64,000 nucleotides of DNA from the IMG/VR virus record IMGVR_UViG_3300024978_000001, one strand, 5' to 3'. This DNA comes from a virus. Position numbers and translations under genes: made by a program. Within the stretch, counting starts at the first letter, position 1; each line of letters opens with the position of its first letter. The notes beneath the pieces are model-generated. The model was not told where the DNA came from, ran no database searches, and worked only from the letters and a program-made list of their open reading frames with translations. Positions 1 through 64,000 of the stretch are shown piece by piece.

Positions 1-1312
<1,312 letters not shown>

Positions 1313-2023
1313 TTAACCGCCCCAGTCATTGCCATTGCCGTAAGTCGGCACGCCGCCCTTCTGCGAGACCGAACGGAACGATTGTGGGAAGCGCCATGCG
1401 CTGGCGCCCCTGGTGTTCGCCCGCAGCGCCGCCGAGCGGGCATTCGCGACAAACTGGCGGAATTTGGCGAGGTTGTATTTCGCCCCAACCAAATCGCTAA
1501 AGCTCTTGTTCTTCTGGTTCTGCAGCATGCCGAGGATGCCGGCCTTGATCGCGAGATGCCATTTCTGCAGCACCCAAGCCGGCGCGATGGGGAGGTTGTC
1601 GCGCGTCAGCGGCAGCGAGACCGTCTTCGTGACATAGACGGTGTACTGTTGCGCCTGGTTAGGCGTGTCCTGCAGCAGCACGACAGCGTCGCTGTTCCCC
1701 ATTTGCGTCGGCGCGGTGCCGCTCATGGGAAGTAGCGCACGAACCGGGCTTCCGTTTGCGTTGCAGACGCCGTCGAGGGCGATGATCTGGCCTTCGGTGG
1801 CCGCGATCGGATAGGACAGCGCCTGCTCCCAACCTTGCGGCGTGGTGGGCTGCGACGCCGGCGGTGTTACGTTAATTGTCAGTTCTTCCTTCCAGCACGA
1901 TGTGTCGCGAAAGAACTCGTCCAGCGTCTCGAACAGCGCCGACTTCAACAGCGCTTCCGATACGCCGGTGAGCTCGACCCGGCACTGGTTGAACACCGTG
2001 TTCACGTCATTGGGGTTGAGCAT
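1313..2023 (-). CDS. hypothetical virion-module protein (236 aa)
   Basis: ORF track. Tightly packed between 2026..2433 and 944..1312, downstream of the capsid gene. Confidence 0.6.
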   Translation of the reverse strand: MLNPNDVNTVFNQCRVELTGVSEALLKSALFETLDEFFRDTSCWKEELTINVTPPASQPTTPQGWEQALSYPIAATEGQIIALDGVCNANGSPVRALLPMSGTAPTQMGNSDAVVLLQDTPNQAQQYTVYVTKTVSLPLTRDNLPIAPAWVLQKWHLAIKAGILGMLQNQKNKSFSDLVGAKYNLAKFRQFVANARSAALRANTRGASAWRFPQSFRSVSQKGGVPTYGNGNDWGG

Positions 2024-2025
2024 CT

Positions 2026-2433
2026 TTAGGCCCCCTGCCGCGGCGGCGTGATCATGTTCTTGCCGGTGAGGATGTTGGACATGATGTTGAGGAACGCGAC
2101 CGCGCGTTCGTCCTGCACATCTTCCTGGTCGCGCTCGATCGCGTGCGCCACCATGCCGTGGAGGAACGCTAGACGAAACTGCTGCTCAATCGGCACAACG
2201 GTGCCATCGTTGACGTGGTAGGCCGCCACCGCGCCGCCGCAGCGGTCGTTGAACACGAATAGGTCCGCACGCAGCCGGCGCCCTTCCAGGAGGGCGACGT
2301 TCAACGCCGTGAGCAAACTCGTGTCGTCGTAGCGATACGGCGCAATCTGGTCCTGCAGCAACACGCGCGCGTCCGTGATGTAGTCGCTCACGGTGTCGAG
2401 CGTGGTGTTCGGTGCGGGGGTGATGAAGGCCAT
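2026..2433 (-). CDS. hypothetical virion-module protein (135 aa), in the position of a head-completion or adaptor protein
   Basis: ORF track. First sizeable gene after the capsid terminator. The function is suggested by position only. Confidence 0.55.
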   Translation of the reverse strand: MAFITPAPNTTLDTVSDYITDARVLLQDQIAPYRYDDTSLLTALNVALLEGRRLRADLFVFNDRCGGAVAAYHVNDGTVVPIEQQFRLAFLHGMVAHAIERDQEDVQDERAVAFLNIMSNILTGKNMITPPRQGA

Positions 2434-2531
2434 TAGCGGTCCAGTCCAAGCGCGAGGTAGGTGGCGAACAAAACAACTACGATCCCCAGGACGAACCCGG
2501 TGCCGAGGGAGGTAATAGCGACTGCGAACAT
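2433..2531 (-). CDS. possible 32-aa single-pass membrane peptide
   Basis: ATG at 2531 with GGGAG 8 nt upstream. Translation MFAVAITSLGTGFVLGIVVVLFATYLALGLDR. TAATG overlap with the next gene. Below the ORF-track size cut-off. Confidence 0.3.
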   Translation of the reverse strand: MFAVAITSLGTGFVLGIVVVLFATYLALGLDR

Positions 2532-2544
2532 CGGCGTTGCTCCC

Positions 2545-2578
2545 AAAGAAAAACCCCCGGCACCGTGGATGCCGGGGG
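2545..2578 (-). terminator. rho-independent terminator after the capsid gene
   Basis: Reverse strand reads CCCCCGGCA-TCCACGG-TGCCGGGGG (9-bp stem) followed by TTTTTCTTT, about 23 nt after the capsid stop. Confidence 0.7.
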
Positions 2579-2601
2579 CTTACGACTTTGTATATTCAGA
2601 C

Positions 2602-3624
2602 CTAGCTGTTCGGCGTCACGACGCACTGCACGAGTGCTTTCCCATCAACAACTTGGTAGCCATACACTTGGAGACCGCGAAGGATCTGACCGAATGTCAG
2701 TTCCGACCTTAAGGTCTCCACTTTACTGATTTGTGACGCGAAAGTCAAGCCGTGGGCGTGGCCCGCGAAGATCGGCCACTCGCCGGCAGCGAAGTTGGTG
2801 CTGTCGGTCGAGTTGTTCGGCAGCAGGTTCGAGATGTAGATCGTAAACCGATCCACCATGCCGAGCCGGCCGTTGCGCAGCATCGAGACGGAGTCACCCG
2901 ACAAGTAAGCCTGCCGCAGTTCGGACTGCTTGATCATGCGCCCGGCCCACGCCGGCATGACCACCCAGCGGCCGACCTCCGGGATATTCTGCTCGTCGAG
3001 CACCTGGCCCATACGCATCAGAACATCGAGTAGCTCGATGTCGCCGGCACCGGGGTTCTTGGACACCACCGAGAGCGGTGACGCCTTCGTGCCCAGGTTG
3101 ATGTTGCCGGTGATGGCGCCGGCCGTCGCGCCCTGGTTTACGGCGGCCATCTGGCCGACGATACCGTCGAGCACATCGCTGTCGACCGCGATCTTGAGCT
3201 GCTGCGCAGCGTCGTCGGACCACATCGACAGGACGTTCAGGTCGCTCTGAACCTCCATCACATCGTCAAGGACAAGCGAGAAATACTTGCCGTTGCCGAT
3301 GTAGAGCTCGACCGTGCCACCAGTCGGGCGATCGAGCCCGAGCAGGCCGTCCGACTTGTAGTCGTGGATCGAGATCGTCGGCTTGGTGCGGATCTTGACG
3401 CGGTCGCCCGTGTTCTTGATCTCGCCCTCGTAGTCCGTGTTGCTGATGGCAGCGAGCACGGTCGAGGCATAGAACTTCTCGACGAGTTTGCCCGACCAGA
3501 TCTCCGGGATGAAACCGGTGGCCTGGAGGTTGTTACCCGAGCTACCGGTGGGGTAGATCGCGGGCGAGGACGCGGACGTTGCGCCGGGAAAACCAGAAGA
3601 AGGAATGGACATTGAAGCCCCCAT
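2602..3624 (-). CDS. major capsid protein (start may be the second ATG at 3612)
   Basis: 340-aa ORF directly after the scaffold-like gene. N-terminal FIPEIWS-type motif and overall length are typical of HK97-fold podovirus coat proteins. Followed by a strong terminator. Confidence 0.8.
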   Translation of the reverse strand: MGASMSIPSSGFPGATSASSPAIYPTGSSGNNLQATGFIPEIWSGKLVEKFYASTVLAAISNTDYEGEIKNTGDRVKIRTKPTISIHDYKSDGLLGLDRPTGGTVELYIGNGKYFSLVLDDVMEVQSDLNVLSMWSDDAAQQLKIAVDSDVLDGIVGQMAAVNQGATAGAITGNINLGTKASPLSVVSKNPGAGDIELLDVLMRMGQVLDEQNIPEVGRWVVMPAWAGRMIKQSELRQAYLSGDSVSMLRNGRLGMVDRFTIYISNLLPNNSTDSTNFAAGEWPIFAGHAHGLTFASQISKVETLRSELTFGQILRGLQVYGYQVVDGKALVQCVVTPNS

Positions 3625-3670
3625 GTGTCGGGGGCTTCGCGGGTTTTATGCTGTGCGGAAGAGCCCCCGG

Positions 3671-4708
3671 TTAAGACCGGACGCGCCCCTCGTTGCCTGC
3701 GGCGATCATGTCCGCTTCGAGCCGTGCCCAGTCGTTGTCACGACCAGCCCAGAGCCCGCGTCGGCGATCCGCGTAGTTCTTCGAGATTTGCGCGCGTGTG
3801 TAGATCGGCTTTTCCGCGGGCACATCGGATTGACCCGGTGCCGGCCTTGCCCTGCCAGGAGATGCGAGCGACCCCAGATCCATCGCAGGCTGTCGTGGAG
3901 CTGCCGGGGCCGGTGACGGTGCCGACAAATCCTGCTGACGCTGCGAAGTCGGGATCGTGCTACCCGTGGCCTTCGCTTCCGTGAGGAAGTCTTTGAACAT
4001 CTGCACCACCACAGCGGCGTTCGCGGCTTGGTAGGCTTCGTTCAACATCTGACGCCTAACCTGGCCAGTGTAGATGTTTCGTATAGACAGCCAGTGCGCA
4101 AACTCGGGGCTCCGATTGACGGCAACCCAGTTCGGAATTTTCTCCGCGAGCGCGGTCTGAATTTCGCGCTGAGCCGTTGTAACGACTCGCTTTTTCAGTT
4201 CGCTGTTCTCGTTACGCAGCGCGTCCAATTCAGGCTGAATAGCCTCTCGCGCGGCGCGTTGCGTCAGGTCGATCAGCTCGTGGCCGTAGGTGTCTTCGTC
4301 TTCCGGCGTGATCAACTTTGTGTGAGGTTGAGGATTATTCCGCGAGTCAGTCCGCGGCTGCGACGCATTTCGTGCGAGCAGCGCCTGCGTCTCCTGCAGC
4401 TCGCGTGCAAGCTGCGCGTTGATCTCGGACAGCTCGCCGTTCTGCTGCTGCGACGCTTTCCAACGCCCCTGCATCGACAGGAATTTCTGTTTGTACGAGT
4501 CGGAGTTCTCGTCTTCGGCGGGAGCCGCGTGGTGCGGCGCCGGTTCGGGCGCGGGCGCGGGCGCGGGTTCTGGCGCAGGTTCGGGCGCCGGCTCGGCGTA
4601 GACCTGCTTGTGGAGCGCGTCGGCGTTGTCGCCCTGTTCTCGGATATGCTTGGGGAGGACGACGCTCGGGTCGACCGAGCCGTCTGCGAGATGCTGTAGT
4701 TCTGCCAT
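3671..4708 (-). CDS. scaffolding protein (putative)
   Basis: 345 aa, immediately upstream of the capsid gene. Contains a PAPEPAPEPAPAPAPEPAP linker and long Q/E/L/R-rich helical stretches (ELSEINAQLARELQETQALLARN). Confidence 0.6.
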   Translation of the reverse strand: MAELQHLADGSVDPSVVLPKHIREQGDNADALHKQVYAEPAPEPAPEPAPAPAPEPAPHHAAPAEDENSDSYKQKFLSMQGRWKASQQQNGELSEINAQLARELQETQALLARNASQPRTDSRNNPQPHTKLITPEDEDTYGHELIDLTQRAAREAIQPELDALRNENSELKKRVVTTAQREIQTALAEKIPNWVAVNRSPEFAHWLSIRNIYTGQVRRQMLNEAYQAANAAVVVQMFKDFLTEAKATGSTIPTSQRQQDLSAPSPAPAAPRQPAMDLGSLASPGRARPAPGQSDVPAEKPIYTRAQISKNYADRRRGLWAGRDNDWARLEADMIAAGNEGRVRS

Positions 4709-4731
4709 TGGTTTGGTCTTTCCAGGGGTGG

Positions 4732-4971
4732 TTATGGTTGCTGGGAAGCAGCGAGCGGCTTCGGATTGCGAAGCACGTCGAACAGGACGAGCGTCTGTTT
4801 CGCTCGACCTTGGAGATTGAGGATCGCTTCCGCGGGGGCGTCAGTTACCGCCACGGTAATTTCAGTCGCGTAGACCTCGAACGCGGACAAGAACGCCTGA
4901 TAGCTTTCCGGGTCCGCGTTCCGGAGCACGAAGGCGAAATGCCTAAGATGGTCGACGGCATGTGGCGTCAT
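4732..4971 (-). CDS. hypothetical protein (79 aa)
   Basis: ORF track. ATGA-type overlap with 4968..5174. Contains a palindrome copy at 4845. Confidence 0.5.
   Translation of the reverse strand: MTPHAVDHLRHFAFVLRNADPESYQAFLSAFEVYATEITVAVTDAPAEAILNLQGRAKQTLVLFDVLRNPKPLAASQQP
4845..4859. repeat. TTACCG-N3-CGGTAA palindrome copy
   Basis: TTACCGCCACGGTAA, inside CDS 4732..4971 (sense frame reads T-V-A-V). Confidence 0.95.
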
Positions 4972-5174
4972 TCAGGAAGCCCCGGGAGACCGCTCGGCGG
5001 AGGAGCCGGCTGATCCGAGTCCGCCATCGGGGTCGCCTTGGCGTAAGACTGGATGTTGGGGACGCCGCCGCCAGCGGAGGGGAGGAAGCGTTGCGACGAG
5101 CCCTTGTTCGGCGAGGAGTGCAACGTGCCCTTCTTGTGGACGCCGATCGGCGTCATATGCTTCTTGAACATCAC
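4968..5174 (-). CDS. small basic Gly/Pro/Lys-rich protein (68 aa)
   Basis: ORF track. 4-nt overlaps with both neighbours. Low-complexity sequence (HKKGTLHSSPNKGSS, GGGVPN). Confidence 0.45.
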   Translation of the reverse strand: MMFKKHMTPIGVHKKGTLHSSPNKGSSQRFLPSAGGGVPNIQSYAKATPMADSDQPAPPPSGLPGLPE

Positions 5175-5392
5175 ATCCCCCTGAATGTCGGTCCGAACGG
5201 ACTGGGCTGTCGCGAGCCGGCGGAAGGCTTTGAGCCCTTGCCGTAATCACGGCGGCTTCGCATCGGCTTTGGTGCACCGCCGACGTTGGGCATCGCGGAT
5301 GCGCCTGGCCCGAGCGCAGACGTCTGGTCGGGTTTCGGAGACGCCTTTGGCGCCCCCGGACCCTGCGATGTTCCTTTGATGCGGAACACCAT
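5171..5392 (-). CDS. small basic Gly/Pro/Lys-rich protein (73 aa)
   Basis: ORF track. Overlaps its neighbours by 4 nt and 1 nt. Low complexity (GPGAPKASPKPDQ, GKGSKPSAGS). Confidence 0.45.
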   Translation of the reverse strand: MVFRIKGTSQGPGAPKASPKPDQTSALGPGASAMPNVGGAPKPMRSRRDYGKGSKPSAGSRQPSPFGPTFRGM

Positions 5393-5637
5393 TATCGCGC
5401 GCTCGTGATACCGGCCTTCGCTGGCTCGCTCGCAGCGTAGCCGAACATCTTGCCGGAACCGCCTTTGGCGAACTTGCCGCCATTGCCGGCCGAGTCATGC
5501 TCCGTCACGCCCGGCTTCTGCGAGCCCGCGGCGTCGCTCGGCGCGGTCGTGGTTCGATCGCCATGGCCGAACATCGGGGTGTTGCCGCCTTCGGCGAACT
5601 TGGCGTTCTTCTCGGTCTTCTTGGTGAAGTTGGCCAT
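5392..5637 (-). CDS. small protein with an internal KFA-x-GG-x3-MFG repeat (81 aa)
   Basis: ATG at 5637 with GGAGGG upstream (the ORF is open from 5676). MANFTKKTEKNAKFAEGGNTPMFGH ... GGKFAKGGSGKMFGY. Confidence 0.55.
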   Translation of the reverse strand: MANFTKKTEKNAKFAEGGNTPMFGHGDRTTTAPSDAAGSQKPGVTEHDSAGNGGKFAKGGSGKMFGYAASEPAKAGITSAR

Positions 5638-5709
5638 AACGGCCCTCCGTGAAATAGGGGGATCAAATTGAACCACCCACTCGTGCGTGCAGGGCAGTTG
5701 CGACTTCGT

Positions 5710-6336
5710 TTATTGCTGGACTGCAACCATAAGGTCGCCGTCACGCGCCGGCAGATAGCGCTTCGGTTTGTCGAAGCACGACGCGATCTGGTTGACTGAT
5801 TGCGTAACGCCAGGAACAACAACGCACGCCCCCGGCTTCGCCTGCAGGAACGCCTCCACCGCCTCGTTGACGTGGCACCAGGAACGGATCTGATCGCCGG
5901 AGCCGAAGATCGTGATCTCGTCCTGCGCTGCGCACTTCTCCATAAAGCTGTGGCCGCCATCGCCATAGACGTTCGGCAGGCGGACAACGGCGCAGCCGAA
6001 ATAGCGGGCGTAGTCCTCGCACACGCGCTTGGAGATGGCGTAAGGGTTGACCGGGTAGTTCACCATGGCGCTGGACGCGAACACCACGCGATCGGTGTAC
6101 CGCTCGAAGACCCGCAACGACCCTATGATGTTAGTGCTCGCGTCGCTTCGCGCATCCTTGCAATAGGCGTCGGTTTGCGCCGCGAGGTGATAGACCTGTT
6201 TCGCATCCGGAAGATCGCAGTCGCGAATATCCGTTCCACGCTTCAAGTCGATGCGATGGATGATCTCGCCGCGGCACTCAAGCCGCGCGCACAGATGTTT
6301 GCCGATGAACCCGTCGGCGCCGGTGACCACGATCAC
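5710..6336 (-). CDS. short NAD-dependent epimerase/dehydratase-like (SDR) protein, about 208 aa
   Basis: VIVVTGADGFIGKHL Rossmann motif (GxxGxxG) and YAISK (YxxxK). GTG start at 6336 overlaps the TGA of the upstream gene (GTGA). The longer ORF to 6588 overlaps the methyltransferase and was rejected. Confidence 0.7.
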   Translation of the reverse strand: MIVVTGADGFIGKHLCARLECRGEIIHRIDLKRGTDIRDCDLPDAKQVYHLAAQTDAYCKDARSDASTNIIGSLRVFERYTDRVVFASSAMVNYPVNPYAISKRVCEDYARYFGCAVVRLPNVYGDGGHSFMEKCAAQDEITIFGSGDQIRSWCHVNEAVEAFLQAKPGACVVVPGVTQSVNQIASCFDKPKRYLPARDGDLMVAVQQ

Positions 6337-6911
6337 AGCGGCTTCTCCAGGATCAGCAGGCGTTCGGCCTTGTGGGTTTGATACTCTGTCACTTGCATCT
6401 CCGAGTAGAGCGACAGCAGCACATCGACCATCGGCTTGAGCGTGCCCCCGGGGCACTTGTATGGGCACGACTCCTCGATCGCATAGACGCCGCCGGGGCG
6501 CAGCATCGGCCACAGCAGCCGGCAGAGATGGATCTGGGGGAGGGGGTCGTGCACCGCGTCGTCGCAGATGAAATCGAACTGTGGCCATCTGAACGCATGG
6601 AGCGCGTCGGCAAGGCTGCGTTCATCGTAGGCATCGCACAGCGCGGTATGAATGCGCGGCTGATCGTTGAAGATGAACCGCGCATCATTGTCGACGCCAT
6701 ACACTTCCGCCTCGGGGAGATAATCCCGCCACGCGAACAGGCTGGCGCCGACGACATTGTTGGGGATGTCGCGGAAGCCGCAGATCCCGACTTCCAGCAC
6801 ACTCTTCACGCGGTCGCGATCGAGGTGCTTTTCATAAACGGGGGAGTACCCCCACCCCCACGGGCCGCCTTTATCAGTGCCGTATTTTATAAAAAGATCA
6901 TCCAGCAACAT
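6333..6911 (-). CDS. class I SAM-dependent methyltransferase (putative)
   Basis: ATG at 6911 with GGAGAA upstream. KYGTDKGG N-terminal motif, VLEVGICGF (motif I-like) and VYGVDND (motif II-like). Confidence 0.65.
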   Translation of the reverse strand: MLLDDLFIKYGTDKGGPWGWGYSPVYEKHLDRDRVKSVLEVGICGFRDIPNNVVGASLFAWRDYLPEAEVYGVDNDARFIFNDQPRIHTALCDAYDERSLADALHAFRWPQFDFICDDAVHDPLPQIHLCRLLWPMLRPGGVYAIEESCPYKCPGGTLKPMVDVLLSLYSEMQVTEYQTHKAERLLILEKPL

Positions 6912-7275
6912 TGTGTTTCTCCAGATATCTAATAAGCGCGCCAAGCCTCGGAATGCTTTCCTTCACATTGCCGAGCGCTTGATTGCAGCCGGCGCAGAGA
7001 ATGCCGCGCACGACTTTCGTTTTGTGGCAGTGATCAGTGTGGCAGTTTTTGCCGACGCCCTTGAGCGGGTCGCCGCACGCAGCACACTGATATCCTTGCG
7101 CCGCAAGCATGGCATCTCGCTGCTCTAGCGTAACGCCGTACTTACGCTTGCATCCAGCACGCCTACGGTTGAGCTTTTCTCGCTCATGGTTGGCGTAGTA
7201 ATTGCGCATGCGAGCGGCCTTCGCCCGCTCAGGGTGATCCTTCCGCCATTTTGCGACCCGCTGTGCTGGGGTCAT
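6898..7275 (-). CDS. recombination endonuclease VII-like protein
   Basis: YGVTLEQRDAMLAAQGYQCAACG ... HTDHCH ... RGILCAGCNQALG, the signature of the Endonuclease_7 (T4 gp49-like) family. Confidence 0.8.
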   Translation of the reverse strand: MTPAQRVAKWRKDHPERAKAARMRNYYANHEREKLNRRRAGCKRKYGVTLEQRDAMLAAQGYQCAACGDPLKGVGKNCHTDHCHKTKVVRGILCAGCNQALGNVKESIPRLGALIRYLEKHNVAG

Positions 7276-7931
7276 ACTGAGGCTCTAAAATTGCTGAACA
7301 GGCTGCCGTTGTGGTCAGCCGCGTACCAGTGGAATGGAAGTTTGGTTTTCTGCTCGACGCGGGCCCAGGTGTTGACTTCCCACTCGACGTTCTTGGTGCG
7401 TGCTGTGTGTTGCCTGGCGGCCACCCGACACTCGTAGTCGAGCTGGTCGACCATTTTGCGCGGCACCACGAGCACTGAGCCGCAGAACCGCCAACAGGGG
7501 TACGCGCTCTCGACCGCGAGCGGCCGGGGCCAACAGCCTGGGGCGTAGATCGCATTGTCGTCGAGCCTGCTGACGAAGTCGGAAATTACCGTGGCGGTAA
7601 CGCCGGGGAGGCGAAACACGCCGTAGTCGACCCAACACAGCACGTCCGCGTCAGCGTCTTCGTCGGCGGCCTGCACCAACCATGTCGTCTTCTGATGGTT
7701 GACGCAGTGGTAGGCGAGCGTGTTCTTCGCCGGGTTGTCGCCTTCGGAGACGCGCGGGATGTAGTCGAGACCGCGGACGTATTTCCACATCCAGGTGTCC
7801 TCGACGCGCTGGTAGAACGCCTTCTTGGGCACGGGTACGGCGCCGAGCAACTCGCCTAGCTTGCCATACTCGCCCGGACCGCGAGGGTGGCCGACGATCG
7901 GGATATAACCGGTAACGAGGCGCACCTTCAT
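7272..7931 (-). CDS. hypothetical protein; candidate glycosyltransferase by context only
   Basis: 219-aa ORF, ATGA-coupled to both neighbours within the sugar-modification gene run. No motif I can name with certainty. Confidence 0.5.
   Translation of the reverse strand: MKVRLVTGYIPIVGHPRGPGEYGKLGELLGAVPVPKKAFYQRVEDTWMWKYVRGLDYIPRVSEGDNPAKNTLAYHCVNHQKTTWLVQAADEDADADVLCWVDYGVFRLPGVTATVISDFVSRLDDNAIYAPGCWPRPLAVESAYPCWRFCGSVLVVPRKMVDQLDYECRVAARQHTARTKNVEWEVNTWARVEQKTKLPFHWYAADHNGSLFSNFRASV
7586..7600. repeat. TTACCG-N3-CGGTAA palindrome copy
   Basis: TTACCGTGGCGGTAA, inside CDS 7272..7931 (sense frame reads V-T-A-T-V). Confidence 0.95.
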
Positions 7932-9913
7932 CGGTCCAACTCCAGCATCGCCGCAACATCGCCGGCGCTGACGGTCGCGAGCCAGGCGCTGCAGTCACGC
8001 TCGCCGAACGAAACAACCAGGTCGTCGTTCTGCTGCGCGAGGCCGGCGGCGAACTCGATCTGGACGTCGTGGAAGACGAACGGCAGCGACAAGCGCGGGT
8101 TGATAAGCTCCGCATCGAGCCAGGCGAACCGGTGCTGGTAGACCCGGCGCCCATGCGCTGGGTGCGCGATCGCTTCGTGGACGACCGTCAGATAGCCGCC
8201 CTTGAACGGGATGTAAGGACTGCCGCCGCTGATGTTGTCGACCGCGAACCGGCAGGGGGTCTTCTGCTGCAGCGAACCGCGCTGGATCTTGTCCAGGCGA
8301 TACATAAACGGAAGGCCCTTCGTCGGCCCAAGAACAGGCGCCCAGTTCTTCTCGCATTGGGTCGCGTCGCTGATTGCGCTCCATGACTCGACAAGGACCG
8401 TATTGGCGACCGGGTCGCGGCGGAGAAACCCGTGGACCTGCTGCGGTATACCGCTGGGCGTCGTCTCGCGGGCGCAGGCAATGAACTGCCGCTCGCCCTG
8501 GTGCCAGAAGATCCGCATATCCTCCAGACCGATCACCATCGGAAACGCCGCCGGTGGCCGGTCCCACTGCACCTTGATCGGGTTGCGGCTCGACAGGTTG
8601 GGGCGGAGCTGCAGCAGCCAGTTCTCAGTCTCGATCGGCGCGTCCCAGCATCCTTTGGGCCCGATCATGTAGCGGCCATGCTCGTCGATGCGGTAGTTCA
8701 CCGTGCGGAGGAGCAGCTCAAGGCCGCCGGCCGGCCGGTTCGTCACGCAGGGGTTCATCGCCGCAAACCCGGTGGGGGGCGTGAAGTCAACGACGCGGTC
8801 CCTGTAACTCGGGCAAAATGCTTTCAGCGGGCGCAGATAGAACACCATGTTCGACCGTGCGTTGCCCCGGACCGGCTCTGGGACCTGCGGATCGAGCGCT
8901 AGGCCATTCGTGATGTGGAACGCGCGCTCGCGCGTCCGGGGGTCATAGTAGCCAGCGATCGAATACTCCTCGCGGAAACCCCAGTCGTAGACCCAGTTCT
9001 CGATAAACAGCCGGTCGTTCGGGCGCGGGATCGTGATGCCTTTCTCAGCGAACAGCATCGCGCCCGCGTTGTCCCCCTTCATTCGATAGTGTTTGGCAAG
9101 CGCATGCAGCGGCTCGGCACGGGTAGGGCGCATCTGATACGCCTTGAGCGTCGCGCTGAGGTATTCGTCTTCCTTACCCTGCTGCTCCAGGCAGTTGGCG
9201 AGATTAACCTGGGCCGTCCAGTCCTCTTCGTCCCAGGTCGGCAGCTCTAGCTTCCTGCGATAGCAACGCTCCGCTTCGGCGAACTGTCCGGCGTCGCGGT
9301 AGGTGTTGCCGAGATAGAACCAGGTGCGGCCGTTGTTCGGGTCGGTCTTGAGATCTTCCTCGAACAGGCGGATGTCACGTTCGAACTTCTCGCCGCGATT
9401 GGCGCCGTCCGCGTGGTCGATGAAGTGGACCCCGGTGAGCACGCCACTCGACGGCGCGTTCAGGTATTCATGCGTGACCCCGATATAGCGCGCGGTCGAG
9501 GACACCGCGAGAACACGGAGGTTGTTGTATGAATACGTGCCGGCGAGCTGCGGGATCTCGTAGGCTTCACCAGTGAGCCCGAAGAACGCGGCCGGGTCGC
9601 CGCGCAATTCCATATCCGCGTCGCACAGCAGAAAGTAATCGAACGGCGGCGCGTCCGGATGCTTGGACCAGCTTCGGGCGGCATCGAGCGCTTGGTTGCG
9701 GGCTTGTGAGAAATTCACGAACGCGCCGCGGGCCACAATGCCTTTGACGCCGTTGTCATTACCCCACTTCTCAATGATCTCGACTGTGTCGTCGGTCGAT
9801 CCGGTATCGAGGATGGCAAAGGACGCAATAGCGTCCTTGACACTGTCGAGCATACGCACAAGGCGAGCGCTCTCGTTGCGCACAATCGCGCACAAGCAAA
9901 GACTTTCTGGCAT
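7928..9913 (-). CDS. multidomain family 2 glycosyltransferase with TPR-like middle region and a C-terminal domain of unknown function
   Basis: The N-terminus LCLCAIVRNESARLVRMLDSV...FAILDTGSTDDTVEII and CDADM (DxD) are typical of GT-A/GT2. The middle has TPR-like WFYLGNTYRDAGQFAEAERCYRR. The C-terminal approximately 300 aa carry IGLEDMRIF and KNWAPV motifs. Confidence 0.75.
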   Translation of the reverse strand: MPESLCLCAIVRNESARLVRMLDSVKDAIASFAILDTGSTDDTVEIIEKWGNDNGVKGIVARGAFVNFSQARNQALDAARSWSKHPDAPPFDYFLLCDADMELRGDPAAFFGLTGEAYEIPQLAGTYSYNNLRVLAVSSTARYIGVTHEYLNAPSSGVLTGVHFIDHADGANRGEKFERDIRLFEEDLKTDPNNGRTWFYLGNTYRDAGQFAEAERCYRRKLELPTWDEEDWTAQVNLANCLEQQGKEDEYLSATLKAYQMRPTRAEPLHALAKHYRMKGDNAGAMLFAEKGITIPRPNDRLFIENWVYDWGFREEYSIAGYYDPRTRERAFHITNGLALDPQVPEPVRGNARSNMVFYLRPLKAFCPSYRDRVVDFTPPTGFAAMNPCVTNRPAGGLELLLRTVNYRIDEHGRYMIGPKGCWDAPIETENWLLQLRPNLSSRNPIKVQWDRPPAAFPMVIGLEDMRIFWHQGERQFIACARETTPSGIPQQVHGFLRRDPVANTVLVESWSAISDATQCEKNWAPVLGPTKGLPFMYRLDKIQRGSLQQKTPCRFAVDNISGGSPYIPFKGGYLTVVHEAIAHPAHGRRVYQHRFAWLDAELINPRLSLPFVFHDVQIEFAAGLAQQNDDLVVSFGERDCSAWLATVSAGDVAAMLELDR

Positions 9914-9954
9914 ATGGCTTCCTGGTTAGTTTGCTGGGGCCGAAGCCCCAGCGA

Positions 9955-10581
9955 TTAAACCGGCGGGTACGGAACGTCGTTGAGGCCGCCGGACGAGATC
10001 TTGAGCGCGCCGACACCAGTCGCCCCGCCCGGGTTCCAGACAGCGCCGGCGATAAACGGATCGCTCGCCGGCGGCTTCCAAACAGTTGTGACGGCAGGAC
10101 CAGCGGGGCCGGTCGGACCGGTGCCGATATGCTGGCCATCGGCGAACACCGCCGCGGTGGGCCCAGTCGGACCCGTAGCGCTCGCCGGCCCAGTAGGACC
10201 GCGGGGGCCGACAGACGAACCTGTCGGACCTTGCTGCCCGGTCGGGCCTGTGGCTCCGGCGGCGCCAGTGTTACCAGTCGGTCCTTTCGGCCCTACGCGC
10301 CCGGTGCTTCCAGTCGGGCCGGTGGTCGCGAGCGGGCCGGCGGGGCCGGTCGGGCCGAGGCCCTGTGGCCCTGTCGGTCCAGTCGTGCCGGCGGGGCCGG
10401 TCGCGCCTGTAGCAGTGCCCGTCGGCCCCGTGGGGCCGATGATGTCCTTGTCGTTGATCAGGTCGACAACCGCCTTAAGCACAACCGGAATTGCGCCATC
10501 GTCGTAGGTGTCCTTCGACGCCAGCGACGGGTCGAGCAGTTGTTTGCTGTTGAACGGATAACCGAGCGGTGAGTTCGCCAT
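9955..10581 (-). CDS. collagen-like repeat protein (fibre-like), 208 aa
   Basis: About 110 aa of G-X-Y triplets ([26 protein letters not shown]...) flanked by globular ends. The C-terminal PPASDP...VWN motif is shared with 10594..11100. Confidence 0.8.
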
Positions 10582-10593
10582 TCGCTCCTCCTA

Positions 10594-11100
10594 TTAACCG
10601 GCGGAGACGGTGAGCACGCCCGCGTTATTCCAGACCTGACCGCTAACACGAGGATCAGATGTCGGCGGCACCACAACGATTGCGACGGTACCAGTCGGCC
10701 CAGTCGGACCAGCCGGCCCGGTGAACCCCGCGCCTGTCGGACCAGTGACGCCCGCGCCCGTGGGTCCGGTCGGACCGGTCGAGCCCGGCGACGGACCAGT
10801 CGCGCCGATCGCACCCGCGGGACCAGTCGCTCCGGGACCGGTAGGACCCGTCGCACCTGTTGCGCCTTGTGCGCCGACAGGGCCAGCAGGACCCTGTGCA
10901 CCGATGGCTGAACCTGTCGGACCCGTGACGCCGGCGGCGCCGGTCGGTCCAGTCGCGCCTTGCGACGGGCCGGTCGGGCCAGCAGCGCCGGTCGGGCCGG
11001 TGGGGCCGCCGATGTTGCCAGCGTTCACGGCATCGACAACCTGCTTCAACACGTTGCCGATCATGTTGCGGTCGTAGTTACGGCTGGACAAAATCGCCAT
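10594..11100 (-). CDS. collagen-like repeat protein (fibre-like), 168 aa
   Basis: G-X-Y run ([32 protein letters not shown]...). The C-terminal [17 protein letters not shown] is paralogous to the end of 9955..10581. Confidence 0.8.
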
Positions 11101-11135
11101 CAGCGTGGCTCCCTAAAATGTGCCTCCGTACTGGA

Positions 11136-11160
11136 GGCGAGATAGTTGCGGTTTTCTTAA
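11136..11160. repeat. 25-nt element ggcgagatagttgcggttttcttaa, copy 1 of 2
   Basis: Identical to 20316..20340. In both copies the TAA stop (reverse strand) of the upstream gene lies at the same place in the element. Confidence 0.95.
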
Positions 11161-12026
11161 GCCTCGACGTAGCTGGCTTGACGGCCGAAGCCGACGATCT
11201 TGATCGCGCGTTTGATCGGATAAACGGTCACGATGGAATAAGTGAGCAGTGGGTACGCGGAGACGGCCGTCGCATGCAGTGTGCAGTAAAGGATGCCGTT
11301 GACGCGGGCGACGAAGTTGTCGTGTCGGTGGCCGCAGATGCAGCCGATGACCTTATTTCCGAACGACTCAAGAATGGTGCGGACCGCAGCAGCGTTGCTC
11401 AGCCCCCACGAAAACCCGTCCAATGCGTAATAGACGGGGTAATGGCAGAAGATCACGCAAGGGTACGGTGAAGCCGCGATCGTCGCAGACAGCCATGCGC
11501 GTTGCGTCGGCGGGATGTAGGAGACGTAAGGGCTGACACCTTGCTGGTTTGACGAGATCGAAAGATCGTTAGAGTCGTCGTCGGAAAGATAATTTCCGTC
11601 GAGCACGATGAATGTCACGCCGCCGCGCGTGAACGAGTACCACTTGCTCGGTTGGCCGGTGACCGACATCACCTGCTCCTTGGTGAGCCAAGTCACCTCG
11701 TGGTTGCCGATATTGTGATATTTCGGCACGTTGACCGCGAGCAAATTGTCGATGTCCGCCAGGTCGGTCAACGCCGCGCTGGCGTTCGCGGAGCCGTCAA
11801 TGAAGTCGCCGTTCTGAAACACGAATGCGAGATCGGTGCGCGCATTGAAGATCGCCGTAATGTCGGGGATCTTCTTCGCCGCGTCCTGAAAATACTTGCC
11901 GCCCTGATTGGGGTCCGTCGCCTTGAGCGGGTCATGATGCGTGTCGGTCACCCAGCCGAACGACACCGACACGCCCTTCGGCCCGAACAGCTCACCCGTT
12001 GCCCTGCTAGGGGAGATCAATGCCAT
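11157..12026 (-). CDS. calcineurin-like metallophosphoesterase
   Basis: GWVTDTHHD (DxH), NGDFIDG (GD), GNHE (GNH) and CGHRHD (GHxH), in canonical order. Confidence 0.75.
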   Translation of the reverse strand: MALISPSRATGELFGPKGVSVSFGWVTDTHHDPLKATDPNQGGKYFQDAAKKIPDITAIFNARTDLAFVFQNGDFIDGSANASAALTDLADIDNLLAVNVPKYHNIGNHEVTWLTKEQVMSVTGQPSKWYSFTRGGVTFIVLDGNYLSDDDSNDLSISSNQQGVSPYVSYIPPTQRAWLSATIAASPYPCVIFCHYPVYYALDGFSWGLSNAAAVRTILESFGNKVIGCICGHRHDNFVARVNGILYCTLHATAVSAYPLLTYSIVTVYPIKRAIKIVGFGRQASYVEA

Positions 12027-12030
12027 GGCG

Positions 12031-13017
12031 TCACCCGAAATAGTTATGCAGGTCGGTGGCCTGCTGTGTAGTGAGCGGCGCGGTCACAAGCACGGCTGAC
12101 ACCTTGCCCTGCCACCAGTTCGAAGCGGCAAGTGCGGGGATCGTGCCCACCGTGAACAGCGTCGGTGTGCTGGTGTTCGGCACCACGGCAGCGGTCACCG
12201 CGCCGGCGCTGTCAACGTCTATCGACGTTTGGGTCGCACCGTGGATGCTGCGCAAAACATGCACACCGGATAAATCGACATGGGTGTCGGTAGCGTTCGT
12301 GGCCGCGGCGCCGGTGCCGGTGTAGGAACGGGCGCGGTTGACGCCGCCGACAGGAAGACGGGCGACAGAGCGGCCGTTGACAACGCTGGTGGCAGCGTAC
12401 CCCGCCACATGGCGCGTAGTGGCGTCGGCTGCGGCCACATCCTGCGAACACACCACCCAGATTTCGCAAGGGGTAGCGCCGGCCGGCAGCAGTGACATGA
12501 ACGCGGCATCGGTGCATTTGAGATACTGCTGGGCGCCGTCAAAGGTGATGCACGGTGCGCCATTGAGCCCCGTCGGGTCGTACACCGGCTTAAGATTGGG
12601 GGTCGACTGCGCCAGGTTGGCCCCAGTCACGAGGCCAAGCCACGACGACACCGCGTCGGTGTAAGTCGCATCAGAGAGCGCGGTGATCGTGTCGGAGCGG
12701 TTGGCGTCCCAGTATTCGATCAGGCTGCTGCCGAGCGCCGTCACCGGATTGTAGTTCGACGACGGCCCGGTATAGCCAGGGATAATCACGGTCTTGGCGT
12801 TGCGCGCCGCGAGCCCGGTGAGCCCGGTGAGCGCATAGACGTCTTCCCACGTCCCGGTCGGGCCCGCCGCCTGCTGCAGTGCGTCGATCTGCCCCCACAC
12901 GGGAAACGTGCCAGTCGGCCCGGTGAACGCCGGTAAAATCTGGACGCCTTTGTACGTGCCGGTCGGGCCGAGCGGGCCGTCGAGAACGCGGACAAGTTTC
13001 TGGGTGTTGACGGTCAT
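12031..13017 (-). CDS. fibre or receptor-binding-like protein with degenerate GPTGT repeats and a possible LamG/concanavalin-like lectin domain
   Basis: The N-terminus has GPTGTY, GPTGTF and GPTGTW. The SSWLGLVTGANLAQSTPNLKPVYDPTGLNGAPCITFDGAQQYL pattern resembles LamG-type phage proteins. Confidence 0.5.
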   Translation of the reverse strand: MTVNTQKLVRVLDGPLGPTGTYKGVQILPAFTGPTGTFPVWGQIDALQQAAGPTGTWEDVYALTGLTGLAARNAKTVIIPGYTGPSSNYNPVTALGSSLIEYWDANRSDTITALSDATYTDAVSSWLGLVTGANLAQSTPNLKPVYDPTGLNGAPCITFDGAQQYLKCTDAAFMSLLPAGATPCEIWVVCSQDVAAADATTRHVAGYAATSVVNGRSVARLPVGGVNRARSYTGTGAAATNATDTHVDLSGVHVLRSIHGATQTSIDVDSAGAVTAAVVPNTSTPTLFTVGTIPALAASNWWQGKVSAVLVTAPLTTQQATDLHNYFG

Positions 13018-15329
13018 CAGCCGACGCCCCCGGCGACCGAACCCTTAACGCCCGTCATGTGCGGCGTCAGATGCGTCTGCGGCCCCATCGCCTGTGACGG
13101 CGCCGGCGGCTTCATGCCCGACGATTGCCTGGCCGCCTCCTGCATGCCGCCGTGTTGGCCAGCGTGCATGCCCGGGTCGCTGGAAGCGCCCTGGCCGCCT
13201 CCTGGCGCAGCTTCTGGCGCGATCGCGCCCGGCGTACCGATATGCGCGGGTGGGCCCTCCGGCATATGCGCCCGAGCGGCCAGCACACCAGAAGTGAGCT
13301 CGGTCGAGATACGCTTAACGCCAGCCTCAACGCCTTTGTTAACCGCGGCCACGATCGCTTGTTCGATGTCTCCACCTTGCGCTGCCTGTTGCTGTTGCTG
13401 TTTCTCCATCTTCTCGATCTCGGCGTCGGACGGCACCACCTGGTCGCCCTGAATGCCGATCGTCGAGGACACCGATCGCAGCACCGCGGCGCGACCGCCG
13501 ATGCCCATGATCTTCATGTCGGTCGGGTTGTTCGTTGCCGTCAGGAACTCGATCTGGCGCTGCCGCAGCGTCTCGCGCTGGATCGCCACGCTCACGCCGG
13601 TGACGGAAACTTTTTCCTGACCGGTGAGCATCCCGGTGCGATCGGTCAGCATCAGCAGGTCGAATAACTGCAGCAGGCTTTCCTCGATCACGTCGCGGTC
13701 GATGTTCGCGGACACCGTCTGCAGGATCTTCGAGGCGTTGCCCATCAACATCGCCAGGCCCGAAGCCGTACGCCCGGCGCCGCCGCCAGCTTGGCCGCCG
13801 ACGTATTTCGGGATCGCCGACACGTCGTCCGAGATCGAAGTGAACTCCTGCAGGCACTGGATCAGGGCCTGAGCGTTGTTCGCCGGCATGAAGAAGGAGA
13901 TCGGTTGCTTGGCGTTGTTGTTCACGGGGTCGGTGCGGGTGTGCCACCGCTTCCACGGATACATCTCCTCGCCGTTCTCCTCCGGCGCCAGCATGTCGTC
14001 GTTGATGACGACCTGCGGCCCCGACGAGATCGACAGGTTGTTGATCAGCGCGCGCAGCGTGGCGTTGGCGGCTTCCTGCAGGTCGGCGAGCAGATCGGTC
14101 AGACCATTGCCGACAGGCGTACCCGGCACTTTCTCAAAACTCGTGATGAAATACGGATGTCGCTGACGTGGTGAAGGCGACAGGTGTGCCTTGATGACGT
14201 GCGAGCCGATAACCCAGACCTGAACATGATAGTCACGAAGCTCGTCTTGGACAGCGAGGCCGTAATCTTGAAGTACGCGTCCTTGGACATTGCCGTTGAA
14301 CTCCATCATGGTGATCATCGCTGATCTGTTCCACGCCGGGTTTTCGCGGCTCTCCAACACGCTGCGCTCGGCGTCGGTGGTGTCCCAGTTGTCATAGAGA
14401 CCGCCGCGGCCGTACTCGTCGAGCACCGCGCGAATTTCATCGGAGTTGTAGCCGGGCAGGTCGAGCAGATCGTTGAGCTCGGCGCGCGTCACGCGCAGCT
14501 TCTCGATCACGTTGGCGTTGGCGATGTCGGCGACGCCCGGGGTGAACCAGATGTCAAATGGGCTGACCCGGTTCCACGTCAGCACCGGCGTCTGCTGCAC
14601 GGTGGCGCTGCCGCTCGCCCAGTCCACCTTGGGCATGATCTTGACTACGGGGCCCTTGATGCAGGCGAACGGGAAGATCGGCAGGTCGACGATGAACTCG
14701 GCAAGCGCGTGGTAGAAGCTGCCCTCGCGCAGCATGTCCTGGATCTTGTCCTGAGCATACCGCGCCTGTTGCGCCGCTTTCTTCTTCGCCGCGGTCTCGG
14801 CGCCCTCTAGCAACGCCTCGCGTCGCTGCCATAGCTCCTGCGGCGTCGGCGGCGGTAGCCCGGTTTGCTGAACCTGCTGGCTCTCGGCCTGGATCAGCTT
14901 GTCGATTTCCTGCATGATTTCGGGCGGGATGTCCGGATTGGCCGGCGGGTCGAGCGCCCACGGGATGTCGTCGCCGAGATAGATGTCGCGAAGCAGCGAC
15001 GCGGCCGCGCGGCACTTCTGGGCAATCAGCCGTGCGAACACCTGGCTGCCGCCCCATTTACTGATCTCGGCGAGCTTCGTCGGGTCGTACTGGCCATTGA
15101 ACGTCCGCAACGCCGACAGCATGCGGTTGGACCAGCCGGCGTTGGTGTTGCGGTGATTGCGAAAAATTTCAAACTGCGTGCGGACATAACCAGCCAACTC
15201 AGGATACTGAGGCTGTTGGGTCGCAGTTTGTGCGGCGGCTGCGTCGCTGTCCCGTTGCTGGATCTGTCGTTCCAGTTCCGCGGGAGGGATTACCTGTAGG
15301 ACACCGGCCTGGCCAAGCTGATCTGCCAT
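13017..15329 (-). CDS. portal protein (putative); ATG at 15329, ORF open from TTG at 15398
   Basis: About 770 aa, the next large gene after the large terminase. Gly/Ala/Pro-rich C-terminal tail. ATGA coupling to the downstream gene. Called by size and position. Confidence 0.65.
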   Translation of the reverse strand: MADQLGQAGVLQVIPPAELERQIQQRDSDAAAAQTATQQPQYPELAGYVRTQFEIFRNHRNTNAGWSNRMLSALRTFNGQYDPTKLAEISKWGGSQVFARLIAQKCRAAASLLRDIYLGDDIPWALDPPANPDIPPEIMQEIDKLIQAESQQVQQTGLPPPTPQELWQRREALLEGAETAAKKKAAQQARYAQDKIQDMLREGSFYHALAEFIVDLPIFPFACIKGPVVKIMPKVDWASGSATVQQTPVLTWNRVSPFDIWFTPGVADIANANVIEKLRVTRAELNDLLDLPGYNSDEIRAVLDEYGRGGLYDNWDTTDAERSVLESRENPAWNRSAMITMMEFNGNVQGRVLQDYGLAVQDELRDYHVQVWVIGSHVIKAHLSPSPRQRHPYFITSFEKVPGTPVGNGLTDLLADLQEAANATLRALINNLSISSGPQVVINDDMLAPEENGEEMYPWKRWHTRTDPVNNNAKQPISFFMPANNAQALIQCLQEFTSISDDVSAIPKYVGGQAGGGAGRTASGLAMLMGNASKILQTVSANIDRDVIEESLLQLFDLLMLTDRTGMLTGQEKVSVTGVSVAIQRETLRQRQIEFLTATNNPTDMKIMGIGGRAAVLRSVSSTIGIQGDQVVPSDAEIEKMEKQQQQQAAQGGDIEQAIVAAVNKGVEAGVKRISTELTSGVLAARAHMPEGPPAHIGTPGAIAPEAAPGGGQGASSDPGMHAGQHGGMQEAARQSSGMKPPAPSQAMGPQTHLTPHMTGVKGSVAGGVG

Positions 15330-15433
15330 TGAGAAGTTCCAACCAAGAAATTGGCCGGAACGTCCGACGACCCCCCTAAAGGAAAACTTTATGATCAACC
15401 GACGATGGTCGCGCCAATTCGGGGGGCCAAAAA

Positions 15434-15733
15434 ATGGAAATGCGCGACCAGTCAGCAGTGCAACTTCTTGGGCACACTTTTAGCCTCGGGACGCTGCTGT
15501 CAGTCGTCACCGGCCTTCTTCCGTTCGCGGCGTCGCTGGTCGCATTGATCTGGTACATCATCCAGATCTTCGAGAGCGATACCTGGCGCCGCCGCGTCGA
15601 GCGCAAGCGCCTCAAGCGCATCGCGAAACTGCGCGCCGAGCTGGTCGGTCTGGAGACGTTGATGCTTATGTCCAAGCTGCAGCAGAAACAGCCGGACGCT
15701 TCCGAGCCCGCGGACGCAGCCGCTGAGCGATAA
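15434..15733 (+). CDS. possible small membrane protein encoded opposite to the late block (99 aa)
   Basis: ATG with GGGGGG upstream. Hydrophobic helix LGTLLSVVTGLLPFAASLVALIWYIIQIF followed by a basic coil RRRVERKRLKRIAKLRAEL. G/C-ending codons dominate. Fills the terminase-portal gap and overlaps the terminase 3' end by 68 nt. Confidence 0.4.
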   Translation: MEMRDQSAVQLLGHTFSLGTLLSVVTGLLPFAASLVALIWYIIQIFESDTWRRRVERKRLKRIAKLRAELVGLETLMLMSKLQQKQPDASEPADAAAER

Positions 15734-17129
15734 TCGGCACCTGACCGCCGTGCACCACGAGCGCGACGTATTGCAGGTCGTCGGCGACGTGCGAGAAGCC
15801 TTCCTTGTCGGTCTTGTCGGGCACGGTGCGAAGCGCGCCGGTCTTCAATTTGGTGAAGCGGTAGCCGCCGCTCATGGCGCGGCATAGCCACGGGCAGCCC
15901 GCGGCGCTGATCATTAGGGTCGGGCCACCGTTGGTTTGGCGGCTAAGTAGCGCTTCCACAGCTCGTAGACGCGGCTCAATATCATTTGTCGGGGCAGGGA
16001 AGCACGGGAGTCCCATTCGCTGTAGAGCATCAAAGCAGCTCTCCTCCGAGATCGTGCCCTTGGCGACACCCGATGGGTCCCCGACAACACAGACCTTGAA
16101 GCCAAGATACTTGGCTGAGAATAGCCGAGGCTTGAGCGACTGCTGAACGTGCTTTTCGAGGCCGACGTTCGTCGCAGGGACTTCTTCATGGACGATCAGC
16201 CTCCCAAGGTGGTCCATCTGACAGATCAACGACCACGGGTTACGGCCGAAGTCCTGACCGATCAAGAGCGGGTATCCGGGGATCAACTGCGTTTCGGGGA
16301 CGATGTGGAAGTTGCTCTTGAATGTGTTCTTGAACACCGCGGCGCCGCTCGGGTCGTCGCCATATTCGGCCTTCACATATCGCCGCACCCAGTCGCTCTC
16401 CTCGCCATACATCTCGACGAAGCGCTCGTAATACTTGCGGCCCTGCGCCAGCCGCTTCGGATGCCCCTGCGGCAGCTTGAGGGTCTCCTCGGTCTGCAGC
16501 AGCCAGTCGAGGTTTTCAGCGTCGGGCGCGAGACCGGAGGGCTGCTTGAAGATCTGCACGTCGCCGGGAGTGGCGATGTGCTCCTCCATGAAATTGTGCC
16601 AGGGCGTCATTTCGGTCGGGAAGTTGGTGTCGGCGACCCAGCCATGCCACGACGGTACGCCATCCGATCCGGACGGATACCGCCCAAGGCGGCCCGACAG
16701 CGGCGCGATGACGTCGAGGTTCATCTCAATGCACTCCGACATCCACGCGCCTGTGAGCTGCATCGACAGCAGCCGCGCCTGGTCCTCCGCGTTCTCCAGC
16801 GGGATGAACACCCATTCGCTACGCACGTCGTCGAAGTCGACATAGAACGTGTTGTCGCTCACTTTCCAGTTACCTATGCCCTTGAGCCAGTTCTGGCAAT
16901 CTTTCAGCACGGTGTCCTTAAGTTGCTTCAACGTCTGCCGCACCACGGCGTGGCGGGTGTGGCGCAAGCCGTCGGCGCCGGGGCGTTGCGACACGCTACG
17001 CCGTAACAGCTCGATCACGCAGCCGGTGGTTTTCCCTGAGCCGACGGGTCCTGCGATCAGCCGGCCAAACGCGTCTGAGCGCATGAACCGCGCGACGGTC
17101 GGGGGCGCCCTGTATTTGAGCCCCGCCAT
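15666..17129 (-). CDS. terL: terminase large subunit
   Basis: Walker A motif AGPVGSGKTTGCV near the N-terminus. Size is typical for TerL. ATG at 17129 forms an ATGA overlap with the upstream gene stop (alternative GTG at 17165 in the ORF track). Confidence 0.85.
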   Translation of the reverse strand: MAGLKYRAPPTVARFMRSDAFGRLIAGPVGSGKTTGCVIELLRRSVSQRPGADGLRHTRHAVVRQTLKQLKDTVLKDCQNWLKGIGNWKVSDNTFYVDFDDVRSEWVFIPLENAEDQARLLSMQLTGAWMSECIEMNLDVIAPLSGRLGRYPSGSDGVPSWHGWVADTNFPTEMTPWHNFMEEHIATPGDVQIFKQPSGLAPDAENLDWLLQTEETLKLPQGHPKRLAQGRKYYERFVEMYGEESDWVRRYVKAEYGDDPSGAAVFKNTFKSNFHIVPETQLIPGYPLLIGQDFGRNPWSLICQMDHLGRLIVHEEVPATNVGLEKHVQQSLKPRLFSAKYLGFKVCVVGDPSGVAKGTISEESCFDALQRMGLPCFPAPTNDIEPRLRAVEALLSRQTNGGPTLMISAAGCPWLCRAMSGGYRFTKLKTGALRTVPDKTDKEGFSHVADDLQYVALVVHGGQVPIIAQRLRPRARKRPAVSAAAWT

Positions 17130-18247
17130 CAGGCCGCTTCCTGGAGCTGCGGCCAGCTCACCCACTCCGGCTTGGCGGCTTGGGTTTGCTCGCGCCCCTC
17201 AAGCAGCACTTCCCAGCGCGCGGTGATGCCGTGCTTGGGGTGATCGAACCACAACATCTGCGACGGCCGCGAAAACGGCGCGCGCAACTGCAGCATGGCG
17301 TACTCGTCGAAGCCCTTGAGCGAATTGTTGACGATGGCGGTCGGCAGCCAGAGCGCCTGGTGCCAGTGCCCCATCAGAAGGATGTCGAACTCACGCTCGA
17401 CCTGGCTCTCGGAGCGGTGCGTCTTGATGGCGCCTCGCATAATGGGCCCGATGGCGCCGATGATCCCGTCGCCGCCCTTCGTCCCCAGGCTGTCACCGTG
17501 GGTGAGCATGTATCGCGTACCATACACCTTGAAGTGTGCGTCGGCGCTCTCGGGGATATAGAACTGGACGTTGCGGGATTTCTTGAAGTGCCGGGCCAGC
17601 GCGCAATACACGTTCCACTCATGCGAGGTGAAGACGCGGTCCTTCATCTGCATCTTCTTGGTCGAGCGGCCGTGGTTACCAACGACACACGGAACGAAGA
17701 CACGGCCGAATTGGGTCGCGACCGTTTCAAGCCCCGCGCCAATGAGGTCAATGAGGTCCTCAATCGCCTGTTGCGTAGTCCGATCGTTCGTCTTCGCGAG
17801 CTCCTCATGTATATCTCCGCCAAGCATATCCCCCCCGAGGCAGACGACAATACCAGGGTACTTATGCTTCGCGTTTCCCATATGGCTGAATGCAAGATCG
17901 CACGTCGTCTCGGTAAGACGGCGAACCCGTGTCTTGGCGATGTTGCGGTTGAACTCATTGACGCCCCCGACCTGGGATTTGAACACCCGCTCGCCATAGT
18001 GCCAGTCGCTCCACATCGTGATCGGGCAGCCGCGCTCAGCGCCGGCACGGTAGCGAACGATCCACTCGGGCGGGTCGGGATCGTAGGCTGCGATCTTGTA
18101 GATCTGCTCGCGGATCTCGCGGGCGGTGTCGTCGCTCTTGCGGAGCGCGGCGACTTCTTTGCGGAGCGCGAGCAGCTCGGCGTTGCGCTGGCGAATGATT
18201 TCGTTGGCGTCAGCCAGCTTATCGTCAAGTGTTTTCTTCGCGCTCAT
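17129..18247 (-). CDS. metallophosphoesterase with an N-terminal coiled coil
   Basis: SDWHYG (DxH), LGGDMLGGD (GD), VGNHG (GNH), LTHGD and MGHWH (GHxH). The N-terminus LADANEIIRQRNAELLALRKEVAALRK is coiled-coil-like. Confidence 0.7.
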   Translation of the reverse strand: MSAKKTLDDKLADANEIIRQRNAELLALRKEVAALRKSDDTAREIREQIYKIAAYDPDPPEWIVRYRAGAERGCPITMWSDWHYGERVFKSQVGGVNEFNRNIAKTRVRRLTETTCDLAFSHMGNAKHKYPGIVVCLGGDMLGGDIHEELAKTNDRTTQQAIEDLIDLIGAGLETVATQFGRVFVPCVVGNHGRSTKKMQMKDRVFTSHEWNVYCALARHFKKSRNVQFYIPESADAHFKVYGTRYMLTHGDSLGTKGGDGIIGAIGPIMRGAIKTHRSESQVEREFDILLMGHWHQALWLPTAIVNNSLKGFDEYAMLQLRAPFSRPSQMLWFDHPKHGITARWEVLLEGREQTQAAKPEWVSWPQLQEAA

Positions 18248-18519
18248 ATGTATGGCCCCGCAACAATATCGTGTAACGTTCTCAAAATCTCTTTGCGCTC
18301 ACGCGCCCGTCGGCGCTGTTGCTGCCGCCGGTCCGGCACACGCAGGCGCCTGGCGGCTTCTAACTGTTGCCCCTTCTCGGCCCCTTTCGGTGAGTGTTTG
18401 TAATTCCACGTCACCAACCGGCCCTTCGGCGACTTGCGGTATCGTGCACCAGTTGCCTTACCCTTTTCCGTCAGCCCGTAACGCCGGCGTCTGATCCGAT
18501 CCAGGGCTCGCAGGCGCAT
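18244..18519 (-). CDS. possible small basic protein (91 aa)
   Basis: ATG at 18519 within ORF 18244..18837. Repeated Y-x-x-SPKG motif (RYRKSPKGR, NYKHSPKGA). Overlaps 18458..19165 by 62 nt, so uncertain. Confidence 0.3.
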   Translation of the reverse strand: MRLRALDRIRRRRYGLTEKGKATGARYRKSPKGRLVTWNYKHSPKGAEKGQQLEAARRLRVPDRRQQQRRRARERKEILRTLHDIVAGPYI

Positions 18520-19165
18520 TGCCTTTTGCTGCGATGACAAGATCGCTACCGGCTCCAAGGTCGATAACAATCTGGTATCTCTCTCCTGTGGGGGCAGGCC
18601 CAGAAGGTGGAGTGTCGACACCTGCGATTTTTGCAACGACCTTAAATGCTTCAACAACGTCGCCAAGTTTTTCGGCTGCATTGCCCATGCGGTTGCCGAT
18701 GACCGGCATCTGCTGTTCAAGCGCGGCGAGCGCTTGCATCCGGAGCCGCGCTTCTGTCGAGGCGGCGCCTTGCCAGACTTTGACTTCTTGCTGCAGCGTC
18801 GCCTTGAAGAACTTGTTGTGCTTGCAGAGGTACTCATACTGGGCCTGGGTCAGTTTGTATTTCTGCAGGATCGCCGGCAGCAGCCCGATGTCGTGCGCGA
18901 TCTCCCGCGCGAGCTGCGCCATGGCGACGGTCGTGATGTCCGGAGGACCCACGAGAGCTTTGACGGCCTGGACTTCGTCGTCGGTCAGTTCTTTTGGCGT
19001 TTGCTCGCTGAGATTGGTCCCGGTCGGGGGATGTGCGCCCCCTGTTCGGCCTGCAATATCTGCCCCGCTCGCAGGCTCTGCGTCTTGCACCAGGTCATTT
19101 ACCGTGGCGGTAACAAACCCCGTCTCGATCGTCTCGTCGAGAAACTCGGTAGGATCGGCGCTCAC
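18458..19165 (-). CDS. hypothetical protein; small-terminase candidate by position only
   Basis: 235-aa ORF upstream of the phosphoesterase and TerL. No recognisable motif. Confidence 0.5.
   Translation of the reverse strand: MSADPTEFLDETIETGFVTATVNDLVQDAEPASGADIAGRTGGAHPPTGTNLSEQTPKELTDDEVQAVKALVGPPDITTVAMAQLAREIAHDIGLLPAILQKYKLTQAQYEYLCKHNKFFKATLQQEVKVWQGAASTEARLRMQALAALEQQMPVIGNRMGNAAEKLGDVVEAFKVVAKIAGVDTPPSGPAPTGERYQIVIDLGAGSDLVIAAKGNAPASPGSDQTPALRADGKG
19099..19113. repeat. TTACCG-N3-CGGTAA palindrome copy
   Basis: TTACCGTGGCGGTAA, inside CDS 18458..19165 (V-T-A-T-V). Confidence 0.95.
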
Positions 19166-19734
19166 GCCGCCTCCTGCTGTTCATGTCCTTGAAGGTAGCG
19201 GCCCAGCATGCCGAGCACCTTGTCGCGCTCCGCGGCAGCGAGGGTGTAGCCCTGGCCCCAGATCGTCTTGAGCTCGACCCCGTGGGGTCGAAGTTTTTTG
19301 CGGATATGGCAGATGACCACGTCGATCATCTTCGGGTCGGTCTCGTCCGGCGCCAGCATCCGGGTGGTCTCGATCGCCGCGTGCACCTGCGCCTTGGTGA
19401 TCTGCGGCCGGCGCAGCAGCGCGATGAACACCGCGACCTGCAACCTTGTCAGCCTAAAGACGGCAGCGAGCGCGAGCCCCAGCGTGTGGTCGTCGAGATT
19501 GAGTGCTGACGACCCCGGCTGTTTGCGCGAGCGGCGGAATGTGCCGGGGGGCCAGTCGCTCTGCGGCAGCTCGACCAGCCGGCCATCCTCGATGGCGTAG
19601 CGGAGCACTTCATAGATCTCGTCGCTCGGGGTGTGCGTCGCCCTGGCGATGGCCCTAACTGGCACGCCTTCATCGGCGAGGGAGATCATCGTGTCTTCGA
19701 GCGGCACGACTTTGAGTGGCGGCTGCGGGATCAT
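19162..19734 (-). CDS. DNA-binding regulator with an OmpR/PhoB-type winged-helix C-terminal domain
   Basis: IDVVICHIRKKLRPHGVELKTIWGQGYTL matches the Trans_reg_C pattern. The N-terminus has an HTH-like segment, LADEGVPVRAIARATHTPSDEIYEVLR. ATG at 19734 (ORF open from TTG at 19749). First sizeable gene of the late block. Confidence 0.65.
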   Translation of the reverse strand: MIPQPPLKVVPLEDTMISLADEGVPVRAIARATHTPSDEIYEVLRYAIEDGRLVELPQSDWPPGTFRRSRKQPGSSALNLDDHTLGLALAAVFRLTRLQVAVFIALLRRPQITKAQVHAAIETTRMLAPDETDPKMIDVVICHIRKKLRPHGVELKTIWGQGYTLAAAERDKVLGMLGRYLQGHEQQEAA

Positions 19735-19735
19735 G

Positions 19736-19816
19736 TCAGTGGTTCGCAAAGAACATGACCAGTATGGTGGCGCAGACGATCGTCGTGCAAATCACCCAAG
19801 CAGTAGGAACGCTCAT
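19736..19816 (-). CDS. possible 26-aa hydrophobic leader peptide
   Basis: ATG at 19816. Translation MSVPTAWVICTTIVCATILVMFFANH. Its TGA sits 1 nt before the regulator ATG. Too short to judge. Confidence 0.2.
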   Translation of the reverse strand: MSVPTAWVICTTIVCATILVMFFANH

Positions 19817-19878
19817 CTTGAAACCCCAAAGGTTGATACCTTGCGGGATCGTTGGGGTTTCGTTTTCGAAGCGTCTAG

Positions 19879-19907
19879 AAAAACAAATGCCAGTGGCATT
19901 TGTTTTT
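19879..19907. terminator. bidirectional hairpin terminator or operator
   Basis: aaaaacaaatgcc-agt-ggcatttgttttt: a perfect 13-bp inverted repeat with an A-tract on one side and a T-tract on the other. Contains the GGCATTT motif seen in the control region. Confidence 0.6.
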
Positions 19908-19985
19908 ATAGCCACGCCGGCGCACGTGCTTCTTATACCGGTTTAGGCACAGCCTGCGAGGTCCACCGTAAGGGGGCCGGCAGAT

Positions 19986-20022
19986 ACGCCCAGGGAATAA
20001 CAACCCTGGGCGTTTTTGTTTT
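19986..20022 (+). terminator. hairpin with a T-tract on the plus strand
   Basis: acgcccaggg-aataacaa-ccctgggcgt followed by ttttgtttt. No called plus-strand gene ends here. Confidence 0.45.
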
Positions 20023-20047
20023 GGCGCTTAAGAGCCCCGGGGTGCGG

Positions 20048-20302
20048 TCATGCGACCTGTTCCCGGGGCTCTCGCGCGGCACCCGACTTCGGCGGCGGGG
20101 AAGTGGAAGCGTGCACGGCGTCGATGGCGCGGCAGAGGCGCGTGCTCTGCGCCACAAACTCGATGATGCTCTCGCGGTCGCACCGCAGCCGCAGTCGCCG
20201 GTATGCGGTGTCGAACTCGTCGGCGACGGCATGCAGGTGCATCACAGCCGTGGAGGGGGGCTGGGTCCGCACGATCTCGCGGGCTTCGAGCAGCAGGTTC
20301 AT
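20048..20302 (-). CDS. hypothetical protein (84 aa)
   Basis: ORF track. ATG lies 13 nt downstream of the 25-nt element copy 2. Confidence 0.5.
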   Translation of the reverse strand: MNLLLEAREIVRTQPPSTAVMHLHAVADEFDTAYRRLRLRCDRESIIEFVAQSTRLCRAIDAVHASTSPPPKSGAAREPREQVA

Positions 20303-20315
20303 GCCGCGATCTCAG

Positions 20316-20340
20316 GGCGAGATAGTTGCGGTTTTCTTAA
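20316..20340. repeat. 25-nt element ggcgagatagttgcggttttcttaa, copy 2 of 2
   Basis: Identical to 11136..11160. Includes the TAA stop of the GIY-YIG gene. Confidence 0.95.
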
Positions 20341-20789
20341 TGCGTTCTTCGGTACTCGCGGTCGTATTCATTCTTGCATGGCTTGCAATAATTCGGGCCG
20401 GGTGGCTTCGCGCCGCCACACTTCGGACATTTCAAAATCGGGCCGAGCGACCGCGGCCGCGCTCCTGCGCGTCGTCGCCTCTCGCGCTGGTACTCGTTGA
20501 AACACTTCGCGCAATATGCTCGGCCGACCTTGTAGTCTTTTTCAGCGCCGCACTTCGGGCAACGATCTCGAAGTCGATCGTTGTATTTTGGGTTCTGTTC
20601 CCGGATCAGCTTCCATTCAAGTCGCTCCGCCGTTGCACGGTCTGCGATCTCAGTCGTGTTGACCTTTGCAACTTCTGTGAACCACGCCTTTTGATAGGCG
20701 TGCTCTGCAAGTCGGCGCCCCCAATTCTTGGTGCGGCCGACGTAGAGCAGTTCGCCTGTTTTGCTGAGCAACGCATATACGGTGTACAT
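20337..20789 (-). CDS. GIY-YIG family endonuclease with C-terminal zinc-ribbon repeats
   Basis: MYTVYALLSKTGELLYVGRTKNWGRRLAEH ... NPKYN (GIY-YIG core), then CPKCG...CAKC and CPKCG...CKPC. Confidence 0.8.
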   Translation of the reverse strand: MYTVYALLSKTGELLYVGRTKNWGRRLAEHAYQKAWFTEVAKVNTTEIADRATAERLEWKLIREQNPKYNDRLRDRCPKCGAEKDYKVGRAYCAKCFNEYQRERRRRAGARPRSLGPILKCPKCGGAKPPGPNYCKPCKNEYDREYRRTH

Positions 20790-21005
20790 GCAATGACGAT
20801 ATAGGTTGGTACCTTACGAGATTATTGTTCGGGGTCTTTTCGAAAAATACCCCCTACAAATTTCAGAAGGGGGTCTCGCGAAGCGAGACAACGGGGCCCC
20901 GTCCAAGTACCCCCGGAGGGGCACAAGGGCGAGACCGTCGCAGTCTCTCACGTCTGCCGCGTCGGGGCCTCAAGGTGACACGGTTTCACCTTGAGGCCGC
21001 GGGGA

Positions 21006-21185
21006 TCACTTGTCGATTGTGGCGTTCAACGAGACCTTGACATCGCCAAAGTTTGAGAAGCCGCTCGTTGATGCCAGAAGGCGCGTCTTGCCGGACTTGG
21101 ACTCCTTAGCCGCTTCGCGCGCCGCCTTCGAAGTGTCAATCACCAAGGTGAGAATATCGCCCTTCATTTCGCCTTTGACGTTCAT
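21006..21185 (-). CDS. small hypothetical protein (59 aa)
   Basis: ATG at 21185 with GAGGAG upstream. MNVKGEMKGDILTLVIDTSKAAREAAKESKSGKTRLLAST... The upstream part of the 129-aa ORF looks non-coding. Confidence 0.5.
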   Translation of the reverse strand: MNVKGEMKGDILTLVIDTSKAAREAAKESKSGKTRLLASTSGFSNFGDVKVSLNATIDK

Positions 21186-21395
21186 GGTAACTCTCCTCAG
21201 AGTTGCAACCGCCGGACCATCCGGCCGGTTCGCTTTCGGCGCGTCGGGGCCGTCTCGCGCACGCGTCGCGCGAGCGTAAGCGAGCGGAATGTGTGCGAAG
21301 AACGCGCGCATCACGCGCGAGCGCGCACGTAAGGAGCGCGCAGGATAAGTCCAGGAAGCCTGTTCCTGAGCCCTCACAAGGTTAAACCTTTTCAA

Positions 21396-22128
21396 GGATT
21401 ATATTCATAAAAGGCGTAATGGCAAAATGCCAGTGCCTTAATTTGGTCACACTCTCAGGTGGCCGGGCGCGCGGTTTCGTGATCGTGGAACTTTGAAACA
21501 AAATTTCGGGGCGCTGGCAATTGTTGTGGCATTTAGCCGGCAGGGGAGGTGGGGCAAAATATAACCTAACTTCAATGGGTTAGCTTTTTCTATTGTATCA
21601 TTGTACCTTTTTGGGCGAGATAAACGGCAAAATGGCACTGATTTTTTGGCCTCGCCCTAGGGTCGGCATTGAGGAAAAAATGGTCAGGGAGACCCCCACT
21701 TCTGCTTATTTGGAATTTTTTCAAAATATGACATTATTTCAATGACTTAGTTTTTTTGTGTCTTTTTCAAGGTGGCACTTTCACAATTTCGCCACACTCT
21801 CACCTCCCCGAATTTCGTCCCCTAGGATTATCCCTCTGGCATTTGGGCATTTAGGCATTTCGCCATTTTCCAAAAATTACTTCACGACATTATCACGTCT
21901 CTGTGAGCTGAAAATGAACATCTGTTAATCTTAGTGGCTTTTTTAAGATGCCAAGGTGTTCTGGCATTGTTCCTCAATTCCTGACCATTAAGATACACCC
22001 CAGTTCCATCTTATTCAGTCCTGTGCCGGCACATGGGGCGCCGCGACGCGGCGATTTTGCGCCGCGGCTTCTCCTCGACGAGGAGCGGCTGAGCGGCAGC
22101 GAAACCCACTCTGAGGAGAGCAAGGAAA
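21396..22128. promoter_or_regulatory. AT-rich divergent control region between the leftward and rightward blocks (promoters and/or origin)
   Basis: Visibly AT-rich compared with the rest of the window, with no convincing ORF. At least 12 GGCA(A/T)(A/T)T-type motifs. cacactctca occurs twice (21448, 21793). ttcaatgNNttagNttttt occurs twice (about 21571, about 21739). Confidence 0.6.
21837..21869. repeat. four tandem 8-nt units (N)GGCATTT
   Basis: tggcattt gggcattt aggcattt cgccattt. Confidence 0.9.
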
Positions 22129-22515
22129 ATGACCTCATACACGAAGAAGTTGTACGAAATCGCCCCCTCTGCCACACGCCAGATCCGCCGCAGAGAGCTG
22201 CACGATTACCGTTGGGGCGGCAGCACCAGAAACGTCACCTTGGCCAGTTTCGGAGTGGAAGTTGCAAAGGCTGCGCCCGCCATGGCGGGCGCAGCCTTTG
22301 GTCAACGTCTCACGTCACCTGCGCTCACGGCGTTCTACGTCAAGTCGCAGGGCTATCCGGCGAAGGTCATCCACGCTGCCGACAGTTTCGCTGCGCGGCG
22401 TGAATACGCCGACCACTACAAGGTGCCAGTCACGCATGTGACCGCGGTTATGCGGGGCCAACGCAGCGCAAGCGGAGCCAGCGCAAGTGCGGCTCGCTCG
22501 TTACCGTCGCGGTAA
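22129..22515 (+). CDS. hypothetical early protein (128 aa)
   Basis: First rightward ORF. GAGGAGAG RBS upstream of the ATG. The stop codon is supplied by a palindrome copy. Confidence 0.6.
   Translation: MTSYTKKLYEIAPSATRQIRRRELHDYRWGGSTRNVTLASFGVEVAKAAPAMAGAAFGQRLTSPALTAFYVKSQGYPAKVIHAADSFAARREYADHYKVPVTHVTAVMRGQRSASGASASAARSLPSR
22501..22515. repeat. TTACCG-N3-CGGTAA palindrome copy
   Basis: TTACCGTCGCGGTAA. Read as L-P-S-R-stop at the end of 22129..22515. Lies 17 nt upstream of ATG 22533. Confidence 0.95.
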
Positions 22516-22532
22516 ATCGGGAGGGCACTGAC

Positions 22533-22865
22533 ATGGCACTCTCCGAAAAAGCCGCAAGGTCGAAAGACCGCAGCTTCAAAATTCCTGACCTGCAACATCG
22601 TCACTTCGCGTTCATTGCAGGGTGCATCCGAGAGATACCCACACCGTCGGCGCGGGTTGAAGCGACGGAAGCGTTCGACGGTTACCTCTGCCGCAGCAAC
22701 AGCGCGTTCGACAGCTATCGGTTCAGGGATGCCTGTAATTGCGCTGCCGACAGCATGACGTTGGAAGAGCTCGACCTTGCGATCGCCCACGCCACGTATT
22801 GGCTCGACCACTTGCAGCAGGAACGTCTGGCCCGCGGTATTGCCGAACAGAAAGCGGAGGGCTGA
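22533..22865 (+). CDS. hypothetical early protein (110 aa)
   Basis: ORF track. GGGAGGG upstream. Confidence 0.6.
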   Translation: MALSEKAARSKDRSFKIPDLQHRHFAFIAGCIREIPTPSARVEATEAFDGYLCRSNSAFDSYRFRDACNCAADSMTLEELDLAIAHATYWLDHLQQERLARGIAEQKAEG

Positions 22866-22867
22866 GC

Positions 22868-23140
22868 ATGAGCGAAGAGCAAACCACTTTCACCTTTCAC
22901 AGCGATCCAAGCCATGGCTGGCTTGAGGTTGATTGGACTGACCTCAAGCGGCTCGGGCTCAACCCGACCGATTTCAGCCGCTACAGCTATCGCAACGGCA
23001 ACACGTTCTACCTGGAAGAGGATTGCGACGCGCCGAAGTTCATAGCGGCCTACGAAACCAAGCACGGCCGCAACTCGTTTCGGTTCGAAGAACCATTCGA
23101 GGAAAGCCACTTCATTCGCAATCTGCCGAAGATCTACTAG
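22868..23140 (+). CDS. hypothetical early protein (90 aa)
   Basis: ATG at 22868 (MSEEQTTFTFHSDPSHGW...) within ORF 22739..23140, 3 nt after the previous stop. Confidence 0.6.
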   Translation: MSEEQTTFTFHSDPSHGWLEVDWTDLKRLGLNPTDFSRYSYRNGNTFYLEEDCDAPKFIAAYETKHGRNSFRFEEPFEESHFIRNLPKIY

Positions 23141-23306
23141 GGCGAAACCGGCGCAAGCCGGTCTGACGGTGGTGCCGTTACTGATGAGCCCATTCGTTCC
23201 GTTAACAAATTTCACAAGCATGTGAGTCTGTACGTTTTCATCGCACCGACTCTTAACGCTTCGTTTTCGACCTGCGCTTCGTTGCGCCAATGCTGAGGAG
23301 CAACAC

Positions 23307-23687
23307 ATGCCGAGATACATCGTCGAAGAAATTTCACCGCACAGAGTTGCGTGCCGACGTGTTGTCGATGCCGACAACGAGACCGCTGCCTTGGATGCGT
23401 TCCGCCGCGGTGAAGGTGCCAAGGTGGAAGGCTATCCTGTTATCGGCGAGCGCATCAGCGCCGCCACGCCACGCATCATCGCCGAGACTGACGACACCGT
23501 GTTGGTGCAACTCACACAGCGCGAACTCACGTTGCTGCGGGTGGCGTGTTTGGGCCGGCTCGACCGCATTGTCGCCAAGGCGGACAGCGGCGAGCTGATG
23601 GAGAGCTACCAGGAAACCAAGGAACTGCTCGACGGCAAGCTGAAAATAGCTCGCCGCGATCTGTTCAAGAAAACAGGGGAGGGCTGA
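23307..23687 (+). CDS. hypothetical early protein (126 aa)
   Basis: ORF track. GAGGAGCAACAC precedes the ATG. Follows a 166-nt lower-GC spacer. Confidence 0.6.
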   Translation: MPRYIVEEISPHRVACRRVVDADNETAALDAFRRGEGAKVEGYPVIGERISAATPRIIAETDDTVLVQLTQRELTLLRVACLGRLDRIVAKADSGELMESYQETKELLDGKLKIARRDLFKKTGEG

Positions 23688-23923
23688 TGTTTGCAGTAGG
23701 GCTGAGGACGGATTTGTTCCTGATCGCGACGGACAACGCCACTTGTTACGAGGTTGTGGCGAACCGCTACTGCGACATTCGCTGGCTTTATCGCAAGCAC
23801 AAGCGCGAGCTGCGCGAGGCCCAGGCGGACCGGCCGGGGATGCTGTTTGCAGCGTTCGCTGCCGGCATGTCGTGTGGCGTGCTGCTCACGATCGTCGTCA
23901 CTGGTGGTGTGTACCTTGGCTGA
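23687..23923 (+). CDS. hypothetical protein with a C-terminal hydrophobic helix (78 aa)
   Basis: ATG at 23687 overlaps the previous TGA (TGATG). MFAVGLRTDLFLIATDN ... FAAFAAGMSCGVLLTIVVTGGVYLG. Confidence 0.55.
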   Translation: MFAVGLRTDLFLIATDNATCYEVVANRYCDIRWLYRKHKRELREAQADRPGMLFAAFAAGMSCGVLLTIVVTGGVYLG

Positions 23924-24389
23924 GCTGAGCGAAAGCCTACGGCAGCGGATCAGAGAGCGCCCTGATTTATGGCGAGAGGTTTGCGTGCTCTCGTTAGAAC
24001 TATTGGAGGGCACGAACGAGCACGTCGACGCGGTGCTCGCGTTGTACCGCAACCCGGCATCAACGAAGGCGCAGTTTAGCGCCGCCGCCCACTCCGCCGC
24101 CCACTACGCCGCCCACGCCTACGCCACCGCCCACTCCGCCGCCCACTACGCCGCCCACGCCGCCTACGCCACCGCCCACTCCGCCGCCCACTACGCCGCC
24201 AACGCCGCCGCCCACGCCGCCGCCGCCTACGCCGCCGCCCACGCCGCCGCCAACGCCGCCGCCAACGCAATCGTAGCCGTCAAAGGTGACAAGGTGGAAC
24301 GGTTCATTGCTGAACTCGAATTGTTGGTGAGGTTCGCGCCCCAACAAACGCACGACCGAGAAGAAGGAGACCAACCAGAGAATGATTAG
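23916..24389 (+). CDS. Ala/His/Tyr tandem-repeat protein (start uncertain: TTG 23916 or GTG 23904/23907)
   Basis: The frame of ORF 23754..24389 reads AHSAAHYAAHAYAT / AHSAAHYAAHAAYAT / AHSAAHYAANAAAHAAAAYAAAHAAANAAANA, flanked by ordinary sequence. Confidence 0.5.
   Translation: MAELSESLRQRIRERPDLWREVCVLSLELLEGTNEHVDAVLALYRNPASTKAQFSAAAHSAAHYAAHAYATAHSAAHYAAHAAYATAHSAAHYAANAAAHAAAAYAAAHAAANAAANAIVAVKGDKVERFIAELELLVRFAPQQTHDREEGDQPEND
24087..24269. repeat. 42/45-bp tandem repeat encoding AHSAAHYAAHA(A)YAT
   Basis: Unit 1 is 24087-24128, unit 2 is 24129-24173, and unit 3 from 24174 degenerates towards about 24269. Confidence 0.85.
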
Positions 24390-24762
24390 CGTTATGAAGC
24401 CGAAACTATCGACGTGCTGGTATTGCGAGCGCCCGCAGAGCGCCGCTGCATGGCGCAACTCCCGTGCCGTATGTGCCGCCTGTGACAGGCTGATGGCGCA
24501 CGGTGTGATTTGCATCGGCGTTAGTTCGCCCGTGGCGGGCGACACGGTGGTCGACAAGTCTTACCGCGACGGTAATTGGTGCGTGCTGAGCTTCGCCGAG
24601 TACGCGCGCCGCATCGGTGCCGAACCGCCGCAGGAACGGCACGCCTATATCGAAGCCGCAAGGTGGCAACGTGCAGGCTTGCCGAAGTTCGGCAAGCACG
24701 GCGCGAGCCATCTCAACACGCCCATCGAAGACGACTGGAACGATGCCAAAGACGTCGCTTGA
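24382..24762 (+). CDS. hypothetical Cys-rich protein (126 aa)
   Basis: ORF track. CWYC...CAAC pairs near the N-terminus. Contains a palindrome copy (S-Y-R-D-G-N-W). Confidence 0.55.
   Translation: MISVMKPKLSTCWYCERPQSAAAWRNSRAVCAACDRLMAHGVICIGVSSPVAGDTVVDKSYRDGNWCVLSFAEYARRIGAEPPQERHAYIEAARWQRAGLPKFGKHGASHLNTPIEDDWNDAKDVA
24561..24575. repeat. TTACCG-N3-CGGTAA palindrome copy
   Basis: TTACCGCGACGGTAA, inside CDS 24382..24762 (Y-R-D-G-N). Confidence 0.95.
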
Positions 24763-24958
24763 ACGGTTGACCCAGAGTGTGGTGTTCCAGCGCAGATATG
24801 CGCAGGCTGCGCTCGCTGGCATTGAGTTCAGATGCACGAGCGGCCCTGTCGACTCATGGCATTGGACGCACCATGACCTTAAGACCTGGATCGGCCCTTA
24901 TTTCAAGAAAGGCAGAGCTGTGAATGCGGCGCTGAACTGGTTGGAGAAAAATTCATGA
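24743..24958 (+). CDS. hypothetical protein (71 aa)
   Basis: Internal ATG of ORF 24617..24958 (MPKTSLERLTQ...). 20-nt overlap with the previous gene. Confidence 0.5.
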   Translation: MPKTSLERLTQSVVFQRRYAQAALAGIEFRCTSGPVDSWHWTHHDLKTWIGPYFKKGRAVNAALNWLEKNS

Positions 24959-25218
24959 GCTACGGCCCCAAGAAATACGCTGTGCGCCGCGCCGCCGCCG
25001 CACGTCGCATCGTCACCGTCGCCTTGCTCGCCGGCATGGAAGTGGAGAAGCACCGCACCGTTTCCCGATATTGGAAAGGCGACTCGCATAGCGTCTACTC
25101 TACGAACATCGACGGCGTGCAGATTTACCGCTTGTCCAAGGCGTCACTCGCGAGGGTTTACCTCGAAGCGAAATTCAGCGGGCTCGAAGCGAAAGCGAAC
25201 GGAGCGGCAGTGCAGTGA
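24955..25218 (+). CDS. hypothetical protein (87 aa)
   Basis: ORF track. ATGA overlap with the previous gene. Confidence 0.55.
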   Translation: MSYGPKKYAVRRAAAARRIVTVALLAGMEVEKHRTVSRYWKGDSHSVYSTNIDGVQIYRLSKASLARVYLEAKFSGLEAKANGAAVQ

Positions 25219-25541
25219 GCGAGCAAGACAAACTCCAGGCCCAGATCGCCCTGTTGCTTCCCGTGCAGCAGCAAACGATCGCAATGGCGCAGCTCGCCGG
25301 CTGTAGCTTCGAGCCGAAGATGACCGAACGTCATATCGGCTATGTGAGCGGAAACTATAGTTCCAACTGGGTCATGACAACATTGTACGTAGCGACACTC
25401 CCGGACGGCACGGTCTTTGGGCTGTTCGAAGATCTCTACGGTGCTGCCGTCGCTTGCCTCGACCACCTGAACGGTCACAACGAGCCGATCAAACTCGATC
25501 CTGACCTGTTTCGTCTGCTTCCCGAGAACGAACAACCCTAA
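25215..25541 (+). CDS. hypothetical protein (108 aa)
   Basis: ORF track. GTGA overlap with the previous gene. Confidence 0.6.
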   Translation: MSEQDKLQAQIALLLPVQQQTIAMAQLAGCSFEPKMTERHIGYVSGNYSSNWVMTTLYVATLPDGTVFGLFEDLYGAAVACLDHLNGHNEPIKLDPDLFRLLPENEQP

Positions 25542-25627
25542 CCCCATGGGGCGCCGCGACGCGCCGCGAATGCCGCCGCGAAATTTCGCGCCCGGTCCGA
25601 GATTGCAACGAACTGAGGAGGTTTTTC

Positions 25628-26356
25628 ATGCTCCAAGACGTAGCCACTGCCGTGGTAGCGCCCATGAACCAGAGCGCACCACAGTCCAACAAACGAAGCC
25701 TGAGCCAGATGCTTGCCGATGCGACCACGTTGGGCGAGCAGGCGGGGAAGGGTAAGGATACCCAAATCAAGTTCCTGCTGTCGTGCCTCGAAGGTGGCTA
25801 TCACGGCGCTGTCGATCTTGTGCCGAACAAGCACGGCACCGAGGTGGACGACGCGACCAAGCTGGCCGAAGCCTACGTGAAGGCGCAAGGTACAGCGACT
25901 GTGTTCGACCACAAGTCGGCCAATCAGCGGAAGCTGATCAGCACCTTGCGCACCAGCATCAAGCTGGGCGCATGGCCGAAGGGGGGTGCCGGCGAGCCGT
26001 TGCAGACGGTGGACCAGCTCATTGCGCACCGCCAGAAGCTGCGCAAGGACCCCACGATCGACAAGAAGAAGCTCGACGACGCCGCCAACACGTTCCTGCG
26101 GTACGCCAGGGCGCAGCTCAAGCGCGACACGCTGATCGAAGGCGACGAGCTGTATAGCTTCTGCTTCAAGCCCACACGCGACCCGGCGACGGCAGAGGAG
26201 CGCGTTGAGCAGTTGCGCAACAGTGTGAAGCAACTAATCGACGGCAACAAGCAGGGTGTGCAGGACAACTCGCCGAAGGTGCGGGATGCGATGCAGGCGC
26301 TCACTGACCGCTTGGTGGAGATCGCCAAGGCGAAGGGAGCACAGGCACAACCATGA
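25628..26356 (+). CDS. hypothetical protein (242 aa)
   Basis: ORF track. GAGGAGG 7 nt upstream of the ATG. Confidence 0.65.
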   Translation: MLQDVATAVVAPMNQSAPQSNKRSLSQMLADATTLGEQAGKGKDTQIKFLLSCLEGGYHGAVDLVPNKHGTEVDDATKLAEAYVKAQGTATVFDHKSANQRKLISTLRTSIKLGAWPKGGAGEPLQTVDQLIAHRQKLRKDPTIDKKKLDDAANTFLRYARAQLKRDTLIEGDELYSFCFKPTRDPATAEERVEQLRNSVKQLIDGNKQGVQDNSPKVRDAMQALTDRLVEIAKAKGAQAQP

Positions 26357-26670
26357 AACGCGAGCTTATTCATATCGACCCGAGTGGTCTCGGCAATCTG
26401 CGGTGTGACAACCCCCGCTGCGGTCACGTTCTGAGCGGTCAAACATGGGGTGCGCATCTGATCGGATATCCATGCCCCAAGTGCGATAGCAATATGCTCA
26501 CGCGTCGTGATTATGAGGGTGTTGAGCGCGTGCGCGCACGTATTCGTTGGCTCAACAGATGGTTCGGTTGGCTTGGCAGTAAGAACCTTGCGACGGACCC
26601 GAGAGCGAAACGCGTCTCGATCCACCATCACAACGGCGAGATCACCTTCAAGCAATTACCGCCAAGGTAA
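26353..26670 (+). CDS. zinc-ribbon-like hypothetical protein (105 aa)
   Basis: CDNPRCG ... CPKCD cysteine pairs. ATGA overlap with the previous gene. The stop codon lies in a one-mismatch palindrome copy. Confidence 0.6.
   Translation: MKRELIHIDPSGLGNLRCDNPRCGHVLSGQTWGAHLIGYPCPKCDSNMLTRRDYEGVERVRARIRWLNRWFGWLGSKNLATDPRAKRVSIHHHNGEITFKQLPPR
26656..26670. repeat. palindrome copy with one mismatch
   Basis: TTACCGCCAAGGTAA, read as L-P-P-R-stop at the end of 26353..26670. Confidence 0.7.
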
Positions 26671-26711
26671 CAAGTTTGCGACGCTCGCGTCCCGTCCCGT
26701 GAGCGGCGCAG

Positions 26712-26755
26712 GGCGGCACACTGGCCTCCTCAGCGGTGTGCCGCCCCTTTTACTC
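26712..26755 (+). terminator. rho-independent terminator
   Basis: ggcggcacac-(14-nt loop)-gtgtgccgcc followed by ccttttactctt, 42 nt after the stop of 26353..26670. Confidence 0.7.
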
Positions 26756-26849
26756 TTCGCTGAGACTGACGTTTCGACACTGCGCAGCTAACCCCTGCGC
26801 AGCACGAAGCGCCAACGCTTCTGAGCTTCACTGAGAAGAAGGAGACCAA

Positions 26850-27995
26850 ATGAACATCAACCAAGCATTCGTTCAAACCAAGCGGCTTCACGAGAGTGGC
26901 CAAGCCGTGTTGCTCGTGTCCGGCTCCGGCATGGGCAAGAGCCAGGGGACTGCATCCTATGCGAAGTCGTGGGTCGAAGAGGGCAAAGCGAGCGGCATCA
27001 AGCGCGGCTACTCCATCACCTTTCTCGCCACGCATACGCCGCCTGATGTTGTCGGGTATAAATTCAAGGGCGAGCGGGACATCATTGTGGACGTCGATGC
27101 CGACGGCAAGCCTGTCACAAAGAAAGTTACTGTGGATGACGCTTCTTGCCCGCTGTGGTATATTTCCACGGAAGGTAAGCCAGCCTTCTGCTACGACGAG
27201 TTCATGATCGTGTTCGACGAGTTCGGCCAGGCCGAGCTTGACGTGAAGCGCAGTGCTGCCGAGATCGCGCTGTCGGGTGGTACACCGCCGTGGTACGCGC
27301 CGAACCACCGTTGCATCATGCTCACCAACGAAGGCGCGCGCTACGGCGTCTCCAAGACGTTCGATTTCATCATCGCACGTCAGTCCCGCATCGAGATCAA
27401 GCCGGACATCGAGGCCGCGCTGCTGCACATGGACAAGCCGTATCTGCACCGCGGCCGGCAGTGGCAGGTGATGGGCGTGACCAAGGCATGGGCGGCGGCG
27501 AACCCGACTGCGCTGTTCGAGAACGAGCCTGAGCAGCAAGGGCCGTGGTGCAACCCGCGCCAGCTCTATGCCTGCGACCGCTATCTGCAACTCACGTTTG
27601 CGGCGACCGGCAAACAGGATGTGGACCCGGAAGCGTTGGAAGTGCTGGCGGGCACCATCGGCATGCCGGCCACAACGTCGCTGGTTTCGCATCTGCAGTT
27701 CAGGCTGCAACTGCCGAGCTATGACTCGGTCGTTGCCGATCCGACCGGCACCGAGGTTCCGAGCAAGGCGGACCTGCAGATGCTGATGGCCTACGAGCTG
27801 TCGAGCTACGTCAAGCCGCAAGACCTGGGCTCTGTCGTCACCTACATGGAGCGACTGCCCAAGGACATGGCGATCACTTTCGTGTCGTCGCTTCTACGGC
27901 GTGATTACGCGCAGATGATCAACGTGCCTGCGATGCAGGCGTGGATTTCACGCAATGCGGCGCTGGTGAGCGTGATCAGCTCGCTCGCGCACTAA
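26850..27995 (+). CDS. AAA-type (MoxR-like) ATPase
   Basis: Walker A LLVSGSGMGKSQG and Walker B MIVFDEFGQAE. AAGGAGACC RBS. Pairs functionally with the VWA protein at 29520..30839. Confidence 0.75.
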   Translation: MNINQAFVQTKRLHESGQAVLLVSGSGMGKSQGTASYAKSWVEEGKASGIKRGYSITFLATHTPPDVVGYKFKGERDIIVDVDADGKPVTKKVTVDDASCPLWYISTEGKPAFCYDEFMIVFDEFGQAELDVKRSAAEIALSGGTPPWYAPNHRCIMLTNEGARYGVSKTFDFIIARQSRIEIKPDIEAALLHMDKPYLHRGRQWQVMGVTKAWAAANPTALFENEPEQQGPWCNPRQLYACDRYLQLTFAATGKQDVDPEALEVLAGTIGMPATTSLVSHLQFRLQLPSYDSVVADPTGTEVPSKADLQMLMAYELSSYVKPQDLGSVVTYMERLPKDMAITFVSSLLRRDYAQMINVPAMQAWISRNAALVSVISSLAH

Positions 27996-28066
27996 GACCT
28001 GGGCGTTGCCTCAATGGGACGCCACGACGCTGCCCGGTTGTACGCTTTGACGCTGGCCGGGCAGCG

Positions 28067-28081
28067 TTACCGCCACGGTAA
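28067..28081. repeat. TTACCG-N3-CGGTAA palindrome copy
   Basis: TTACCGCCACGGTAA. Intergenic, runs into the AAAGGAG RBS, 15 nt upstream of ATG 28097. Confidence 0.95.
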
Positions 28082-28096
28082 AAAGGAGACCCGCCT

Positions 28097-28267
28097 ATGC
28101 AGATTAAGTTTCATATTTGCCCGACCTGCGGTGCGGCGGTGGACCAGCCCTGCCGAACTTCTAGCGGGCGTAAGAAGAAATATTGTGGGCGCGACGTAGT
28201 TCATGACACGCGACCGTTTTCTATTATCGCAACGCCTCATAGCCCAACTACCGAAGTTCAACGATGA
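28097..28267 (+). CDS. possible 56-aa zinc-ribbon protein
   Basis: AAAGGAG RBS. MQIKFHICPTCGAAVDQPCRTSSGRKKKYCG... ATGA overlap with 28264..28770. Below the ORF-track size cut-off. Confidence 0.45.
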   Translation: MQIKFHICPTCGAAVDQPCRTSSGRKKKYCGRDVVHDTRPFSIIATPHSPTTEVQR

Positions 28268-28770
28268 CGCTCCCACCAGACAGACTACGCGCAGTGCTGC
28301 GGTACCGGTACAGGTTTATTTCCCTCTGGCCGGATGAACTGCGCGCTCGCCATCCTAAGAAGCACAAAGAGCACGCCGCCGAATGGAACGTCACCGCCGA
28401 ACCTTCGATCATGGACCACATCATCGACTGGAAACTGCGTTACTCAAATGAGGAGGACAAACAATTGATCAGGCAATTTACCATTGAACTGCGCGTGAAC
28501 TATGCCGACGCTGACAAGAACGAAGTGATGCGCAAGGCGTGCGCAGCAGCAGCACGCCATGTGTTCGCTACTGCGAACCTGTTGGCGGACGGTGTGAAGC
28601 CCGACATTGCGATCTTTTCCGACGACTGGTTCGCCGGCAAGGAAGAGATTTCGCTGATGCAGGATGTGATCCAGCAGGGCCTCGACGAAACGAGCAGCAC
28701 CGCCCAGGACGGCGAGGTAGGCGTCAGCAGCGAGCTGATGCAAGCTGTGATGGGCGGGGACAGCCAGTAA
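28264..28770 (+). CDS. hypothetical protein (168 aa)
   Basis: ORF track. Confidence 0.6.
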   Translation: MTLPPDRLRAVLRYRYRFISLWPDELRARHPKKHKEHAAEWNVTAEPSIMDHIIDWKLRYSNEEDKQLIRQFTIELRVNYADADKNEVMRKACAAAARHVFATANLLADGVKPDIAIFSDDWFAGKEEISLMQDVIQQGLDETSSTAQDGEVGVSSELMQAVMGGDSQ

Positions 28771-29018
28771 TGGCGTTGCTAGGAAGCGCTCCCGGCCGCC
28801 CCGTTTCTCCCGCTGCCGACGTTGAGCAAGCCCCGCCACCCGACAACCCGCGCTTCCGCAGTTTTGCGGAGCGCTACATCATCGAGCGCTGCCGGGAGTG
28901 GAAGGAGGGCGAGATTGATGAAAGCGCCTGGAAGGCAACACTCGAAGCCAAGTCAATCTACAACAAGATTCGGGAAGTCAGTCGAGGCGTCCGAGAATAC
29001 ATGAGCGCAGAAAGGTGA
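28770..29018 (+). CDS. hypothetical protein (82 aa)
   Basis: ATG at 28770 in a TAATG overlap. The frame of ORF 28539..29018 reads MALLGSAPGRPVSPAAD... Confidence 0.55.
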   Translation: MALLGSAPGRPVSPAADVEQAPPPDNPRFRSFAERYIIERCREWKEGEIDESAWKATLEAKSIYNKIREVSRGVREYMSAER

Positions 29019-29025
29019 TCAACGC

Positions 29026-29367
29026 ATGCCTGACCAGAGCAATCAACAGACATGGTCGCCTACTACTCCGCGCCGATATGTCCGGCTCGATGTCTTGGGA
29101 CAGCCGTGTCCGGCTCCGGAGTTGGTTCGATGCGTGGGAGAACTACCTCCGCATTTCTCGTGGGCAGATAGCTTCGCGCGTCCCCTCTACAGAGCTGCTC
29201 TCCGCGAGATGTTTGATGCGGCGCTCCGACGCGCCAAAGACCGACACAACCGCGCGATTACTCGCGCAGAAATCGGCCGAGCGTTGATCCAAACCGATAA
29301 CTGGTTTTTACGGTGGGAACACATCTTGGAACATGAAGCCAAACAACATGACATCTATGAGCCCTGA
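29026..29367 (+). CDS. hypothetical protein (113 aa)
   Basis: ORF track. Shares a short AALRRA(K/E)(D/E)R motif with the next ORF. Confidence 0.55.
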   Translation: MPDQSNQQTWSPTTPRRYVRLDVLGQPCPAPELVRCVGELPPHFSWADSFARPLYRAALREMFDAALRRAKDRHNRAITRAEIGRALIQTDNWFLRWEHILEHEAKQHDIYEP

Positions 29368-29539
29368 GCAGCTACGCGAGCGAATGGTTGCGGCGCTCCG
29401 ACGCGCCGAAGAGCGCCGCTATCAGGTTTGGACGCCGCAGTGCCGTTACCGAGTAGCTCACAAAGTATGGAGTTGGCGGCTCGAATACTCAATTCTCTTA
29501 AAGAAGGAGGCCAAAAAGCATGGCATTAGCTACTACTGA
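29333..29539 (+). CDS. hypothetical protein (start uncertain)
   Basis: ORF track. Overlaps both neighbours. MSPEQLRERMVAALRRAEERRYQ... Confidence 0.45.
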   Translation: MKPNNMTSMSPEQLRERMVAALRRAEERRYQVWTPQCRYRVAHKVWSWRLEYSILLKKEAKKHGISYY

Positions 29540-30839
29540 CCCGATCAGCTTGGTCGAGGAGATCAAGCAAGAAGACATCAATGACGTTGGGCTGACAGCG
29601 CAGCAGCAGAACCAGTGGCAGGAGACCATGTCATTGATGGCATGGACCGCGCCAGGGTTCAGGCACCTGTTCTACAAGCTGTTGGTCAACCACCGAGGCA
29701 ACCATGCGTGCATCCCGACGCGGGCTATCCCCGTCGCGGCGACAGACGGGAGAAATATTCTTATCAACCCGGACACGTTCTTCAAATACGACCTGCGCCA
29801 GCGCGTGTTCATCATCGGACACGAAGTGATGCACAACGTCTACAAGGACGTTGATTTCCTCTATCGCTGCCGCAAGGCCGGCACTGTGCCGATGGATGAC
29901 GGCACGACGCTGCCTTTTGACGAGAAGTCCATGCAGCACGCGATGGACTACCGCATCAACGCACTGTTGCGGGACAGCAAGATCGGCGTCGCGCCGAAGG
30001 ACTGCCTGTTGAACGACGAGATCGCCAAGGCCAACGAAGGCATCATCGACGTCTATAAGAAGGTCTATGAGGACTACGAGAGCAACGGCAATCTGGGAGG
30101 GCAGGGCTTCGACCTCGTGCTGAACCCTGGTAGCTCCACTGGCCAGTCACCGCAGCAGGCGCAGCAAAACTCCCAGCAGTGGGCGGTCGAGAGCAAGGCG
30201 GCGCAGACGCTTGAGGAGATGCGCAGCAAGGGCAAGATGGCCGGCGCGCTCAAGCGCATGTTCGAGCAAGTGCTCAATCCGCAGATACCGTGGACCGAAA
30301 AAATCCGCGGCATCTTCAACCGCAAGGTGGGAAACGGCAGCTACGACTGGCGCAAGGCCGACCGGCGCTTCATCGTCCGCGACCTGTATATGCCCGGCCG
30401 CTCCGGTAACGGCGCAGGGCACGTCGTGGTGTGGGGCGATACGTCGGGCAGCATATCCACCAAAGAGCTCTGCCACTACATGGCCGAGCTAACCTCCATC
30501 GTTGAGGAGTGCCAGCCGGCAAGGTTGACCGTCCTGTGGTGCGATGCCGACATTCACCGCGTCGACGAGCTGTCCGACCCGGCCGATATGGCGAAGCTGC
30601 AGTATGACGCGGCGAAGGACGGCGTTGGCGGCGGTGGCGGCACGTCATGTCACCCGGTGTTCGAGTGGATCGGCAAGAACTGCCACACCCGGCCCGATGC
30701 GCTGGTGTGCTTCACCGACGGCTATGTGGACTTCCCCGATGCGCCGCCGCCCGTTGAAGTGGTGATCTGGGCCAGCACCGCCCGCAAGCCGGAGGATTAC
30801 CCTTATGGCGATGCGGTGGAGATCAACACGCGTGGTTGA
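29520..30839 (+). CDS. VWA-domain protein with an N-terminal zincin-like metallopeptidase domain (DUF2201-type architecture)
   Basis: HExxH in FIIGHEVMHNVY. MIDAS-like DxSxS in VVWGDTSGSIS. Confidence 0.75.
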   Translation: MALATTDPISLVEEIKQEDINDVGLTAQQQNQWQETMSLMAWTAPGFRHLFYKLLVNHRGNHACIPTRAIPVAATDGRNILINPDTFFKYDLRQRVFIIGHEVMHNVYKDVDFLYRCRKAGTVPMDDGTTLPFDEKSMQHAMDYRINALLRDSKIGVAPKDCLLNDEIAKANEGIIDVYKKVYEDYESNGNLGGQGFDLVLNPGSSTGQSPQQAQQNSQQWAVESKAAQTLEEMRSKGKMAGALKRMFEQVLNPQIPWTEKIRGIFNRKVGNGSYDWRKADRRFIVRDLYMPGRSGNGAGHVVVWGDTSGSISTKELCHYMAELTSIVEECQPARLTVLWCDADIHRVDELSDPADMAKLQYDAAKDGVGGGGGTSCHPVFEWIGKNCHTRPDALVCFTDGYVDFPDAPPPVEVVIWASTARKPEDYPYGDAVEINTRG

Positions 30840-31080
30840 GCGCACCGACGATGAATGGATAGCGCTGGCGGCGCTCGCCGGCGCGGAAATTACATACTAC
30901 GACTACGGGCACCCCGAGCGCGCTGGCGCGCGAATGTATTGGACCGCGGTGTGTCCGCAAGCGCCCTGGGGCCGCGTCTACAGTTACACGCGCGCCGGCT
31001 GTGCAAGGGAATGGTTGAAGTACGCCGACTTGCCGCCCGGTCCGTTTCCTTACCGCGACGGTAAAAATCCCACCGCTTAA
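30805..31080 (+). CDS. hypothetical protein (start uncertain)
   Basis: ORF track. The C-terminus P-Y-R-D-G-K is encoded by a palindrome copy. Confidence 0.45.
   Translation: MAMRWRSTRVVERTDDEWIALAALAGAEITYYDYGHPERAGARMYWTAVCPQAPWGRVYSYTRAGCAREWLKYADLPPGPFPYRDGKNPTA
31050..31064. repeat. TTACCG-N3-CGGTAA palindrome copy
   Basis: TTACCGCGACGGTAA, near the 3' end of 30805..31080. Confidence 0.95.
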
Positions 31081-31128
31081 AACCAAAGCGTCAAAACTCT
31101 TTTTAAAACCAAAGCGTCAAAACTCTTT
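31077..31128. repeat. perfect tandem duplication of a 26-bp unit
   Basis: ttaaaaccaaagcgtcaaaactcttt twice (31077-31102 and 31103-31128). Lies in the spacer before ATG 31156 (GAGGAGG RBS). Confidence 0.95.
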
Positions 31129-31155
31129 CACCACCAACGAGAGGAGGCTCAACTC

Positions 31156-31842
31156 ATGGGCAGACGACGGCAACGCGCAAGCATTGGCGATACCTATGTC
31201 GCGCAGGCGTGCGCTAAATTAAACGGAGCGTGTTTGAAAGAGGCTAACTTGTTTCTGCCGCGCTTCACTGCGGAGCAGATCACCCCCATGCTGTTCCGCG
31301 ACGAAGATGTTGCGAAGTTGAAGGCGGTGCGCGGCCTCACTGCATATGCGACAAATGCGGCCTCTTATAACAGCGGCGAAGGGATGTCGCTGTTATTGAA
31401 CTTCGGCAATGCAATGCCAGCCCCCAATTTACACCGCCTGCATTGGCAGGAAGATCGCGCAGGCGAGTTGCGTAGCGCGCTCAAAGCGGCAGAAGCGCTG
31501 GTCACGAAGTGGGGCGCGGTGAAGTGGATGCTGCGCTGGTTCAACCGCAACGCCACGATCGGGGCGGTGCGCGCCAACTGGCCATGCGTGATGCAGCTCT
31601 GTCCGGATAGCCCTGCGGTGCGCGATGCCGCCGGTGTGCCAACTCGATATACGAACCCGCAAGGTTTAGGCCCTTTGCTGCCGGTCGTTCGCGCCACGGC
31701 TTCAACGGTGGCGACCATGGCGATGCTCCCCGAGAGCGCGGAGGAGCGCCCCTACAACACAGTACGGCTCGCGTTCGCTGCACGTAAGGTTGAAGTCGAA
31801 GGCGTTAAACTACAGCGCGAAGAGCTATCCCTGCATCTTTGA
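31156..31842 (+). CDS. hypothetical protein (228 aa)
   Basis: ORF track. Immediately precedes the DNA polymerase. Confidence 0.6.
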   Translation: MGRRRQRASIGDTYVAQACAKLNGACLKEANLFLPRFTAEQITPMLFRDEDVAKLKAVRGLTAYATNAASYNSGEGMSLLLNFGNAMPAPNLHRLHWQEDRAGELRSALKAAEALVTKWGAVKWMLRWFNRNATIGAVRANWPCVMQLCPDSPAVRDAAGVPTRYTNPQGLGPLLPVVRATASTVATMAMLPESAEERPYNTVRLAFAARKVEVEGVKLQREELSLHL

Positions 31843-31848
31843 GGCCCC

Positions 31849-33858
31849 ATGCCGCATCATCTTCTGTTCCTCGATAACGAAGCCTATTACGACGACGACT
31901 TCTCACTGCGGAAGATGACGCCGGCTGAATACATCCTGAGCCCTCAATTCGAGGAGCATATGTGGGCCGTTAAAGCCGACAACGGCCCACACGAGATCAT
32001 CGACGGACCTGACTTCCCCAAGTGGCTGTCGCAGTTCGACCCGCGCGAGACCACAACGGTCACCTACAACGCGCTGTATGACAACTCCATCCTTGCGTGG
32101 CGGCACGGGTTCGTGCCGGCCACCATGATCGACGCGATGGCGATGGTGCGAGCGCTGGACGGGCACCTGCTCACCTATTTCAGTCTCGCCGCTGTGTCTG
32201 AGCACCTGGGGCTGGACGCCAAGGGCGACTGCATTCACAAGGTGAAAGGCTTGAGACGTTCTCAGATATTGGCTGACCCCGCGCTTTGGCGCGAGTTCAG
32301 CCAATATGCGTTGCGCGACAACATCAACTGCGAACAGATTTTCCTGCACTATTACCCCAGATTGCCGCGCTCGGAGCGCCGTCTGATGGACATGGTGCTG
32401 CGTTGCTGCGTCGAGCCACGGTTTGTCTGCGACACAGTGATGCTCAATCAGCATATTCAGGACGTGCAGGCTGAGAAAGCCGCGCTGGTTGCCGCCGTGG
32501 GCAACGTGGACAAGAAAGACATCATGTCCACGGTCAAGTTCAAGGCGGCTCTGGAGGCGCTGGGCGTCGACGTCGAGTACAAGGATAGCCCGACCGCCAA
32601 AGACGAGTTCGGACTGCCGAAGAAGATCCCCGCATTCTCCAAGACCGACGAGTTCATGGAGAAACTTTGTAATGACCCCGATCCTGCTGTGGCCGCATTG
32701 GCCACAGCCCGTATCGGGTTGAAGAGTACGCTGGAAGAAACGCGTTCACAACGCCTATGGCAGGTAGGGCAGTTGCCCTGGGATACACTGCCAGACGGCA
32801 CCCCGCGCCTATATTCGGGCGGCACGATGCCAGTCCCTCTCCGCTTTGGAGGTGCCCATACGCACCGACTAAGCGGAGATTGGAAAATGAACATGCAGAA
32901 CATGCCGACAGTGCGCGGCAGCAAAGGTAAGAGCAAGCTCAGGCTGTCGCTCAAAGCCCCGCCCGGCCATACGGTGGTCACCTGCGACCTGGGGCAGATC
33001 GAGGCGCGACTGGTTGCGTGGATATGCGGCGCAATCGGTTTGACCGAGGAGTTCGCGCGCTACGACGCCGGCGATAAGAGCTATGACCCCTATAACCGGC
33101 TCGGCAGCGCGATCTTCGGACGGCCGGTCAACCGCAAGCTAGTCGGCACGCCCGACGAGATTATGGGCTTCATCGGCAAGACCGGCATTCTCGGGCTCGG
33201 CTACGGCTGCGGCAAAGAAAATTTCGACCGGATGATCATCCGCTCGGCACGCTCCATGAAGATGGATATTTCCTCGATCTACAACCGCGCCATCGGCGAC
33301 AAGGGCGTCGACACCTATCGCTCGCGCTACCCGCAAATCCCCGCGGCGTGGCGCAAGCTGAGTTCGTACATCGAGAGCTATTGGTTCACGAAGGCCGGCA
33401 ACAACTACTTCGTCGAGTTCGGCCCGGTGACGATCTCATACGGCAAGGTGCTAGGCCCGAACGGTCTGGCGATGGAGTACGCCGACCCGGATCGCAAATG
33501 GGTACCGGACGCGAACGGCGCCGGCGGGCGCTACGAGTATTCTTACCGCTACGGTAAAATGCGCCACCGCATCTACGGCGCAAAGCTGCTCGAAAACATC
33601 GTGCAGTTCTTAGCTCGCATCATCGTGATGAACGCAGCTCTTCGCATACGAGATCGCGGCAAATACACACAACACCCATACGCGTTCCGCTTTGTGCTGC
33701 AGGCGCATGACGAGCTTGTTTTCATCATCCCCGACGAAATACTGGACGAAGCGAAAACCGTCATTCATTCGGAAATGATCAGACGCCCGTCGTGGGCACC
33801 GGACTTGCCGCTTGTTGCTGAGATCGGCACCGGGGCGTCCTATGGAGAAGCAAAGTGA
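31849..33858 (+). CDS. family A DNA polymerase (T7-like, with N-terminal exonuclease region)
   Basis: DLGQIEARLVAW (motif A), FIGKTGILGLGYGCG (motif B-like) and LQAHDELVF (motif C). Confidence 0.9.
   Translation: MPHHLLFLDNEAYYDDDFSLRKMTPAEYILSPQFEEHMWAVKADNGPHEIIDGPDFPKWLSQFDPRETTTVTYNALYDNSILAWRHGFVPATMIDAMAMVRALDGHLLTYFSLAAVSEHLGLDAKGDCIHKVKGLRRSQILADPALWREFSQYALRDNINCEQIFLHYYPRLPRSERRLMDMVLRCCVEPRFVCDTVMLNQHIQDVQAEKAALVAAVGNVDKKDIMSTVKFKAALEALGVDVEYKDSPTAKDEFGLPKKIPAFSKTDEFMEKLCNDPDPAVAALATARIGLKSTLEETRSQRLWQVGQLPWDTLPDGTPRLYSGGTMPVPLRFGGAHTHRLSGDWKMNMQNMPTVRGSKGKSKLRLSLKAPPGHTVVTCDLGQIEARLVAWICGAIGLTEEFARYDAGDKSYDPYNRLGSAIFGRPVNRKLVGTPDEIMGFIGKTGILGLGYGCGKENFDRMIIRSARSMKMDISSIYNRAIGDKGVDTYRSRYPQIPAAWRKLSSYIESYWFTKAGNNYFVEFGPVTISYGKVLGPNGLAMEYADPDRKWVPDANGAGGRYEYSYRYGKMRHRIYGAKLLENIVQFLARIIVMNAALRIRDRGKYTQHPYAFRFVLQAHDELVFIIPDEILDEAKTVIHSEMIRRPSWAPDLPLVAEIGTGASYGEAK
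33543..33557. repeat. TTACCG-N3-CGGTAA palindrome copy
   Basis: TTACCGCTACGGTAA, inside the DNA polymerase gene (Y-R-Y-G-K). Confidence 0.95.
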
Positions 33859-34199
33859 TTTCTGAAATGGAGTACGCTGAGTTCGTGGACTCGCTGTTCG
33901 CGAAGAACCACATCGGTGTCGAAGGTAGCGTACATGCGGCGCTCGGCATCGGAGGTGAAGCCGGTGAAGTTGTCGACATGATCAAGAAGCACTGGACCTA
34001 CAACAAGCCGCTGGACCGCGCTGGCCTGGTCGAGGAGATCGGGGACCTGATGTTCTACGTGCAGGCGCTTTGCAACCTACATGGGCTGACACTGGGCGAC
34101 GCCATGGAAGCGAACGTGGAAAAACTGACTAGGCGATATCCGAAAGGCTATTCGGACGCTGCTGCTTTGGCTCGTGCAGACAAGAACGGAAGCAAATAA
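33855..34199 (+). CDS. mazG: MazG-like nucleoside triphosphate pyrophosphohydrolase
   Basis: GIGGEAGEVVDMIKK ... VEEIGDLMFYV ... ANVEKLTRRYP (all-alpha NTP-PPase signature). GTGA overlap with the polymerase stop. Confidence 0.8.
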   Translation: MISEMEYAEFVDSLFAKNHIGVEGSVHAALGIGGEAGEVVDMIKKHWTYNKPLDRAGLVEEIGDLMFYVQALCNLHGLTLGDAMEANVEKLTRRYPKGYSDAAALARADKNGSK

Positions 34200-34639
34200 T
34201 GATTGAGACTCTTGGAGTGACGAAGCGTATTTACCTCGCCGGCCCGATGCAGGGCATCCCGCATTTCAATTTCCCTCGTTTCAATGCAGTCGCTGCTGCG
34301 CTCCGCGCTAATGGGCACACGGTGTTCAACCCGGCCGAGAAGGACAATGAGCGGCACGGCAAGGATATCAGCGCGGACAACGCCAGCGGATCGGTTGCTG
34401 ACGCCAAGTCCAACCACGGTTTTTGCCTCCGCACCGCTCTCTCCGCCGACCTCAAGTTCATCTGCGAGGTAGCGAACGTGGTCGTGCTGCTGCCGGGCTG
34501 GGAGAAGAGCCAGGGCGCGCAGGCTGAATGGCGCACCGCGCTCGCGCTTAAGAGCGAGGGCATGGAAGTTATCTACCTCACCGAGGAGTTGACGCAGCTC
34601 ATGGAGCGGGCTGCGCAGATCATCGCGGAGGCTGCGTGA
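34199..34639 (+). CDS. DUF4406 / nucleoside 2-deoxyribosyltransferase-like protein
   Basis: RIYLAGPMQGIPHFNFPRFNAVAAALRANGHTVFNP ... WEKSQGAQAE, a pattern typical of the DUF4406 family. TAATG overlap with the previous gene. Confidence 0.6.
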   Translation: MIETLGVTKRIYLAGPMQGIPHFNFPRFNAVAAALRANGHTVFNPAEKDNERHGKDISADNASGSVADAKSNHGFCLRTALSADLKFICEVANVVVLLPGWEKSQGAQAEWRTALALKSEGMEVIYLTEELTQLMERAAQIIAEAA

Positions 34640-35181
34640 TGCCCGCGATAGTAGCGCCTGCCTACGCTGATCCTGACTTCAAATATAACGATAAGACAGC
34701 GTCTTATGAACGCGTGCATGCGCCCGCGCAAAAAGAAGCCGCGCCGCCGTCGCCGCCCGCCACCAAGCCATCGAACCCCAAGGACGCGCTCGGCATCAAG
34801 AAGGCATCGCTCTCATGCGTGCCGGCTCCTGTGCTGTTCGAGGTTGGCATCGGCATGCAGGAAGGCGCCTGCAAGTACGGCAGGCACAACTATCGGGCGA
34901 TCGGTGTGCGCGGCTCGGTCTATTACGACGCCGCAATGCGCCACCTTATGAGCTGGTGGGAAGGTGAAGACGTCGACCCCGATAGCGGGCTCAACCACAT
35001 CACCAAGGCGATCACGTCGCTTATCGTTCTGCGCGACGCCATGATCCAAAACAAGTTCAACGACGACAGGCCGCCGAAGAGCAACCCTCTATGGCTCACT
35101 TCGCTGAACGCCAAGGCTGAGGCGTTGAACGAGAAGTACCCCGACCCCGTCGGGCCGTACACGAACTTCAACACGCCGTAG
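34636..35181 (+). CDS. DUF5664 / dATP-dGTP diphosphohydrolase-like (MazZ-type) protein
   Basis: LSCVPAPVLFEVGIGMQEGACKYGRHNYR ... YYDAAMRHLMSWWEGEDVDPDSGLNHITKAI matches my recollection of that family's K-Y-G...N-(W/Y)-R...R-H...G-E-D-x-D-x-x-S-G pattern. Confidence 0.55.
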   Translation: MMPAIVAPAYADPDFKYNDKTASYERVHAPAQKEAAPPSPPATKPSNPKDALGIKKASLSCVPAPVLFEVGIGMQEGACKYGRHNYRAIGVRGSVYYDAAMRHLMSWWEGEDVDPDSGLNHITKAITSLIVLRDAMIQNKFNDDRPPKSNPLWLTSLNAKAEALNEKYPDPVGPYTNFNTP

Positions 35182-35191
35182 AGCGGGGGCG

Positions 35192-35206
35192 TTACTGTGG
35201 CGGTAA
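35192..35206. repeat. palindrome copy with one mismatch
   Basis: TTACTGTGGCGGTAA, 14 nt upstream of ATG 35221. Confidence 0.7.
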
Positions 35207-35220
35207 CAAACATAACACAA

Positions 35221-35646
35221 ATGATGCAGGATTTCGACCAGCACGCGTTTGCGCGGCAGTTAGCCCCGACCACCGTCGAGCTTTCGGTGTCGGAAATGAT
35301 CGAACTGGCGAAGGCTGGTGTCGCGATCGAGTTGGCCGGCAAGGTTCAAGTCGATCGCGCTTATAGATCGCCGATTCCCCTTCCAACCGCTCGCGACCGC
35401 GACATCAGCGAGGGCATTCGCGAGCGATATTTACAATCGCAGCGGTCGAAGAAGGTTGATGATTTTATATATGGTTCGTCCCCAATTCAGGTGCCGGACC
35501 TGTGCGCGTTCCAGCACGGCGACAAGGTGTACGTGTTTGCTTATAGCGGCAACTCCCCACCGGAAGTGATCGAAGACGACGCGGCGATCTACCCCAGCGA
35601 CGCATTGCTCGCGCGCATACATTTGATGATGCAGCATGGGAAATAA
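35221..35646 (+). CDS. hypothetical protein (141 aa)
   Basis: First ATG of ORF 35197..35646 (MMQDFDQHAF...). Confidence 0.55.
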   Translation: MMQDFDQHAFARQLAPTTVELSVSEMIELAKAGVAIELAGKVQVDRAYRSPIPLPTARDRDISEGIRERYLQSQRSKKVDDFIYGSSPIQVPDLCAFQHGDKVYVFAYSGNSPPEVIEDDAAIYPSDALLARIHLMMQHGK

Positions 35647-35851
35647 GGAAGAAGATTACGCGCGGCTCGCCCGTGAACAGGCCGCAGGGCAGCAGGCCCT
35701 AGCCCGCCTCGCGTTGGCTCGTGAGTTCGACCCGAACTACGTGCCCGCGTTCGATGAATATGCCGGACCTCGGGTTTCCCCCGAAGAACGCCGGCGGCGC
35801 GACGAGTATCGCAAACGTCAAAACCAGTGGAAGAAACTCTATGAAGGTTGA
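35636..35851 (+). CDS. hypothetical protein (71 aa)
   Basis: ORF track. Confidence 0.5.
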   Translation: MGNKEEDYARLAREQAAGQQALARLALAREFDPNYVPAFDEYAGPRVSPEERRRRDEYRKRQNQWKKLYEG

Positions 35852-36539
35852 AGGTATCGCAGCGCCACCGAAAGAGTGGTCGTGGAGCTACTCCAAGCTC
35901 AAGAACTACAAGACGTGCCCGAAGCGGCACTACGAAGTTGATGTCCTCAAAAACTTCAACGATGGCGACGGCAACGAGCAACTGCTGCTTGGCAACGAAG
36001 CGCACGACGCGCTGGCGAAAGCGTGTGCCGGCAAGCAAGGGCTGCCCGAGAAGTTCACGCACTATCAGGTGTGGGTAGACCGCGTCCGCGCCGGCCCCGG
36101 CAAACTGTTGGTGGAGCAGAAATATGCAATTACTCGTGATTTCAGACCTACGACTTATTTTGCTCGCGATGTGTGGTATCGGGGCATTGGGGATATTGTT
36201 CGGCTTGATGGCCCTGTGGCTCTTGTTCTGGACTGGAAGACGGGGAAAATTTTAGAGGACAGCGTTCAGCTCATGCTGATGGCGCAGTGCCTGTTCTCGC
36301 ACTTCCCCGAGTTGAAGCGCGTGCGCAGCGAGTTCGTCTGGCTCAAGGAAGGGTGCACCAGCCCCGAAGTGTTCACGCGGGAGGAAGTGGCCGAGCAGTG
36401 GCGCGATCTGCTGCCGCAGGTGAACGAGTTGGAAACCGCCAGCAAAACGCTGACGTATCCACCGAAGCCAGGCGGGCTGTGCAAGAAATACTGCCCGGTG
36501 CAGAGCTGTCCGTTTCATGGAAAAGGGGGCAGAGGATGA
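35841..36539 (+). CDS. PD-(D/E)XK nuclease, Cas4/RecB-like, with Cys cluster
   Basis: GIGDIVRLDGPVALVLDWKTGK (D...D-x-K). N-terminal Cys in YKTCPKRH and C-terminal CKKYCPVQSC. ATG at 35841 inside ORF 35721..36539. Confidence 0.7.
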   Translation: MKVEGIAAPPKEWSWSYSKLKNYKTCPKRHYEVDVLKNFNDGDGNEQLLLGNEAHDALAKACAGKQGLPEKFTHYQVWVDRVRAGPGKLLVEQKYAITRDFRPTTYFARDVWYRGIGDIVRLDGPVALVLDWKTGKILEDSVQLMLMAQCLFSHFPELKRVRSEFVWLKEGCTSPEVFTREEVAEQWRDLLPQVNELETASKTLTYPPKPGGLCKKYCPVQSCPFHGKGGRG

Positions 36540-36739
36540 AGTGCAACTGCCCTTTCTGCGCGGAGCATGGGTCGTGGGAGCCCACCCCATCGTGGCATCC
36601 GCGGCGTTGGCTTGGCTACGACATGCGCCGACGGGTCCTACATTATGAGGGCGATTATGATTGGCGGCACTCTTGGGGGTACGGAAAATCCCAGAAGGTA
36701 GCGCGCGACGAGCTTCGCAGGTTGTACGCGGAAGGGTAA
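36536..36739 (+). CDS. small WHPRRW-motif protein (67 aa)
   Basis: ATGA overlap with the previous gene. MKCNCPFCAEHGSWEPTPSWHPRRWLGYDMRRRV... A paralogue of the next gene. Confidence 0.55.
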   Translation: MKCNCPFCAEHGSWEPTPSWHPRRWLGYDMRRRVLHYEGDYDWRHSWGYGKSQKVARDELRRLYAEG

Positions 36740-36743
36740 GGGG

Positions 36744-36992
36744 ATGAAGTTCGATCAAGAGATCGTTTTTGAATGGGACTGCGATCAGCCAGCAGCAGTT
36801 CGCGGCTATGGGGCGTGGGCTCCTATCCCGCGCTGGCACCCACGGCGCTGGTGGTCGAAGTACGAGATGCGGCGTCGGGTGCGGGATTATATTCGTGGCG
36901 GCTGCGACTGGTATCAATACGGCCGCGCCCAAGACATCGCCCGCTATGAACTACACCGGCTCTATGGGGGGCCGCCCCGACGCGGCGAGTGA
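36744..36992 (+). CDS. small WHPRRW-motif protein (82 aa)
   Basis: PRWHPRRWWSKYEMRRRVRDY...ARYELHRLY aligns with PSWHPRRWLGYDMRRRVLHY...ARDELRRLY of 36536..36739. Confidence 0.55.
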   Translation: MKFDQEIVFEWDCDQPAAVRGYGAWAPIPRWHPRRWWSKYEMRRRVRDYIRGGCDWYQYGRAQDIARYELHRLYGGPPRRGE

Positions 36993-37021
36993 GACGGGGA
37001 GCATTTACATAGGAGAGATAT

Positions 37022-37336
37022 GTGACCCTCGAAGAAAAATTGCGCGCACTGGCCGCAAAAGGTGAGTTGGTGCATTTATCTATTGCTTTTATCGGTAACG
37101 AATTTCGCGCTGCATTTTGTTCAGCATCGGCCAAAGGCAGTTACGGTTTCGGCGCTGCGAACGACCCCGTCACTGCCGTCGAGATGGTGCTTAAGGCGAA
37201 CCCAATTCGGCTCAGGTGCACGCCGCCAGGATCTCAGCGCGCGCCCGAACCCGAAAACGAAATTACCGCTGCGGTAAACGACGAAGCAAAACCCGAGCGC
37301 GACGGCGCGCTCAACAGTGAGTGGACCACACCATGA
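37022..37336 (+). CDS. hypothetical protein (104 aa, GTG start)
   Basis: ORF track. Contains a palindrome copy (I-T-A-A-V). Confidence 0.5.
   Translation: MTLEEKLRALAAKGELVHLSIAFIGNEFRAAFCSASAKGSYGFGAANDPVTAVEMVLKANPIRLRCTPPGSQRAPEPENEITAAVNDEAKPERDGALNSEWTTP
37263..37277. repeat. TTACCG-N3-CGGTAA palindrome copy
   Basis: TTACCGCTGCGGTAA, inside CDS 37022..37336. Confidence 0.95.
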
Positions 37337-37692
37337 GCACGCCACTACCCCATTTTGAAATATCACGAGAACTATTCGGCGCGCTCGATTTTAAGGAAGT
37401 CATGGCTACAATCGAGGCGCTCCAAGAATGCGGCCAGCTCCACCTGCCGTACCCGCTGCAAACTGTCCGATTCAATATGGAGGACTATGCGGTGGCCCCT
37501 GGGTGGGGGCAAGACACCGATCGCAAAGCAGCGTGGTGGAAGCGGAACGGCGCCAGCGACGGCGAGGTCACGGAGTTGATCGGGGACAAAAGCGAGCGGA
37601 TGGGCCGGCACTATACCCGGCACGTCGAAAGCGAGGTCTCCATTGCCAGGGCGTTTGAGAGGGTCAATGGGAAACGAGCGACGAAGATTTAA
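37321..37692 (+). CDS. hypothetical protein whose C-terminal 55-60 aa resemble the C-terminus of a tyrosine recombinase
   Basis: DRKAAWWKRNGASDGEVTELIGDKSERMGRHYTRHVESEVSIARAF resembles the L-R-K-x...A-G-A-T-x-x-E-I-x-x-I-x-G-H-K-S-x-x-x-x-x-x-Y-T tail of integrases. The rest of the catalytic domain is absent. Confidence 0.4.
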   Translation: MDHTMSTPLPHFEISRELFGALDFKEVMATIEALQECGQLHLPYPLQTVRFNMEDYAVAPGWGQDTDRKAAWWKRNGASDGEVTELIGDKSERMGRHYTRHVESEVSIARAFERVNGKRATKI

Positions 37693-37909
37693 GAGGATGG
37701 TCGAGGGGCGCGGCGGCTGGTGCGAGTGGGTGCATCCGAAGCCTGACGGATACCTGATGAAATGCTGCGACTGCGGTCTCGTTCACGAACTGCAATTTAA
37801 GACGTTCGTGGAGACGAAGCAGAAGCGCGGGGGTTTTCAGGCTGTGGAATTGCCGTGGCCTATCAGGGCAATGTTCCGCGCGAGGCGGCAGCGAAGGACG
37901 AAAGCGTGA
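37667..37909 (+). CDS. small CC-x-CGLVH-motif protein (80 aa)
   Basis: ATG at 37667. WCEWVHPKPDGYLMKCCDCGLVHELQF is paralogous to 46487..46723. Confidence 0.55.
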   Translation: MGNERRRFKRMVEGRGGWCEWVHPKPDGYLMKCCDCGLVHELQFKTFVETKQKRGGFQAVELPWPIRAMFRARRQRRTKA

Positions 37910-37977
37910 ACGGAAACCGCACAGATTTGTCTAACACAACGGTTCAAGTGTCTAACGTTTGCAAGTCGAGGGGAGAA

Positions 37978-38664
37978 ATGGTAGCGAAATCAACAAGGGG
38001 CCACGTGGCGGAGTGGTTACGCAACGGTCTGCAAAACCCTAGCGATAAAACCTACACCGTTGAAAATACAGATAAATTTGCGCTACTAGCGGCCTCCGGG
38101 TTGTCTAACGACCCGCCCGAAAAACCCCTAAACCCACCTCGTTTGTCTAACGTCTTTGGCGTCAAGCAATACCGCCGTCGGGGGCGCGGCTACGCATATA
38201 TCCGCGGCACTAGCATCGCGCTCGTTCGCGGCTTTGTCGGGGACGATGATGCGTTTACTGCCGCGGTAAAGCGCGCGGCAATGGAGCATGAGTATAGAAC
38301 AAAGGCGTCTCTCGACGGCTGGCGCGAGGACGCTGCAGTTGCGCTTCACAAAGGTACATCGCGGCGCGCTGCTTCCCGTGGTCGTTCTTACACACTGTCC
38401 GTTGAGTGGATAAAATCACTCTTCATAGCGGCAGGGGACCGATGCCAGATCACCGGAATGTTGTTCGATTACACCCCGGCGAAAAACGAGCTGTGGCGTC
38501 GTCGCCCCTACGCCCCCTCATTAGACCGCAAAGACAACACCGTTGGCTATGACCCAACCAACGTTCGTGCGGTCTGCGTTTGCGTAAACATCGCCATCAA
38601 CGAGTGGGGGTTAGATAATTTCGCCAAGATGTGCCGCGCCTTTGTTGAAAGGAACGCGACATGA
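37978..38664 (+). CDS. chimeric-looking protein: integrase-arm-like middle segment and HNH/His-Me-like C-terminal domain (start uncertain; ORF open from 37855)
   Basis: GAGGGGAG precedes ATG 37978. VKQYRRRGRGYAYIRGTSIALVRGFVGDDDAFTAAVKRA resembles integrase N-terminal arm regions. PSLDRKDNTVGYDPTNVRAVCVCVNIAINEWG resembles HNH-type endonuclease cores. Codons are visibly more A/T-ending than in neighbouring genes. Confidence 0.45.
   Translation: MVAKSTRGHVAEWLRNGLQNPSDKTYTVENTDKFALLAASGLSNDPPEKPLNPPRLSNVFGVKQYRRRGRGYAYIRGTSIALVRGFVGDDDAFTAAVKRAAMEHEYRTKASLDGWREDAAVALHKGTSRRAASRGRSYTLSVEWIKSLFIAAGDRCQITGMLFDYTPAKNELWRRRPYAPSLDRKDNTVGYDPTNVRAVCVCVNIAINEWGLDNFAKMCRAFVERNAT
38255..38269. repeat. 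palindrome copy with one mismatch
   Basis: TTACTGCCGCGGTAA, inside 37978..38664 (F-T-A-A-V). Confidence 0.7.
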
Positions 38665-38748
38665 TCCCCCACTACCCACGCAAGTTGGCCCGAGAGGTAA
38701 AGCGACACGCAAGAAAAGCGCAACTAAGTTCGCTGCTCTCTGCGCCCT

Positions 38749-39126
38749 ATGGCGACCCCCGAAGGCAAAATCAAAGCAAAGGTCAAATCGCGCTTACAAC
38801 GCGAGTTCGGCGACGCGCACTGGCGGTTCATGCCGGTGCAGCATGGCTTTGGCTCGGTAGCGCTCGACTTTCTCATTTGTATTTCAGGACGGTTCGTAGC
38901 GATCGAGACCAAGGCCGATCCGTCAAAGAAACTTTCGCCATTACAGCAGACGACGGCAGCGGCTATCAGCTCAGCGGGCGGTTGGGTGTTCGTTGTTTCC
39001 GATGACGCAAGCCTCGACGAGGCGATTGCAAAAATAAAACTAGCGTTGGAGTTTGATAATGACTGGCACCAGCGTGCCCAAAGTTACCGCGGCGGTAACG
39101 CGCCGCCCGACCAAGACGAGGCGTAA
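38749..39126 (+). CDS. VRR-NUC domain nuclease
   Basis: GFGSVALDFLICISGRFVAIETKADPSKKLSPLQQ (D...E-x-K core followed by S-x-x-Q). Confidence 0.7.
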   Translation: MATPEGKIKAKVKSRLQREFGDAHWRFMPVQHGFGSVALDFLICISGRFVAIETKADPSKKLSPLQQTTAAAISSAGGWVFVVSDDASLDEAIAKIKLALEFDNDWHQRAQSYRGGNAPPDQDEA

Positions 39127-39265
39127 CAACACCTGCGCGCCGTCTTCAAAGACCAAGCGCCTGTCGCGCCAGCTCGCCGGCATCATGGCGCACCTGCAAC
39201 AGCACCCCAACGACCAGCTCTCTCAGGCGCGCGTGGCGAAGATCACCGCGATGTTGAAGGAGTGA
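39059..39265 (+). CDS. possible small basic protein (68 aa)
   Basis: ATG at 39059 in ORF 39053..39265. Overlaps the VRR-NUC 3' end by 68 nt, so uncertain. Confidence 0.35.
   Translation: MTGTSVPKVTAAVTRRPTKTRRNNTCAPSSKTKRLSRQLAGIMAHLQQHPNDQLSQARVAKITAMLKE
39084..39098. repeat. TTACCG-N3-CGGTAA palindrome copy
   Basis: TTACCGCGGCGGTAA. Reads Y-R-G-G-N in the VRR-NUC frame and V-T-A-A-V in the overlapping ORF frame. Confidence 0.95.
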
Positions 39266-39268
39266 TGG

Positions 39269-39514
39269 ATGATCGTCGAAGACTATAACTGGTGGGCCGA
39301 CGAGCCGCGCGAGAAGTGGACGCACTGCAGACGCGGCCACCCCTACAACGAGAGAAACACCCAATACAAAAACTCTAAGAAGGCTGACGGCGTCGTCTAT
39401 CGAGTTCGCGCCTGCCGCCGCTGCAAAGCCCTTGCTGATGCGCGTTATCGAGCGCGCCAGCGCCGAGGTCATGTGCAGAGCAGCGTTCAGAACACACTGG
39501 AGGCGCGGGTCTGA
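39269..39514 (+). CDS. small zinc-binding His-Me-finger-like protein (81 aa)
   Basis: CRRGHPYNERNTQYKNSKKADGVVYRVRACRRC, a C-x-x-G-H...N...R-x-C-x-x-C pattern seen in homing-endonuclease-associated zinc loops. Confidence 0.5.
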   Translation: MIVEDYNWWADEPREKWTHCRRGHPYNERNTQYKNSKKADGVVYRVRACRRCKALADARYRARQRRGHVQSSVQNTLEARV

Positions 39515-41052
39515 TGCGCTGTGTCATATCACGTGCCAACAAGGCTCTGCTCGTGCCGAACGACGGCCGCGCTGCGAACCTGTTTCCCGCCGCGCCGGTT
39601 CTCGACAAGTACCGCGTGGTCCCGCACGACATCCACAGCGTCGTGCTCCTGCGCTCGCTCAGCTACGAAGTGCCGAACCCGGCGCTCTGCTACTACGACT
39701 GGAAAGGTGGCAAGCCGTTCGCCGTGCAGCGCGCCACGGTCGATCTGCTGACGACCAATCCGCGCGCCTACGTGCTCAACTCGATGGGCACCGGCAAGAC
39801 GAAGGCGGCGCTCTGGGCGTGGGATTACATGCTCGCGCAGAAGCTGGCGGGCAAGGCGCTGGTGCTCACTACACTGTCGAACCTGCACACCACCTGGGCC
39901 GCGGAGGCGTTCGCTACGGTGCCGGGTCGCAAAGCTGTTGTTTTGTACGGCACCAAGCAAAAGCGGCTCCAGTTACTCAACGAAGACGCCGATCTCTACA
40001 TCATCAATCACGATGGCTTGAAAACCATCCAAGCGGCATTGTCGCTTCGCACCGACATCGACACGCTGATCCTCGACGAGCTCGCCGTCTACCGCAACAA
40101 CTCAGAGCGATCCAAGGCGATGCGCAAATTCTCGCAACGCTTCAAGATCGTGTGGGGGCTGACCGGCGCTCCGATGCCGCAGGCCCCGACCGACGTGTGG
40201 GCGCAAGCCCAGATCGTCACCCCACACACCGTGCCGAAGTATTTCCGGCAGGCCCAAGAACTGCTGATGAACAAGGTGAACAATTTCAAATGGACGCCGA
40301 AGCAAGACGCGATCCAGACCGCGTTCCGGATGCTGCAGCCGAGCGTGCGCTACTCCATCGACGCCGTGGTGGAGCTGCCCGAGGTTGTCCACCGCACGCT
40401 GGATACGCCGCTGACCAAAGAACAGAAGGTCGCCTATGACGCGCTCTCGAAAGCATTCCAAGCGGATGTCCAAGGCGAGAAGATTACGGCGGTCAACGCT
40501 GCGGTTGCGATGGGGAAGCTACTACAAGTCTCCGGAGGTTGGGTCTACGCGGGTAGTAAGAGCGTCGCGCTCGATAATAGCCCCCGGGTTGATACTCTCG
40601 TGGACCTTGTGAACGCGAACGAACGAAAGGCGCTGATCTTTGTCCCGTACCTGCACGCGATCGAAGGGCTCTCGCCGCTACTGGAGAAAGCGGGCATTGA
40701 GCATGCAGTTGTCCATGGCGGTGTCTCTTCGTCGGCACGATCCGACATCTTACGAGCGTTTCAACACACTGACAAATACAAGGCACTTCTCGCTCACCCT
40801 GCGTGCCTTGCGCATGGGCTTACGCTTACGGCAGCCGATCTGATCGTCTGGTACATGCCGATCACGAGCCTGGATATTTACGACCAGGCCAACGCGCGCA
40901 TCTCTCGCATCGGCCAGAAACATCGGCAGCAAGTGATCCATCTTTGCTCCACTCCCGTAGAGAAAAAAATCTATTCGCTCCTGCGCAGCAAGGCCAACGT
41001 GCAGGCGCAACTTCTAGCAATGTTGGCCAACGCAACCCAGGAGGCAGCATGA
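39514..41052 (+). CDS. SNF2-family helicase/ATPase
   Basis: LNSMGTGKTKAAL (motif I) and TLILDELAVYRN (motif II). The C-terminal helicase domain has ...GLTLTAADLIVWY...QANARISRIGQ. Confidence 0.85.
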   Translation: MRCVISRANKALLVPNDGRAANLFPAAPVLDKYRVVPHDIHSVVLLRSLSYEVPNPALCYYDWKGGKPFAVQRATVDLLTTNPRAYVLNSMGTGKTKAALWAWDYMLAQKLAGKALVLTTLSNLHTTWAAEAFATVPGRKAVVLYGTKQKRLQLLNEDADLYIINHDGLKTIQAALSLRTDIDTLILDELAVYRNNSERSKAMRKFSQRFKIVWGLTGAPMPQAPTDVWAQAQIVTPHTVPKYFRQAQELLMNKVNNFKWTPKQDAIQTAFRMLQPSVRYSIDAVVELPEVVHRTLDTPLTKEQKVAYDALSKAFQADVQGEKITAVNAAVAMGKLLQVSGGWVYAGSKSVALDNSPRVDTLVDLVNANERKALIFVPYLHAIEGLSPLLEKAGIEHAVVHGGVSSSARSDILRAFQHTDKYKALLAHPACLAHGLTLTAADLIVWYMPITSLDIYDQANARISRIGQKHRQQVIHLCSTPVEKKIYSLLRSKANVQAQLLAMLANATQEAA

Positions 41053-41333
41053 AAACCGCCGCCAAGAAAGCGATCCCCCAGGCGCCCCGACGCGCCGCGA
41101 AGGTCAAGAACGTTCGTAACGAAAGGACCACACCGATGAAGAAGTTTCCGTTGAAGGCCCGCGTCCCGTTGAAGATCGGCGACAAGGTACGCACCGACAT
41201 CAACGGCGGCGTGCATGTTGTCGAACATGACCGCAATGGTCTGTTCATCCGCTGCGCCTATGGCCGGCACTACTTGCTCGACCACGGCTACCGTGACGGT
41301 AACGCGGTCGTCGGGGTGTCAGCCGATGCTTGA
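41050..41333 (+). CDS. hypothetical basic protein (94 aa)
   Basis: ATGA overlap with the helicase stop. MKTAAKKAIPQAPRRAAKVKN... Confidence 0.5.
41288..41302. repeat. palindrome copy with one mismatch
   Basis: CTACCGTGACGGTAA, inside 41050..41333 (Y-R-D-G-N). Confidence 0.7.
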
Positions 41334-41748
41334 CACCACCGACGCTTCCAAAGAAGCCACCAAGAAGTTCGAGAAGCGTACAGCACAGTACGTGGCTGTG
41401 CGCGACAAGATCAAAGAGATCAGCGAACGGCACGCCGAAGAGCTCAAGCCGCTCGTCGATCTGCAGAACGATCTCACCGCGTGGTTCACGGAAGAGTTAT
41501 CGCGGGTCGGCGCACAGAGCGTGAAGACCGGAGAAGGAACTGTTTACCAGTCCACTCGCTACAGTGCGTCCCTTTCGGACCCCAAGGCTTTCATGGACTA
41601 CGTCATCGGCAACAGCGCGTTCGACCTGCTCGACCGCAAGGCGAACTCGACCGCGGTGCGCGACTTCGTTGAGCAGCACAAGTCTGAACCGCCCGGCTGC
41701 CGGCTGAGCGCTGTTCGCACCATCGGCGTGCGCCGCGCCGCGAAGTAA
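41326..41748 (+). CDS. hypothetical protein (140 aa)
   Basis: ATG at 41326 inside ORF 41215..41748. N-terminal helical region. Confidence 0.55.
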   Translation: MLDTTDASKEATKKFEKRTAQYVAVRDKIKEISERHAEELKPLVDLQNDLTAWFTEELSRVGAQSVKTGEGTVYQSTRYSASLSDPKAFMDYVIGNSAFDLLDRKANSTAVRDFVEQHKSEPPGCRLSAVRTIGVRRAAK

Positions 41749-41763
41749 TTACCGCGACGGTAA
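41749..41763. repeat. TTACCG-N3-CGGTAA palindrome copy
   Basis: TTACCGCGACGGTAA. Intergenic, 16 nt upstream of ATG 41780. Confidence 0.95.
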
Positions 41764-41779
41764 ATCAACAGGAAAACCG

Positions 41780-42037
41780 ATGAACACACTCGACACGGAA
41801 GAAGGCCAGAAGAAGTTCACCGAACGAATGCTCGACCTCGTCAAGGAGTTTGGCGGCGACTGCGCGGCGTGGATTGTCTCGGATAGGGACGCGCAACCGA
41901 TGGCTTTCGGTGCCGCCGGCACAGACACGACGGGGACACGCGAGCTGCTCTGCCGCGCCATCAGCATCAGCTACGCCTATGACCGTGGGGTGGTTGGCGG
42001 CGCCGAGATCATCAGTGACGCCCGCAAGGTGAACTAA
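41780..42037 (+). CDS. hypothetical protein (85 aa)
   Basis: ORF track. Confidence 0.55.
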   Translation: MNTLDTEEGQKKFTERMLDLVKEFGGDCAAWIVSDRDAQPMAFGAAGTDTTGTRELLCRAISISYAYDRGVVGGAEIISDARKVN

Positions 42038-42078
42038 ACCCCAACAACCACAAAGTTTAAGAACGTAACGGAGTAATT

Positions 42079-43251
42079 ATGACCAGCACTTCCCTCATGA
42101 ACGTCGACGCGTTCAACAACCAGCTCCCCGACGCAGCCTTCGCGTCGCTCAACCCCGAGAGCGAAAGCCTTGCCGACGGCATCGGCCAGAGCTACGGCAT
42201 CATCGGCTACAAAGGCAAAGTGTGGACGCTGCGCTACCGCGGAGAGAACTACACCTTCACCCGCCCTGACGACGGTTCGCCGTCTGCGTTCCTCGATTGC
42301 ATCGTGCTGCGCTCGGCCTCGTACCGCTCGAAGTCGTTCTACAAGGACGGCTACCAGGAAGGCGTCAGCGGATTGCGGCCGACCTGCGCCTCGCTCAACG
42401 GCGTGACGCCCGATGCCGACGCTCCGGAGCCGCAGGCATCGGCTTGCTCGCTGTGCCCGCGCAACGAGTTCAAACAGAACGCCAACGGCCGCAAGGGCAA
42501 GGACTGCAGCGACTACAAGCGTCTTGCTGTTCTCATTCTGCCGTCGCAGTCGGCGCCGCTGTTTGGGGGCTCGGCCCTCATGGAGCCGGTGTTCCTGCGC
42601 GTCCCTGCAGCGTCCCTCAACGATCTGGCGACGCTGGGCGAAGCCATGAGCAAGAAGGGCTTCCACTACGCCACCTACATCACCCGCATCGGGTTCGATG
42701 TGGAGAAGCCGCATCCGCAGATGACGTTCCGTGCGGTGCAGAAGCTGTCGGCACAGGAAGCGCCGCTCGTGATCGAGATGCGGGAGGACCCGCAAGCGTA
42801 TCGCATCACGGGCGAGAACGAAGTGGGAAAGTCGCAGCCTGCGAGCGCGAATACACAGCTCAGTGCGCCGCAGACGCAGCAAGCCTCCTCGCAGGTGAGT
42901 TCAACCCCGTCAAACGCTTCTTCGACGACGACTACGACTACCTCGGCCCCATCGACTACGACCTCGACGACTTCCTCGCCCGATACTTCCAGCGGAGCGG
43001 CCGATGAAGTAGCGAAGCTCAAGGCTATGCTCGCCGCTGCGGAAGCCAAGAACAAAGCGGCTGCTACGGCCCATGAGCCGGCGAACGAGCCGATCAACAC
43101 TGGCTTTGGCGGGGTGGTCGGGCTCGGCACGAGCCAGCCTGCGATCGAAGTATCTGCGGGCTCGATCTCCGACAATGCCGCCGACACCGGCCCGGCTGAC
43201 GAAAGCGATGTTGACCTCGACGCCAGAGTAGCGGGGTTGCTTCAACGCTGA
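42079..43251 (+). CDS. putative ssDNA-binding protein (function by architecture only)
   Basis: 390 aa. Cys cluster CASLNG...CSLCPRNEF...GKDCSDYKR. Ser/Thr-rich linker (SSTTTTTTSAPSTTTSTTSS). Acidic C-terminal tail ADESDVDLDARVAGLL. Located between the helicase and primase genes. Confidence 0.45.
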   Translation: MTSTSLMNVDAFNNQLPDAAFASLNPESESLADGIGQSYGIIGYKGKVWTLRYRGENYTFTRPDDGSPSAFLDCIVLRSASYRSKSFYKDGYQEGVSGLRPTCASLNGVTPDADAPEPQASACSLCPRNEFKQNANGRKGKDCSDYKRLAVLILPSQSAPLFGGSALMEPVFLRVPAASLNDLATLGEAMSKKGFHYATYITRIGFDVEKPHPQMTFRAVQKLSAQEAPLVIEMREDPQAYRITGENEVGKSQPASANTQLSAPQTQQASSQVSSTPSNASSTTTTTTSAPSTTTSTTSSPDTSSGAADEVAKLKAMLAAAEAKNKAAATAHEPANEPINTGFGGVVGLGTSQPAIEVSAGSISDNAADTGPADESDVDLDARVAGLLQR

Positions 43252-43285
43252 ACCGAAGCGATAGCGCAGGGGAAGTGTTGGGTAC

Positions 43286-46200
43286 TTGAATGTGAGCGAC
43301 GCACGGAAGTTTTTGGGGGGCGTATTGGCCTGGCCGGAGGACGAGCAGTCCCCCGGCTGGGTCAACGTGCACGTCAACTCCAAGAACGATGACCCGAGCG
43401 ACACTAGCAATAAGAACAACGGCGGCAAGCCGTGGGTTGTCGGCTGGCCGTTTAAGGCCATTGACGATGCGCTGAGCCGCATCAACTGGTGCGAGAGCAC
43501 CGGCAAGTTTTACAACGCCTGGGTCTGCATGTCGCAACAGAGCGCGTGCACCAAGAGCCAGAAGACCGGCAAGCCCAAGGCGGTGCGTAGCGCGCAGACC
43601 GCCACCTATCTCAAGGCGATCTGGGTCGACGTCGACGTCAAGGCGGGAAGCCCGAAGCACTACGCAACCCAGGTCGACGCGTGGGCGGCGATCATGGCGT
43701 TCCACAAGAAGGTCGGTCTGCCGGACCCCTCCATGGTCGTGGACTCCGGGGGCGGTCTGCACATCTACTGGACCAGCAAAGATCATTTGTCGCTCGACGA
43801 GTGGAAGCCCTACGCTGTCGGCCTCAAGGCGCTGCTCATTCAAGAAGGTGTGAAGTGCGATGCCGGGCTGACCACCGACGCGGTGCGTATCCTGCGGGTC
43901 CCTGACACGCTGAACCACAAGTACACGCCAGCGCGCCCGGTGAAGCTGCTCCATGCCGGCGACGAGTACGACTTCCCTAAAGATCTAGCCGTGCTGCTTA
44001 CGGTTACCGCCGCGGTAACGCCGGCTGAGAAACCGGCGATCGTAATCGAGCCTGGGCACGAGCACTTGATCGGTGACCATCCTGACCCGGCTTTCGCCGC
44101 GCTCAAGCCCGACAACGCGCTGCAGGCGGGCTGCGGGCCATCAGGCCCGTTGCTGATCGACCCGACGCCGATCTTCGCAGAGAAAGGTTGCAAGTGGTTG
44201 CGCGAGGCGCTGCGCACCGGCGGGGCCGGCTTCGACCAGCCGCAGTGGAATTTGTCAGTGCTGTGCACCGTCTTCATGGAGAAGGGCAATGCGTTCGCGC
44301 ATGAAATCTCAAAGGGTCACGCGGAATACGGCTCGGGGGACGACACGCAGGCGCTCTACGATCGCAAGGTGGCGGACCGAGCAGACCGCGGAGTTGGGTA
44401 CCCAAGCTGCGCCACTATTGCTGGCGCTGGCAGCGCGCATTGCGCGACGTGCGACCATTTCAAGAAAGGGAAGTCACCGCTCAACATACGCGCTCTAAAG
44501 CCAGCGCCCACGAACGCGGTTACTGCGGCGGTAAACGGCAAGACGCTGCTGCTTCCCAACAGGTACTTCGTCGGCGACGACAACAAGATCTACTTCATGG
44601 ACCACCGCCTGGTGAAAGGCGAATACGTCGACGATCCGAAACAGCTCTTTCACAACATCATCGACGACGCGTATTCCACCAAGAACCCCGAGGCGCTGCA
44701 CCTGCATATCTCAACCGACAAGGGGAATTGGGACTGGATCACAATCGAGAAAGTGGACTTCGCCGGTCCCGGCTACGAGAAGAAGCTCGCTCAAGCGGGG
44801 TTGGACTATTGCGGCGAGAACAAGACAAAGTTGGAGGCGTTTTTTATGAGTTTCCTTGCACGTATGAAAGAAGCTGCTGAGCAGCAGGCCACCGTCAAAT
44901 TCGGCTGGTACCGGCCGAAGGGACCGATCGAGGGGTTCGCCTATGCCGGCCACATCTTCAAGACCGACGGATCGAGCACGCCGGCGAGCTACCCCGATGC
45001 AAACCTGCGCAGAAACTACCAGCCTCGTGGCAGCGTAGAGAACTGGCATACGACCGCTTCGTACATCTTCCGCCAGCGTCGGTCCGACTTCGATACCATC
45101 ATCGCAACCGCATTCGCCGCGCCGCTGATGGAGCTGACCGGACAGTCTGGTGTGATCGTCGCCTCGATGGGCGACCCGGGCTCGGGGAAGAGCTACGCGA
45201 TGGAGGTCGCCGCGGCGGTGTGGGGTAACCACAAACAGACCGTCGAGCGCGAGGGCACGACCGACAAGTCGTTGATCCACAAGCTGGGCTCGCTCGGGCA
45301 TCTGCCGGCGTATTGGGACGAAATCAGCGACCCTGTCCCGCAGGCGAGGTTTTTCGGCGTCGCGCAGCAAATCTCGGGGGGTGGCGAGGGCGGCAGGTTG
45401 ACCCAGAACATCAAGCAACAGAACCGCGGCGAGTGGAGCACCGTCCTCAACATCAACGGCAACAAGAGCTGGCGCGATTATGTGGTTTCAAAGCAGAAAG
45501 AGCACGGTGCCGGCTTGCGCCGCGTGCTCGAATACTGGGTGCCGAAGGATGTGCCGAACCCGCAAGGTCAGGTCCCGCCCAGCGAAGCCGATACCGCCCG
45601 CGCGCTGCTGCTTCACAATTATGGCGTCGTCGGCGAGCAGTACGCGCGGTACCTCGCGACGCACATGAGCCAAGTCTACCAGATGCTCAAGGCCAACACC
45701 GAATACTTCGAGGCCAAGCTGCAGCCCGACAAGCGAGAGAGCATGTGGCTGGCCGGGTGCGCAGTGCTGCTCACCGGCGCCGAGATCGCCACCAAGCTGG
45801 ACACGCCGGTGGAGTTCAACATCGGGCGGCTGGCCGACTTCTTGATCAACGTGTTCTTGAGCAACCGGCGCTACAGCAGCACCGCGCACACGAGCCCAAC
45901 GGATAATGCGGAAGACTACCTCGCGCAGTACCTCAAGGACCGCTCAGATGAAACGATCTGGACAATGGGCACATTCAAGGGCAGGGGGCGGCCGGGGCAG
46001 CAAGGGCAAGTAGAGTGGCGTCGCTTGCAGCCGAATGCCAGTGTGCGCAACGGCATTTCAGTGCGGTGGGATGGTCAGTCGATGACATTGAGTTTCTCGA
46101 AGACCAACTTCGTGGATTGGTGCGCCGGCAAGCCGGATAAGCGCGACCCCAACGTCATCGTTCGGGCGCTGGAAGGGATCTACAAGCTGCGCGGCGACCG

Positions 46201-46378
46201 CCGCATGCTCTGCGCCGGCACACCGTTCAAGATGCCGAGGGAGTGGGTGTACGTTATCGACGTCTCGCCGTACCCCACGCTGCGCGAGATCATGGACGCG
46301 TTCGTGGAGCAAACTCAGCTAAACGCGGATCTTGGCACTCCGACAGGGGTTGCGGGAGTGACGGGGACGGGGCCGTAG
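43286..46378 (+). CDS. bifunctional primase-polymerase / SF3-type helicase
   Basis: IWVDVDVK and VVDSGGGLHIYWTS (prim-pol signatures) in the N-terminal part. Walker A ASMGDPGSGKSYA in the central part. TTG/GTG start. Confidence 0.85.
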   Translation: MNVSDARKFLGGVLAWPEDEQSPGWVNVHVNSKNDDPSDTSNKNNGGKPWVVGWPFKAIDDALSRINWCESTGKFYNAWVCMSQQSACTKSQKTGKPKAVRSAQTATYLKAIWVDVDVKAGSPKHYATQVDAWAAIMAFHKKVGLPDPSMVVDSGGGLHIYWTSKDHLSLDEWKPYAVGLKALLIQEGVKCDAGLTTDAVRILRVPDTLNHKYTPARPVKLLHAGDEYDFPKDLAVLLTVTAAVTPAEKPAIVIEPGHEHLIGDHPDPAFAALKPDNALQAGCGPSGPLLIDPTPIFAEKGCKWLREALRTGGAGFDQPQWNLSVLCTVFMEKGNAFAHEISKGHAEYGSGDDTQALYDRKVADRADRGVGYPSCATIAGAGSAHCATCDHFKKGKSPLNIRALKPAPTNAVTAAVNGKTLLLPNRYFVGDDNKIYFMDHRLVKGEYVDDPKQLFHNIIDDAYSTKNPEALHLHISTDKGNWDWITIEKVDFAGPGYEKKLAQAGLDYCGENKTKLEAFFMSFLARMKEAAEQQATVKFGWYRPKGPIEGFAYAGHIFKTDGSSTPASYPDANLRRNYQPRGSVENWHTTASYIFRQRRSDFDTIIATAFAAPLMELTGQSGVIVASMGDPGSGKSYAMEVAAAVWGNHKQTVEREGTTDKSLIHKLGSLGHLPAYWDEISDPVPQARFFGVAQQISGGGEGGRLTQNIKQQNRGEWSTVLNINGNKSWRDYVVSKQKEHGAGLRRVLEYWVPKDVPNPQGQVPPSEADTARALLLHNYGVVGEQYARYLATHMSQVYQMLKANTEYFEAKLQPDKRESMWLAGCAVLLTGAEIATKLDTPVEFNIGRLADFLINVFLSNRRYSSTAHTSPTDNAEDYLAQYLKDRSDETIWTMGTFKGRGRPGQQGQVEWRRLQPNASVRNGISVRWDGQSMTLSFSKTNFVDWCAGKPDKRDPNVIVRALEGIYKLRGDRRMLCAGTPFKMPREWVYVIDVSPYPTLREIMDAFVEQTQLNADLGTPTGVAGVTGTGP
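44004..44018. repeat. TTACCG-N3-CGGTAA palindrome copy
   Basis: TTACCGCCGCGGTAA, inside the primase gene (V-T-A-A-V). Confidence 0.95.
44520..44534. repeat. palindrome copy with one mismatch
   Basis: TTACTGCGGCGGTAA, inside the primase gene (V-T-A-A-V). Confidence 0.7.
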
Positions 46379-46478
46379 TCACGGCCTCCGCGGGCGCTGC
46401 TAAGTGGGCGGTGCGCAGCGTGTCAATCGACACGCTGGCCAGGGCGTAAATCAACAGAAGGGGGGCGATGAATTTCAT
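46290..46478 (-). CDS. possible small secreted or membrane protein
   Basis: ATG at 46478 with GAGGGA upstream. MKFIAPLLLIYALASVSID (signal-peptide-like). Its 3' end overlaps the convergent primase gene by 89 nt, so uncertain. Confidence 0.3.
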   Translation of the reverse strand: MKFIAPLLLIYALASVSIDTLRTAHLAAPAEAVTTAPSPSLPQPLSECQDPRLAEFAPRTRP

Positions 46479-46486
46479 GGCGTCCC

Positions 46487-46723
46487 TCAATCGTCGCTAT
46501 CTTTTGTGAACTTGAATTTGCGCCGGGAGGCTGACGTCTTCCGGCGGTCGACTTTGAGTCGGAATTGAATGGTCGTGTTGGGGAGCTTTTCCCGTGTGCG
46601 GCGGTCGCGAACAACAAAATCGAACACATGCACAAGGCCGCAAGAACAGCACTGGTTTGTGAACCCGCGCTTCGTCGGCTCGATCCATTCACCTTCGTAG
46701 ATTTGCTCGTAGCCATCAGACAT
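46487..46723 (-). CDS. small CC-x-CGLVH-motif protein (78 aa)
   Basis: ATG at 46723. EGEWIEPTKRGFTNQCCSCGLVHVFDF. A paralogue of 37667..37909. Confidence 0.55.
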   Translation of the reverse strand: MSDGYEQIYEGEWIEPTKRGFTNQCCSCGLVHVFDFVVRDRRTREKLPNTTIQFRLKVDRRKTSASRRKFKFTKDSDD

Positions 46724-46733
46724 CGCCGCCCCC

Positions 46734-46748
46734 TTACCGCCACGGTAA
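46734..46748. repeat. TTACCG-N3-CGGTAA palindrome copy
   Basis: TTACCGCCACGGTAA. Intergenic, 10 nt upstream of the reverse-strand ATG 46723. Confidence 0.95.
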
Positions 46749-47012
46749 TTACGAGCGCGGCTTGATCGCCGGCAGCGACTTGCCGCGGGCCTTGGGGGCC
46801 GCCATGCAGCCGGTGCCCTGACCTGGGCCACTCTTGCCGTATTTCTGGTCTTCGTCCGCGGTGTCGCCTACGACATCGGCGCTCTGGCGCTTGCCTTCGT
46901 CAGGATCGCGAAACTCGACAGGCTCCTTAAGAAAGTCACGGGTTCTACCGAGAGCGGGGCCGCCCTTGGCGCTGTCTGAAATGTCTTGGGGCTTGCTTCC
47001 CTTGGCGTACAT
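46749..47012 (-). CDS. small Gly/Lys/Asp-rich protein (87 aa)
   Basis: ORF track. Low complexity (AKGGPALGRTRD, GKSGPGQGTG). Confidence 0.45.
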   Translation of the reverse strand: MYAKGSKPQDISDSAKGGPALGRTRDFLKEPVEFRDPDEGKRQSADVVGDTADEDQKYGKSGPGQGTGCMAAPKARGKSLPAIKPRS

Positions 47013-47142
47013 TGGGCTTCTCCGCTTGCTTCTGTCCTGGAAACTTCCCGCCGTTCGCGTGCCACAACTCGACTTGCGCCTTGTTGAAGTGGCGTCCGGA
47101 CGGGCTCACATAATCGTTGGTTCCGACCTTCTGAAATGGCAT
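46945..47142 (-). CDS. small basic protein (65 aa)
   Basis: ORF track. 68-nt overlap with 46749..47012 leaves the true end or start uncertain. Confidence 0.4.
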   Translation of the reverse strand: MPFQKVGTNDYVSPSGRHFNKAQVELWHANGGKFPGQKQAEKPNVRQGKQAPRHFRQRQGRPRSR

Positions 47143-47168
47143 GTTTCCCTCGACTGGTTGTGGTTTTC

Positions 47169-50100
47169 CTATCGGGTCGCCTTGGTGTAAAGGCCCTCCA
47201 GTGGGCCGCGGCCGGACCTATTGCGCTGCCGCAGCGACTGCATGTTGTATCGCGACGTCTTCGCCGAGTAGGCGACCGACCGCCGGCTCGGGTTCTTGAT
47301 GTCGAGCATCTGATCGCGGAGGCCGCCAGCGACGCTGTGCCCGCTGTCCACGGTGTTGGCGTAGGTGTTGTACGGCGAGAATAGGTTGCGCGCAGCAAAC
47401 TCGCCGGCCTCGACCGCCGCCTGCCCGCCAGCACGCACGTTGCCTTTTGCCGCTTGGGCTACGAGCCCACGTTCAACGATCGGCTTGCCGCGATAGTCCC
47501 GATTGTCCTTTGCCTGCAGCACTGCGGTGAGCAGCGGCGAGGGCGTGACCAGGCTCTTGAGCGGCGCCGTGATGTCTTCCTTGCCCCGCAGCGCATCGAC
47601 GATATGCGCCGGCACCGAGATCGGGCCGCGGCGCTGCTGTGAGGCGCCCTTGTTGCCGGTGATGTATTTCGCCGCGGCGTCCAGCGCCGGGTAAATGACC
47701 AGCCCGAGCAGCCCCATTGCGAAGAGGTGCCCGAGCGCGTCGATCTTGGCCGCGCCGTTCCCCTTGACCAAGTCGCGGATGGTGTTGCCGTAGGAGTTCA
47801 TGATGCCCCAGTGGTAGCGGCCGAACACCGTGGCAGCGGGCTCAAGAAGGAGCTGAGCGACGACCCGGGCGCCTGCTCCGGTGCCGAGCACCGTGGACGG
47901 CACGCGGTAATTCGGGATGTGGCGCTCGGCGTGGATGATGGCCTGGTCGATGTCCATGCCTTCGTTCATGCGCTCCATGATGGCCTGGGTCAGGAACATA
48001 TCGTTGCCCGCCCACATGACGCGGCTGGATGCCTTGTAAACCGCCCGCACGAGGTCGCTGGGGCCGACGCCAAACTTCCGGGCGATTGGGTCCCACCTTG
48101 CCGGCTGCTTCCTCACGGCCTCGCCAAAGCCGCGGGCGAGGTTGTTCACGGCGTCCTGCGTGAGCACGCCGCTGTAGATCGTGCTGCCGCCGTTCTGCCG
48201 GATGGCTTTCTGGAAGTCGTCCTGCGTGACGACTGACTTGATCGCCTTGAGGCTGGTGTCGGCGAGCGACAGGTACGACTTCGGGACCGCCCAACGCTGG
48301 CCGCGGCCAACGAACCAGTGGCCACCGACGTTGGCAAGGTGCGCCACCGGCAGCCAGAAGATGGTCTTGGTGATCGCCTGGCTGATGCGGCGAATATACG
48401 CCACCGCGCCTTCGTTGATGCCGGGCTGCGCCATGTCATCGAGCGCGTAGGCGAGCTGCGGGTCGAAATGCCAGGCGCCATTCTTCCCGCTAAAATTGGC
48501 AAGTTTGGTCGGCAAGTAACCGTCGGGGATTTTGGCGCCCGGCGGTGCAGCGTACTTCAAGAACTCGGGGTCCTCTTTGAAGCCCTCGACGAATTTGTTG
48601 TAGCGCAGGATGCGACCCAGGTCGTAGTTCGCCATCGCCGCCGACAGCGCCGCGTTGTGGTAATACTTCGCCTTCTCGCCGGGGCCGAACAGCGCGTGGT
48701 CCTCGATCTCCGAGGTCAGCGCCTTCTTCATGGTGAAGGTCTTGCCCCCCACCGTGTACTGCTTGCCCGGCGCGTACTCGAAGTTCTCGTCCGTCACCTT
48801 GATCGGCTTGCGGTTGTGCCACACGGTGAAACCGTCGTCGTTCGCCGCGATCAGGAAGCGGTTACCCTTGGGGTCCTCCATCGCATAGAACTTCCGCTCC
48901 AGCATGGTGTTGACCGGGCGGACAGGCAGACCCTGACGGCCGGACACGATTGGGTCGTCGCGCTCGTCATCCACAAACATATTGCGGTCGGCCTTCTCGC
49001 CGGCCGGGATACGCATCGCGTGGTCGCCCTCGACCTTCTCGCCGAGCATTGCGACAAGGTGCTTTGGCAGCACGGTCTTGGCGGCTTCGTACAGCGCGTC
49101 GTTCTCGTTGAAGAGCGGCTCCAGGTATTTGTTGTAGAGCGCCTGCTCCTTCGGATCGAGGTTGCCGATGGTGCCGGCCTCGCGCGCATCGTAGAGCCGG
49201 CGCAGCGTCGCCGGGTTGTTCAACTCCTTCGGCAGCGACTTCGACCAGTGCTGCAGGTCGATCAGTTGCTGCTCATTGCCCTTGATGACCTTCACCGCCT
49301 CGGTGGACAGCGAGCGAGCGTATTGCTCCGCCGCGGATTTGGCGGGGCGGGCGATATGGCTCTCCAGCTTGGCGTGCTTGAAGTAGTCGCCGGCTTTGAC
49401 CTTGGCTTTGAACTTCTGGATGTCGGCGATGATCTTGTCGAGATTGAGCGCACCGGCTTCATCATCCATGAACAGCCGTCCCAAGCTCTTCGTCGTCGGG
49501 TCGCGCGCCTCTTTCGTCATCTTGACGATGTCGGCGCTGTCCAGGCGCGAGCCAGGGCGCGGCGCCGACGCCCCTTCAAGGAGCCGCTTGATGTATTCCG
49601 GATCGAGCGTCTTCGGGTCGATCTTGCGCACCGCGGAGGCTTTGGGGTTCTCCGGCGTGGAGCCTTCTCCGAGCGCCACCCCGGTCTTGCTGCTGCCGAC
49701 CATGCCGCCCTTGTTGGTGCTGCGCTTCTGCACCAGGGCTGCGGCGAGCGCGGCCCGGTCGCTCGGGTTGTTCGTGTCCAGGTGTTTGGTCGCCGCGCGC
49801 TCCTCCGCGATGCTTTCGGGCGTGGCGGGCTCTGGGCGCACCATGCTCTCGGCTTCTTCGTGCGGCACGTCGAACTCGCCTTTGGAGGCGTTCGCGCGGT
49901 CGATCGCGTCGATGATGTCGTCTTCAACGCTGTTATGCGTGGCGCGCTCGGCCTCGGCCCCCGCGATTGCCTCGTCGCCTGAACGCTTGGACAAACCAAT
50001 ATCGCTCTCGATGCGGCCGGTGGCGCGCGCCTCTGCGACACCTTCGCCGCCGCTGCGCAACAGCTTCTCCTGCGCGCGGAAGGCTTCGACCGCCTTGTCG

Positions 50101-52352
50101 CTGGGGTTCTTCGCGCGTAGCAGCTTGCGCGCCTCGCGCTCCATCACGGTGGGGGCGTGGTTATCGGCAGAAGGGCGATAGGGCTTGGCGGCGCCCTTCA
50201 TGGTGAAGTCCGCCGCCTTCGCGCGCTCAAGGAAGTCCTTGGCGCGTGCGACCGTGGCGGCTTTGTCTTCACCCTCCGCCGGGCTGGTCGCCTCGAAGGC
50301 GTCGTCGAGCGCCTTGATGTTCTTGCTCTTACCCGCGGCGCTGGCCTTGTCCTTGGCGCTGACGGTAAGACCTTCGACCTTCGGCGCCTCCGTGCGGATG
50401 CGGTCCGGGCGGGCGGGTACAGCGGCGGTGCCGTTGATGTATTTGCTGGCCTCACCCAGGCGCTTGGACGGCTCCATCGCCATGAAGTGCTCGATCGCCT
50501 CGTCAGGTATGCCGTTCGCCTTCATCTTGTTTACCGCGGCGGTAACGACCTTCGGCAACGGCTTCTCGCCTTCGGTCGGGCCGGCGCTCTCGGTCGCTGC
50601 CTCGTCGAATGGCTTGGTCTTCTTGCCGGGCTTGGCGAGCCAGTCTTTCAGCTCGTCGGCGGTGGCCTCCTTTATGGAGAGCACGCGGTCCGGGCCCGAG
50701 CCGTCGTTGAAGGCGCGGTGATAATGCTCCAGCGCGTCCACCGGGTCCTTGGCGTAGGCCATGACCTTGTGCTCGTCGAACTTGCCAGTTGCCGGGTCCT
50801 TCTGGTCGATGACGAAATGCCGGTCGCCGGTGCCCAGCACACCCACGTCGACGCGGTCGCCGTCGGCGCCTTTGGTGCCTAGGAACTCGCCGTAATCGTA
50901 GGGGAAGTTCTCCACGCGCCACTTCGGCGGCGTGCTCTTGGTGTCTTCGCGGACGCCACCTTTGGGGGTTTCGATGCTGACATCGCGGCCGAACAGCCGG
51001 CCCGGATGGCCCTTGGCGTAGTTGCCGGCTTCGGCCTGCGCGGGCGTCGGCTGCGCGACATGCTCGCGGGCGTCGGCTACCTTCTGTGCGTCGGGGTGAA
51101 CCGCCTCGGGCTGCGCAGGGGCGAGCCCAACGTCGGCATCAGACAGCGTCGGTGCCTCGGGGGAGGGCGGCGTTTCAGGGGCTGCTTCGGGCGCAGGCTT
51201 TTTGAGCCCGAGTGTCGGCTTTGCCGCGTTCGGGTTTGGCGGCGTAGGCGGCGCAGTGTCCGAAATTTGTACAGGATTTTCTGACACAGGCGCGGCTTCG
51301 GAAGGCGCCTGCTGCGGAAACCCCGTCTGGATCGGCGCCTCTTTCAACGATGCGTCGATGTCCACTTTCGGATTGCCGAGATCCTGGTTGCCGGCGTTCC
51401 GGAACGCGTTGAGCGCAGCAGCAACATCGGGCGAGTAATCGCCCTGCGTCAGCATGTCGGTCGCCTCGGACGCGGGCTTGGCACCCTTCGCGAGATTTCT
51501 TCCGGCGTCGCCGACCGTGGGCCGCGACTGCGGGTTGCCGATGGTATCGCCCTTGACGTCGGGTGCGGGTTTCTCGGATGCAACGCCGCGGGCGACGTTG
51601 GGCGGCGGGCTGCTCGCCGCCTCGTCCTGCGCCGCTTCGGCATCGGGGCTGGCGCTGGCGTTGGGGCGCCCGGGGATGCGCTTGGCGAGCTTCGCCCCCA
51701 TGCGCTGGCCTGGGCCCGTGAACTTTTCGCCGAGCCTGTTGGTACCGGGGAGCACCGCGCCGGCTGCGGCGGCAGTGAGGACCTTGCTCGGGCTCACCTT
51801 GCCTTCGGTCGCGTATTCTTGGCCTGCTTCAAGTCCGCCTTGCAGCGCCGCGCTGGCGCCGCGCACCAGTTTGCCCGCGCCCGCGGCGGGCCCCATACCC
51901 GCCATGTTGGTGGCGAGCTCAGTGGCGAACGTCTCATAGGGGTGGGCGTTGCGGTTGGCGGCAACCTGCTCGCTGTCGTCGATACCGATCGCATCAAGCC
52001 CGGCCTGCTGCGCCTTCGAAGTCGCGTAACTGGAAACAAGCGCTCCGGCTAAACCGCCGGCAATCGTACCGATCGGGCCGAATGCCGACCCGAGCTCGGC
52101 GCCGGTCGCAGCACCAAAATAACCAGCAGCCGCCGGGGCGGCCGTGTGCGCCACGGTGCGCGCGGTGCGCGCGGGGAAACCCTCGGGGGCAGGACGTGAC
52201 CCAACGCCTACCTCGTCGTCCGAGAGTAGCCCCACGTCTTCGTCGGACATGAAGGATTGTTCACCTTGCGGGGGCGCGGCGCCGTTACCGTCAATGCCGA
52301 CCTGGCTATCGTCGAGCAGACCGACATCCGAGTCGGAGAGCATATCTTCCAT
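47169..52352 (-). CDS. giant (1727 aa) virion-associated or internal protein with an inorganic-pyrophosphatase-like domain
   Basis: FPYDYGEFLGTKGADGDRVDVGVLG...KFDEHKVMAY aligns with the family I PPase core (Y-x-x-N-Y-G...D-G-D-P-x-D-V-x-V). Acidic repeated DVGLL motifs at the N-terminus. Lies last in the run of tail and internal-protein genes. Confidence 0.8.
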   Translation of the reverse strand: MEDMLSDSDVGLLDDSQVGIDGNGAAPPQGEQSFMSDEDVGLLSDDEVGVGSRPAPEGFPARTARTVAHTAAPAAAGYFGAATGAELGSAFGPIGTIAGGLAGALVSSYATSKAQQAGLDAIGIDDSEQVAANRNAHPYETFATELATNMAGMGPAAGAGKLVRGASAALQGGLEAGQEYATEGKVSPSKVLTAAAAGAVLPGTNRLGEKFTGPGQRMGAKLAKRIPGRPNASASPDAEAAQDEAASSPPPNVARGVASEKPAPDVKGDTIGNPQSRPTVGDAGRNLAKGAKPASEATDMLTQGDYSPDVAAALNAFRNAGNQDLGNPKVDIDASLKEAPIQTGFPQQAPSEAAPVSENPVQISDTAPPTPPNPNAAKPTLGLKKPAPEAAPETPPSPEAPTLSDADVGLAPAQPEAVHPDAQKVADAREHVAQPTPAQAEAGNYAKGHPGRLFGRDVSIETPKGGVREDTKSTPPKWRVENFPYDYGEFLGTKGADGDRVDVGVLGTGDRHFVIDQKDPATGKFDEHKVMAYAKDPVDALEHYHRAFNDGSGPDRVLSIKEATADELKDWLAKPGKKTKPFDEAATESAGPTEGEKPLPKVVTAAVNKMKANGIPDEAIEHFMAMEPSKRLGEASKYINGTAAVPARPDRIRTEAPKVEGLTVSAKDKASAAGKSKNIKALDDAFEATSPAEGEDKAATVARAKDFLERAKAADFTMKGAAKPYRPSADNHAPTVMEREARKLLRAKNPSDKAVEAFRAQEKLLRSGGEGVAEARATGRIESDIGLSKRSGDEAIAGAEAERATHNSVEDDIIDAIDRANASKGEFDVPHEEAESMVRPEPATPESIAEERAATKHLDTNNPSDRAALAAALVQKRSTNKGGMVGSSKTGVALGEGSTPENPKASAVRKIDPKTLDPEYIKRLLEGASAPRPGSRLDSADIVKMTKEARDPTTKSLGRLFMDDEAGALNLDKIIADIQKFKAKVKAGDYFKHAKLESHIARPAKSAAEQYARSLSTEAVKVIKGNEQQLIDLQHWSKSLPKELNNPATLRRLYDAREAGTIGNLDPKEQALYNKYLEPLFNENDALYEAAKTVLPKHLVAMLGEKVEGDHAMRIPAGEKADRNMFVDDERDDPIVSGRQGLPVRPVNTMLERKFYAMEDPKGNRFLIAANDDGFTVWHNRKPIKVTDENFEYAPGKQYTVGGKTFTMKKALTSEIEDHALFGPGEKAKYYHNAALSAAMANYDLGRILRYNKFVEGFKEDPEFLKYAAPPGAKIPDGYLPTKLANFSGKNGAWHFDPQLAYALDDMAQPGINEGAVAYIRRISQAITKTIFWLPVAHLANVGGHWFVGRGQRWAVPKSYLSLADTSLKAIKSVVTQDDFQKAIRQNGGSTIYSGVLTQDAVNNLARGFGEAVRKQPARWDPIARKFGVGPSDLVRAVYKASSRVMWAGNDMFLTQAIMERMNEGMDIDQAIIHAERHIPNYRVPSTVLGTGAGARVVAQLLLEPAATVFGRYHWGIMNSYGNTIRDLVKGNGAAKIDALGHLFAMGLLGLVIYPALDAAAKYITGNKGASQQRRGPISVPAHIVDALRGKEDITAPLKSLVTPSPLLTAVLQAKDNRDYRGKPIVERGLVAQAAKGNVRAGGQAAVEAGEFAARNLFSPYNTYANTVDSGHSVAGGLRDQMLDIKNPSRRSVAYSAKTSRYNMQSLRQRNRSGRGPLEGLYTKATR
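50531..50545. repeat. TTACCG-N3-CGGTAA palindrome copy
   Basis: TTACCGCGGCGGTAA, inside the giant gene (V-T-A-A-V). Confidence 0.95.
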
Positions 52353-52357
52353 CGCGG

Positions 52358-53917
52358 CTACTCCGCCCGCTGCCAGCCATTACCCATCCATTTGAACGGG
52401 CCTTTCGGCGTCTGATAGACCTGACCAACTACACGTTCGTTGGCCGGCGGGACCTGATGTCCTCCCTGTGCCGGTGCGTTCTGCGTCGGTTGCGCGCCCG
52501 TGCCGCCGGGCTGCGGGATTTGGCCCCCCGGGCCAGCTATCCCTGTGGTGAACTTGTCTACCTGCCCGACGATCGCGTCCTGCTGCTCGCTCGGCAGATT
52601 GGCGAAGTTGGGGTCGAGCAATTTGGCGCGCAGCATGCGCCCCATCTCGCGCATGCGACCGTCCCGGGTCTGCTGCATCATCTTGGTCAGGGCGAGGTTC
52701 GTTTGCCCCTGCAGGCGCTTGGTCTCCGCCTCCGACCGGATTTGCGCGGACTTAACTCGGGCGCCGGCACTGGTCTCTGCGCTCTTAACCCTCGCCCCGG
52801 CCGCTTCCCTTGCGACGCCCAGGCGCGCGCGCTCCTGTCCCTCGGCGATCTGGCGCTTGTTATCCAGCTCGTCGCCGCGGGTGGTTTCGCTGGCCAGATA
52901 TTGGTTGCGCGCAGCGTTCTGCGACACGGACGGAAAGAGCGACATCGCGCGCCCTCTCACGTCGGCATCATCGACCCCGCGCGTCGATGACGAAACTCCG
53001 CGCCCCACCAGCGTGAAGCCATCCGGGTTCTTGCCGTTGAGGCGGTTATTCCAATCGGTGTAGTCGTTGTCGCCGCCCGACAGATCCACAAAGTCGCGCT
53101 TCATGTTCTGCTTGGTGATCTCGTCCGGCTCAAACTTGGTCGTGTCGCCGACAGGCGCCGACAGATCCACCAGCGAGCTGCTCGGCTTGCCTTCCTTCGT
53201 GGTGCCCACGATCTTCTGCAACGTGCCGCTGATGCCGCCGTTCGACATGACGTGGTCCCACTGGCCGGCGCCGCCGATGTCGAGGTATTTGTCGAACTGC
53301 TCGGGCGTGAGGGTGTAATTCTCCGTCTGGTTCGAGCCCGGGGCTTTTACCGTCGCGGTAACGCCGTTGCCCCCCGGGTCGGCAGTAAACGTCGCTTGCG
53401 AGCCGTCGAGGATGTTCTGCGAAGCCTGGCTCGCCGCGTTCGCCGCGGCCTGGAGGTCGCCGGCCTTGCCGTCGACGCCGTTCAGCGCCGCCTTCGCGAA
53501 CGCCTGTTTGCGGTCGTATGCGGAGCGGTTGTACTGGATCATCGCCCAGCCGGCCGCGGGGCCACCCATCTCGGTGGCCTGATGCACGGCAAGGACGTTG
53601 GCCTCGTCGTCGCTGATGTTCGGATGCTGCGCCTTGACGTTCTGCGCGGCGCGCTCGGCCTCGGCCGGGTCGGCGCTGTCCGCCCCCATCAGATAATGCA
53701 GGATGCGCTTCGCGCCGCCGGCGACAGCACTGGCCCCGCTACGCGCCGCGTTGATCGGCAGCATGCCATTATCTTGCGCATACCACGGACGGTCGCCGCC
53801 TAGCGTCGCAGGCTGCTCTTGCTCTGGCTCCGGAATAGCGGGCTGCCCACTCTCCGGCGCGGCGCTCTGTTCCTGCTCCTGGTCGTCGGGGATCGCGCCC
53901 TCAAAATCGTCGGCCAT
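52358..53917 (-). CDS. hypothetical internal virion or tail-associated protein (519 aa)
   Basis: ORF track. TAATG coupling to the upstream gene. Acidic N-terminus MADDFEGAIPDDQEQEQ. Confidence 0.7.
   Translation of the reverse strand: MADDFEGAIPDDQEQEQSAAPESGQPAIPEPEQEQPATLGGDRPWYAQDNGMLPINAARSGASAVAGGAKRILHYLMGADSADPAEAERAAQNVKAQHPNISDDEANVLAVHQATEMGGPAAGWAMIQYNRSAYDRKQAFAKAALNGVDGKAGDLQAAANAASQASQNILDGSQATFTADPGGNGVTATVKAPGSNQTENYTLTPEQFDKYLDIGGAGQWDHVMSNGGISGTLQKIVGTTKEGKPSSSLVDLSAPVGDTTKFEPDEITKQNMKRDFVDLSGGDNDYTDWNNRLNGKNPDGFTLVGRGVSSSTRGVDDADVRGRAMSLFPSVSQNAARNQYLASETTRGDELDNKRQIAEGQERARLGVAREAAGARVKSAETSAGARVKSAQIRSEAETKRLQGQTNLALTKMMQQTRDGRMREMGRMLRAKLLDPNFANLPSEQQDAIVGQVDKFTTGIAGPGGQIPQPGGTGAQPTQNAPAQGGHQVPPANERVVGQVYQTPKGPFKWMGNGWQRAE
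53347..53361. repeat. TTACCG-N3-CGGTAA palindrome copy
   Basis: TTACCGTCGCGGTAA, inside 52358..53917 (V-T-A-T-V). Confidence 0.95.
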
Positions 53918-54363
53918 TACGGCGCCTCCTCTTGCTCGTCAGGGATCGCGCCCTTCGTAGCGACGTCGCCAATGCCCAAGCTCTGGCTCATTGGGTTGTA
54001 GCCGTTGACAAACTCTCGGACGCGGTCGACCACGTCGTCGAACTTGGTCCTGCTTGTGTCGCCCGTGGTCGGTGCGCCCGTGTCGCCGCGGCGGTCTTCG
54101 ATGTTGTCGGACTGCCGCATGCCTTCGTACGGCGTGAACTTCGCCGTCTCTTCATCTTGGCCCTTACCCTGCGTGAGCCCGTATTTCTGCCGGCCATAGT
54201 CCAGCGCGCTTTTCACTGTGTTGAGCGCGGCGTTCACTGCGTCGGCATGAGGGGGCGCGGCCGGCGCGGTGTTCTCACCGCCGTCAGGGATCGCGCCGGC
54301 GCCTGCGTCGGTGATGGCCCCGCCGTCGTTTGCGCTGCTCAGATCAATGAGACTTCCCGCCAT
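53917..54363 (-). CDS. hypothetical virion-module protein (148 aa)
   Basis: ORF track. Contains MRQSDNIEDRRG, reminiscent of the N-terminal motif of YpfJ-type proteins. Ends in GAIPDEQEEAP. Confidence 0.65.
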   Translation of the reverse strand: MAGSLIDLSSANDGGAITDAGAGAIPDGGENTAPAAPPHADAVNAALNTVKSALDYGRQKYGLTQGKGQDEETAKFTPYEGMRQSDNIEDRRGDTGAPTTGDTSRTKFDDVVDRVREFVNGYNPMSQSLGIGDVATKGAIPDEQEEAP

Positions 54364-54366
54364 ACG

Positions 54367-55542
54367 CTATACCTCCGGTATTGCTTGCTGCGTGGGAGCA
54401 GCTTGCTGCATGGGAGCGGCTTGCAGGCCCACTGGGGATTGCGCCTGACTTTGGTTGCGCACCGCGCGCGACTTGGCGATCAGGTTGTGGAAGAACTCCA
54501 TGCCCTTCCAGCTCGCCACGTCCTGGGGGATGACGAACTCGCCGGCGTTCAAATGCGCGGGGACGTCGTCGGTCGCGGCGCCGCCGGATGGTGAGGTTTC
54601 GGGGTCCACATAGCCGCCTTCCGCAAAATAGCCGGAGTAATCGCCCATGCTCCCGTTGGCGTAGTCGTTGACGTGGTCCATGCCCCAGGCCGTACCGCCG
54701 CCGGAGTTCAAGTCGCCGCCACCACCGCCACCGCCACCGCCGCGGTAACCGCCACCTCCGCCACCGCCCCCGCCGTCGCTTTCCGACGAGTTCATGGACG
54801 AGCCGTAGCTTTGGGTTTGGTTCGAGACCGGCGACAGTTTCAAACTCATTGCGGTCTGCAGGTATTTGTTCGGCAACTGCTGCAAGTTCGCGCCGGTGTT
54901 CGCGTTCGCCAGGATCGCATTGCTGGCGCCGGCGTTCGCCTGGGTCGCAGTGTTCTCTGCGTTCGAGATCGCGGCCGGCAGGAGCGAGCCCGCCTGTACG
55001 GCCTCGGCGCGCAACTGCTGCCCGGTGTTGATGTCGGCCATGCGCTGCTGGTTCATGGCCCCGGCAACGTTCGCTGCGTTCTGTACGGCAGCGGCTTTGT
55101 CCAACGCCGCGTAGCGGCCGGACGACGGGTCGATCCCATAGCCGAGCAAATTCTGTTCGCTGTTCTTGATTGCCTGGTCGCCCGCCTGCGCCTGCGTCGC
55201 GCCGGCCATAGCCATGTCAGCCTTCATTCTCGATGGAGATGCATAACTGTTCGCATCGGCGATCAGTTGTGCGTTCTCCGGAGCAAAAAGGTTGTTGTAT
55301 TGGTCGGCCATACCGCCGGCGAAGCCGGTCATCTTCTGGCTCGTGGCGAGGAAATTGTTGACTGCGTCGTTCGTGATCGCAGACGTCTGCGAGTACGTGC
55401 TGCTCGCCCAGTCGTGCATCTGGGAGGCGAGCGACTGCGCGTACTGCGCCACCTGGTCGAGAATGTCGTTTTCCGGAGTGCGGACGACGGTAGGCGTCGA
55501 CGACGAACTGCTCGAACTAAAACCGGAACTGGATGAAGCCAT
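54367..55542 (-). CDS. hypothetical virion-module protein with a poly-Gly tract (391 aa)
   Basis: ORF track. Ser-rich N-terminus, Q/A/N-rich helical core, GGGGGGGGGYRGGGGGGGGG. Confidence 0.7.
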   Translation of the reverse strand: MASSSSGFSSSSSSSTPTVVRTPENDILDQVAQYAQSLASQMHDWASSTYSQTSAITNDAVNNFLATSQKMTGFAGGMADQYNNLFAPENAQLIADANSYASPSRMKADMAMAGATQAQAGDQAIKNSEQNLLGYGIDPSSGRYAALDKAAAVQNAANVAGAMNQQRMADINTGQQLRAEAVQAGSLLPAAISNAENTATQANAGASNAILANANTGANLQQLPNKYLQTAMSLKLSPVSNQTQSYGSSMNSSESDGGGGGGGGGYRGGGGGGGGGDLNSGGGTAWGMDHVNDYANGSMGDYSGYFAEGGYVDPETSPSGGAATDDVPAHLNAGEFVIPQDVASWKGMEFFHNLIAKSRAVRNQSQAQSPVGLQAAPMQQAAPTQQAIPEV

Positions 55543-55610
55543 TAGGGTGTTCCCCGAGTAAGTCCTTCCGGGCCTACGGGGCGACCCCTAAAGCGGGCGT
55601 TAATCGCAAA

Positions 55611-56231
55611 TCAGACCACAGAGACCGACTTGTTCTGCGGGTCGACGAGGAACGTCACCGTCGTGCCGTAGCTCGCCTGAAACGCAAAATCGGCGAGAAG
55701 ATTTATCCCTGCCGGAGCGATAGACGGCACCGAAAAGCCAGGGGAAAATGTTTGGCCCCCGGCGGTCTTGCCGGGGCTGACGCCGGATGCGAGCGCCAGA
55801 CGTACCGGTTGGATGGGGAGGCCCGCGAACGGGCCGAGCGTGATTTTCGCCTGGAATTTGCTCGCGAACTCGCCGCCCAGTCGCAACACAACCCCAGCGA
55901 CCAGGGAAGGTGCAGGAAAACTACTTAGCGTTTTTGTCGTGTATGCGCCATACCCGGAGAAATTCAAGCCGGCGCCGGTTGTGACACCGGTCGACATGAT
56001 CCTATCGGTGATCGAAAAGGGGGCGGAGCGCAGGTTTCCGGACGGCGCGAACCCCTCATTCAGGGTGAACCCTGGAGTGCCGCCAGCCACACCCGGAAAC
56101 TCGATCGACATACGCGCCGGCGCTGCTCCCGGGTCTCCATTGCCGCTGCCACCGCCCTCGAAAATCAATGCGAGCGATGCCCAGCTCACGCCGACGATCG
56201 TCTCGAAAAAGTCTTCGCTGTACGCCGTCAT
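55611..56231 (-). CDS. hypothetical tail-module protein (about 206 aa)
   Basis: ATG at 56231 forms an ATGA overlap with the upstream stop (ORF open from 56252). Confidence 0.6.
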   Translation of the reverse strand: MTAYSEDFFETIVGVSWASLALIFEGGGSGNGDPGAAPARMSIEFPGVAGGTPGFTLNEGFAPSGNLRSAPFSITDRIMSTGVTTGAGLNFSGYGAYTTKTLSSFPAPSLVAGVVLRLGGEFASKFQAKITLGPFAGLPIQPVRLALASGVSPGKTAGGQTFSPGFSVPSIAPAGINLLADFAFQASYGTTVTFLVDPQNKSVSVV

Positions 56232-56608
56232 CTCTTCCGCCGCCAATTCCACTTCTGGCCCGTGGCGCGGTGCTGCATCGTCAGGCTATTGATCCGCTCC
56301 ACATCGACATACTGCGATTTATCGGTTGGGTTTGTGACCCGTACCTTCTCCACAACGCGGTTGACCTCGACCCAATCTGATCTTTTGTCTTCTTGCGTGA
56401 TGAAGTTATTCGTGACGCCGGTATCGGTGTTGTTCTGTTTGGTCTTATCCAATAGCTGCATGAGCGCGAGCCGCATCGCATTAACTAACGCGATGGCGGA
56501 AGTCAGATCGCTGGCCGGCCCTGGTATGCCGGGTGTGTTGAACGGCTGCGGGGTGCCGGGCGTAGATGGGGGCGGGATGTGGCAGACAGGACCGACAACA
56601 TTAGACAT
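56228..56608 (-). CDS. hypothetical tail-module protein (126 aa)
   Basis: ORF track. 8-nt overlap with the 910-aa gene. Confidence 0.55.
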   Translation of the reverse strand: MSNVVGPVCHIPPPSTPGTPQPFNTPGIPGPASDLTSAIALVNAMRLALMQLLDKTKQNNTDTGVTNNFITQEDKRSDWVEVNRVVEKVRVTNPTDKSQYVDVERINSLTMQHRATGQKWNWRRKR

Positions 56609-59333
56609 TAGCCATCCCCTTCACTGTCGTGCCGACTTCAAAACTTGAGATGTGCAGCCGCGTGATTATGCGGAACTGCCAGGTCTCGTGCTTGAAGCCG
56701 CTGGTGATGCGCAGCAGCTCCTTCGTCTTGCGCAGCTCGCGCGCCGTAACCAGTTGGCCCCCGGAGTAGACCAGGATGAACCCCCAACGGTCGTTGGGTA
56801 GCCCATTGATCCAGAACGGATCAGTGATCGGGTTCTCCGCACGCGTTGCGTTCAACGCTGGCGTGTTCGGCGGTACCTCAAATGTGAAGCGCATAACCTC
56901 GAAGTTCTTTCGAGTGCGTTGTTTGTATTTCTTCGACGTCCAGTCGACGACGGACAGCGCCGGCGCTGCGTCAGTGAAATCCAGATAGTAGAGCCCGTTT
57001 CGCGCGATGAAGGTGGCGACAGCACTCCACGGGTCAACCGCAACCATCGCAAGCGGGGCTGACAACGGGTTGCTCAAAAGCTGAAAGCCGAGTCGATGCC
57101 GGCCGGGTTGCGGCCAAATGGTGAAACTCTCGGCATCGGATGCGTTCATTTCAACGGTGAAGCCGCGGACGCCTTGGCCGCCTTCGTTCCCGTTGGGCCC
57201 GACTTGGTAAGCGAAGTAGCACGAGTTCAAGAGTACAGCGACGAGTGAGCTCTGTGGCGTGAGCTGCTGCCACTTCTCCCGCGTGATCCACGTCTCGGTG
57301 ACGTTCTTGACCTGGCCGTACTGCGTGACCAAGATCAGGCCATTCTTCGAGGCGTAATAGACGCCATCATTGTTGCCGACGATGCTCTTGCGCGAATGGC
57401 ATGGCTCGCTGTTCTGGATTTTCATTGCGGTCATCGCGCCCGGGAAAACGCCAGTCGTGACGTATGGCGCGCCGGACGTCGCGGCGACCAAGGAGTTGCC
57501 GGTGACGCCAAGACCGACGATCGGATATTCCGTCGTCTGCACGTAGGACGGGGGCCACGCGTGCGGGCGGTACGGCTCGCAGAACCAGATCTCGTTGGCG
57601 CGCCAGCCGGCGAGAACGCCATTCGGCATCACAACAAGCCCCTGCAGATCCTCCGGCGGCGGCGTCCACAACTGGCTCTGCAACTGATTATTGTTCACAA
57701 CCACGTCGTCGCTGATGACGTCGAGATATTCCGCAGTCGTAACCGGCAAGTCGTCGCCGTCTGTACCGGTGACCTGGTAGTAAGTCGTGCCGCCGCTCAG
57801 CGCCGTGATCGTGCGATAAAGCCGCAGCTTGGTGATGTTGCGGGTGACGCCGATCTGATCCGCCGGCGGTTGGAATAGACTGATCGTCCATGTGGCGTTA
57901 GACCAGCCAGTCGCCGTCGTAGGCGGTGAGGGGGCGCTCTCCTCACCGTACTCAGTGATGTAGGTGTAAACGTATGTCCGTGCTTCGAGCACGCTCGATG
58001 TCGTTAGATCGCCCCACATCTGCAGGCTGGCGACACCAACGCTGAGGTTGGTGAGAACGTTCGGCGGTCCGTTCGCGTAAGTATTGTTTGATGTCACGCC
58101 CGCGGTACCGCTGTCGGCGGTGTGAATATCGAACGCCGTATCGCATGCGAAGCCGATCCAATACTGCACGTTCATCAAGAGCCCGGTCGGGTTCACGAAC
58201 TCGCTCGTGATCGCTTGGCCGGAGGTTGTCGTAAACTGAACTGCCGCCCCGACATTCAGTAGATCGCGCGGCGTCCCGTTGTCGTCGCTGTAAAGCACAG
58301 CGACCAGATTGCCGGTCTGGCCAGACACAGCAGCCATAACGGAGATGTCATTGAGCATCATGGCGCCGTCGGGCGTGACCGGCATGAGGTATATCTTATT
58401 CGCCCCCGGGGCTACCGTCGTTGGCGCGTTCGACGTCGGTACACCGAGCTGTGCGGAGCTGCCGCCCCCGCTGACTTCGACCCCGGGGGTGCACCCGGGG
58501 GGCGGCACGCCGAGCAGCCAGGCCGGCTCCCCCGCCTGAATGCGGGTACGCGTGTTGTACGTCGGCGCGGCCGAGGCACTGGCGATATAGAACCGCGCGT
58601 ATTGGTCGTCGACCAGCGGCGACCGCACCACGTCGGTGTTCGGCTCGACGAACTCCATGAAGGTGCTCGCCCCGGTGATGTCGGTCGCGATCTCGACGTT
58701 CTCGCCGCCCAGCAGGGTGGTCGTAGCTGCGCCGTTGAAGCCCCAGCTCAGACGCCCGCCGGCGTTCGCGCCCACCGCCGTGTTGTTGTAAGCGGCGCCG
58801 ACATCCGGCGCGTACACCGTGATTGCCGGCGGCGTGGTGTCGATCTGCAGGATATTCTTGGTCTGCGGCGACGTCTGGTCGATCGCCGGGTTGGCGGTCG
58901 TGCCGACGCCGTACAGGGTGCCCTTGTTGGCGCCGGTGCCGTTGTCGTAAGTCAGCGCGGCGAAAAGATTGGTGGCCGTAGCGGCAGCGGAGCCACCAAT
59001 CTTTACCTGATAAGCTGCGGTTACCGTGGCGGTAAACGTATAGGTCTCCTCGCCGACGGTAACCGTATCGCCTTCATTCGGGCTCGCGTCGAAACGCAGA
59101 AAGGCGTTCGCCGCCGCGCTGCTTTCGTCCGGCACCCGGTAGATGTAGCCGGGGTTGCTGAGCGTAGTGTTGCGCAGCAACTTCGGGATACGCCAGCCTT
59201 CGAGGCCGCCCGAGAATAGATAGCCGTTAGTGGAAGTCGCAGCCTGCCCGTCGGGCAGCAAGTAGGGGTCCCAGGCGGGCAGGGCCCCCCCGAATTTGTC
59301 TACCCGAAAGCTATCGTCTCTCTGCTCGGCCAT
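56601..59333 (-). CDS. large tail protein (910 aa), function by size and position
   Basis: The largest structural ORF after the giant gene, beta-rich. Lies upstream of the internal-protein run, as tail tubular or nozzle proteins do in podoviruses. Confidence 0.7.
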   Translation of the reverse strand: MAEQRDDSFRVDKFGGALPAWDPYLLPDGQAATSTNGYLFSGGLEGWRIPKLLRNTTLSNPGYIYRVPDESSAAANAFLRFDASPNEGDTVTVGEETYTFTATVTAAYQVKIGGSAAATATNLFAALTYDNGTGANKGTLYGVGTTANPAIDQTSPQTKNILQIDTTPPAITVYAPDVGAAYNNTAVGANAGGRLSWGFNGAATTTLLGGENVEIATDITGASTFMEFVEPNTDVVRSPLVDDQYARFYIASASAAPTYNTRTRIQAGEPAWLLGVPPPGCTPGVEVSGGGSSAQLGVPTSNAPTTVAPGANKIYLMPVTPDGAMMLNDISVMAAVSGQTGNLVAVLYSDDNGTPRDLLNVGAAVQFTTTSGQAITSEFVNPTGLLMNVQYWIGFACDTAFDIHTADSGTAGVTSNNTYANGPPNVLTNLSVGVASLQMWGDLTTSSVLEARTYVYTYITEYGEESAPSPPTTATGWSNATWTISLFQPPADQIGVTRNITKLRLYRTITALSGGTTYYQVTGTDGDDLPVTTAEYLDVISDDVVVNNNQLQSQLWTPPPEDLQGLVVMPNGVLAGWRANEIWFCEPYRPHAWPPSYVQTTEYPIVGLGVTGNSLVAATSGAPYVTTGVFPGAMTAMKIQNSEPCHSRKSIVGNNDGVYYASKNGLILVTQYGQVKNVTETWITREKWQQLTPQSSLVAVLLNSCYFAYQVGPNGNEGGQGVRGFTVEMNASDAESFTIWPQPGRHRLGFQLLSNPLSAPLAMVAVDPWSAVATFIARNGLYYLDFTDAAPALSVVDWTSKKYKQRTRKNFEVMRFTFEVPPNTPALNATRAENPITDPFWINGLPNDRWGFILVYSGGQLVTARELRKTKELLRITSGFKHETWQFRIITRLHISSFEVGTTVKGMANV
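59021..59035. repeat. TTACCG-N3-CGGTAA palindrome copy
   Basis: TTACCGTGGCGGTAA, inside 56601..59333 (T-A-T-V-T). Confidence 0.95.
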
Positions 59334-59353
59334 TTATCGCTCGCTTCGCAACT

Positions 59354-59857
59354 CTACTGAGGCATAACCACTTTGTGTTTGCCTTCGGTATCGAGCCGTC
59401 CGGAGCCGGCGACGAAGCCTGTCGGAGACAGCGACGTCGGGTCTGGCACTGCTGCCCCAGGACGGTGGACAGGCGTATTGCTGCCATCCCACGGCTCCCT
59501 CGCGGGCGGGGGCGGCCGGCTGGCGAGCTCGGCCTCATGGCGCTCGCGCGCCCTCTTGCCGGCGTTCTGCTCGGCTTCAAGCGCTGCGCGCTGACGATCT
59601 GTCATCGGCGGCGGCTTGTAGGCGTTCTTCTTTGCTTCGGCTTGCGCGGCGTGGTCGCGCATCCGCTGCATGAGATGCTCGCGGCCTTGCGCCATGACCG
59701 AGACGAGGCTCTCGTCTTCCCGAGACTCTTCGCGCGCTGCTTCCGCTGGCGCCGCGTTCGCCGGGGGTTCGAGTCGGTCCAGCACTTTGCTAAACCGCTC
59801 GTCGATGTCAGCCGCGCTCTGCGGGCTCGCTTCCGCTTGGTTGTCGTTCGGTTGCAT
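59354..59857 (-). CDS. hypothetical protein (167 aa)
   Basis: ATG at 59857 with AGGAGAAG upstream (ORF open from GTG at 59911). Charged and helical. Confidence 0.5.
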   Translation of the reverse strand: MQPNDNQAEASPQSAADIDERFSKVLDRLEPPANAAPAEAAREESREDESLVSVMAQGREHLMQRMRDHAAQAEAKKNAYKPPPMTDRQRAALEAEQNAGKRARERHEAELASRPPPPAREPWDGSNTPVHRPGAAVPDPTSLSPTGFVAGSGRLDTEGKHKVVMPQ

Positions 59858-59968
59858 TGACTTCTCCTGAGTACGCTTTCTGTTGGCCACCTGAACCTCC
59901 GCGTATGGCACCGTGGTCGGCCCGTTCGGACCGTCCTTGTGTGAATGGTAGGGATGAAGGGCGGCGGC

Positions 59969-60142
59969 TCACTTCTTGGGCCCGTGGTAGTTCTTCTGGC
60001 CTGGGGCCGCGCCTTTGGAACGCGCGATTTCGCCGATCACAGCTTTCGGCACACCTTGCGACGCAAGCTGCGCGGCGCGGCCGCCGTGCCCTAGCTTGTT
60101 GCTCTTGCCGTGAAAACTTCCCGACTTCTTCGTGTTACCCAT
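59969..60142 (-). CDS. possible 57-aa basic Gly/Lys-rich protein
   Basis: ATG at 60142 with AAGGA 9 nt upstream. MGNTKKSGSFHGKSNKLGHGGRAAQLASQGVPKAVIGEIARSKGAAPGQKNYHGPKK. Below the ORF-track cut-off. Confidence 0.4.
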   Translation of the reverse strand: MGNTKKSGSFHGKSNKLGHGGRAAQLASQGVPKAVIGEIARSKGAAPGQKNYHGPKK

Positions 60143-60146
60143 ACGA

Positions 60147-60566
60147 TCAGTCCTTTCGGTTGATGATGGCGTGGGCGATGCCGACGCCGCCCGACGTAAT
60201 GAATATCCCGCCGATAATCAGGCCGCCCCAATCGGTGAGCAGCGCATATTTCAACGGCGGTGTCGTGCCCCACCCCAGACACAGGTCCCAGACGATCACC
60301 TTGTTGAGGTAGAAGATGAATGGGAATGCAAAGCCAACCACGACGAACGACAGCACCCATGACGACGCAACAGCCTGCATCCAGCCTACTTTGGCCTGGT
60401 TGCTTGCCACCTCCGCTTGGACTGCGGCGACTGCAACGTCGCGGGTCGTGCCCCAGCGCGCCTGGTACATCGACACCTTGCTATCGTACACCTTGCCGAC
60501 CACGAACTGCGCGAGCGCAGTGAAGCCAGGGATCAGATGCAGGAGCGAGAGAAGGGCCGCGATCAT
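60147..60566 (-). CDS. multi-pass membrane protein, holin candidate
   Basis: Three or four hydrophobic helices (IAALLSLLHLIPGFTALAQFVV; SSWVLSFVVVGFAFPFIFYL; WGGLIIGGIFITSGGVGIAHAII). Lies in the lysis cassette. Confidence 0.55.
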   Translation of the reverse strand: MIAALLSLLHLIPGFTALAQFVVGKVYDSKVSMYQARWGTTRDVAVAAVQAEVASNQAKVGWMQAVASSWVLSFVVVGFAFPFIFYLNKVIVWDLCLGWGTTPPLKYALLTDWGGLIIGGIFITSGGVGIAHAIINRKD

Positions 60567-60802
60567 TTAGGCCCTCGTTGCCAGTCTTCACGCCGGCGCC
60601 GCAAGAGCTCGGCGACGAACCCGTTCACGAGGATGTAGCACTGCAGCAGACGGTGGTCGCTGATGAATGCGGTCATGTCGACCTGTTGCGCGGCGGTGTA
60701 GAACGCGAAGAACACAAACTGCATGCGCGCCCACAGGATCGTTTCGCTCGAACGAAACGACGCGTGAAACCTCGCCCACCAACCTCGAACTGTCTGTTTC
60801 AT
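60563..60802 (-). CDS. small membrane protein (79 aa), lysis-cassette component
   Basis: ATG at 60802 forms an ATGA overlap with the endolysin stop. Hydrophobic ILWARMQFVFFAFYTAAQQV. Confidence 0.45.
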   Translation of the reverse strand: MKQTVRGWWARFHASFRSSETILWARMQFVFFAFYTAAQQVDMTAFISDHRLLQCYILVNGFVAELLRRRREDWQRGPK

Positions 60803-61593
60803 ATGTGCACCACTTTGTTCGCCGCAGCGGCGGCGCGCTCGTGGAGCAGCTCGTAAACCACTCCAGCAGCAACGACAGCGCCGCACGCGGCGGCGATGCC
60901 CCACCACGGAGCGCCGGCGGCGTAGCCCGCAGTGCCGACAGCGACAACGCCGCCCACTGCCGGGGCGCTGGCGGACTTCGCTGCGTGCGTAGCTTTCGGC
61001 AGTCCGGGAATAACATTGGGCGGCGGCGGCACAGCAGTCGGCTTCCGCGTACCTCCGGCGGCAAGCTGTTTGCTGTAACTACGAAGATCTTCCACACGCT
61101 TTTGCCAGCCGCGGCCGAACTCCTTCCACGCCTCGCCATTCCGGATCGACCGCATGAACTTGAGCCGCTCGGCGCAGGTTTCGTCGATCAGCCACCAGGG
61201 GTCGACCTTCCCGACCGCCTTGACGAGCGCTGCGTCCATCTTGTTACCGCCTGGCGTGTTAAGCAGGCGGCGCCACACCAGGACGGGGCGCGCAACCCCG
61301 GAGTTGACCCCGTAATCGAGCCCGACCACATCGACCCCAGACGGCAAATCGTCGAAGTAGAGCGGCAACGCGTACTTGAGACGGTAGATCTGCTCGGCTT
61401 CGTCCAGCGTCATAGCCCGCACGATCGGCGCCCACGCCGCCATCGACGTCATCTTCTCATGGCGAAACTCGGCGAGGTCGTAGCAAGTGATGCCGTACTT
61501 CGTCGGTCCGCCGGTGTCCTTCTTGTTCCACCCATAACCGCCTTCGTAGTCGTGGATCAGGCGGTCAATGAAAGCCGTGTAGTTGGCGTACAT
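60799..61593 (-). CDS. endolysin, glycoside hydrolase family 108-like with a peptidoglycan-binding region and a hydrophobic C-terminal segment
   Basis: YEGGYGWNKKDTGGPTKYGIT matches the GH108 E-G-G-x...D-x-G-G-x-T-x-x-G-I signature. The C-terminus is VGGVVAVGTAGYAAGAPWWGIAAACGAVVAAGVVY. Confidence 0.8.
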   Translation of the reverse strand: MYANYTAFIDRLIHDYEGGYGWNKKDTGGPTKYGITCYDLAEFRHEKMTSMAAWAPIVRAMTLDEAEQIYRLKYALPLYFDDLPSGVDVVGLDYGVNSGVARPVLVWRRLLNTPGGNKMDAALVKAVGKVDPWWLIDETCAERLKFMRSIRNGEAWKEFGRGWQKRVEDLRSYSKQLAAGGTRKPTAVPPPPNVIPGLPKATHAAKSASAPAVGGVVAVGTAGYAAGAPWWGIAAACGAVVAAGVVYELLHERAAAAANKVVHI

Positions 61594-61603
61594 TGGCGCC
61601 TCC

Positions 61604-61936
61604 TTAAGCGTGCGGCGCCTCCGGCGCGGGTGCGGCCGGCGCGGGCACTGGCGTTACCGTGGCGGTAACGGACGGGACCTGGACCTGAGCGGGCGGCGCT
61701 GGGGTTGGAGCGGGCGGAGGAACGGGAACGATCTTCGAGAAGACATCCGCCACCGCGGCTTTAACGTCGGCCTTGGCCTTGGCCTCGACGTTCGCCATCG
61801 CCGACCGAAATTCGGCTGAGGTACCGGAAACCCAGTCCTTGATCTTCTGGCTGAACAGAACTCCGGCGACGAGAGACGCCGTACAAAGAACAGCGGTGCT
61901 GGTAGCGTAGCTGATAGCGGTGGTGAGGAACGGCAT
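61604..61936 (-). CDS. N-terminally anchored membrane protein with a Pro/Ala-rich tail (110 aa); holin, spanin or antiholin candidate
   Basis: MPFLTTAISYATSTAVLCTASLVAGVLF, then a helical segment, then PVPPPAPTPAPPAQVQVP. Confidence 0.55.
   Translation of the reverse strand: MPFLTTAISYATSTAVLCTASLVAGVLFSQKIKDWVSGTSAEFRSAMANVEAKAKADVKAAVADVFSKIVPVPPPAPTPAPPAQVQVPSVTATVTPVPAPAAPAPEAPHA
61654..61668. repeat. TTACCG-N3-CGGTAA palindrome copy
   Basis: TTACCGTGGCGGTAA, inside 61604..61936 (V-T-A-T-V). Confidence 0.95.
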
Positions 61937-61951
61937 GGCGCGACATCCAGG

Positions 61952-62251
61952 TTATGGCGGAATAACGGTGAAGTTGATCGTGTCGATCACGATTTCACCG
62001 AGCGTGTCCGTTACCTGAACCTGTACGCTAAAGGCTTCGTTTATCGAGCCGCCGCTCACCCAGAAGAAAAGGTCGTCTGCAGTGACGGAGGCTTGATCGA
62101 CAGTCACATCTGCGGGAGCGGGCGCGACCACGGTTGCGCTAAAGCCGGTCGACTGGTTGAGCGTGCGGCCGTCGTCAAGCCAGTCGCGGTACTCGACTTT
62201 GTACCGCGTCTTGTTGCCAGCCGTGTGTTGTTTGCGCGCAAGCAGCATCAT
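61952..62251 (-). CDS. hypothetical protein (99 aa)
   Basis: ORF track. Beta-rich. Confidence 0.55.
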   Translation of the reverse strand: MMLLARKQHTAGNKTRYKVEYRDWLDDGRTLNQSTGFSATVVAPAPADVTVDQASVTADDLFFWVSGGSINEAFSVQVQVTDTLGEIVIDTINFTVIPP

Positions 62252-62346
62252 TTCCTCGCTGGACGTATAATGGCGTTGTTCACCGGCGGCCGAACGATGG
62301 TGCGATCAACTGCTGGGCGATGAATGGTGTTGTTCATGGGCCGCTC

Positions 62347-63081
62347 TCAATTCATCACTGCGGTCACAGTAGTCGCGCTCGACGGGGCTAACGCGATCAC
62401 CGCCGCGTCTACAATGAGGCCGGCGTTGGCGACGACGGCACCAGAATAATCCAACGCAACAGCCTGGGAGCTAAGAGCAGATCCGTATGCGTTCGCCGAA
62501 ACGATCTCGAACGCCACGGACACTCCGCCTATGTTTGCGATAGCGAGGAGCGAAGTAAACCCGGTCGGAGTACGCCCTGATGTCATCGTGTTTTGCCGGG
62601 CGCCACCGAACGCCAAAGCTAGTGGTATCTGCTGCGTACTTATCGTTGCCGACGGCGCCGCGTTCCCTGACACGGCTTGGGACCCAGGAAGGGATGCGTC
62701 CGTATCCCAAGGTGAGGCTGGGTTATACAAACTCTTGAGCGCCACCACGCCCAAGCACGCGTCGTCAATGGTGACGTTCGCTGTAACCGTAATGGTGGTC
62801 GCCCCGGCGGTCGGCTTCAACGCCCACCATACTTCAAGAGCGTTACGCCGTGAGTCGTTTCCCTGCCACGGGAGCGCCTTTCGCTTGGCCCACGTCAGCC
62901 CCGCCGTGTCCGAAACACTCGACACCGAGATGCCGCTTGGCGCGCCCGCGTTCGATTGTTCGGCATAGAAACAGACAACGAGCACCTCGTTTGCGCCAGC
63001 CGTGGTTATCGACACCGCTCCATTGGTCGCCGTGCTAAACTTGCCGCTCGCTTGCGTGTCGATATAGTCCAAAGTCGCCAT
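62347..63081 (-). CDS. hypothetical fibre-associated protein (244 aa)
   Basis: ORF track. Immediately downstream of the collagen-like fibre gene. Confidence 0.6.
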   Translation of the reverse strand: MATLDYIDTQASGKFSTATNGAVSITTAGANEVLVVCFYAEQSNAGAPSGISVSSVSDTAGLTWAKRKALPWQGNDSRRNALEVWWALKPTAGATTITVTANVTIDDACLGVVALKSLYNPASPWDTDASLPGSQAVSGNAAPSATISTQQIPLALAFGGARQNTMTSGRTPTGFTSLLAIANIGGVSVAFEIVSANAYGSALSSQAVALDYSGAVVANAGLIVDAAVIALAPSSATTVTAVMN

Positions 63082-63090
63082 CGACGATCC

Positions 63091-64000
<910 letters not shown>

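Follow-up and report, generated by a model that had tools for sequence, protein, structure and literature searches.

What is a phage genome doing with 22 copies of one 15-bp palindrome, TTACCG-N3-CGGTAA? The window that we analyzed is a stretch of 64,000 nucleotides from a virus, and it contains a complete phage genome, circular or permuted, whose 63,493 bp are followed by a 507-bp wrap. A preliminary description of this DNA listed 17 perfect copies of the dyad and five copies with one mismatch, and we recovered every one of these at the same coordinates.

A palindrome array under selection at the DNA level

The copies in the window are as follows (no strand is assigned to them):

4845-4859: perfect, TTACCGCCACGGTAA; within small gene 4732-4971 (minus strand); perfect at the homologous position in 4/4 alignable relatives
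7586-7600: perfect; within gene 7272-7931 (minus strand); unconserved in 3 alignable relatives
19099-19113: perfect; near the 5' end of the putative small-terminase gene 18458-19165 (minus strand)
22501-22515: perfect; its TAA ends ORF 22129-22515; the ATG at 22533 is 17 nt downstream
24561-24575: perfect; within gene 24382-24762 (plus strand); kept in 1/1 alignable relative
26656-26670: one mismatch, TTACCGCCAAGGTAA; gene 26353-26670 stops at its TAA
28067-28081: perfect; immediately 5' of AAGGAG-N8-ATG
31050-31064: perfect; gene 30805-31080 ends 16 nt later
33543-33557: perfect; within the DNA polymerase I gene 31849-33858; perfect in 5/8 alignable relatives
35192-35206: one mismatch, TTACTGTGGCGGTAA; between genes 34636-35181 and 35197-35646
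37263-37277: perfect; near the end of gene 37022-37336; kept in 3/3 alignable relatives, with flanks unalignable by eye
38255-38269: one mismatch, TTACTGCCGCGGTAA; within the non-conserved HNH/EndoVII-like gene 37855-38664
39084-39098: perfect; VRR-NUC gene 38749-39126 ends 28 nt later
41288-41302: one mismatch, CTACCGTGACGGTAA; the likely true start of g64 (41326) is ~24 nt downstream
41749-41763: perfect; intergenic, directly after the TAA stop of g64, with ATG 41780 16 nt on; kept in relatives (blastn mapping)
44004-44018: perfect; within the primase-helicase gene 43286-46378; specific to the window (0/8 relatives)
44520-44534: one mismatch, TTACTGCGGCGGTAA; in a poorly conserved linker of the primase-helicase gene
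46734-46748: perfect; read on the minus strand, it follows a TAA stop and precedes GGGGG-N5-ATG; kept in relatives (blastn mapping)
50531-50545: perfect; within the gene for a 1727-aa virion protein, 47169-52352 (minus strand)
53347-53361: perfect; within gene 52358-53917 (minus strand); the most deeply conserved copy
59021-59035: perfect; within the gene for a 910-aa tail protein, 56601-59333 (minus strand); perfect in 3/6 relatives, and two more have a copy ~40 nt off
61654-61668: perfect; within gene 61604-61936 (minus strand)

This amounts to about one site per 3 kb, both between genes and within genes of all three transcription blocks. The two kinds of shuffling proposed in the preliminary description leave far fewer than 17 perfect copies. 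Dinucleotide-preserving shuffles gave no perfect copies (0.00), and copies with one mismatch or none numbered 0.05. With synonymous-codon shuffles, in which codons were permuted within each gene while proteins and codon usage stayed unchanged, perfect copies fell from 17 to a mean of 2.2 (maximum 4), and the survivors were those in intergenic DNA, which was left unshuffled.

The mismatch spectrum is sharp: 17 sites have no mismatches, five have one, one has two (2 expected by chance), and 17 have three (19 expected by chance). What is enriched is the dyad with a spacer of 3 only, rather than the half-site: 17 of the 23 TTACCG hexamers in the window are in a dyad, no spacer other than 3 was seen, and half-sites that stand alone show no enrichment (6 and 13 of them remain versus ~10 and 12 expected). 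The motif is also stricter than first reported, namely TTACCG-Y-S-R-CGGTAA, and is symmetric on both strands. Every one of the 22 window copies has Y-N-R as its central triplet, as do 125 of 130 copies in relatives (mostly Y-S-R), and the Y-S-R pattern implies a symmetric constraint. The dyad has no strand bias or orientation, and its half-sites vary independently.

Given the codon-preserving shuffles, the deep positional conservation within poorly conserved protein segments, and the rare GTT/GTA codons, the earlier view that selection acts on the nucleotide sequence and not on a peptide holds and is now much stronger.

Positional conservation and lineage variants

Both the consensus and its positions are conserved in related phages, where the preliminary description had suggested looking. 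In related uncultured phages, homologous positions have the same 12 outer bases around a variable central triplet. All 18 of the blastn-alignable sites in relatives coincide with window sites, and protein-anchored mapping found the perfect motif in 26 of 60 alignable window-site-by-relative comparisons, in which the flanks are only 50% identical. The copy at 53347 is perfect in 7/7 alignable relatives, with CGA, CCA, CGG, or TGG as the central triplet and with flanks that barely align. For the one-mismatch copy at 44520, a perfect copy lies at most 30 nt away in 6/9 alignable relatives, after a conserved KGKSPLN segment. These alignments indicate that purifying selection has preserved the array throughout a large clade of related phages.

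The motif itself has changed symmetrically in two lineages. One locus (L413) has TTACGG-N3-CCGTAA, and three others (L423, L425, and L426) have TTACTG-N3-CAGTAA. In the cultured Rhizobium phage RHph_TM3_14A, there are 34 copies of another form, TTACC-N5/6-GGTAA, a form that is also found in IMG/VR relatives. The N5 and N6 spacings coexist in one RHph genome, which is unusual for a rigid dimer.

Candidate readers and alternative explanations

We found zero compensatory double variants. At the degenerate positions beside the core in the 34 sites of RHph_TM3_14A, pairing does not exceed that expected from independent half-sites (13 observed versus 15.9 expected, 10 versus 14.6, and 20 versus 19.8). 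This argues for double-stranded DNA that is read by a symmetric protein, not for a hairpin. The symmetric Y-S-R center, the lack of strand bias, and the independently varying half-sites make a dimeric DNA-binding protein the best-fitting of the three roles suggested at the outset, as far as sequence patterns can indicate.

We see about an even chance that the dyad is a double-stranded DNA site for a symmetric phage-encoded protein, its reader, which is probably encoded in an early module. A sequence-specific phage protein would dock on TTACCG-Y-S-R-CGGTAA with one subunit per 7-bp half-site, and the array, under purifying selection, would co-evolve with this reader in different lineages. The reader would most likely come from these four genes:

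25628-26356, plus strand: g39, 242 aa without a known domain, modeled with confidence as all-alpha; the best candidate reader of the dyad
26850-27995, plus strand: g41, AAA ATPase (phrog_1297); co-occurs with arrays; shared with RHph
28264-28770, plus strand: g43, conserved protein in the same early module as g39; co-occurs with arrays
29520-30839, plus strand: g47, DUF2201 VWA-like protein and putative metallopeptidase (Pfam PF09967, PF13203); in 10/10 relatives and in RHph

All four genes are present in 13/13 array-bearing loci (for g39, those with enough upstream DNA) versus 0/22 array-less loci. This comparison covers 10-kb flanks and is confounded by phylogeny: phages without an array are a separate branch, and their early region is different. 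Any replication-module gene beyond these flanks, including the primase-helicase g67, could equally be the reader. Even by profile search, g39 was absent from the 22 array-less loci, while RHph_TM3_14A and the RHph-type IMG/VR loci have an ortholog.

The motif variants also point to g39. At columns that are invariant in phages with the canonical motif, 6/54 residues of g39 are changed in the two motif-variant lineages, versus 18/1290 in control genes (Fisher p = 2e-4), although these lineages represent two evolutionary events only. The changes at otherwise invariant residues are radical and occur in exactly these two lineages, whereas the figure for g22 and g21 is 0/80. The model of g39 (pLDDT 87) matched no fold in PDB, and we found no recognizable DNA-binding domain; g39 is predicted to have a novel all-alpha fold. 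(A sequence search of PDB with g43 also found no match.) It might be partnered by the neighboring AAA ATPase and VWA-domain protein.

The preliminary description had instead put forward a winged-helix protein at 19162-19734, which is part of g22:

19162-19749, minus strand: g22, OmpR/PhoB-type winged-helix protein (PF00486; PDB profile matches to ArlR, PhoB, and OmpR)

If g22 were a global transcription regulator, the dyads could be its operators. Of the 38 window proteins scanned, it is the only one in which a sequence-specific DNA-binding domain is recognized, and it is conserved in relatives. The form TTACC-N5/6-GGTAA is similar to half-sites of the OmpR/PhoB family (GTAAA or GTTAC, for example, at a period of 10-11 bp). 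But g22 is present in many relatives that have no array, missing from RHph-type array phages, and unchanged where the motif changed. In 22 loci that have g22, the small and large terminase, and the portal, there are zero copies of TTAC-N7-GTAA, and no other dyad is significant. The array is densest in RHph_TM3_14A, yet the only g22 match there is a weak 104-aa one (E = 1.4e-4, under Pfam detection), and RHph-type IMG/VR loci that span the terminase-portal region have no match. Both motif-variant lineages have 0 changes at 25 invariant columns of g22, and the residue that aligns with a base-contacting position of PhoB is H, K, or N among phages with an identical motif. We consider this role for g22 very unlikely. 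We think it somewhat less improbable that g67 (43286-46378) uses the dyads as loading or origin sites, which would offer many initiation or re-priming points in either orientation. In this primase-helicase we found DUF927 and a resemblance to Cch, the replicative helicase of SCCmec; such self-loading initiator helicases recognize origin DNA that is specific and often palindromic. Also, g67 is in the set of module genes that the window and RHph have in common, a conserved dyad copy lies in its own inter-domain linker, the replication block is denser in sites (p = 0.015), and an RHph-type replication module (L592) has 14 copies in 14.7 kb. However, we found no AT-rich unwinding element or iteron cluster beside the sites, 22 to 34 origins in ~60 kb would have no known precedent, and few core proteins are less conserved than g67 (29-40% identity) across phages whose motif is identical.

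An enzyme of the phage or host that modifies or nicks DNA at specific sites, leaving marks or single-strand interruptions in virion DNA, would leave a sequence signature no different from that of a binding protein: a dyad that is strict, symmetric, and strand-independent, in and outside of genes. A nucleotide-pool cluster (MazG, a DUF4406/deoxyribosyltransferase-like protein, and a dNTP pyrophosphohydrolase-like protein) hints at unusual DNA chemistry, and the annotation of RHph includes a methyltransferase. On the other hand, the window proteins that were scanned include no methyltransferase, 14 constrained positions are far more than a typical methyltransferase target has, and the phage nick sites that we know of are asymmetric, on one strand. 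Only the GIY-YIG and HNH genes are candidates for a site-specific nuclease, and 10/10 relatives lack them. This reading seems about as improbable as origin sites for g67. Binding of a host protein, such as by titrating or recruiting a host regulator or nucleoid factor, would fit a TTACC half-site that is shared by phages whose hosts differ (Rhizobium in one case, probably Acidobacteriaceae in another). Yet closely related phages from similar samples differ at one symmetric position of the motif, sister phages with the same structural genes lack the array, and the array's presence follows a phage gene module. We rate a host protein below even g22. (One genome that was scanned for the motif gave mostly single chance matches.) Least probable, in our view, are RNA or single-stranded DNA hairpins, with a 6-bp stem and a 3-nt loop, that serve as processing, stability, or priming signals. 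The perfect inverted repeat could fold; the copies at 22501, 28067, 41749, and 46734 fall exactly in the gap that separates a stop codon from the next ribosome-binding site; and three one-mismatch copies have a C-to-T change that keeps a G-U pair in the plus-strand transcript. But it is the sequence of the stem that is invariant, rather than its pairing, the Y-S-R constraint on the loop is symmetric, and each transcription block has both orientations. Copies are conserved deep within genes on either strand, and a T-tract lies beside just one dyad, by chance.

Placement along the genome and a published parallel

Returning to a phage protein as the reader, sigma-70-like promoters and intrinsic terminators do not systematically overlap the window sites, and the spacing of the sites has a CV of 0.82, versus 0.94 for random placement. 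The lack of a tie to promoters or terminators, the lack of orientation, and the random spacing suggest a genome-wide function instead of classical promoter control. We speculate that the protein might mark or organize phage DNA, load a replication or repair machine, or block elongating polymerases.

The preliminary description knew of no such element. This is true of the sequence TTACCG-N3-CGGTAA, but the architecture has a published parallel in the Cluster O mycobacteriophages, which also have inverted repeats 3 bp apart, in tens of copies, in coding and intergenic DNA. Their 17-bp repeat is the closest analog and is itself unexplained. Judging from the sequence comparisons, the palindromes of the array described here are most likely docking sites for a phage protein.

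A stretch without copies that was reported at 7601-19098 is not significant: in 31% of random placements, the largest gap is at least that long. The reported excess in the early block is present (14/22, binomial p = 0.015) but only modest; RHph_TM3_14A shows the same excess (p = 0.016). In RHph, sites at gene boundaries are about 3-fold enriched, with 17/34 sites within 40 nt versus 5.7 expected. This fits the hairpin reading, and it could reflect a role linked to expression or merely that intergenic DNA tolerates sites. RHph also has a site just 5' of the aligned part of its g64 homolog, comparable to the window copy at 41288.

Sequence and placement of the dyad sites

The array of dyads (TTACCG-N3-CGGTAA) is real, strongly non-random, and under purifying selection at the DNA level. 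We found 17 perfect copies in the window, and 22 copies with at most one mismatch; their number and coordinates match the preliminary description exactly. Across 100 dinucleotide-preserving shuffles, perfect copies averaged 0.00, and copies with no more than one mismatch averaged 0.05. We also permuted synonymous codons within every gene, which leaves the proteins and the codon usage unchanged. The number of perfect copies fell from 17 to a mean of 2.2 (maximum 4), and the survivors were those in DNA that was left unshuffled. Copies with 0, 1, 2, or 3 mismatches number 17, 5, 1, and 17, versus 0, 0.15, 2, and 19 by chance. Most TTACCG hexamers in the genome (17/23) belong to a dyad, always with a spacer of 3, and half-sites outside the dyad are not enriched (at or below the Markov expectation). 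The sequence flanking the window's dyads is not conserved. Because third codon positions in this genome are ~80% G+C, the GTT and GTA codons that are fixed inside the motif are a further sign of DNA-level selection. The earlier suggestion that selection acts on the DNA rather than on a peptide is borne out by these codons, by the codon shuffles, and by the conservation of sites within poorly conserved protein segments.

All 22 copies in the window have a pyrimidine-N-purine central triplet, as do 125 of 130 copies from ten related contigs, where the middle base is nearly always G or C. Since this constraint is identical on both strands, the motif can be written as TTACCG-Y-S-R-CGGTAA, and, judging by its sequence, the unit consists of a central base pair with a 7-bp half-site on either side. 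Each asymmetric triplet is found in both orientations within each transcription block, so the dyad has no strand sense.

Positions 63494–64000 of the window are identical to 1–507 (100% identity over 507 bp, within a collagen-like fiber gene), which indicates that the genome is complete (circular or permuted), with 63,493 bp before the wrap. It has three blocks.

Transcription blocks of the window
1–21.4 kb, leftward: structural, packaging, and glycosyltransferase genes
21.9–46.4 kb, rightward: early and replication genes
46.4–63.5 kb, leftward: virion and lysis genes

About 9 of the 22 sites are at gene boundaries, and the remainder are deep in genes. Several of the boundary sites fall precisely between a stop codon and the following ribosome-binding site, or themselves supply the stop codon. 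The preliminary description had reported a copy-free stretch at 7601–19098 and the highest density in the early block. The stretch is indeed free of copies, but a gap of 11.5 kb is not significant; the early block is densest, but only modestly so (p = 0.015, and likewise p = 0.016 in the cultured Rhizobium phage RHph_TM3_14A). Tests for regular spacing found none, and the sites are compatible with random placement. Nor did we see any regional bias of the sites comparable to Ter or ori domains, or find systematic overlap of the dyads with promoter-like or terminator-like sequences: in the 20-kb stretch that we scanned (19000–38999), 1 of 11 dyads was terminator-like.

We noticed several other elements in this genome. 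A 36-bp perfect palindrome, CAAAGGCTGCGCCCGCCATGGCGGGCGCAGCCTTTG, lies at 22265–22300 within the first early ORF (22129–22515), whose stop codon is the TAA from the dyad at 22501; the palindrome might act in attenuation, as an operator, or in replication. Another palindrome, GGCCCG-N2-CGGGCC, has 6 copies in the window. The divergent region, which is AT-rich, has a near-consensus sigma-70 promoter (TTGCCA-16-TATAAT, 11/12 matches) on the minus strand at 21398–21425. The probable target of this promoter is the leftward block that starts with small genes and contains the winged-helix gene.

Conservation of the sites across related phages

No phage in GenBank is close to the window at the DNA level: megablast of 24 kb of the window against 50,697 phage records gave no match. 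A search for related loci with the primase as a single protein also gave no match. By protein comparison, cultured phages related to the window are limited to the RHph_TM3_14A group, four Rhizobium phages that are syntenic with the window (66% identity for the capsid and 38% for the DNA polymerase). Pseudomonas phage KPP25 has only the DNA polymerase and a helicase in common with the window and has no array, so we disregarded it as a poor control.

To collect relatives, we scanned IMG/VR for exact matches to the dyad's three most frequent variants, and hundreds of fragments were recovered. Many of these belong to 57–68 kb contigs that are related to the window, with proteins 30–90% identical and alignable genes ~70% identical at the DNA level. 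Ten of these contigs, partly reassembled, have 10–20 perfect dyads each. A scan of bacterial genomes with TTACCGTGGCGGTAA gave mostly single chance matches and just one related phage-like contig, which was binned with an Acidobacteriaceae MAG. Weak evidence points to a member of the Acidobacteriaceae as the likely host.

Where the relatives' sites could be aligned by blastn, 18 of 18 coincide with sites in the window. Mapping anchored on proteins reaches further: the perfect motif is kept in 26 of 60 alignable comparisons of a window site with a relative, while the ungapped flanks are only 50% identical.

Best-kept sites of the window, by start coordinate
53347: perfect in 7 of 7 relatives
4845: perfect in 4 of 4 relatives
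37263: perfect in 3 of 3 relatives
33543: perfect in 5 of 8 relatives
about 44.5 kb, in the primase linker: a perfect copy at most 30 nt away in 6 of 9 relatives

Between the window and its relatives, these five sites vary in the central triplet but not in any of the 12 outer bases, and the protein sequence around them is poorly conserved. Other window sites are lineage-specific, and the relatives also have sites where the window has none, so conservation and turnover coexist.

Some lineages have a different motif. RHph_TM3_14A has no TTACCG dyads; instead it has 34 copies of TTACC-N5/6-GGTAA (26 with N6 and 8 with N5), where ~0.13 copies per spacer would be expected by chance. Its core is (G)TTACC(T)...(A)GGTAA(C), and 17 of the 34 sites are within 40 nt of a gene boundary, versus 5.7 expected. 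Relatives of this phage in IMG/VR have denser arrays still, such as 14 copies in 14.7 kb; a scan with the RHph-type motif was dominated by chance single matches, and it recovered several related loci with dense arrays. Within the window's own clade, one lineage (locus L413) has TTACGG-N3-CCGTAA, with 4 copies in 20 kb, and another (L423, L425, and L426) has TTACTG-N3-CAGTAA. Both are symmetric changes at a single position. Symmetric variants in sister lineages imply a co-evolving reader, that is, a protein that recognizes the dyad, and the reader and its sites would have drifted together more than once.

The array is conserved across a large, mostly uncultured clade of phages, a culturable one among them. 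Since RHph_TM3_14A is in culture and has an even denser array than the window, binding, occupancy, modification, and knock-out experiments are feasible.

We rejected two other repeats from relatives that lack the array. ACCGG-N5-CCGGT looked like a second class of motif, but it is an artefact of collagen-like Gly-Pro-Thr repeats in the fiber genes of L441, L446, and L464, which are homologous to 9955–11100 of the window. Such repeats are a trap for scans that look for dyads. In L462, CGGCATGATGCCG is a local, longer repeat rather than a dispersed dyad: five copies with conserved flanks lie at 1810–4086, within 2.3 kb of the early region. These may be iterons or repeated regulatory sites.

Known site arrays, candidate readers, and possible roles

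Few phages are known to carry a genome-wide array of one exact palindrome. The nearest parallel in the literature is the repeat of the Cluster O mycobacteriophages (Corndog and its relatives), and we consider the window's array to be a new variant of this known and unexplained kind of element. The Cluster O repeat is 17 bp, 5'-TGTTCGG-NNN-CCGAACA, and Corndog has 34 invariant copies plus 3 with one change (PMC4351075). It is both intergenic and intragenic, mostly at shared positions with the occasional loss by a single base, and has no meaningful orientation; its authors proposed that a dimeric protein binds it and judged control of transcription initiation to be unlikely (PMC4351075). The 2015 paper left the reader and the function unexplained, so there is no mechanism to borrow (PMC4351075).

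The window's dyad has the same 3-bp-spaced inverted arms, tens of near-invariant copies, variable but biased triplet, placement inside and between genes, positions largely common to relatives, and lack of orientation. The phages are also alike in encoding an AAA ATPase and in having glycosyltransferase genes within the structural block; the Cluster O phage has no integrase, and we found none among the 38 window proteins scanned. However, the arms are unrelated (TTACCG/CGGTAA versus TGTTCGG/CCGAACA), the triplet is G+C-rich Y-S-R instead of AAA/TTT, and neither the phages nor their hosts are related: the window is from a podovirus-like phage of Gram-negative soil bacteria, and Cluster O phages are siphoviruses of Mycobacterium. 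Capsid tblastn hit 284 Mycobacterium phage records, counted irrespective of cluster, all below 60% identity. The likeness is one of architecture, not descent. Also, unlike the Cluster O repeat, the window's array is conserved across a much deeper clade (flanks ~50% identical) and has lineage-specific variants. The preliminary description knew of no element with this consensus, which holds for the sequence, but the architecture does have this parallel. In searches of full-text literature, the dyad's hexamers matched primer noise, and the names of the RHph phages were unmatched.

As described in two studies, the stoperators of Cluster A mycobacteriophages are also many genome-wide sites for one phage protein, the L5 gp71-type immunity repressor, and their sequence co-evolves with the reader between lineages (PMC9283540, PMC6550527). 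As described there, stoperators are asymmetric sites for a two-domain monomer, oriented to transcription, and located in short intergenic regions of temperate phages with an immunity repressor. In contrast, the window's site is a perfect dyad, its Y-S-R center is symmetric, it has no orientation, and it is often intragenic. Among 38 window proteins scanned with Pfam, we found no integrase or Cro/CI-type HTH protein, and the "putative integrase" of RHph_TM3_14A is a homolog of the primase-helicase.

Several palindromic site sets organize bacterial chromosomes or plasmids: SlmA-SBS, Noc-NBS, MatP-matS (GTGAC-RNY-GTCAC), ParB-parS, and KorB-OB of RK2. These have ~10–70 copies of a 13–16 bp palindrome, both genic and intergenic and unrelated to promoters, that is read by a dimeric protein acting on the whole replicon. 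Like the window's dyad, matS has a symmetric center (R-N-Y). The replicon here is a lytic-type phage genome instead, and we found no ParB, KorB, SlmA/TetR, Noc, or MatP-like domains among the window proteins scanned.

If the dyads acted as hairpins, then pairing should be conserved, yet it is the sequence that stays constant, which favors a double-stranded DNA site. There are no compensatory double variants among the window copies. Complementarity at degenerate positions of the 34 RHph_TM3_14A sites shows no excess over independent half-sites, inside and outside the core (13 versus 15.9, 10 versus 14.6, and 20 versus 19.8). We therefore disfavor structured RNA or hairpin elements such as terminators, REP-like elements, or processing sites, and of the explanations considered here we rate hairpins as the least probable. 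The symmetric Y-S-R center and the absence of strand sense agree with a double-stranded reading. The best reading is a double-stranded site that would be recognized symmetrically, with one subunit per half-site. The earlier idea of a dimeric phage DNA-binding protein is favored to this extent, although the binder it named, g22, is not supported.

Genes considered in the search for a reader
19162–19749 (−): g22, winged-helix protein
25628–26356 (+): g39
26850–27995 (+): g41, AAA ATPase (phrog_1297)
28264–28770 (+): g43
29520–30839 (+): g47, DUF2201 VWA-like and putative metallopeptidase protein
43286–46378: g67, primase-helicase, DUF927, Cch-like

The winged-helix protein is a genuine OmpR/PhoB-type DNA-binding protein that is conserved in the clade. 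A search with its family gave 80 loci. Twenty-two loci, each 12 kb or longer, retain g22 together with the neighboring packaging and portal genes (and, in all but one, the small terminase). None of those 22 has a copy of TTAC-N7-GTAA or another significant dyad. Conversely, RHph_TM3_14A has at best a weak 104-aa match to g22, and g22 was not found in RHph-type array loci that span the terminase-portal region. In both lineages with variant motifs, g22 has no changes at 25 invariant columns, and its predicted base-contacting position varies among phages with identical motifs. Because g22 occurs without the array, the array occurs without g22, and g22 is unchanged where the motif has changed, we think it very unlikely that the dyads are g22 operators. 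We rejected OmpR/PhoB-type response-regulator boxes on the same grounds, as the gene neither co-occurs nor changes with the sites.

The early gene g39 behaves differently. Where array-bearing loci extend far enough upstream, g39 is present in 13 of 13, in most cases alongside g41, g43, and g47; it is present in 0 of 22 array-less loci, even with a full-sensitivity profile that includes the RHph_TM3_14A ortholog, EVB41_028. This co-occurrence is correlative, is confounded by phylogeny, and covers the 10-kb flanks; a gene deeper in the replication block, notably g67, could equally be the reader. The g39-g41-g43-g47 module is also in RHph_TM3_14A and in RHph-type loci from IMG/VR. We then scored substitutions at columns that do not vary among 16 canonical g39 sequences, whose identity to the window's g39 is as low as 32%. 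Radical changes are D63T, G119F, K147G, and D151S in L413 and E81M and N99K in L425. In the variant lineages, 6 of 54 such columns are changed in g39; the figures are 18 of 1290 for portal, terminase, and g20 (p = 2e-4), and 0 of 80 for g22 and g21.

We found no match to g39 in Pfam, NCBIfam, PHROG, or PDB sequences, and a profile search with g43 against PDB sequences also gave none. The AlphaFold model of g39 is confident (pLDDT 87) and all-alpha, but without a significant match to PDB folds. Among viral folds it matched only two unannotated proteins, one of which is probably the RHph_TM3_14A ortholog. Weak matches to sigma factors (probability at most 0.09) were disregarded. A locus search with the g39 profile found only 12 close relatives.

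Because the dyads have no orientation and no tie to promoters, lie inside genes of every block, and are long-kept yet turn over, we infer that they act at the level of the entire phage chromosome. They might mark or organize phage DNA, recruit an ATPase-driven machine, load the replication helicase, block elongating polymerases, or be targets of a modifying or nicking enzyme. Going by gene content and substitutions, we rank first the explanation that the dyads would be bound by a reader encoded in the g39 module, and we see the case for it as evenly balanced. After it we rank two explanations that we consider unlikely, and equally so: loading of the helicase g67, and modification or nicking at the dyads. 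Binding of a host factor seems highly improbable.

A more specific version of the g39 explanation is rather doubtful. In this proposal, g39 (with its novel fold), the MoxR-like AAA ATPase, and the VWA/metallopeptidase protein would read the dyads, flag the phage chromosome as "self", and act globally. They might organize or anchor replicating DNA, direct a remodeling ATPase onto it, or shield it, and matched changes in the reader and all of its sites would let the specificity drift. Such a system would be a phage counterpart of the SlmA, Noc, MatP, and ParB-type site sets and, if it exists, was previously unrecognized. Relative to earlier cases, we add three things: site selection that spans a deep clade and has sufficed to fix rare codons within genes, symmetric variants of the motif in sister lineages, and a concrete candidate module that can be tested. 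If found, the reader and its role might reveal a new way for lytic phages to organize, mark, or protect their own DNA, and the reader and dyad might serve as an orthogonal pair for protein-DNA recognition, with specificity variants already available in nature.

Other genes in the window

Features outside the g39 module
20337–20789: GIY-YIG nuclease with zinc ribbons; no homolog in ten relatives
33855–34199: MazG
34199–34639: DUF4406/nucleoside 2-deoxyribosyltransferase-like protein
34636–35181: dATP/dGTP pyrophosphohydrolase-like protein
37855–38664: HNH/endonuclease VII-like protein, with a one-mismatch dyad inside; no homolog in ten relatives
42079–43251: g66, with a Cys-rich N-terminal domain, a Ser/Thr-rich low-complexity linker, and an acidic C-terminal tail
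47169–52352: 1727-aa virion protein, PF18823 (inorganic-pyrophosphatase-like) at residues 438–572, with nothing RNA-polymerase-like

We rejected N4-type hairpin promoters as an account of the dyads because the dyads are found genome-wide on both strands and because the giant virion protein matches only the pyrophosphatase domain. The GIY-YIG and HNH proteins are probably homing endonucleases. The nucleotide-pool cluster at 33855–35181 suggests that a canonical nucleotide may be depleted, and perhaps that the DNA contains a non-canonical base.

Within the structural block, 5710–13017 and 63091–63939 include epimerase-like, two glycosyltransferase, and, by eye, metallophosphoesterase-like genes. 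The 661-aa glycosyltransferase is 41% identical to a glycosyltransferase from a Tunturiibacter phage. Collagen-like (Gly-Pro-Thr) fiber genes adjoin this set of genes, and this grouping is reminiscent of virion glycosylation modules. Finally, g66 is 70% identical to a protein on L141, a contig that was binned with an Acidobacteriaceae MAG, and its domain layout looks like that of an unconventional single-strand DNA-binding protein.

Follow-up and report, generated by a model that had tools for sequence, protein, structure and literature searches.

What would a set of sugar-modifying enzymes do in the middle of a phage head-gene operon, and which molecule would they act on? The question is raised by the 64-kb genome of an uncultured soil-type phage (the window, meaning the whole stretch of 64,000 nucleotides analysed), in which sugar-enzyme genes lie between the portal and capsid genes. 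An earlier note on this DNA had described them as a unit of five translationally coupled genes and suggested that they glycosylate virion proteins.

Layout and transcription of the locus

The locus and the fibre gene at the window ends comprise the following features:

1..941, minus strand, 5' part of a long collagen-like fibre gene (rich in GPT/GFT/GYT) that wraps round from one window end to the other
63091..63999, minus strand, 3' part of the same gene, with the C-terminal globular domain (PF01391, E 1.4e-13)
2602-3624, minus strand, major capsid protein (phrog_267, E 3.1e-49)
3671-4708, minus strand, scaffold-position protein of 345 aa (phrog_13678), with the capsid gene (2602..4708) the downstream boundary
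4732..5676, minus strand, four small backbone ORFs (94, 73, 68 and 79 aa) separating cassette and scaffold gene
5710..6336, minus strand, minimal extended-SDR NDP-sugar epimerase/reductase-like enzyme of 208 aa (PF01370, E 1.4e-20)
6333..6911, minus strand, class I SAM-dependent methyltransferase (phrog_21658; TylE and MycE in the PDB)
6898..7275, minus strand, endonuclease VII, a free-standing nuclease gene (PF02945, E 1.8e-21)
7272..7931, minus strand, predicted GT-A-fold glycosyltransferase of 219 aa (AlphaFold2 and Foldseek)
7931..8881, minus strand, domain 3 (aa ~345-661) of the 661-aa glycosyltransferase, predicted beta-propeller of GH130/GT108-like fold (AlphaFold2 and Foldseek)
9014..9388, minus strand, domain 2 (aa ~176-300) of the 661-aa enzyme, TPR repeats (multiple Pfam TPR families)
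9389..9913, minus strand, domain 1 (aa 1-175) of the 661-aa enzyme, GT2/GT-A catalytic domain (PF00535, DxD)
9955..10581, minus strand, collagen-like fibre protein 2, 208 aa (PF01391, 34.2 bits)
10594..11100, minus strand, collagen-like fibre protein 1, 168 aa (PF01391, 30.3 bits, cut-off 27.2)
11157..12026, minus strand, calcineurin-like metallophosphoesterase (PF00149, E 3.8e-10)
12031..13017, minus strand, GPTG-motif protein of 328 aa, conserved in its N-terminal ~85 aa
13017..15329, minus strand, portal protein (phrog_332, E 4e-62), the upstream edge of the inserted module

The five ORFs lie where the earlier note had placed them, and their junctions are as tight as it described: ATGA overlaps join the 661-aa glycosyltransferase gene to the 219-aa gene (7928-7931) and the latter to endonuclease VII (7272-7275), a 14-nt overlap leads into the methyltransferase (ATG at 6911), and a GTGA overlap leads into the SDR gene (GTG at 6336). 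An external gene caller starts endonuclease VII at a later ATG (103 aa versus 125), which leaves a 62-bp gap. The identities of the portal, scaffold-position and major capsid proteins were borne out by their PHROG matches, with Pfam SU10_portal and Phage_capsid_4 found in homologues of the first and last, and the interval 9955-13017 does hold two collagen-like genes, the metallophosphoesterase and the 328-aa gene. The separation of portal and scaffold genes, put at about 8 kb, measured 8.3 kb. In Rhizobium phage RHph_TM27A, the nearest relative in culture, whose portal and capsid proteins are 57% and 67% identical to those of the window, the two genes lie ~0.65 kb apart. The small ORFs at 4732..5676 are ancestral backbone lying outside the insertion; three of them (94, 68 and 79 aa) have homologues in related loci as well, and the 94-aa ORF has a weak match in the portal-scaffold interval of RHph_TM27A (blastx, 47% identity, E 7.5e-5).

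Co-transcription with virion genes agrees with a terminator scan from the portal gene to the end of the capsid gene, which gave no convincing terminator before a strong hairpin immediately after the capsid gene (2551-2581). No membrane or hydrophobic segment was found in any cassette protein (maximum KD19 1.37), so all of them are taken to be cytoplasmic.

Enzymes of the cassette

The 661-aa enzyme had been read as a GT2 glycosyltransferase fused to TPR-like and unknown C-terminal domains, of which the first two assignments hold and the third, the C-terminal third of the protein, now has a predicted GH130/GT108-like fold. The GT2 domain matches PF00535 with 36.2 bits (cut-off 23.3), a match found in 41/41 family members, and the motifs DTGS.D and DAD (DxD) are invariant across the family. 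Searched against the PDB, the family profile of this domain has only three significant glycosyltransferase relatives of solved structure, namely SunS (6.9e-11), GmaR (3.2e-9) and the SunS-family protein 7msk (8.4e-6), the next glycosyltransferase following at 1.4e-3. The top NCBIfam match is likewise the SunS family, at 32 bits versus a family cut-off of 350, and the similarity to SunS is confined mainly to the first ~80 residues, the nucleotide-binding half. SunS acts on a peptide and GmaR on a protein, and we propose that the domain is an initiating protein O-glycosyltransferase. The Pfam TPR repeats span aa 177-293 and match TPR proteins in the PDB, the TPR region of OGT among them; we propose that this region binds the acceptor protein. 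The C-terminal domain was modelled with a pLDDT of 94.3, and Foldseek retrieved GH130 phosphorylases and a mannoside synthase from the PDB (E ~1e-9, at a moderate TM of 0.55-0.65) as well as the Leishmania GDP-Man mannosyltransferases MPT-1/2. PF04041 was found in this domain in 0/41 family members, and its family profile gave no sequence-level match in the PDB; tblastn matched phage genes annotated 'beta-mannosyltransferase' and 'MGP'. The model permits a confident assignment of the fold as GH130-like (beta-mannoside phosphorylase/mannosyltransferase), and the domain, with GDP-Man or Man-1-P as donor, may extend the first sugar by a beta-mannosyl or similar residue.

The 219-aa gene exists as described, but its product, previously listed as unknown, now has the predicted structure of a GT-A glycosyltransferase (pLDDT 91.3). 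The best PDB match of the model is the glycosyltransferase domain of PBCV-1 A64R (A064R-D1; E 3e-5, TM 0.53-0.57), a capsid-glycan enzyme, followed by GT6 enzymes, while in BFVD it matches Pithovirus proteins (TM 0.77-0.80, E 1e-10 to 1e-11), one of them named a Fringe-like glycosyltransferase. The family comprises 1009 cluster representatives and has no Pfam model; judged by the predicted fold, the protein belongs to an undescribed GT-A family, and we propose that it appends a further sugar.

The class I methyltransferase call is backed by phrog_21658 (E 3.8e-12) and by TylE (8ia9, 2.4e-14) and MycE (3ssm, 2.5e-13) in the PDB, with Pfam Methyltransf_24 below threshold (21.8 against 26.3). The protein resembles the catalytic domain of these sugar O-methyltransferases and may cap the glycan by O-methylation. 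It occurs together with the 219-aa glycosyltransferase in 23/31 loci and is replaced in other lineages by Methyltransf_11 or Methyltransf_3 enzymes; a methyltransferase from one of three different families stands downstream of the glycosyltransferase in every lineage variant examined. The SDR is as unusually short as had been remarked (208 aa versus 335-347 aa for full-length forms in related phages), and it retains the motifs GADGFIG, ASSAM and YAISK. The short form recurs in three related loci (L007, L009 and L036) and a full-length SDR occupies the equivalent position after the methyltransferase in two others (L032 and L063); elsewhere an SDR lies between terminase and portal, and most related loci have none. 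The distribution points to an accessory, lineage-specific enzyme, for which we propose a role in tailoring a donor sugar.

Two genes appear to stand apart from the sugar pathway or its core. The identification of endonuclease VII was upheld, and its homologues, missing from many related genomes, are found in the others at six or more different positions and orientations, a pattern indicating a mobile gene inserted in the cassette. The metallophosphoesterase was found in the window and in one other (L002) of 80 related loci, as would befit a lineage-specific accessory gene.

Association with collagen-like genes

The two collagen-like proteins upstream of the 661-aa enzyme are paralogues with N- and C-terminal motifs in common. 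The 168-aa protein, which also matches PHROG tail-fibre families and is 37-92% identical among relatives, combines a short conserved domain at the N terminus with 32 GXY triplets (Thr at Y in 17) and a C-terminal PPTSDP...VWN motif; the 208-aa protein has 27 triplets with Thr at Y in 14. For the 3' part of the long fibre gene (63091..63999), Thr occupies Y in 37/50 triplets. Collagen-like fibres without any glycosyltransferase are common in phages. The Thr share of the Y position in the window (52-74% of triplets) is non-specific evidence, since Thr at Y is widespread in bacterial collagen-like proteins generally (PMC8968730). The 328-aa protein gave no match in Pfam, PHROG or the PDB; three or four GPTG(T/S)[FYW] motifs fall within its first ~85 aa, a region kept in relatives, where the protein is 83-85 aa long or 344 aa with a TIG domain, and its C-terminal extension of ~240 aa is lineage-specific.

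Of the related IMG/VR loci, 41 include 5 kb or more of sequence downstream of the portal; in these, a member of the glycosyltransferase family was present in 41/41 and a collagen-like gene lay between portal and glycosyltransferase in 38/41. RHph_TM27A has neither the glycosyltransferase nor a collagen-like gene anywhere in its genome. By this comparison, the cassette goes back to the ancestor of a large clade of uncultured phages and is no oddity of a single one, and its conserved core consists of the GPTG-motif protein, two collagen-like proteins, the three-domain glycosyltransferase, the 219-aa glycosyltransferase (not in every case) and a methyltransferase. The unit of five coupled genes therefore does not stand as drawn: endonuclease VII is mobile, the SDR is accessory, and the core extends upstream to the collagen-like genes. 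Gene adjacency within one clade could stem from shared descent and not from function.

The main independent support for a functional link comes from bacteria. A GXY-repeat ORF, often giant, lies within 8 kb of a family member in 53/80 bacterial loci (~48 upstream versus 3 downstream), the available flank of the other 27 having no collagen-like ORF. In Mesorhizobium and Bradyrhizobium, DUF4347+collagen proteins of 1515 and 1659 aa are divergent from multi-glycosyltransferase fusions of 1309 and 1895 aa, with no phage genes found near these loci. Homologues consisting of GT2 and TPR regions only are likewise associated with collagen-like genes, a segment resembling the methyltransferase (25-34% identity, tblastn) lies within fused glycosyltransferase ORFs of Mesorhizobium and Methylocystis, a neighbouring Mesorhizobium ORF has a GT2-TPR-FkbM methyltransferase architecture, and the bacterial fusions include GT25, Anp1 and Caps_synth-like domains. 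Counting phages and bacteria together, hundreds carry the family beside collagen-like genes, and because it adjoins them so widely, the methylated sugars most likely go onto collagen-like fibres. Among the acceptors named earlier, this strong comparative evidence favours the adjacent collagen-like proteins.

Proposed pathway and alternative acceptors

Our best reading of 5710-13016 is a fibre-plus-glycosylation module that an uncultured phage of ~64 kb, which has an SU10-type portal and probably infects Alphaproteobacteria, carries in its head-gene operon. The earlier proposal stands in that a sugar-modification cassette lies inside the late head-gene block and a virion protein would be the likeliest acceptor; by analogy with BclA, we consider it probable that GPT-rich collagen-like virion fibres are O-glycosylated in the cytoplasm with a methyl-capped glycan. 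We infer every enzymatic step of the scheme, as well as its substrate, sugars, linkage and order: (i) late in infection, the TPR region of the soluble 661-aa enzyme would grip unfolded or nascent GPT-rich chains, the proposed acceptors being the 168-aa and 208-aa proteins, probably joined by the GPTG-motif protein encoded downstream of the portal gene and possibly, as a further candidate, by the long fibre whose gene spans the window ends; (ii) the SunS/GmaR-like GT2 domain would place a first hexose or HexNAc on Thr/Ser in the cytoplasm; (iii) the GH130/GT108-like propeller would attach a beta-linked mannose-type sugar; (iv) the 219-aa enzyme would attach another sugar, perhaps a 6-deoxyhexose, whose nucleotide donor the short SDR would tailor; and (v) the TylE/MycE-like methyltransferase would cap the glycan by O-methylation, after which the glycosylated chains would trimerise into virion fibres.

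It is unlikely that the cassette instead glycosylates other virion proteins (major capsid, decoration or tail), as in mycobacteriophages Che8 and Rita, with the collagen-like genes as mere neighbours. Its place in the head operon, where the scaffold and capsid genes follow it directly downstream, the capsid-glycan enzyme A064R-D1 as best PDB match of the 219-aa protein, and the capsid glycosylation documented for cluster F1 mycobacteriophages (PMC11256854, citing Freeman et al. 2023) would fit such a role; however, no portal or capsid homologue was detected near the bacterial glycosyltransferase-collagen loci, and RHph_TM27A retains its 67%-identical capsid protein without the glycosyltransferase or the collagen-like genes.

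Modification of a host envelope polysaccharide (LPS O-antigen, EPS or capsule), blocking superinfection or helping progeny escape from debris, we regard as improbable. GT2, SDR and methyltransferase genes are usual in polysaccharide loci, some homologues are labelled 'glycosyltransferase involved in cell wall biosynthesis' in their sources, and the GT25, Anp1 and Caps_synth-like domains of the bacterial fusions point the same way, but membrane segments, flippase, polymerase and Gtr-type components are all absent from the cassette, the closest solved relatives of the GT2 domain act on proteins or peptides, the position of the glycosyltransferase in the late structural operon is fixed in 41/41 relatives, and the association with collagen spans phyla.

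Synthesis of a free or lipid-linked oligosaccharide or small glycoconjugate (e.g., a mannoside osmolyte or signal), with no polymer or protein modified, is very improbable: the SunS/GmaR-like glycosyltransferase carries a fused TPR region, the enzyme is strictly conserved in a virion operon and associated with collagen-like genes, and no transporter or lipid-carrier enzyme is present, even though GH130 enzymes and Leishmania MPTs use free oligomannosides according to database descriptions and TylE and MycE methylate small-molecule sugars. Hypermodification of phage DNA (glycosylated hydroxymethyl- or hydroxy-pyrimidines), with endonuclease VII and the methyltransferase as parts of the system, is scarcely credible, since despite known DNA-glycosylating phage enzymes (bioRxiv 10.1101/2023.12.21.572611; PMC13326640), a nuclease gene within the cassette and genes for MazG, DUF4406 and a dGTP/dATP diphosphohydrolase-like protein in the genome, the replication block yielded no gene for a cytosine methyltransferase, TET/5mYOX or dCMP/dUMP hydroxymethylase and none resembling thymidylate synthase, endonuclease VII and the glycosyltransferase are positionally unlinked in relatives, the methyltransferase looks like sugar O-methyltransferases, and such a role accounts for neither the TPR region nor the collagen association.

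For glycosylated collagen-like fibres, BclA provides the model, its O-glycan being attached to Thr of PTG triplets and capped by a 2-O-methylated sugar (PMC6222408). If this reading is correct, the glycan would make the triple helix more stable or better hydrated, and would alter the fibre surface shown to hosts, enzymes and the environment.

The cassette and its conservation among related phages

The five ORFs of the cassette, which separates portal from scaffold and capsid, have the coordinates and overlaps claimed in the earlier note, with successive junctions ATGA, ATGA, a 14-nt overlap and GTGA, and a later ATG is also possible as the start of the endonuclease VII (EndoVII) gene:

7928-9913, minus strand: 661-aa three-domain protein (GT661, or GT)
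7272-7931, minus strand: 219-aa glycosyltransferase
6898-7275, minus strand: EndoVII
6333-6911, minus strand: methyltransferase (MT)
5710-6336, minus strand: short SDR

The neighbours (two collagen-like genes, phosphoesterase, portal, terminase, scaffold-position protein and capsid protein) were all confirmed, and profile searches backed the assignment of GT2 and TPR domains, EndoVII, methyltransferase and SDR. The claim that did not survive is that the five coupled genes form one pathway, which we rejected because EndoVII changes place and the SDR and phosphoesterase genes are not conserved.

A portal-based scan of IMG/VR returned 483 relatives, of which the best 80 loci were analysed. The three-domain GT is present in 41/41 of the loci among these 80 that extend at least 5 kb downstream of portal, and in 38 of the 41 a collagen-like gene lies between portal and GT. 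The genes mostly come in the order portal, a GPTG-motif protein of ~85 aa (328 aa in the window), two, sometimes three or four, collagen-like genes and GT, followed by the 219-aa glycosyltransferase, the methyltransferase, small ORFs, scaffold and capsid. GT661 itself has at least 120 full-length homologues with 44-100% identity, many on 62-68-kb contigs. Among the 31 loci that reach at least 8 kb downstream, 23 carry both the 219-aa glycosyltransferase and a TylE-like methyltransferase, 5 the 219-aa glycosyltransferase alone and 3 neither; L044, L053 and L084, related phage loci with neither gene, carry an unrelated Methyltransf_11 enzyme at that position, L026 has a Methyltransf_3 O-methyltransferase, and in L032 and L063 the methyltransferase is followed by a paralogue of the 219-aa glycosyltransferase and a full-length SDR. 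A methyltransferase follows GT in every examined variant while its family differs, which speaks for selection to have the product methylated.

EndoVII occupies at least six positions in both orientations among the relatives (L009, L012, L016, L017, L019, L023, L025, L041 and L044), being found before GT, after the 219-aa glycosyltransferase, before portal, before terminase, after the small ORFs or reversed, and is a free-standing mobile nuclease gene outside the conserved unit. Three other genomes have the short SDR between terminase and portal. The calcineurin-like phosphoesterase (11157-12026), situated between the GPTG-motif gene and the collagen-like genes, was seen in the window and L002 only, and a PDB sequence search gave no match for it. 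In L081 (15974-18487), GT precedes a collagen-like gene (359 aa) and an N-acetylmuramoyl-L-alanine amidase gene instead of following them; the gene order of the module is thus not fixed.

The gene directly after portal encodes a conserved module of ~85 aa, in which repeated GPTG(T/S)[FYW] motifs stand between short beta-like segments, and its C-terminal extension varies by phage (none, a TIG domain, or a 240-aa domain in the window):

Window, 12031-13017: GPTG-motif gene
L003, 2263-2520: GPTG-motif gene
L004, 7792-8826: GPTG-motif gene
L006, 8370-8627: GPTG-motif gene

A PDB sequence search with the 328-aa protein gave no match; it may serve as a decoration protein or as one more target of glycosylation.

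The window (G+C ~62%) has a block of structural genes on the minus strand, one of replication genes on the plus strand and, again on the minus strand, one that encodes very large proteins and an endolysin. A 661-aa protein identical to GT661 is encoded by many metagenomic contigs 63.9-64.0 kb long, and a further fibre gene spans both ends of the window:

1-941 and 63091-63999, minus strand: long collagen-like fibre gene, starting at 941, running off the window start and ending at 63091

Together, these observations indicate an almost complete, circularly permuted genome of ~64 kb. The long fibre gene holds at least four tandem modules of ~95 aa (GPT/GFT/GYT), the copy number of which may be collapsed or variable in assemblies. 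Since megablast of positions 5000-14000 against INPHARED gave 0 matches, the phage has no close cultured relative in that collection; the closest deposited phage is the Rhizobium phage RHph_TM27A (portal 57% and capsid 67% identity). In RHph_TM27A, three small ORFs separate portal from scaffold and capsid, so that positions 4709-13016 of the window represent ~7.6 kb of extra DNA relative to it.

A strong intrinsic-terminator-like hairpin (14-bp stem, T-run) stands directly after the major capsid gene at 2551-2581 on the minus strand, and the plus strand may carry a mirror hairpin at 3613-3639, between scaffold and capsid. No convincing terminator was found between portal and the 2551-2581 hairpin, which is compatible with late co-transcription; a scan for sigma-70 promoters was uninformative (3 sites versus 2.2 expected). 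Elsewhere in the window, the plus strand carries adjacent genes for MazG (PF03819), DUF4406 and a dATP/dGTP diphosphohydrolase N-terminal domain (PF18909) at ~33860-35181, just after DNA polymerase A (31849-33858), a trio that suggests nucleotide-pool manipulation and possibly a non-canonical DNA base. A DUF2201 metallopeptidase and VWA-like protein is encoded in the early/replication block (29520-30839, plus strand) and also in RHph_TM27A, where it is annotated 'metallopeptidase domain-containing protein', and a 1727-aa protein with an inorganic pyrophosphatase-like domain (PF18823, aa 438-572) is encoded at 47169-52352 on the minus strand, in a putative tail or internal-virion-protein block.

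Domains and folds of the cassette enzymes

GT661 begins with a GT2 domain (aa 1-175; PF00535, 36.2 bits versus a cut-off of 23.3), matched in 41/41 family members at E <= 0.1, with a DxD motif (D98-A99-D100) that is invariant in the 41 sequences, and continues with a TPR region (aa 177-293). Searched against PDB, the profile of the GT2 domain found SunS (7e-11), GmaR (3e-9) and the SunS-family structure 7msk (8e-6), which we take to be ThuS, as its only significant glycosyltransferase relatives, the next glycosyltransferase being chondroitin synthase at 1.4e-3. The best NCBIfam model was TIGR04195 (SunS family), yet with 32.1 bits against an equivalog cut-off of 350 GT661 is not a member of that family.

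The earlier note had left the C-terminal domain of GT661 and the 219-aa protein as unknown. Pfam, PHROG, NCBIfam and PDB sequence searches gave no matches for either, and only structure prediction combined with Foldseek resolved them, as a propeller and a GT-A fold, respectively. The C-terminal 322 aa, modelled with AlphaFold2 and 40 homologues, form an all-beta propeller (pLDDT 94.3) whose top 44 Foldseek matches in PDB are almost all GH130 or GT108 enzymes (E 1e-9 to 3e-6, TM 0.55-0.65), including GH130 beta-mannoside phosphorylases, a mannoside synthase and the Leishmania GDP-mannose-dependent mannosyltransferases MPT-1/2. These neighbours fit with the tblastn matches of GT to phage genes annotated 'beta-mannosyltransferase' and 'MGP'; tblastn against the PLSDB plasmids returned homologues of the N-terminal half only, with little annotation. 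Membership of GH130 by sequence was rejected, since PF04041 (GH130) matched 0/41 family members at E <= 0.1 and the propeller family profile gave chance matches only, with no GH130, among PDB sequences; one Bradyrhizobium homologue has a weak PF04041 match (19.1 versus a cut-off of 26 bits). The propeller as modelled is of GH130-type fold, and it is the fold that we claim, not family membership. Its 'GLEDMR' stretch (G462, E464, D465 and R467 invariant and L463 nearly so in the 41 sequences) may correspond to the GH130 motif 'G-x-E-D-P-R'. Also invariant in the propeller are R482, E483, K522, N523, H579, R590, Y592, H594 and R595.

The model of the 219-aa protein (pLDDT 91.3) has a GT-A fold, with a domain of PBCV-1 A64R, from an entry described as 'involved in the glycosylation of the major capsid', as its best PDB match, followed by GT6 enzymes. 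In the viral structure library it matched Pithovirus proteins, one of them named Fringe-like glycosyltransferase (TM 0.77-0.80). The family comprises ~1000 clusters at 50% identity and has no Pfam model.

The methyltransferase resembles TylE and MycE, both sugar O-methyltransferases, over their catalytic domains (PDB 8ia9, 2.4e-14, aa 7-155 on 163-307; 3ssm, 2.5e-13), scoring 21.8 bits, under the cut-off of 26.3, with Methyltransf_24 of Pfam. At 192 aa, aligned to chain residues 163-332 only, it is devoid of the ~160-aa N-terminal auxiliary domain of MycE/TylE. The description of the SDR as unusually short proved apt: it has 208 aa, retains GxxGxxG, the catalytic Ser and YxxxK (GADGFIG, ASSAM and YAISK; PF01370, 74.2 bits versus a cut-off of 20.9), and lacks the full two-domain form of ~300-350 aa, with loops and the C-terminal ~60 aa missing relative to phage homologues of 335-347 aa; the short form occurs in four lineages. 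EndoVII matched PF02945 with 76.3 bits (cut-off 23.6) and phrog_2914 at 5.8e-31.

Collagen-like neighbours and the likely acceptor

The two collagen-like proteins encoded upstream of GT score 34.2 and 30.3 bits with PF01391 (cut-off 27.2) and contain 27-32 Gly-X-Y triplets each, of which GPT is the dominant one, with Thr at Y in 52-74% of triplets; Thr at this position is common in bacterial collagens generally (PMC8968730). The window holds at least three collagen-like genes, and all its runs of at least eight GXY triplets fall inside them.

Three lines of reasoning point to the collagen-like proteins as the likely acceptor: (i) the phyletic pattern, as RHph_TM27A is without GT, and no collagen-like gene was found anywhere in its genome; (ii) the association of GT relatives with collagen-like genes in bacteria; and (iii) the precedent of BclA. 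With respect to the second, a scan of one genome per prokaryotic species gave 539 relatives, of which the best 80 loci were examined, collagen regions being read from ORF lists and a GXY-run scan. A GXY-repeat ORF was located within 8 kb of the GT relative in 53 of these 80 loci (~48 upstream versus 3 downstream), and no portal or capsid homologue was found nearby. In Mesorhizobium and Bradyrhizobium, the partner is a divergent DUF4347+collagen protein of 1515 or 1659 aa (Pfam Collagen E 1e-153 and 1e-175), and the GT forms the N-terminal module of fusions of 1309 and 1895 aa with further glycosyltransferase, GDSL and GT25 domains, the 1895-aa fusion reading GT2-TPR-propeller-GT2-Anp1-GDSL-GT25:

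L086 (Bradyrhizobium sp. Pha-3): giant fusions, 7977-13664; collagen proteins, 2034-7013
L103 (Mesorhizobium carmichaelinearum): giant fusions, 7827-15127; collagen proteins, 1377-5924

By tblastn, the Mesorhizobium fusion contains an MT-like segment, and next to it lies an ORF for a GT2-TPR-FkbM methyltransferase. These rhizobial chromosomal loci have the look of a system with which the cell glycosylates collagen-like proteins of its surface. Methylocystis has an ABC transporter upstream, which, together with HlyD-like and outer-membrane partners, we read as a putative type I secretion system, judging from N-terminal sequences only. Homologues consisting of GT2-TPR only (Actinomycetota and others) share the collagen-like neighbourhood, which ties the association to the GT2-TPR module.

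BclA of the Bacillus anthracis / B. cereus exosporium carries an O-glycan on Thr of PTG triplets, capped by a 2-O-methylated deoxy sugar (PMC6222408, PMC7793302). In a similar arrangement, the window has GPT-rich collagen-like proteins beside glycosyltransferases, a sugar O-methyltransferase-like enzyme and an SDR; BclA, on the other hand, belongs to a Firmicutes spore, whereas the window is a phage of probable Alphaproteobacteria in which glycosylation is predicted.

Glycosylation of the collagen-like fibres could then proceed as follows: (i) the TPR region would hold the unfolded collagen-like chains; (ii) the SunS/GmaR-like GT2 domain would attach the first sugar to Thr/Ser in the cytoplasm; (iii) the propeller domain would add a beta-mannose-type residue; (iv) the 219-aa GT-A enzyme would add another sugar, the donor of which may be tailored by the SDR; and (v) the methyltransferase would cap the glycan. 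This scheme is a prediction, and the sugar identities in it are guesses.

The alternative that fares best is that the capsid or other virion protein is the acceptor, as may be the case, although this leaves the bacterial association with collagen-like genes unexplained. Modification of a host polysaccharide is disfavoured, as membrane components are absent, hydrophobic segments being missing from every cassette protein (maximum KD19 1.37), and the relatives of the GT2 domain are of the protein type; O-antigen modification of the Gtr type (GtrA/B/C) was rejected, because the cassette has no membrane proteins. Glycosylation of DNA is unlikely, since no genes of a hydroxymethyl- or hydroxy-pyrimidine pathway were found and EndoVII is unlinked to GT.

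Known systems and significance

The predicted system of collagen-like fibre glycosylation is of a known kind, namely glycosylation by a virus or bacterium of its own structural proteins, and differs in enzyme architecture, likely acceptor and host range. The order of an N-terminal GT2 domain and a helical or TPR region is shared with SunS, ThuS and GmaR, which act on peptide or protein in the cytoplasm; GmaR O-GlcNAcylates flagellin. The relationship is, however, remote, the window is without a glycocin precursor, transporter or flagellin context, and the extra GH130-like domain is present in the window enzyme, not in SunS or GmaR. The glycocin glycosyltransferases form O- and/or S-linkages (PMC12457901, PMC8620827). 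With GH130 and the GT108 Leishmania enzymes the window protein shares the propeller fold, but here it is fused to a protein-type GT2-TPR module and shows no significant sequence similarity to them.

Among viruses, PBCV-1 A064R unites in one protein two glycosyltransferase domains and a SAM methyltransferase responsible for 2-O-methylation of terminal rhamnose (PMC9614988), and the steps predicted for the window would mirror this logic. Like A064R and A061L, the cassette enzymes are virus-encoded, soluble, cytoplasmic multi-domain glycan builders; the best match of the 219-aa protein is A064R-D1, at a moderate structural likeness (TM 0.53-0.57, 12-13% identity), and the methyltransferase gene lies just downstream with only the mobile EndoVII gene between. 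Unlike PBCV-1, where the acceptor is the major capsid protein with atypical N-glycans, the window has its domains spread over several genes and a SunS-like GT2 + TPR + propeller protein as the presumed initiating enzyme. The mimivirus protein L230 is a case of a virus encoding both collagen-like proteins and an enzyme that glycosylates them (PMC9614988, PMC8968730), yet by Lys hydroxylation and hydroxylysine glucosylation, an animal-type chemistry, whereas the window has no hydroxylase, few Lys and Thr/Ser as the likely sites. The cluster F1 mycobacteriophages Che8 and Rita, according to a secondary account, glycosylate their own virion proteins with phage-encoded glycosyltransferases (PMC11256854, citing Freeman et al. 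2023, Cell Host Microbe). As far as that account describes them, their genes lie near the right genome end, the acceptor is the capsid and the hosts are actinobacterial, as opposed to a head operon, a probable collagen-like acceptor and other enzyme families in the window; our phage database search found no homology to annotated mycobacteriophage glycosyltransferases.

Our literature search found no description of glycosyltransferases tied to phage collagen-like fibres, nor of GH130-like domains linked to collagen-like proteins. To our knowledge, a few actinobacteriophages are the only phages for which virion glycosylation has been shown to date, and glycosylated bacterial collagen-like proteins come mainly from Bacillus and Clostridium spores. 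Going by the module, both would be expected in a clade of uncultured phages that is large and abundant, with 483 relatives by portal in IMG/VR and over 120 full-length homologues of GT, as well as in cultured rhizobia and methanotrophs, where genetics is possible. We tentatively propose, rating the chance at somewhat short of even, that GT2-TPR(-GH130-like) enzymes are the signature of an unrecognized, widespread prokaryotic system of collagen glycosylation, which Hyphomicrobiales and others use on giant DUF4347-collagen surface proteins and which a large phage clade has captured to make methyl-capped virion fibres; the DUF4347-collagen proteins may be exported by type I secretion.

In practical terms, GT2-TPR beside GXY repeats offers a genomic marker for glycosylated collagen-like fibres, and folds are now assigned to two uncharacterized families, the 219-aa GT-A proteins (~1000 clusters) and the propeller domain. 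The module suggests that the fibre surfaces of phages, which are determinants of host range and immunity, can be sugar-coded by a variable set of accessory enzymes, and, on the wider proposal of a captured prokaryotic system, the glycans of the phage fibres may be like the host's own surface fibres; if they are, fibre stability, adsorption or recognition would be affected.

Follow-up and report, generated by a model that had tools for sequence, protein, structure and literature searches.

Inverted arrays of octamer repeats at the divergent junction of a phage genome mark a candidate replication origin of the SaPI Rep/SCCmec Cch kind

The origins used by the Rep family of SaPI elements contain 6–12 short iterons and an AT-rich centre, with at least two opposed iterons on each side; they are located directly downstream of rep, and their iterons are read by a C-terminal winged helix (PMC9371898). 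Cch combines a DUF927 domain with a dsDNA-binding winged helix at its C-terminus (PMC9371898). Here we describe a region with opposed short repeats around an AT-rich centre in a phage genome encoding a helicase of the same family.

The analyzed stretch of 64,000 nucleotides is referred to as the window. The gap at positions 21186–22128 is the sole divergent junction of this ~64-kb phage genome, in agreement with the first-pass annotation, made from the sequence letters, which had placed the boundary between a leftward and a rightward gene block here. The GC content of the core of the gap is 31–50 % compared to 61 % overall; in 100-nt windows over positions 21350–22000 it ranges from 31 to 58 %, mostly from 31 to 50 %, while the remaining window has ~61 %, so that the stretch is indeed AT-rich as noted earlier. 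The leaders outside the AT-rich core, i.e. the outer 200 nt on the left (21186–21395) and ~110 nt on the right (22020–22128), are GC-rich. The least stable 60-mer duplex across the 64-kb window coincides with the AT-rich centre (21690–21770, stability minimum at ~21700–21760); its free energy is -65.8 kcal/mol versus the window mean of -92.3 (sd 5.3), which is 5 sd off. A scan against Rfam left the gap empty and produced only weak below-threshold hits elsewhere, and the best result of a search in phage GenBank DNA was one 184-nt hit with 69 % identity. The features discussed below are as follows.

19875–19911, no strand: palindrome CTAGAAAAACAAATGCCA g TGGCATTTGTTTTTATAG with the motif in its arms and the shape of a bidirectional terminator
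21186–21395, minus strand: GC-rich leader of the leftward operon, with a conserved box at 21236–21250 (minus-strand reading GCCCCGACGCGCCGA)
21398–21425, minus strand: putative sigma70-like leftward promoter, TTGCCA (21425–21420), 16 nt, TATAAT (21403–21398)
21409–21431, minus strand: outer-left candidate iteron set, three tandem octamers, minus-strand reading GGCATTTT GCCATTAC GCCTTTT
21516–21534, plus strand: two single copies, GGCAATT (21516) and GGCATTT (21528)
21604–21647, minus strand: conserved block 1, with TACCTTTTT (21604–21612), an octamer pair (21622–21637) and a T6 run (21642–21647)
21622–21637, minus strand: inner-left tandem octamer pair AAACGGCA AAATGGCA, minus-strand reading TGCCATTT TGCCGTTT
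21665–21969, plus strand: dispersed single copies, GGCATTG (21665 and 21963) and GGCACTT (21774)
21690–21770, no strand: AT-rich centre (GC 22–28 %), candidate DNA-unwinding element
21838–21869, plus strand: right candidate iteron set, four tandem octamers GGCATTTG GGCATTTA GGCATTTC GCCATTTT, from repeat search and copy positions
22020–22128, plus strand: GC-rich leader of the rightward (early/replication) operon, with a conserved box GCGCCGCGACGCGGCG at 22038–22053
22058–22098: imperfect hairpin in the rightward leader
22108–22120: ribosome-binding block ACTCTGAGGAGAG in the rightward leader, an exact inverted copy of 21191–21203
43286–46378, plus strand: proposed cognate initiator of 1030 aa, a fusion of PrimPol, a DUF927 (SaPI Rep/Cch-like) helicase and a C-terminal domain

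All repeats listed in the first-pass annotation are present at the positions it gave. The four tandem octamers correspond to a period-8 array of 3.9 copies (21838–21868) identified by Tandem Repeats Finder; the scattered copies of GGCAAAAT, GGCAATT, GGCATTT, GGCATTG and GGCACTT were found again by motif search; and the inverted element at 21420–21432 is TGGCAAAATGCCA. The 10-mer described as occurring twice, CACACTCTCA at 21448 and 21793, lies within a 35-nt repeat of 71 % identity, and what had been seen as a 20-nt imperfect repeat is in full extent a 35-nt pair of the form 'ttcaatg..ttag..ttttt' (21555–21589 and 21722–21756, 80 % identical). A more fitting description of the motif is G[GC]CATTT, phased by octamers and present on both strands. 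The 733 bp contain seven exact copies of it, whereas 1000 dinucleotide shuffles averaged 0.68 and never exceeded four; with at most one mismatch there are 19 copies, versus 8.4 in the shuffles and 2.65 predicted from the density in the remaining window. GGCAAAAT occurs at 21421, 21553 and 21626, and since the copies at 21421 and 21626 belong to minus-oriented tandem sets, the region is dyad-symmetric rather than one-directional. The opposed sets (minus, 21409–21431 and 21622–21637; plus, 21838–21869) flank the stability minimum, and the outer-left set is complementary to the right array at 83 % over 23 nt and 93 % over 14 nt. No second cluster of G[GC]CATTT was found within the window; near 46.4 kb, where the helicase gene ends, there is one copy only, at 46052. 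The earlier observation that the motif forms the arms of a hairpin at 19.9 kb holds for the arms (palindrome 19875–19911, RNA fold -23.5 kcal/mol), but a link to the gap is unsupported, a palindrome built of the own motif being absent from every relative examined.

The relatives are IMG/VR and metagenome loci, and the family gave 80 IMG/VR loci. They have the same gap architecture with an octamer that differs by lineage: GGACATTT in L009, L006, L040 and L059; GCCATTT in L030; CCCATT in L005; CCAATT in L037; ATCATATT in L062; GGATCATT in L066; GCGAATAA in L088; and GTGTAAAG in L082. Period 8 is dominant, with 88 tandem recurrences in 37 gaps, while coding controls gave 10 and shuffles 5.3, and one or more period-8 arrays occur in 30 of the 37 loci. 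By a strict exact-match test, exact inverted array pairs are present in 14 of the 37 loci, six of them spaced by ~234–264 bp; the stability minimum falls between the strict pair in eight of these 14 loci and elsewhere in six. Each lineage's motif is restricted to its gap (12 copies inside and one outside in 21 kb in L009; 11 and none in L040; 10 and none in L037). As MAFFT aligned four gaps in the leaders only, gap cores were compared by anchors. The order of elements in block 1 is kept in L003, L005, L006, L009 and L030, where every locus uses an octamer of its own, and tandem arrays occur at the relative position of the right set in seven loci (L005, L006, L009, L030, L040, L046 and L059). 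Lack of motif conservation in relatives had been named in advance as a counterargument; the motif sequence does vary, but its period, arrangement and position are conserved, which is the pattern expected from a co-evolving initiator and its sites.

The 1030-aa PrimPol-helicase belongs to the SaPI Rep/SCCmec Cch family of self-loading helicases. It matches Pfam DUF927 (4.7e-19, 69.6 bits, cut-off 22.6), and a sequence profile search in PDB found 8tch_A (7e-16) and 5dgk_A (2e-14). When an AlphaFold2 model was compared by Foldseek, the hits were 5dgk (6e-12) and 8tch, the SaPIbov1 initiator-helicase (1.5e-10); 5dgk (Cch) was the best structural match of the modelled helicase and C-terminal domain (CTD), with ~497 aligned columns and a full-length Foldseek alignment. 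The model (pLDDT 68.7) has a helix-helix-strand-strand block at model residues 400–453, corresponding to residues ~939–992 of the protein (block pLDDT 60–84), and at this medium confidence suggests a C-terminal winged helix. Only five homologs of the helicase+CTD part were found, so that the alignment behind the model is shallow. A search with the window protein as a single query found no close relatives of the primase-helicase, so that alignments had to be used; the helicase module of the window itself stands without a near relative.

The five long contigs in which GACATTT arrays occur (L040, L009, L059, L048 and L036) all share one helicase+CTD module (identity 44–54 % in the helicase and 34–48 % in the CTD), L036 having been found blind, by a search with this module; the GACATTT-type module occurs in none of the eight genomes with other motifs (identity at most 39 %). 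L037, which is placed inside the GACATTT clade by its winged-helix gene (63–65 %) and primase domain (57–58 %), has a different octamer and a different module (helicase 37–39 %, CTD 20–27 %). L048 is an outgroup by its winged-helix gene (44–53 %) and primase domain (41–45 %), yet shares both the octamer and the module. The octamer thus appears to track the helicase+C-terminal module located 21 kb away, and not the neighboring genes or the primase domain, as judged from one motif class, four or five lineages and two incongruent taxa, all of them relatives with motifs other than the window's GGCATTT. This co-variation would fit the helicase module or any gene tightly linked to the helicase, and cannot separate the two.

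The first-pass annotation had also considered an operator array for a phage regulator. The comparison lends this no support, as no candidate regulator co-varies with the motif and neither the conserved winged-helix regulator nor the small flanking gene does so. L005, L006, L009 and L015 differ in motif but have an identical recognition helix in the winged-helix protein; for example, L005 (CCCATT) has the helix KMVDVMICKLRKKL, and so do L006 and L009 (GACATTT). An OmpR/PhoB-type winged-helix regulator was rejected as the octamer reader by this unchanged helix and by the period, which is 8 and not 10–11 bp. The window and L003 have unrelated motifs, yet their 59-aa genes are 71 % identical; L009 lacks this gene. 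When the ORFs of 40 loci were clustered, no right-flank cluster matched the motif classes; the candidate cluster 34 (Cys-rich, 90–120 aa) was present in four GACATTT loci only, L036 and L040 being without it. When the pattern ACCAATTNGACCAATT was used to look for CCAATT arrays on the L150 contig, there were chance matches among the matches listed.

Both leaders contain the conserved box CCCGACG(C/G)GGC. On the left, where the first gene of the leftward operon is the 59-aa ORF (21006–21185), 13 loci have kept the box in sense orientation: L003, L005, L006, L009, L030, L031, L037, L040, L046, L050, L051, L056 and L059. An RNA hairpin resembling lambda nut or HK022 put was rejected because stem registers differ between sequences (in the leader-box alignment A4 the sums of paired columns are 38–41 instead of being fixed); the box is consequently treated as a sequence box with no proven structure. 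Early promoters had been proposed for the region. The leftward one was identified, a putative sigma70-like promoter matching 11 of 12 positions of the E. coli consensus, which may not be that of the host; its -35 element arises where two octamers of the outer-left array meet. Beside the right leader and the right array nothing exceeded 8 of 12 positions of the same consensus, so this half of the proposal found no convincing counterpart. Sigma54 promoters were dismissed, as the TGGCA copies lack TTGC at the required spacing, and so were distributed phage-polymerase promoters, as the motif keeps to the gap and the searches yielded no RNA polymerase gene. Taken together, the gap most likely holds at least one main promoter besides the candidate origin. 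The overlap of the outer-left array with the promoter is explained equally well by an operator reading.

We consider it probable, though well short of certain, that the AT-rich core (~21400–21970) is a replication origin of the kind used by the self-loading helicases of SaPI and SCCmec. The iteron-type origin that the first-pass annotation had listed among its candidates is favored by inverted octamers flanking the least stable DNA, by a SaPI Rep-type initiator and by an octamer that seems to follow the helicase module. The PrimPol-helicase (43286–46378) would read the octamer-phased G[GC]CATTT repeats, probably via its C-terminal domain; the opposed tandem sets would load two helicase rings, which would melt the centre at ~21700–21760 and then diverge, and replication would proceed co-directionally with transcription into both gene blocks. 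As the -35 element of the leftward promoter lies inside the outer-left array, binding of the initiator would be expected to affect this promoter. The sequences directly show the repeats with their symmetry, the stability minimum, the 8-bp period across the family, the helicase homology and the octamer–module association in relatives; we infer helicase binding to the repeats, melting, initiation at this locus and the effect on the promoter. GC skew, recommended earlier as a check for the origin, shows no switch at 21–22 kb when calculated over the window and was dropped as an origin marker; AT skew in the window tracks the direction of transcription only.

The strongest competitor, which we nevertheless regard as unlikely, is that the region serves transcription control only, the arrays being operators of a lineage-specific phage repressor or activator at divergent early and late promoters. 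Such a role would suit the genome's sole divergent junction and the overlap of the outer-left array with the -35 element of the 11/12 promoter, and ribbon-helix-helix repressors such as MetJ do use tandem 8-bp operators; a variable regulator could moreover hide among the rightward early genes, since these are highly mosaic. However, conservation across motif classes is seen for the first rightward gene as well as for the 59-aa and winged-helix proteins, and no early-gene cluster is common to all GACATTT genomes. The inner arrays are more than 200 bp from any leader and surround the stability minimum, the right array has no adjoining consensus-type rightward promoter, and the apparent tracking of a helicase module 21 kb away also argues against operators.

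Somewhat more doubtful still is a broader proposal, in which the gap would act as origin and transcription switch at once, with a second conserved layer and mutually exclusive octamer/helicase specificities. The divergent promoters, including the leftward promoter of the packaging/virion operon, would have their activity set directly when the helicase-initiator loads onto the octamer arrays, so that late expression would be coupled to the start of replication. The conserved winged-helix protein, which has two domains, would read the second layer, made up of the CAAGGTG motif and of the mirror-image leader boxes GCCCGACGCGGC, and the pairs of octamer and helicase module would keep co-infecting relatives off each other's origins.

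A packaging site (pac or cos), with the repeats as binding sites of a small terminase on the model of lambda cosB or of P1 pac with its hexamer sets, is very improbable. The gap is located upstream of an operon encoding the winged-helix protein (19162–19749), the large terminase (15666–17165) and the portal, and in P1 pac a central site is likewise flanked by two sets of short repeats; but the DNA-reading helix of the winged-helix protein stays constant while the octamer changes, the octamer appears to go with the helicase module, L037 and L048 being incongruent with the packaging-side genes, and contig ends of relatives do not fall at the gap. The same leftward operon encodes a 235-aa protein of no known function and a phosphoesterase-like protein. 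Finally, chance or low-complexity repeats of an AT-rich spacer without sequence-specific function, to which one might ascribe the two-copy 10-mer and 20-mer since AT-rich DNA yields many short repeats, are refuted by shuffle counts (exact copies ~10-fold over the shuffle mean and above all 1000 shuffles) and by the family-wide 8-bp period (17-fold enriched over shuffles in 37 independent loci), position and orientation being kept while the repeat sequence changes.

The nearest cultured relatives of the phage family are Rhizobium phages with ~30 % identity, and the phosphoesterase-like protein, used to search 185,579 genomes for prophages, produced no hit. If the origin reading is correct, a large, so far uncultured family of 60–70-kb environmental phages uses a self-loading initiator of the Rep/Cch type known from staphylococcal islands. 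Its dozens of natural pairs of 8-bp repeat and helicase module would then provide material for studying both DNA reading by these helicases and the evolution of origin specificity through module exchange, and two inverted period-8 arrays around a stability minimum at a divergent junction could serve as a rule for finding origins in genomes of this type.

Several known systems share parts of this organization. MetJ-type operators consist of tandem 8-bp metboxes, and the phage arrays similarly are tandem 8-bp repeats overlapping a promoter; in contrast, no ribbon-helix-helix gene was identified in the phage, and inverted sets around an unwinding element are foreign to metboxes. The lambda-type origin has four 19-bp iterons, bound by the O protein, and an AT-rich stretch, and iteron origins generally have iterons of 17–22 bp in one orientation, an initiator that is not a helicase and a location usually in or beside the initiator gene. 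The phage gap resembles lambda-type origins and iteron plasmids in repeats that adjoin an AT-rich candidate unwinding element and in a repeat sequence that appears to be initiator-specific, and differs from their long same-orientation iterons, non-helicase initiator and origin near the initiator gene.

In the satellite phage P4, the alpha protein is a single primase-helicase polypeptide whose C-terminal part binds octamers (TGTTCACC) at ori, and a second repeat cluster, crr, is needed 4.5 kb away. The phage shares with P4 the combination of one primase-helicase polypeptide and octamer repeats at the (candidate) origin, but the P4 helicase is from another lineage and no counterpart of crr was found in the window. 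SCCmec Cch/Cch2 (5dgk) has an MCM-like helicase and is the best structural match, although the sequence identity is just 16–17 % and both the type of element and the host are different.

The closest parallel is with SaPI, despite several differences. The phage repeats are phased by 8 bp with a 7-nt core, whereas those of SaPI are penta- or hexanucleotides; the proposed phage origin is located in a divergent promoter gap 21 kb from the helicase gene, and not beside rep; the gap additionally contains the conserved CAAGGTG motif and the leader boxes; and the element is a 60–70-kb phage rather than a satellite. Shared with SaPI are an initiator of the same helicase family (profile 7e-16, fold 1.5e-10), fused to a primase as in PriRep5; short repeats around an AT-rich centre with at least two opposed repeats on each side, as present in the window; and a repeat sequence that varies between elements and matches the cognate helicase, a pattern seen for the phage in its relatives.

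The window is a phage genome of 64 kb with ~61 % GC, and its genes run in two blocks away from a sole divergent junction at 21186-22128, referred to here as the gap. The genes that matter below are as follows.

21185 down to 1, then 64000 down to 46749, minus strand: leftward genes, internal virion proteins among them
13017-15398, leftward block: portal/adaptor
15666-17165, leftward block: large terminase
19162-19749, minus strand: winged-helix protein, just upstream of the terminase operon
22129-46378, plus strand: rightward genes, with an SNF2 helicase and nucleotide-metabolism enzymes
31849-33858, rightward block: DNA polymerase A
43286-46378, plus strand: primase-helicase of 1030 aa

The window has no tRNA, and no gene for an RNA polymerase, an integrase or a partition protein was identified in it. 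The closest cultured phages are the Rhizobium phages RHph_TM3_14A, TM27 and TM29 (unclassified Caudoviricetes), which share the gene order and have a primase-helicase 30 % identical to that of the window; no prophage copy was found across 185,579 bacterial genomes searched with a conserved neighbouring protein. A metagenome contig (L025; ERZ778020 NODE-27269, 1576 nt) is 100 % identical at the protein level to the phosphoesterase-like gene of the window, indicating a sample that contains this phage or a near-identical one. The early region also has a weak Rfam match to Hammerhead_II (23140-23195, plus strand; 30.6 bits vs a gathering score of 37, E 0.0023) and an ORF encoding a long repeat rich in alanine, histidine and tyrosine (AHSAAHYAAHA...; 23754-24389, plus strand). 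A GIY-YIG endonuclease gene (20337-20789, minus strand; PHROG endonuclease families, E 1e-10), located between the winged-helix gene and the gap, is probably a homing-endonuclease insertion; tblastn found no equivalent of it in the relatives searched.

The gap region is real and non-random. Every repeat named in the first-pass annotation was found in the window, and the AT-rich core of the gap is borne out by a GC content of 31-50 % in most 100-nt windows, compared with ~61 % for the genome. Exact G[GC]CATTT occurs seven times in 733 bp (mean 0.68 and maximum 4 in 1000 dinucleotide shuffles); with at most one mismatch there are 19 copies, vs 8.4 in shuffles and 2.65 predicted from the density in the rest of the window. 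The GGCA(A/T)(A/T)T copies are present as described, but the one-directional picture of them has to be replaced, since the octamer-phased sets show dyad symmetry:

21409-21431, minus strand: outer-left set, three tandem octamers
21622-21637, minus strand: inner-left set, two tandem octamers
21838-21869, plus strand: right set, four tandem octamers

The outer-left and right sets are 83 % complementary over 23 nt, and the least stable 60-mer duplex in the whole window (-65.8 kcal/mol; window mean -92.3, sd 5.3) lies at ~21700-21760, flanked by the inner-left set on one side and the right set on the other.

Relatives were retrieved with the phosphoesterase-like protein (17129-18247) and then with an alignment of the winged-helix protein, yielding 10 + 80 IMG/VR loci and 19 metagenome loci, the long contigs being mostly 60-70 kb. 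Upstream of the winged-helix gene, at a distance of 1.5-4 kb, nearly all loci with sufficient flank have an AT-rich stretch, which is located at a divergent junction wherever this was callable. The layout is unchanged: a TACCTTTT block, two tandem copies on the inner left with a T run after them, the AT-rich centre and, oppositely oriented, the right tandem set; a different short repeat substitutes for the motif of the window.

Repeats in the gaps of relatives (L numbers denote loci or contigs)
GGACATTT: L006, L009, L040, L059
GACATTTA: L046/L048
GCCATTT: L030
CCCATT: L005
CTGTCTA: L003
CCAATT: L037
ATCATATT: L062
GGATCATT: L066
GCGAATAA: L088
GTGTAAAG: L082

Tandem hexamer recurrences at period 8 numbered 88 in 37 non-redundant gaps, vs 10 in equal-length coding controls and 5.3 in shuffles; the other periods from 5 to 14 gave 7-33 each. 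At least one period-8 array was present in 30 of the 37 loci, and 14 had an inverted array pair under a strict exact-match criterion, six of these pairs being spaced 234-264 bp. The lineage motif is nearly restricted to the gap (in L009, for example, 12 copies vs one elsewhere in 21 kb). Conservation of the motifs in relatives, a point raised in the first-pass annotation, thus holds for period, position and symmetry and not for the repeat sequence, the pattern expected of sites co-evolving with a sequence-specific protein. The divergent gap of the cultured distant relative RHph_TM3_14A (L001) has no octamer arrays. An intergenic stretch inside its early block (L001 5550-6100, record ~19.5-20.1 kb; 25-34 % GC) contains TAATGAT/ATCATTA copies in both orientations and may be the origin module relocated.

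The genes neighbouring the gap are poor candidates for the reader of the repeats. The winged-helix protein (Pfam Trans_reg_C, 29.5 bits vs a cut-off of 26.2) is conserved family-wide, and L005, L006, L009 and L015 have the same DNA-reading helix in it despite the differing repeat of L005. It has two conserved DNA-binding-like parts, an N-terminal helix-turn-helix-like segment ('LADEGIPVRAIARAT') and the C-terminal Trans_reg_C domain; it may act as a late activator or be a small-terminase-like protein. The first leftward gene (59 aa) of the window shares 71 % identity with that of L003 though their motifs are unrelated, and L009 lacks it, while the N-terminus of the first rightward gene is conserved across motif classes. 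The early genes are mosaic, and none among them matches the motif classes.

In contrast to these neighbours, the primase-helicase does fit as the predicted reader. It consists of a PrimPol part, a DUF927 helicase and a C-terminal domain. In the PDB, a seven-member family profile matched 8tch, the initiator-helicase of SaPIbov1 (E 7e-16), and 5dgk, the Cch helicase of SCCmec (E 2e-14). When residues 540-1030 were modelled with AlphaFold2 (pLDDT 68.7, from a shallow alignment), Foldseek retrieved the same two structures (5dgk, E 6e-12; 8tch, E 1.5e-10), the next match having only 4.5e-3.

Primase-helicase genes were recovered for twelve genomes with a known gap. The four genomes with GACATTT repeats (L040, L009, L059 and L048) are 44-54 % (helicase) and 34-48 % (C-terminal domain) identical among themselves, whereas all cross-motif pairs involving them share 27-39 % and 17-28 %, respectively. 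By winged-helix gene (64-65 %) and primase domain (57-58 %), L037, which has CCAATT, clusters with L040, L009 and L059, but it has only 37-39 % identity to them in the helicase and 20-27 % in the C-terminal domain; L048, vice versa, is an outgroup (winged-helix gene 44-51 %, primase domain 41-45 %) with the same helicase module. The association of octamer and module is therefore not simply that of the genome tree. When IMG/VR was searched blind with the helicase and C-terminal module shared by the GACATTT genomes, the contigs reaching 48 % identity or more were exactly five: those of the four genomes above plus L036, whose gap had been scored as GACATTT before its helicase was seen; the next contig had 39 %. 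The repeat tracks a module encoded 21 kb from it, not the genes at a distance of only 2 kb, which argues for functional coupling of octamer and helicase module, as judged from one motif class and few independent lineages in relatives, where a gene tightly linked to the module may be the one that co-varies; for the module of the window itself, no close relative was found. The primase-helicase (homologues L149-L257) is itself mosaic, the relationships of its primase domain disagreeing with those of the helicase and C-terminal domain (e.g. L040 vs L037 and L048), which points to recombination within the gene.

Early promoters had also been proposed for the gap, and a putative promoter pointing leftward was found: the top sigma70-like site in a 2.8-kb scan around the gap (19600-22400) is TTGCCA (21425-21420), 16 nt and TATAAT (21403-21398), 11/12. 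The -35 element is formed at the junction of two outer-left octamers, and the GC-rich leader starts just downstream. No comparable rightward site adjoins the right leader, the lone candidate (8/12) lying in the AT-rich centre. As the consensus may not be that of the host, these scores are weak evidence either way. The main rival reading, that the arrays serve purely as a transcriptional operator, appears less likely; it is the layout and the co-variation with the helicase that favour the iteron origin suggested in the first-pass annotation as the best-supported reading. A packaging site is far less probable still.

Two elements are constant across lineages. A box with the consensus (T)TGCCCGACGCGGCA is kept in sense orientation in both leaders in ~17 relatives, whatever the octamer; it always lies within a short inverted repeat, but since the stem register varies it was treated as a sequence box. 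The other element, (C)AAGGT(G/A), is repeated more widely across the gaps than any other hexamer (92 vs 19 in coding controls by unbiased hexamer count), with 17 of 37 loci having three copies or more, often in tandem with a period of 8; it occurs in L005, L030, L040, L056, L062, L063 and other gaps. In the window these elements are located as follows.

21236-21250, minus strand, and 22038-22053, plus strand: leader box CCCGACG(C/G)GGC, in both divergent leaders
21377, 21393, 21604-21612, 21766-21774 and 21950-21958: (C)AAGGT(G/A)

Because (C)AAGGT(G/A) is constant, its reader must differ from that of the octamer; natural candidates for binding these elements would be a host factor or the winged-helix protein, which is itself conserved. 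The first gene on each side of the gap has a ribosome-binding region (21191-21203 leftward, 22108-22120 rightward), and the two regions form an exact 13-nt inverted repeat (ACTCTGAGGAGAG).

Outside the gap, the palindrome at 19875-19911 carries the motif in both arms, as the first-pass annotation stated, but no relative has an own-motif palindrome outside its gap, which leaves the hairpin's link to the gap system unsupported. As RNA it folds with -23.5 kcal/mol, is flanked by A and T runs and resembles a terminator acting in both directions; it might also be a further binding site. About 75 nt from it, within the leftward block and against the gene flow, is a GC-rich hairpin followed by a T run (ACGCCCAGGG..CCCTGGGCGT TTTTGTTTTG; 19986-20013, plus strand).

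From sequence comparison, we consider the gap to be probably a SaPI/Cch-type iteron origin within a divergent promoter gap, with at least the leftward promoter built into the outer array. The phage family offers a workable collection of naturally occurring repeat/helicase-module pairs. Origins of the SaPI Rep/Cch type have 6-12 penta- or hexanucleotide iterons around an AT-rich centre, at least two per side in opposite directions, which are recognised by a C-terminal winged helix, with loading of two hexamers proposed on either side (PMC9371898). This description matches the layout of the gap, which would be a novel version of an established origin type, occurring in a large family of uncultured phages.
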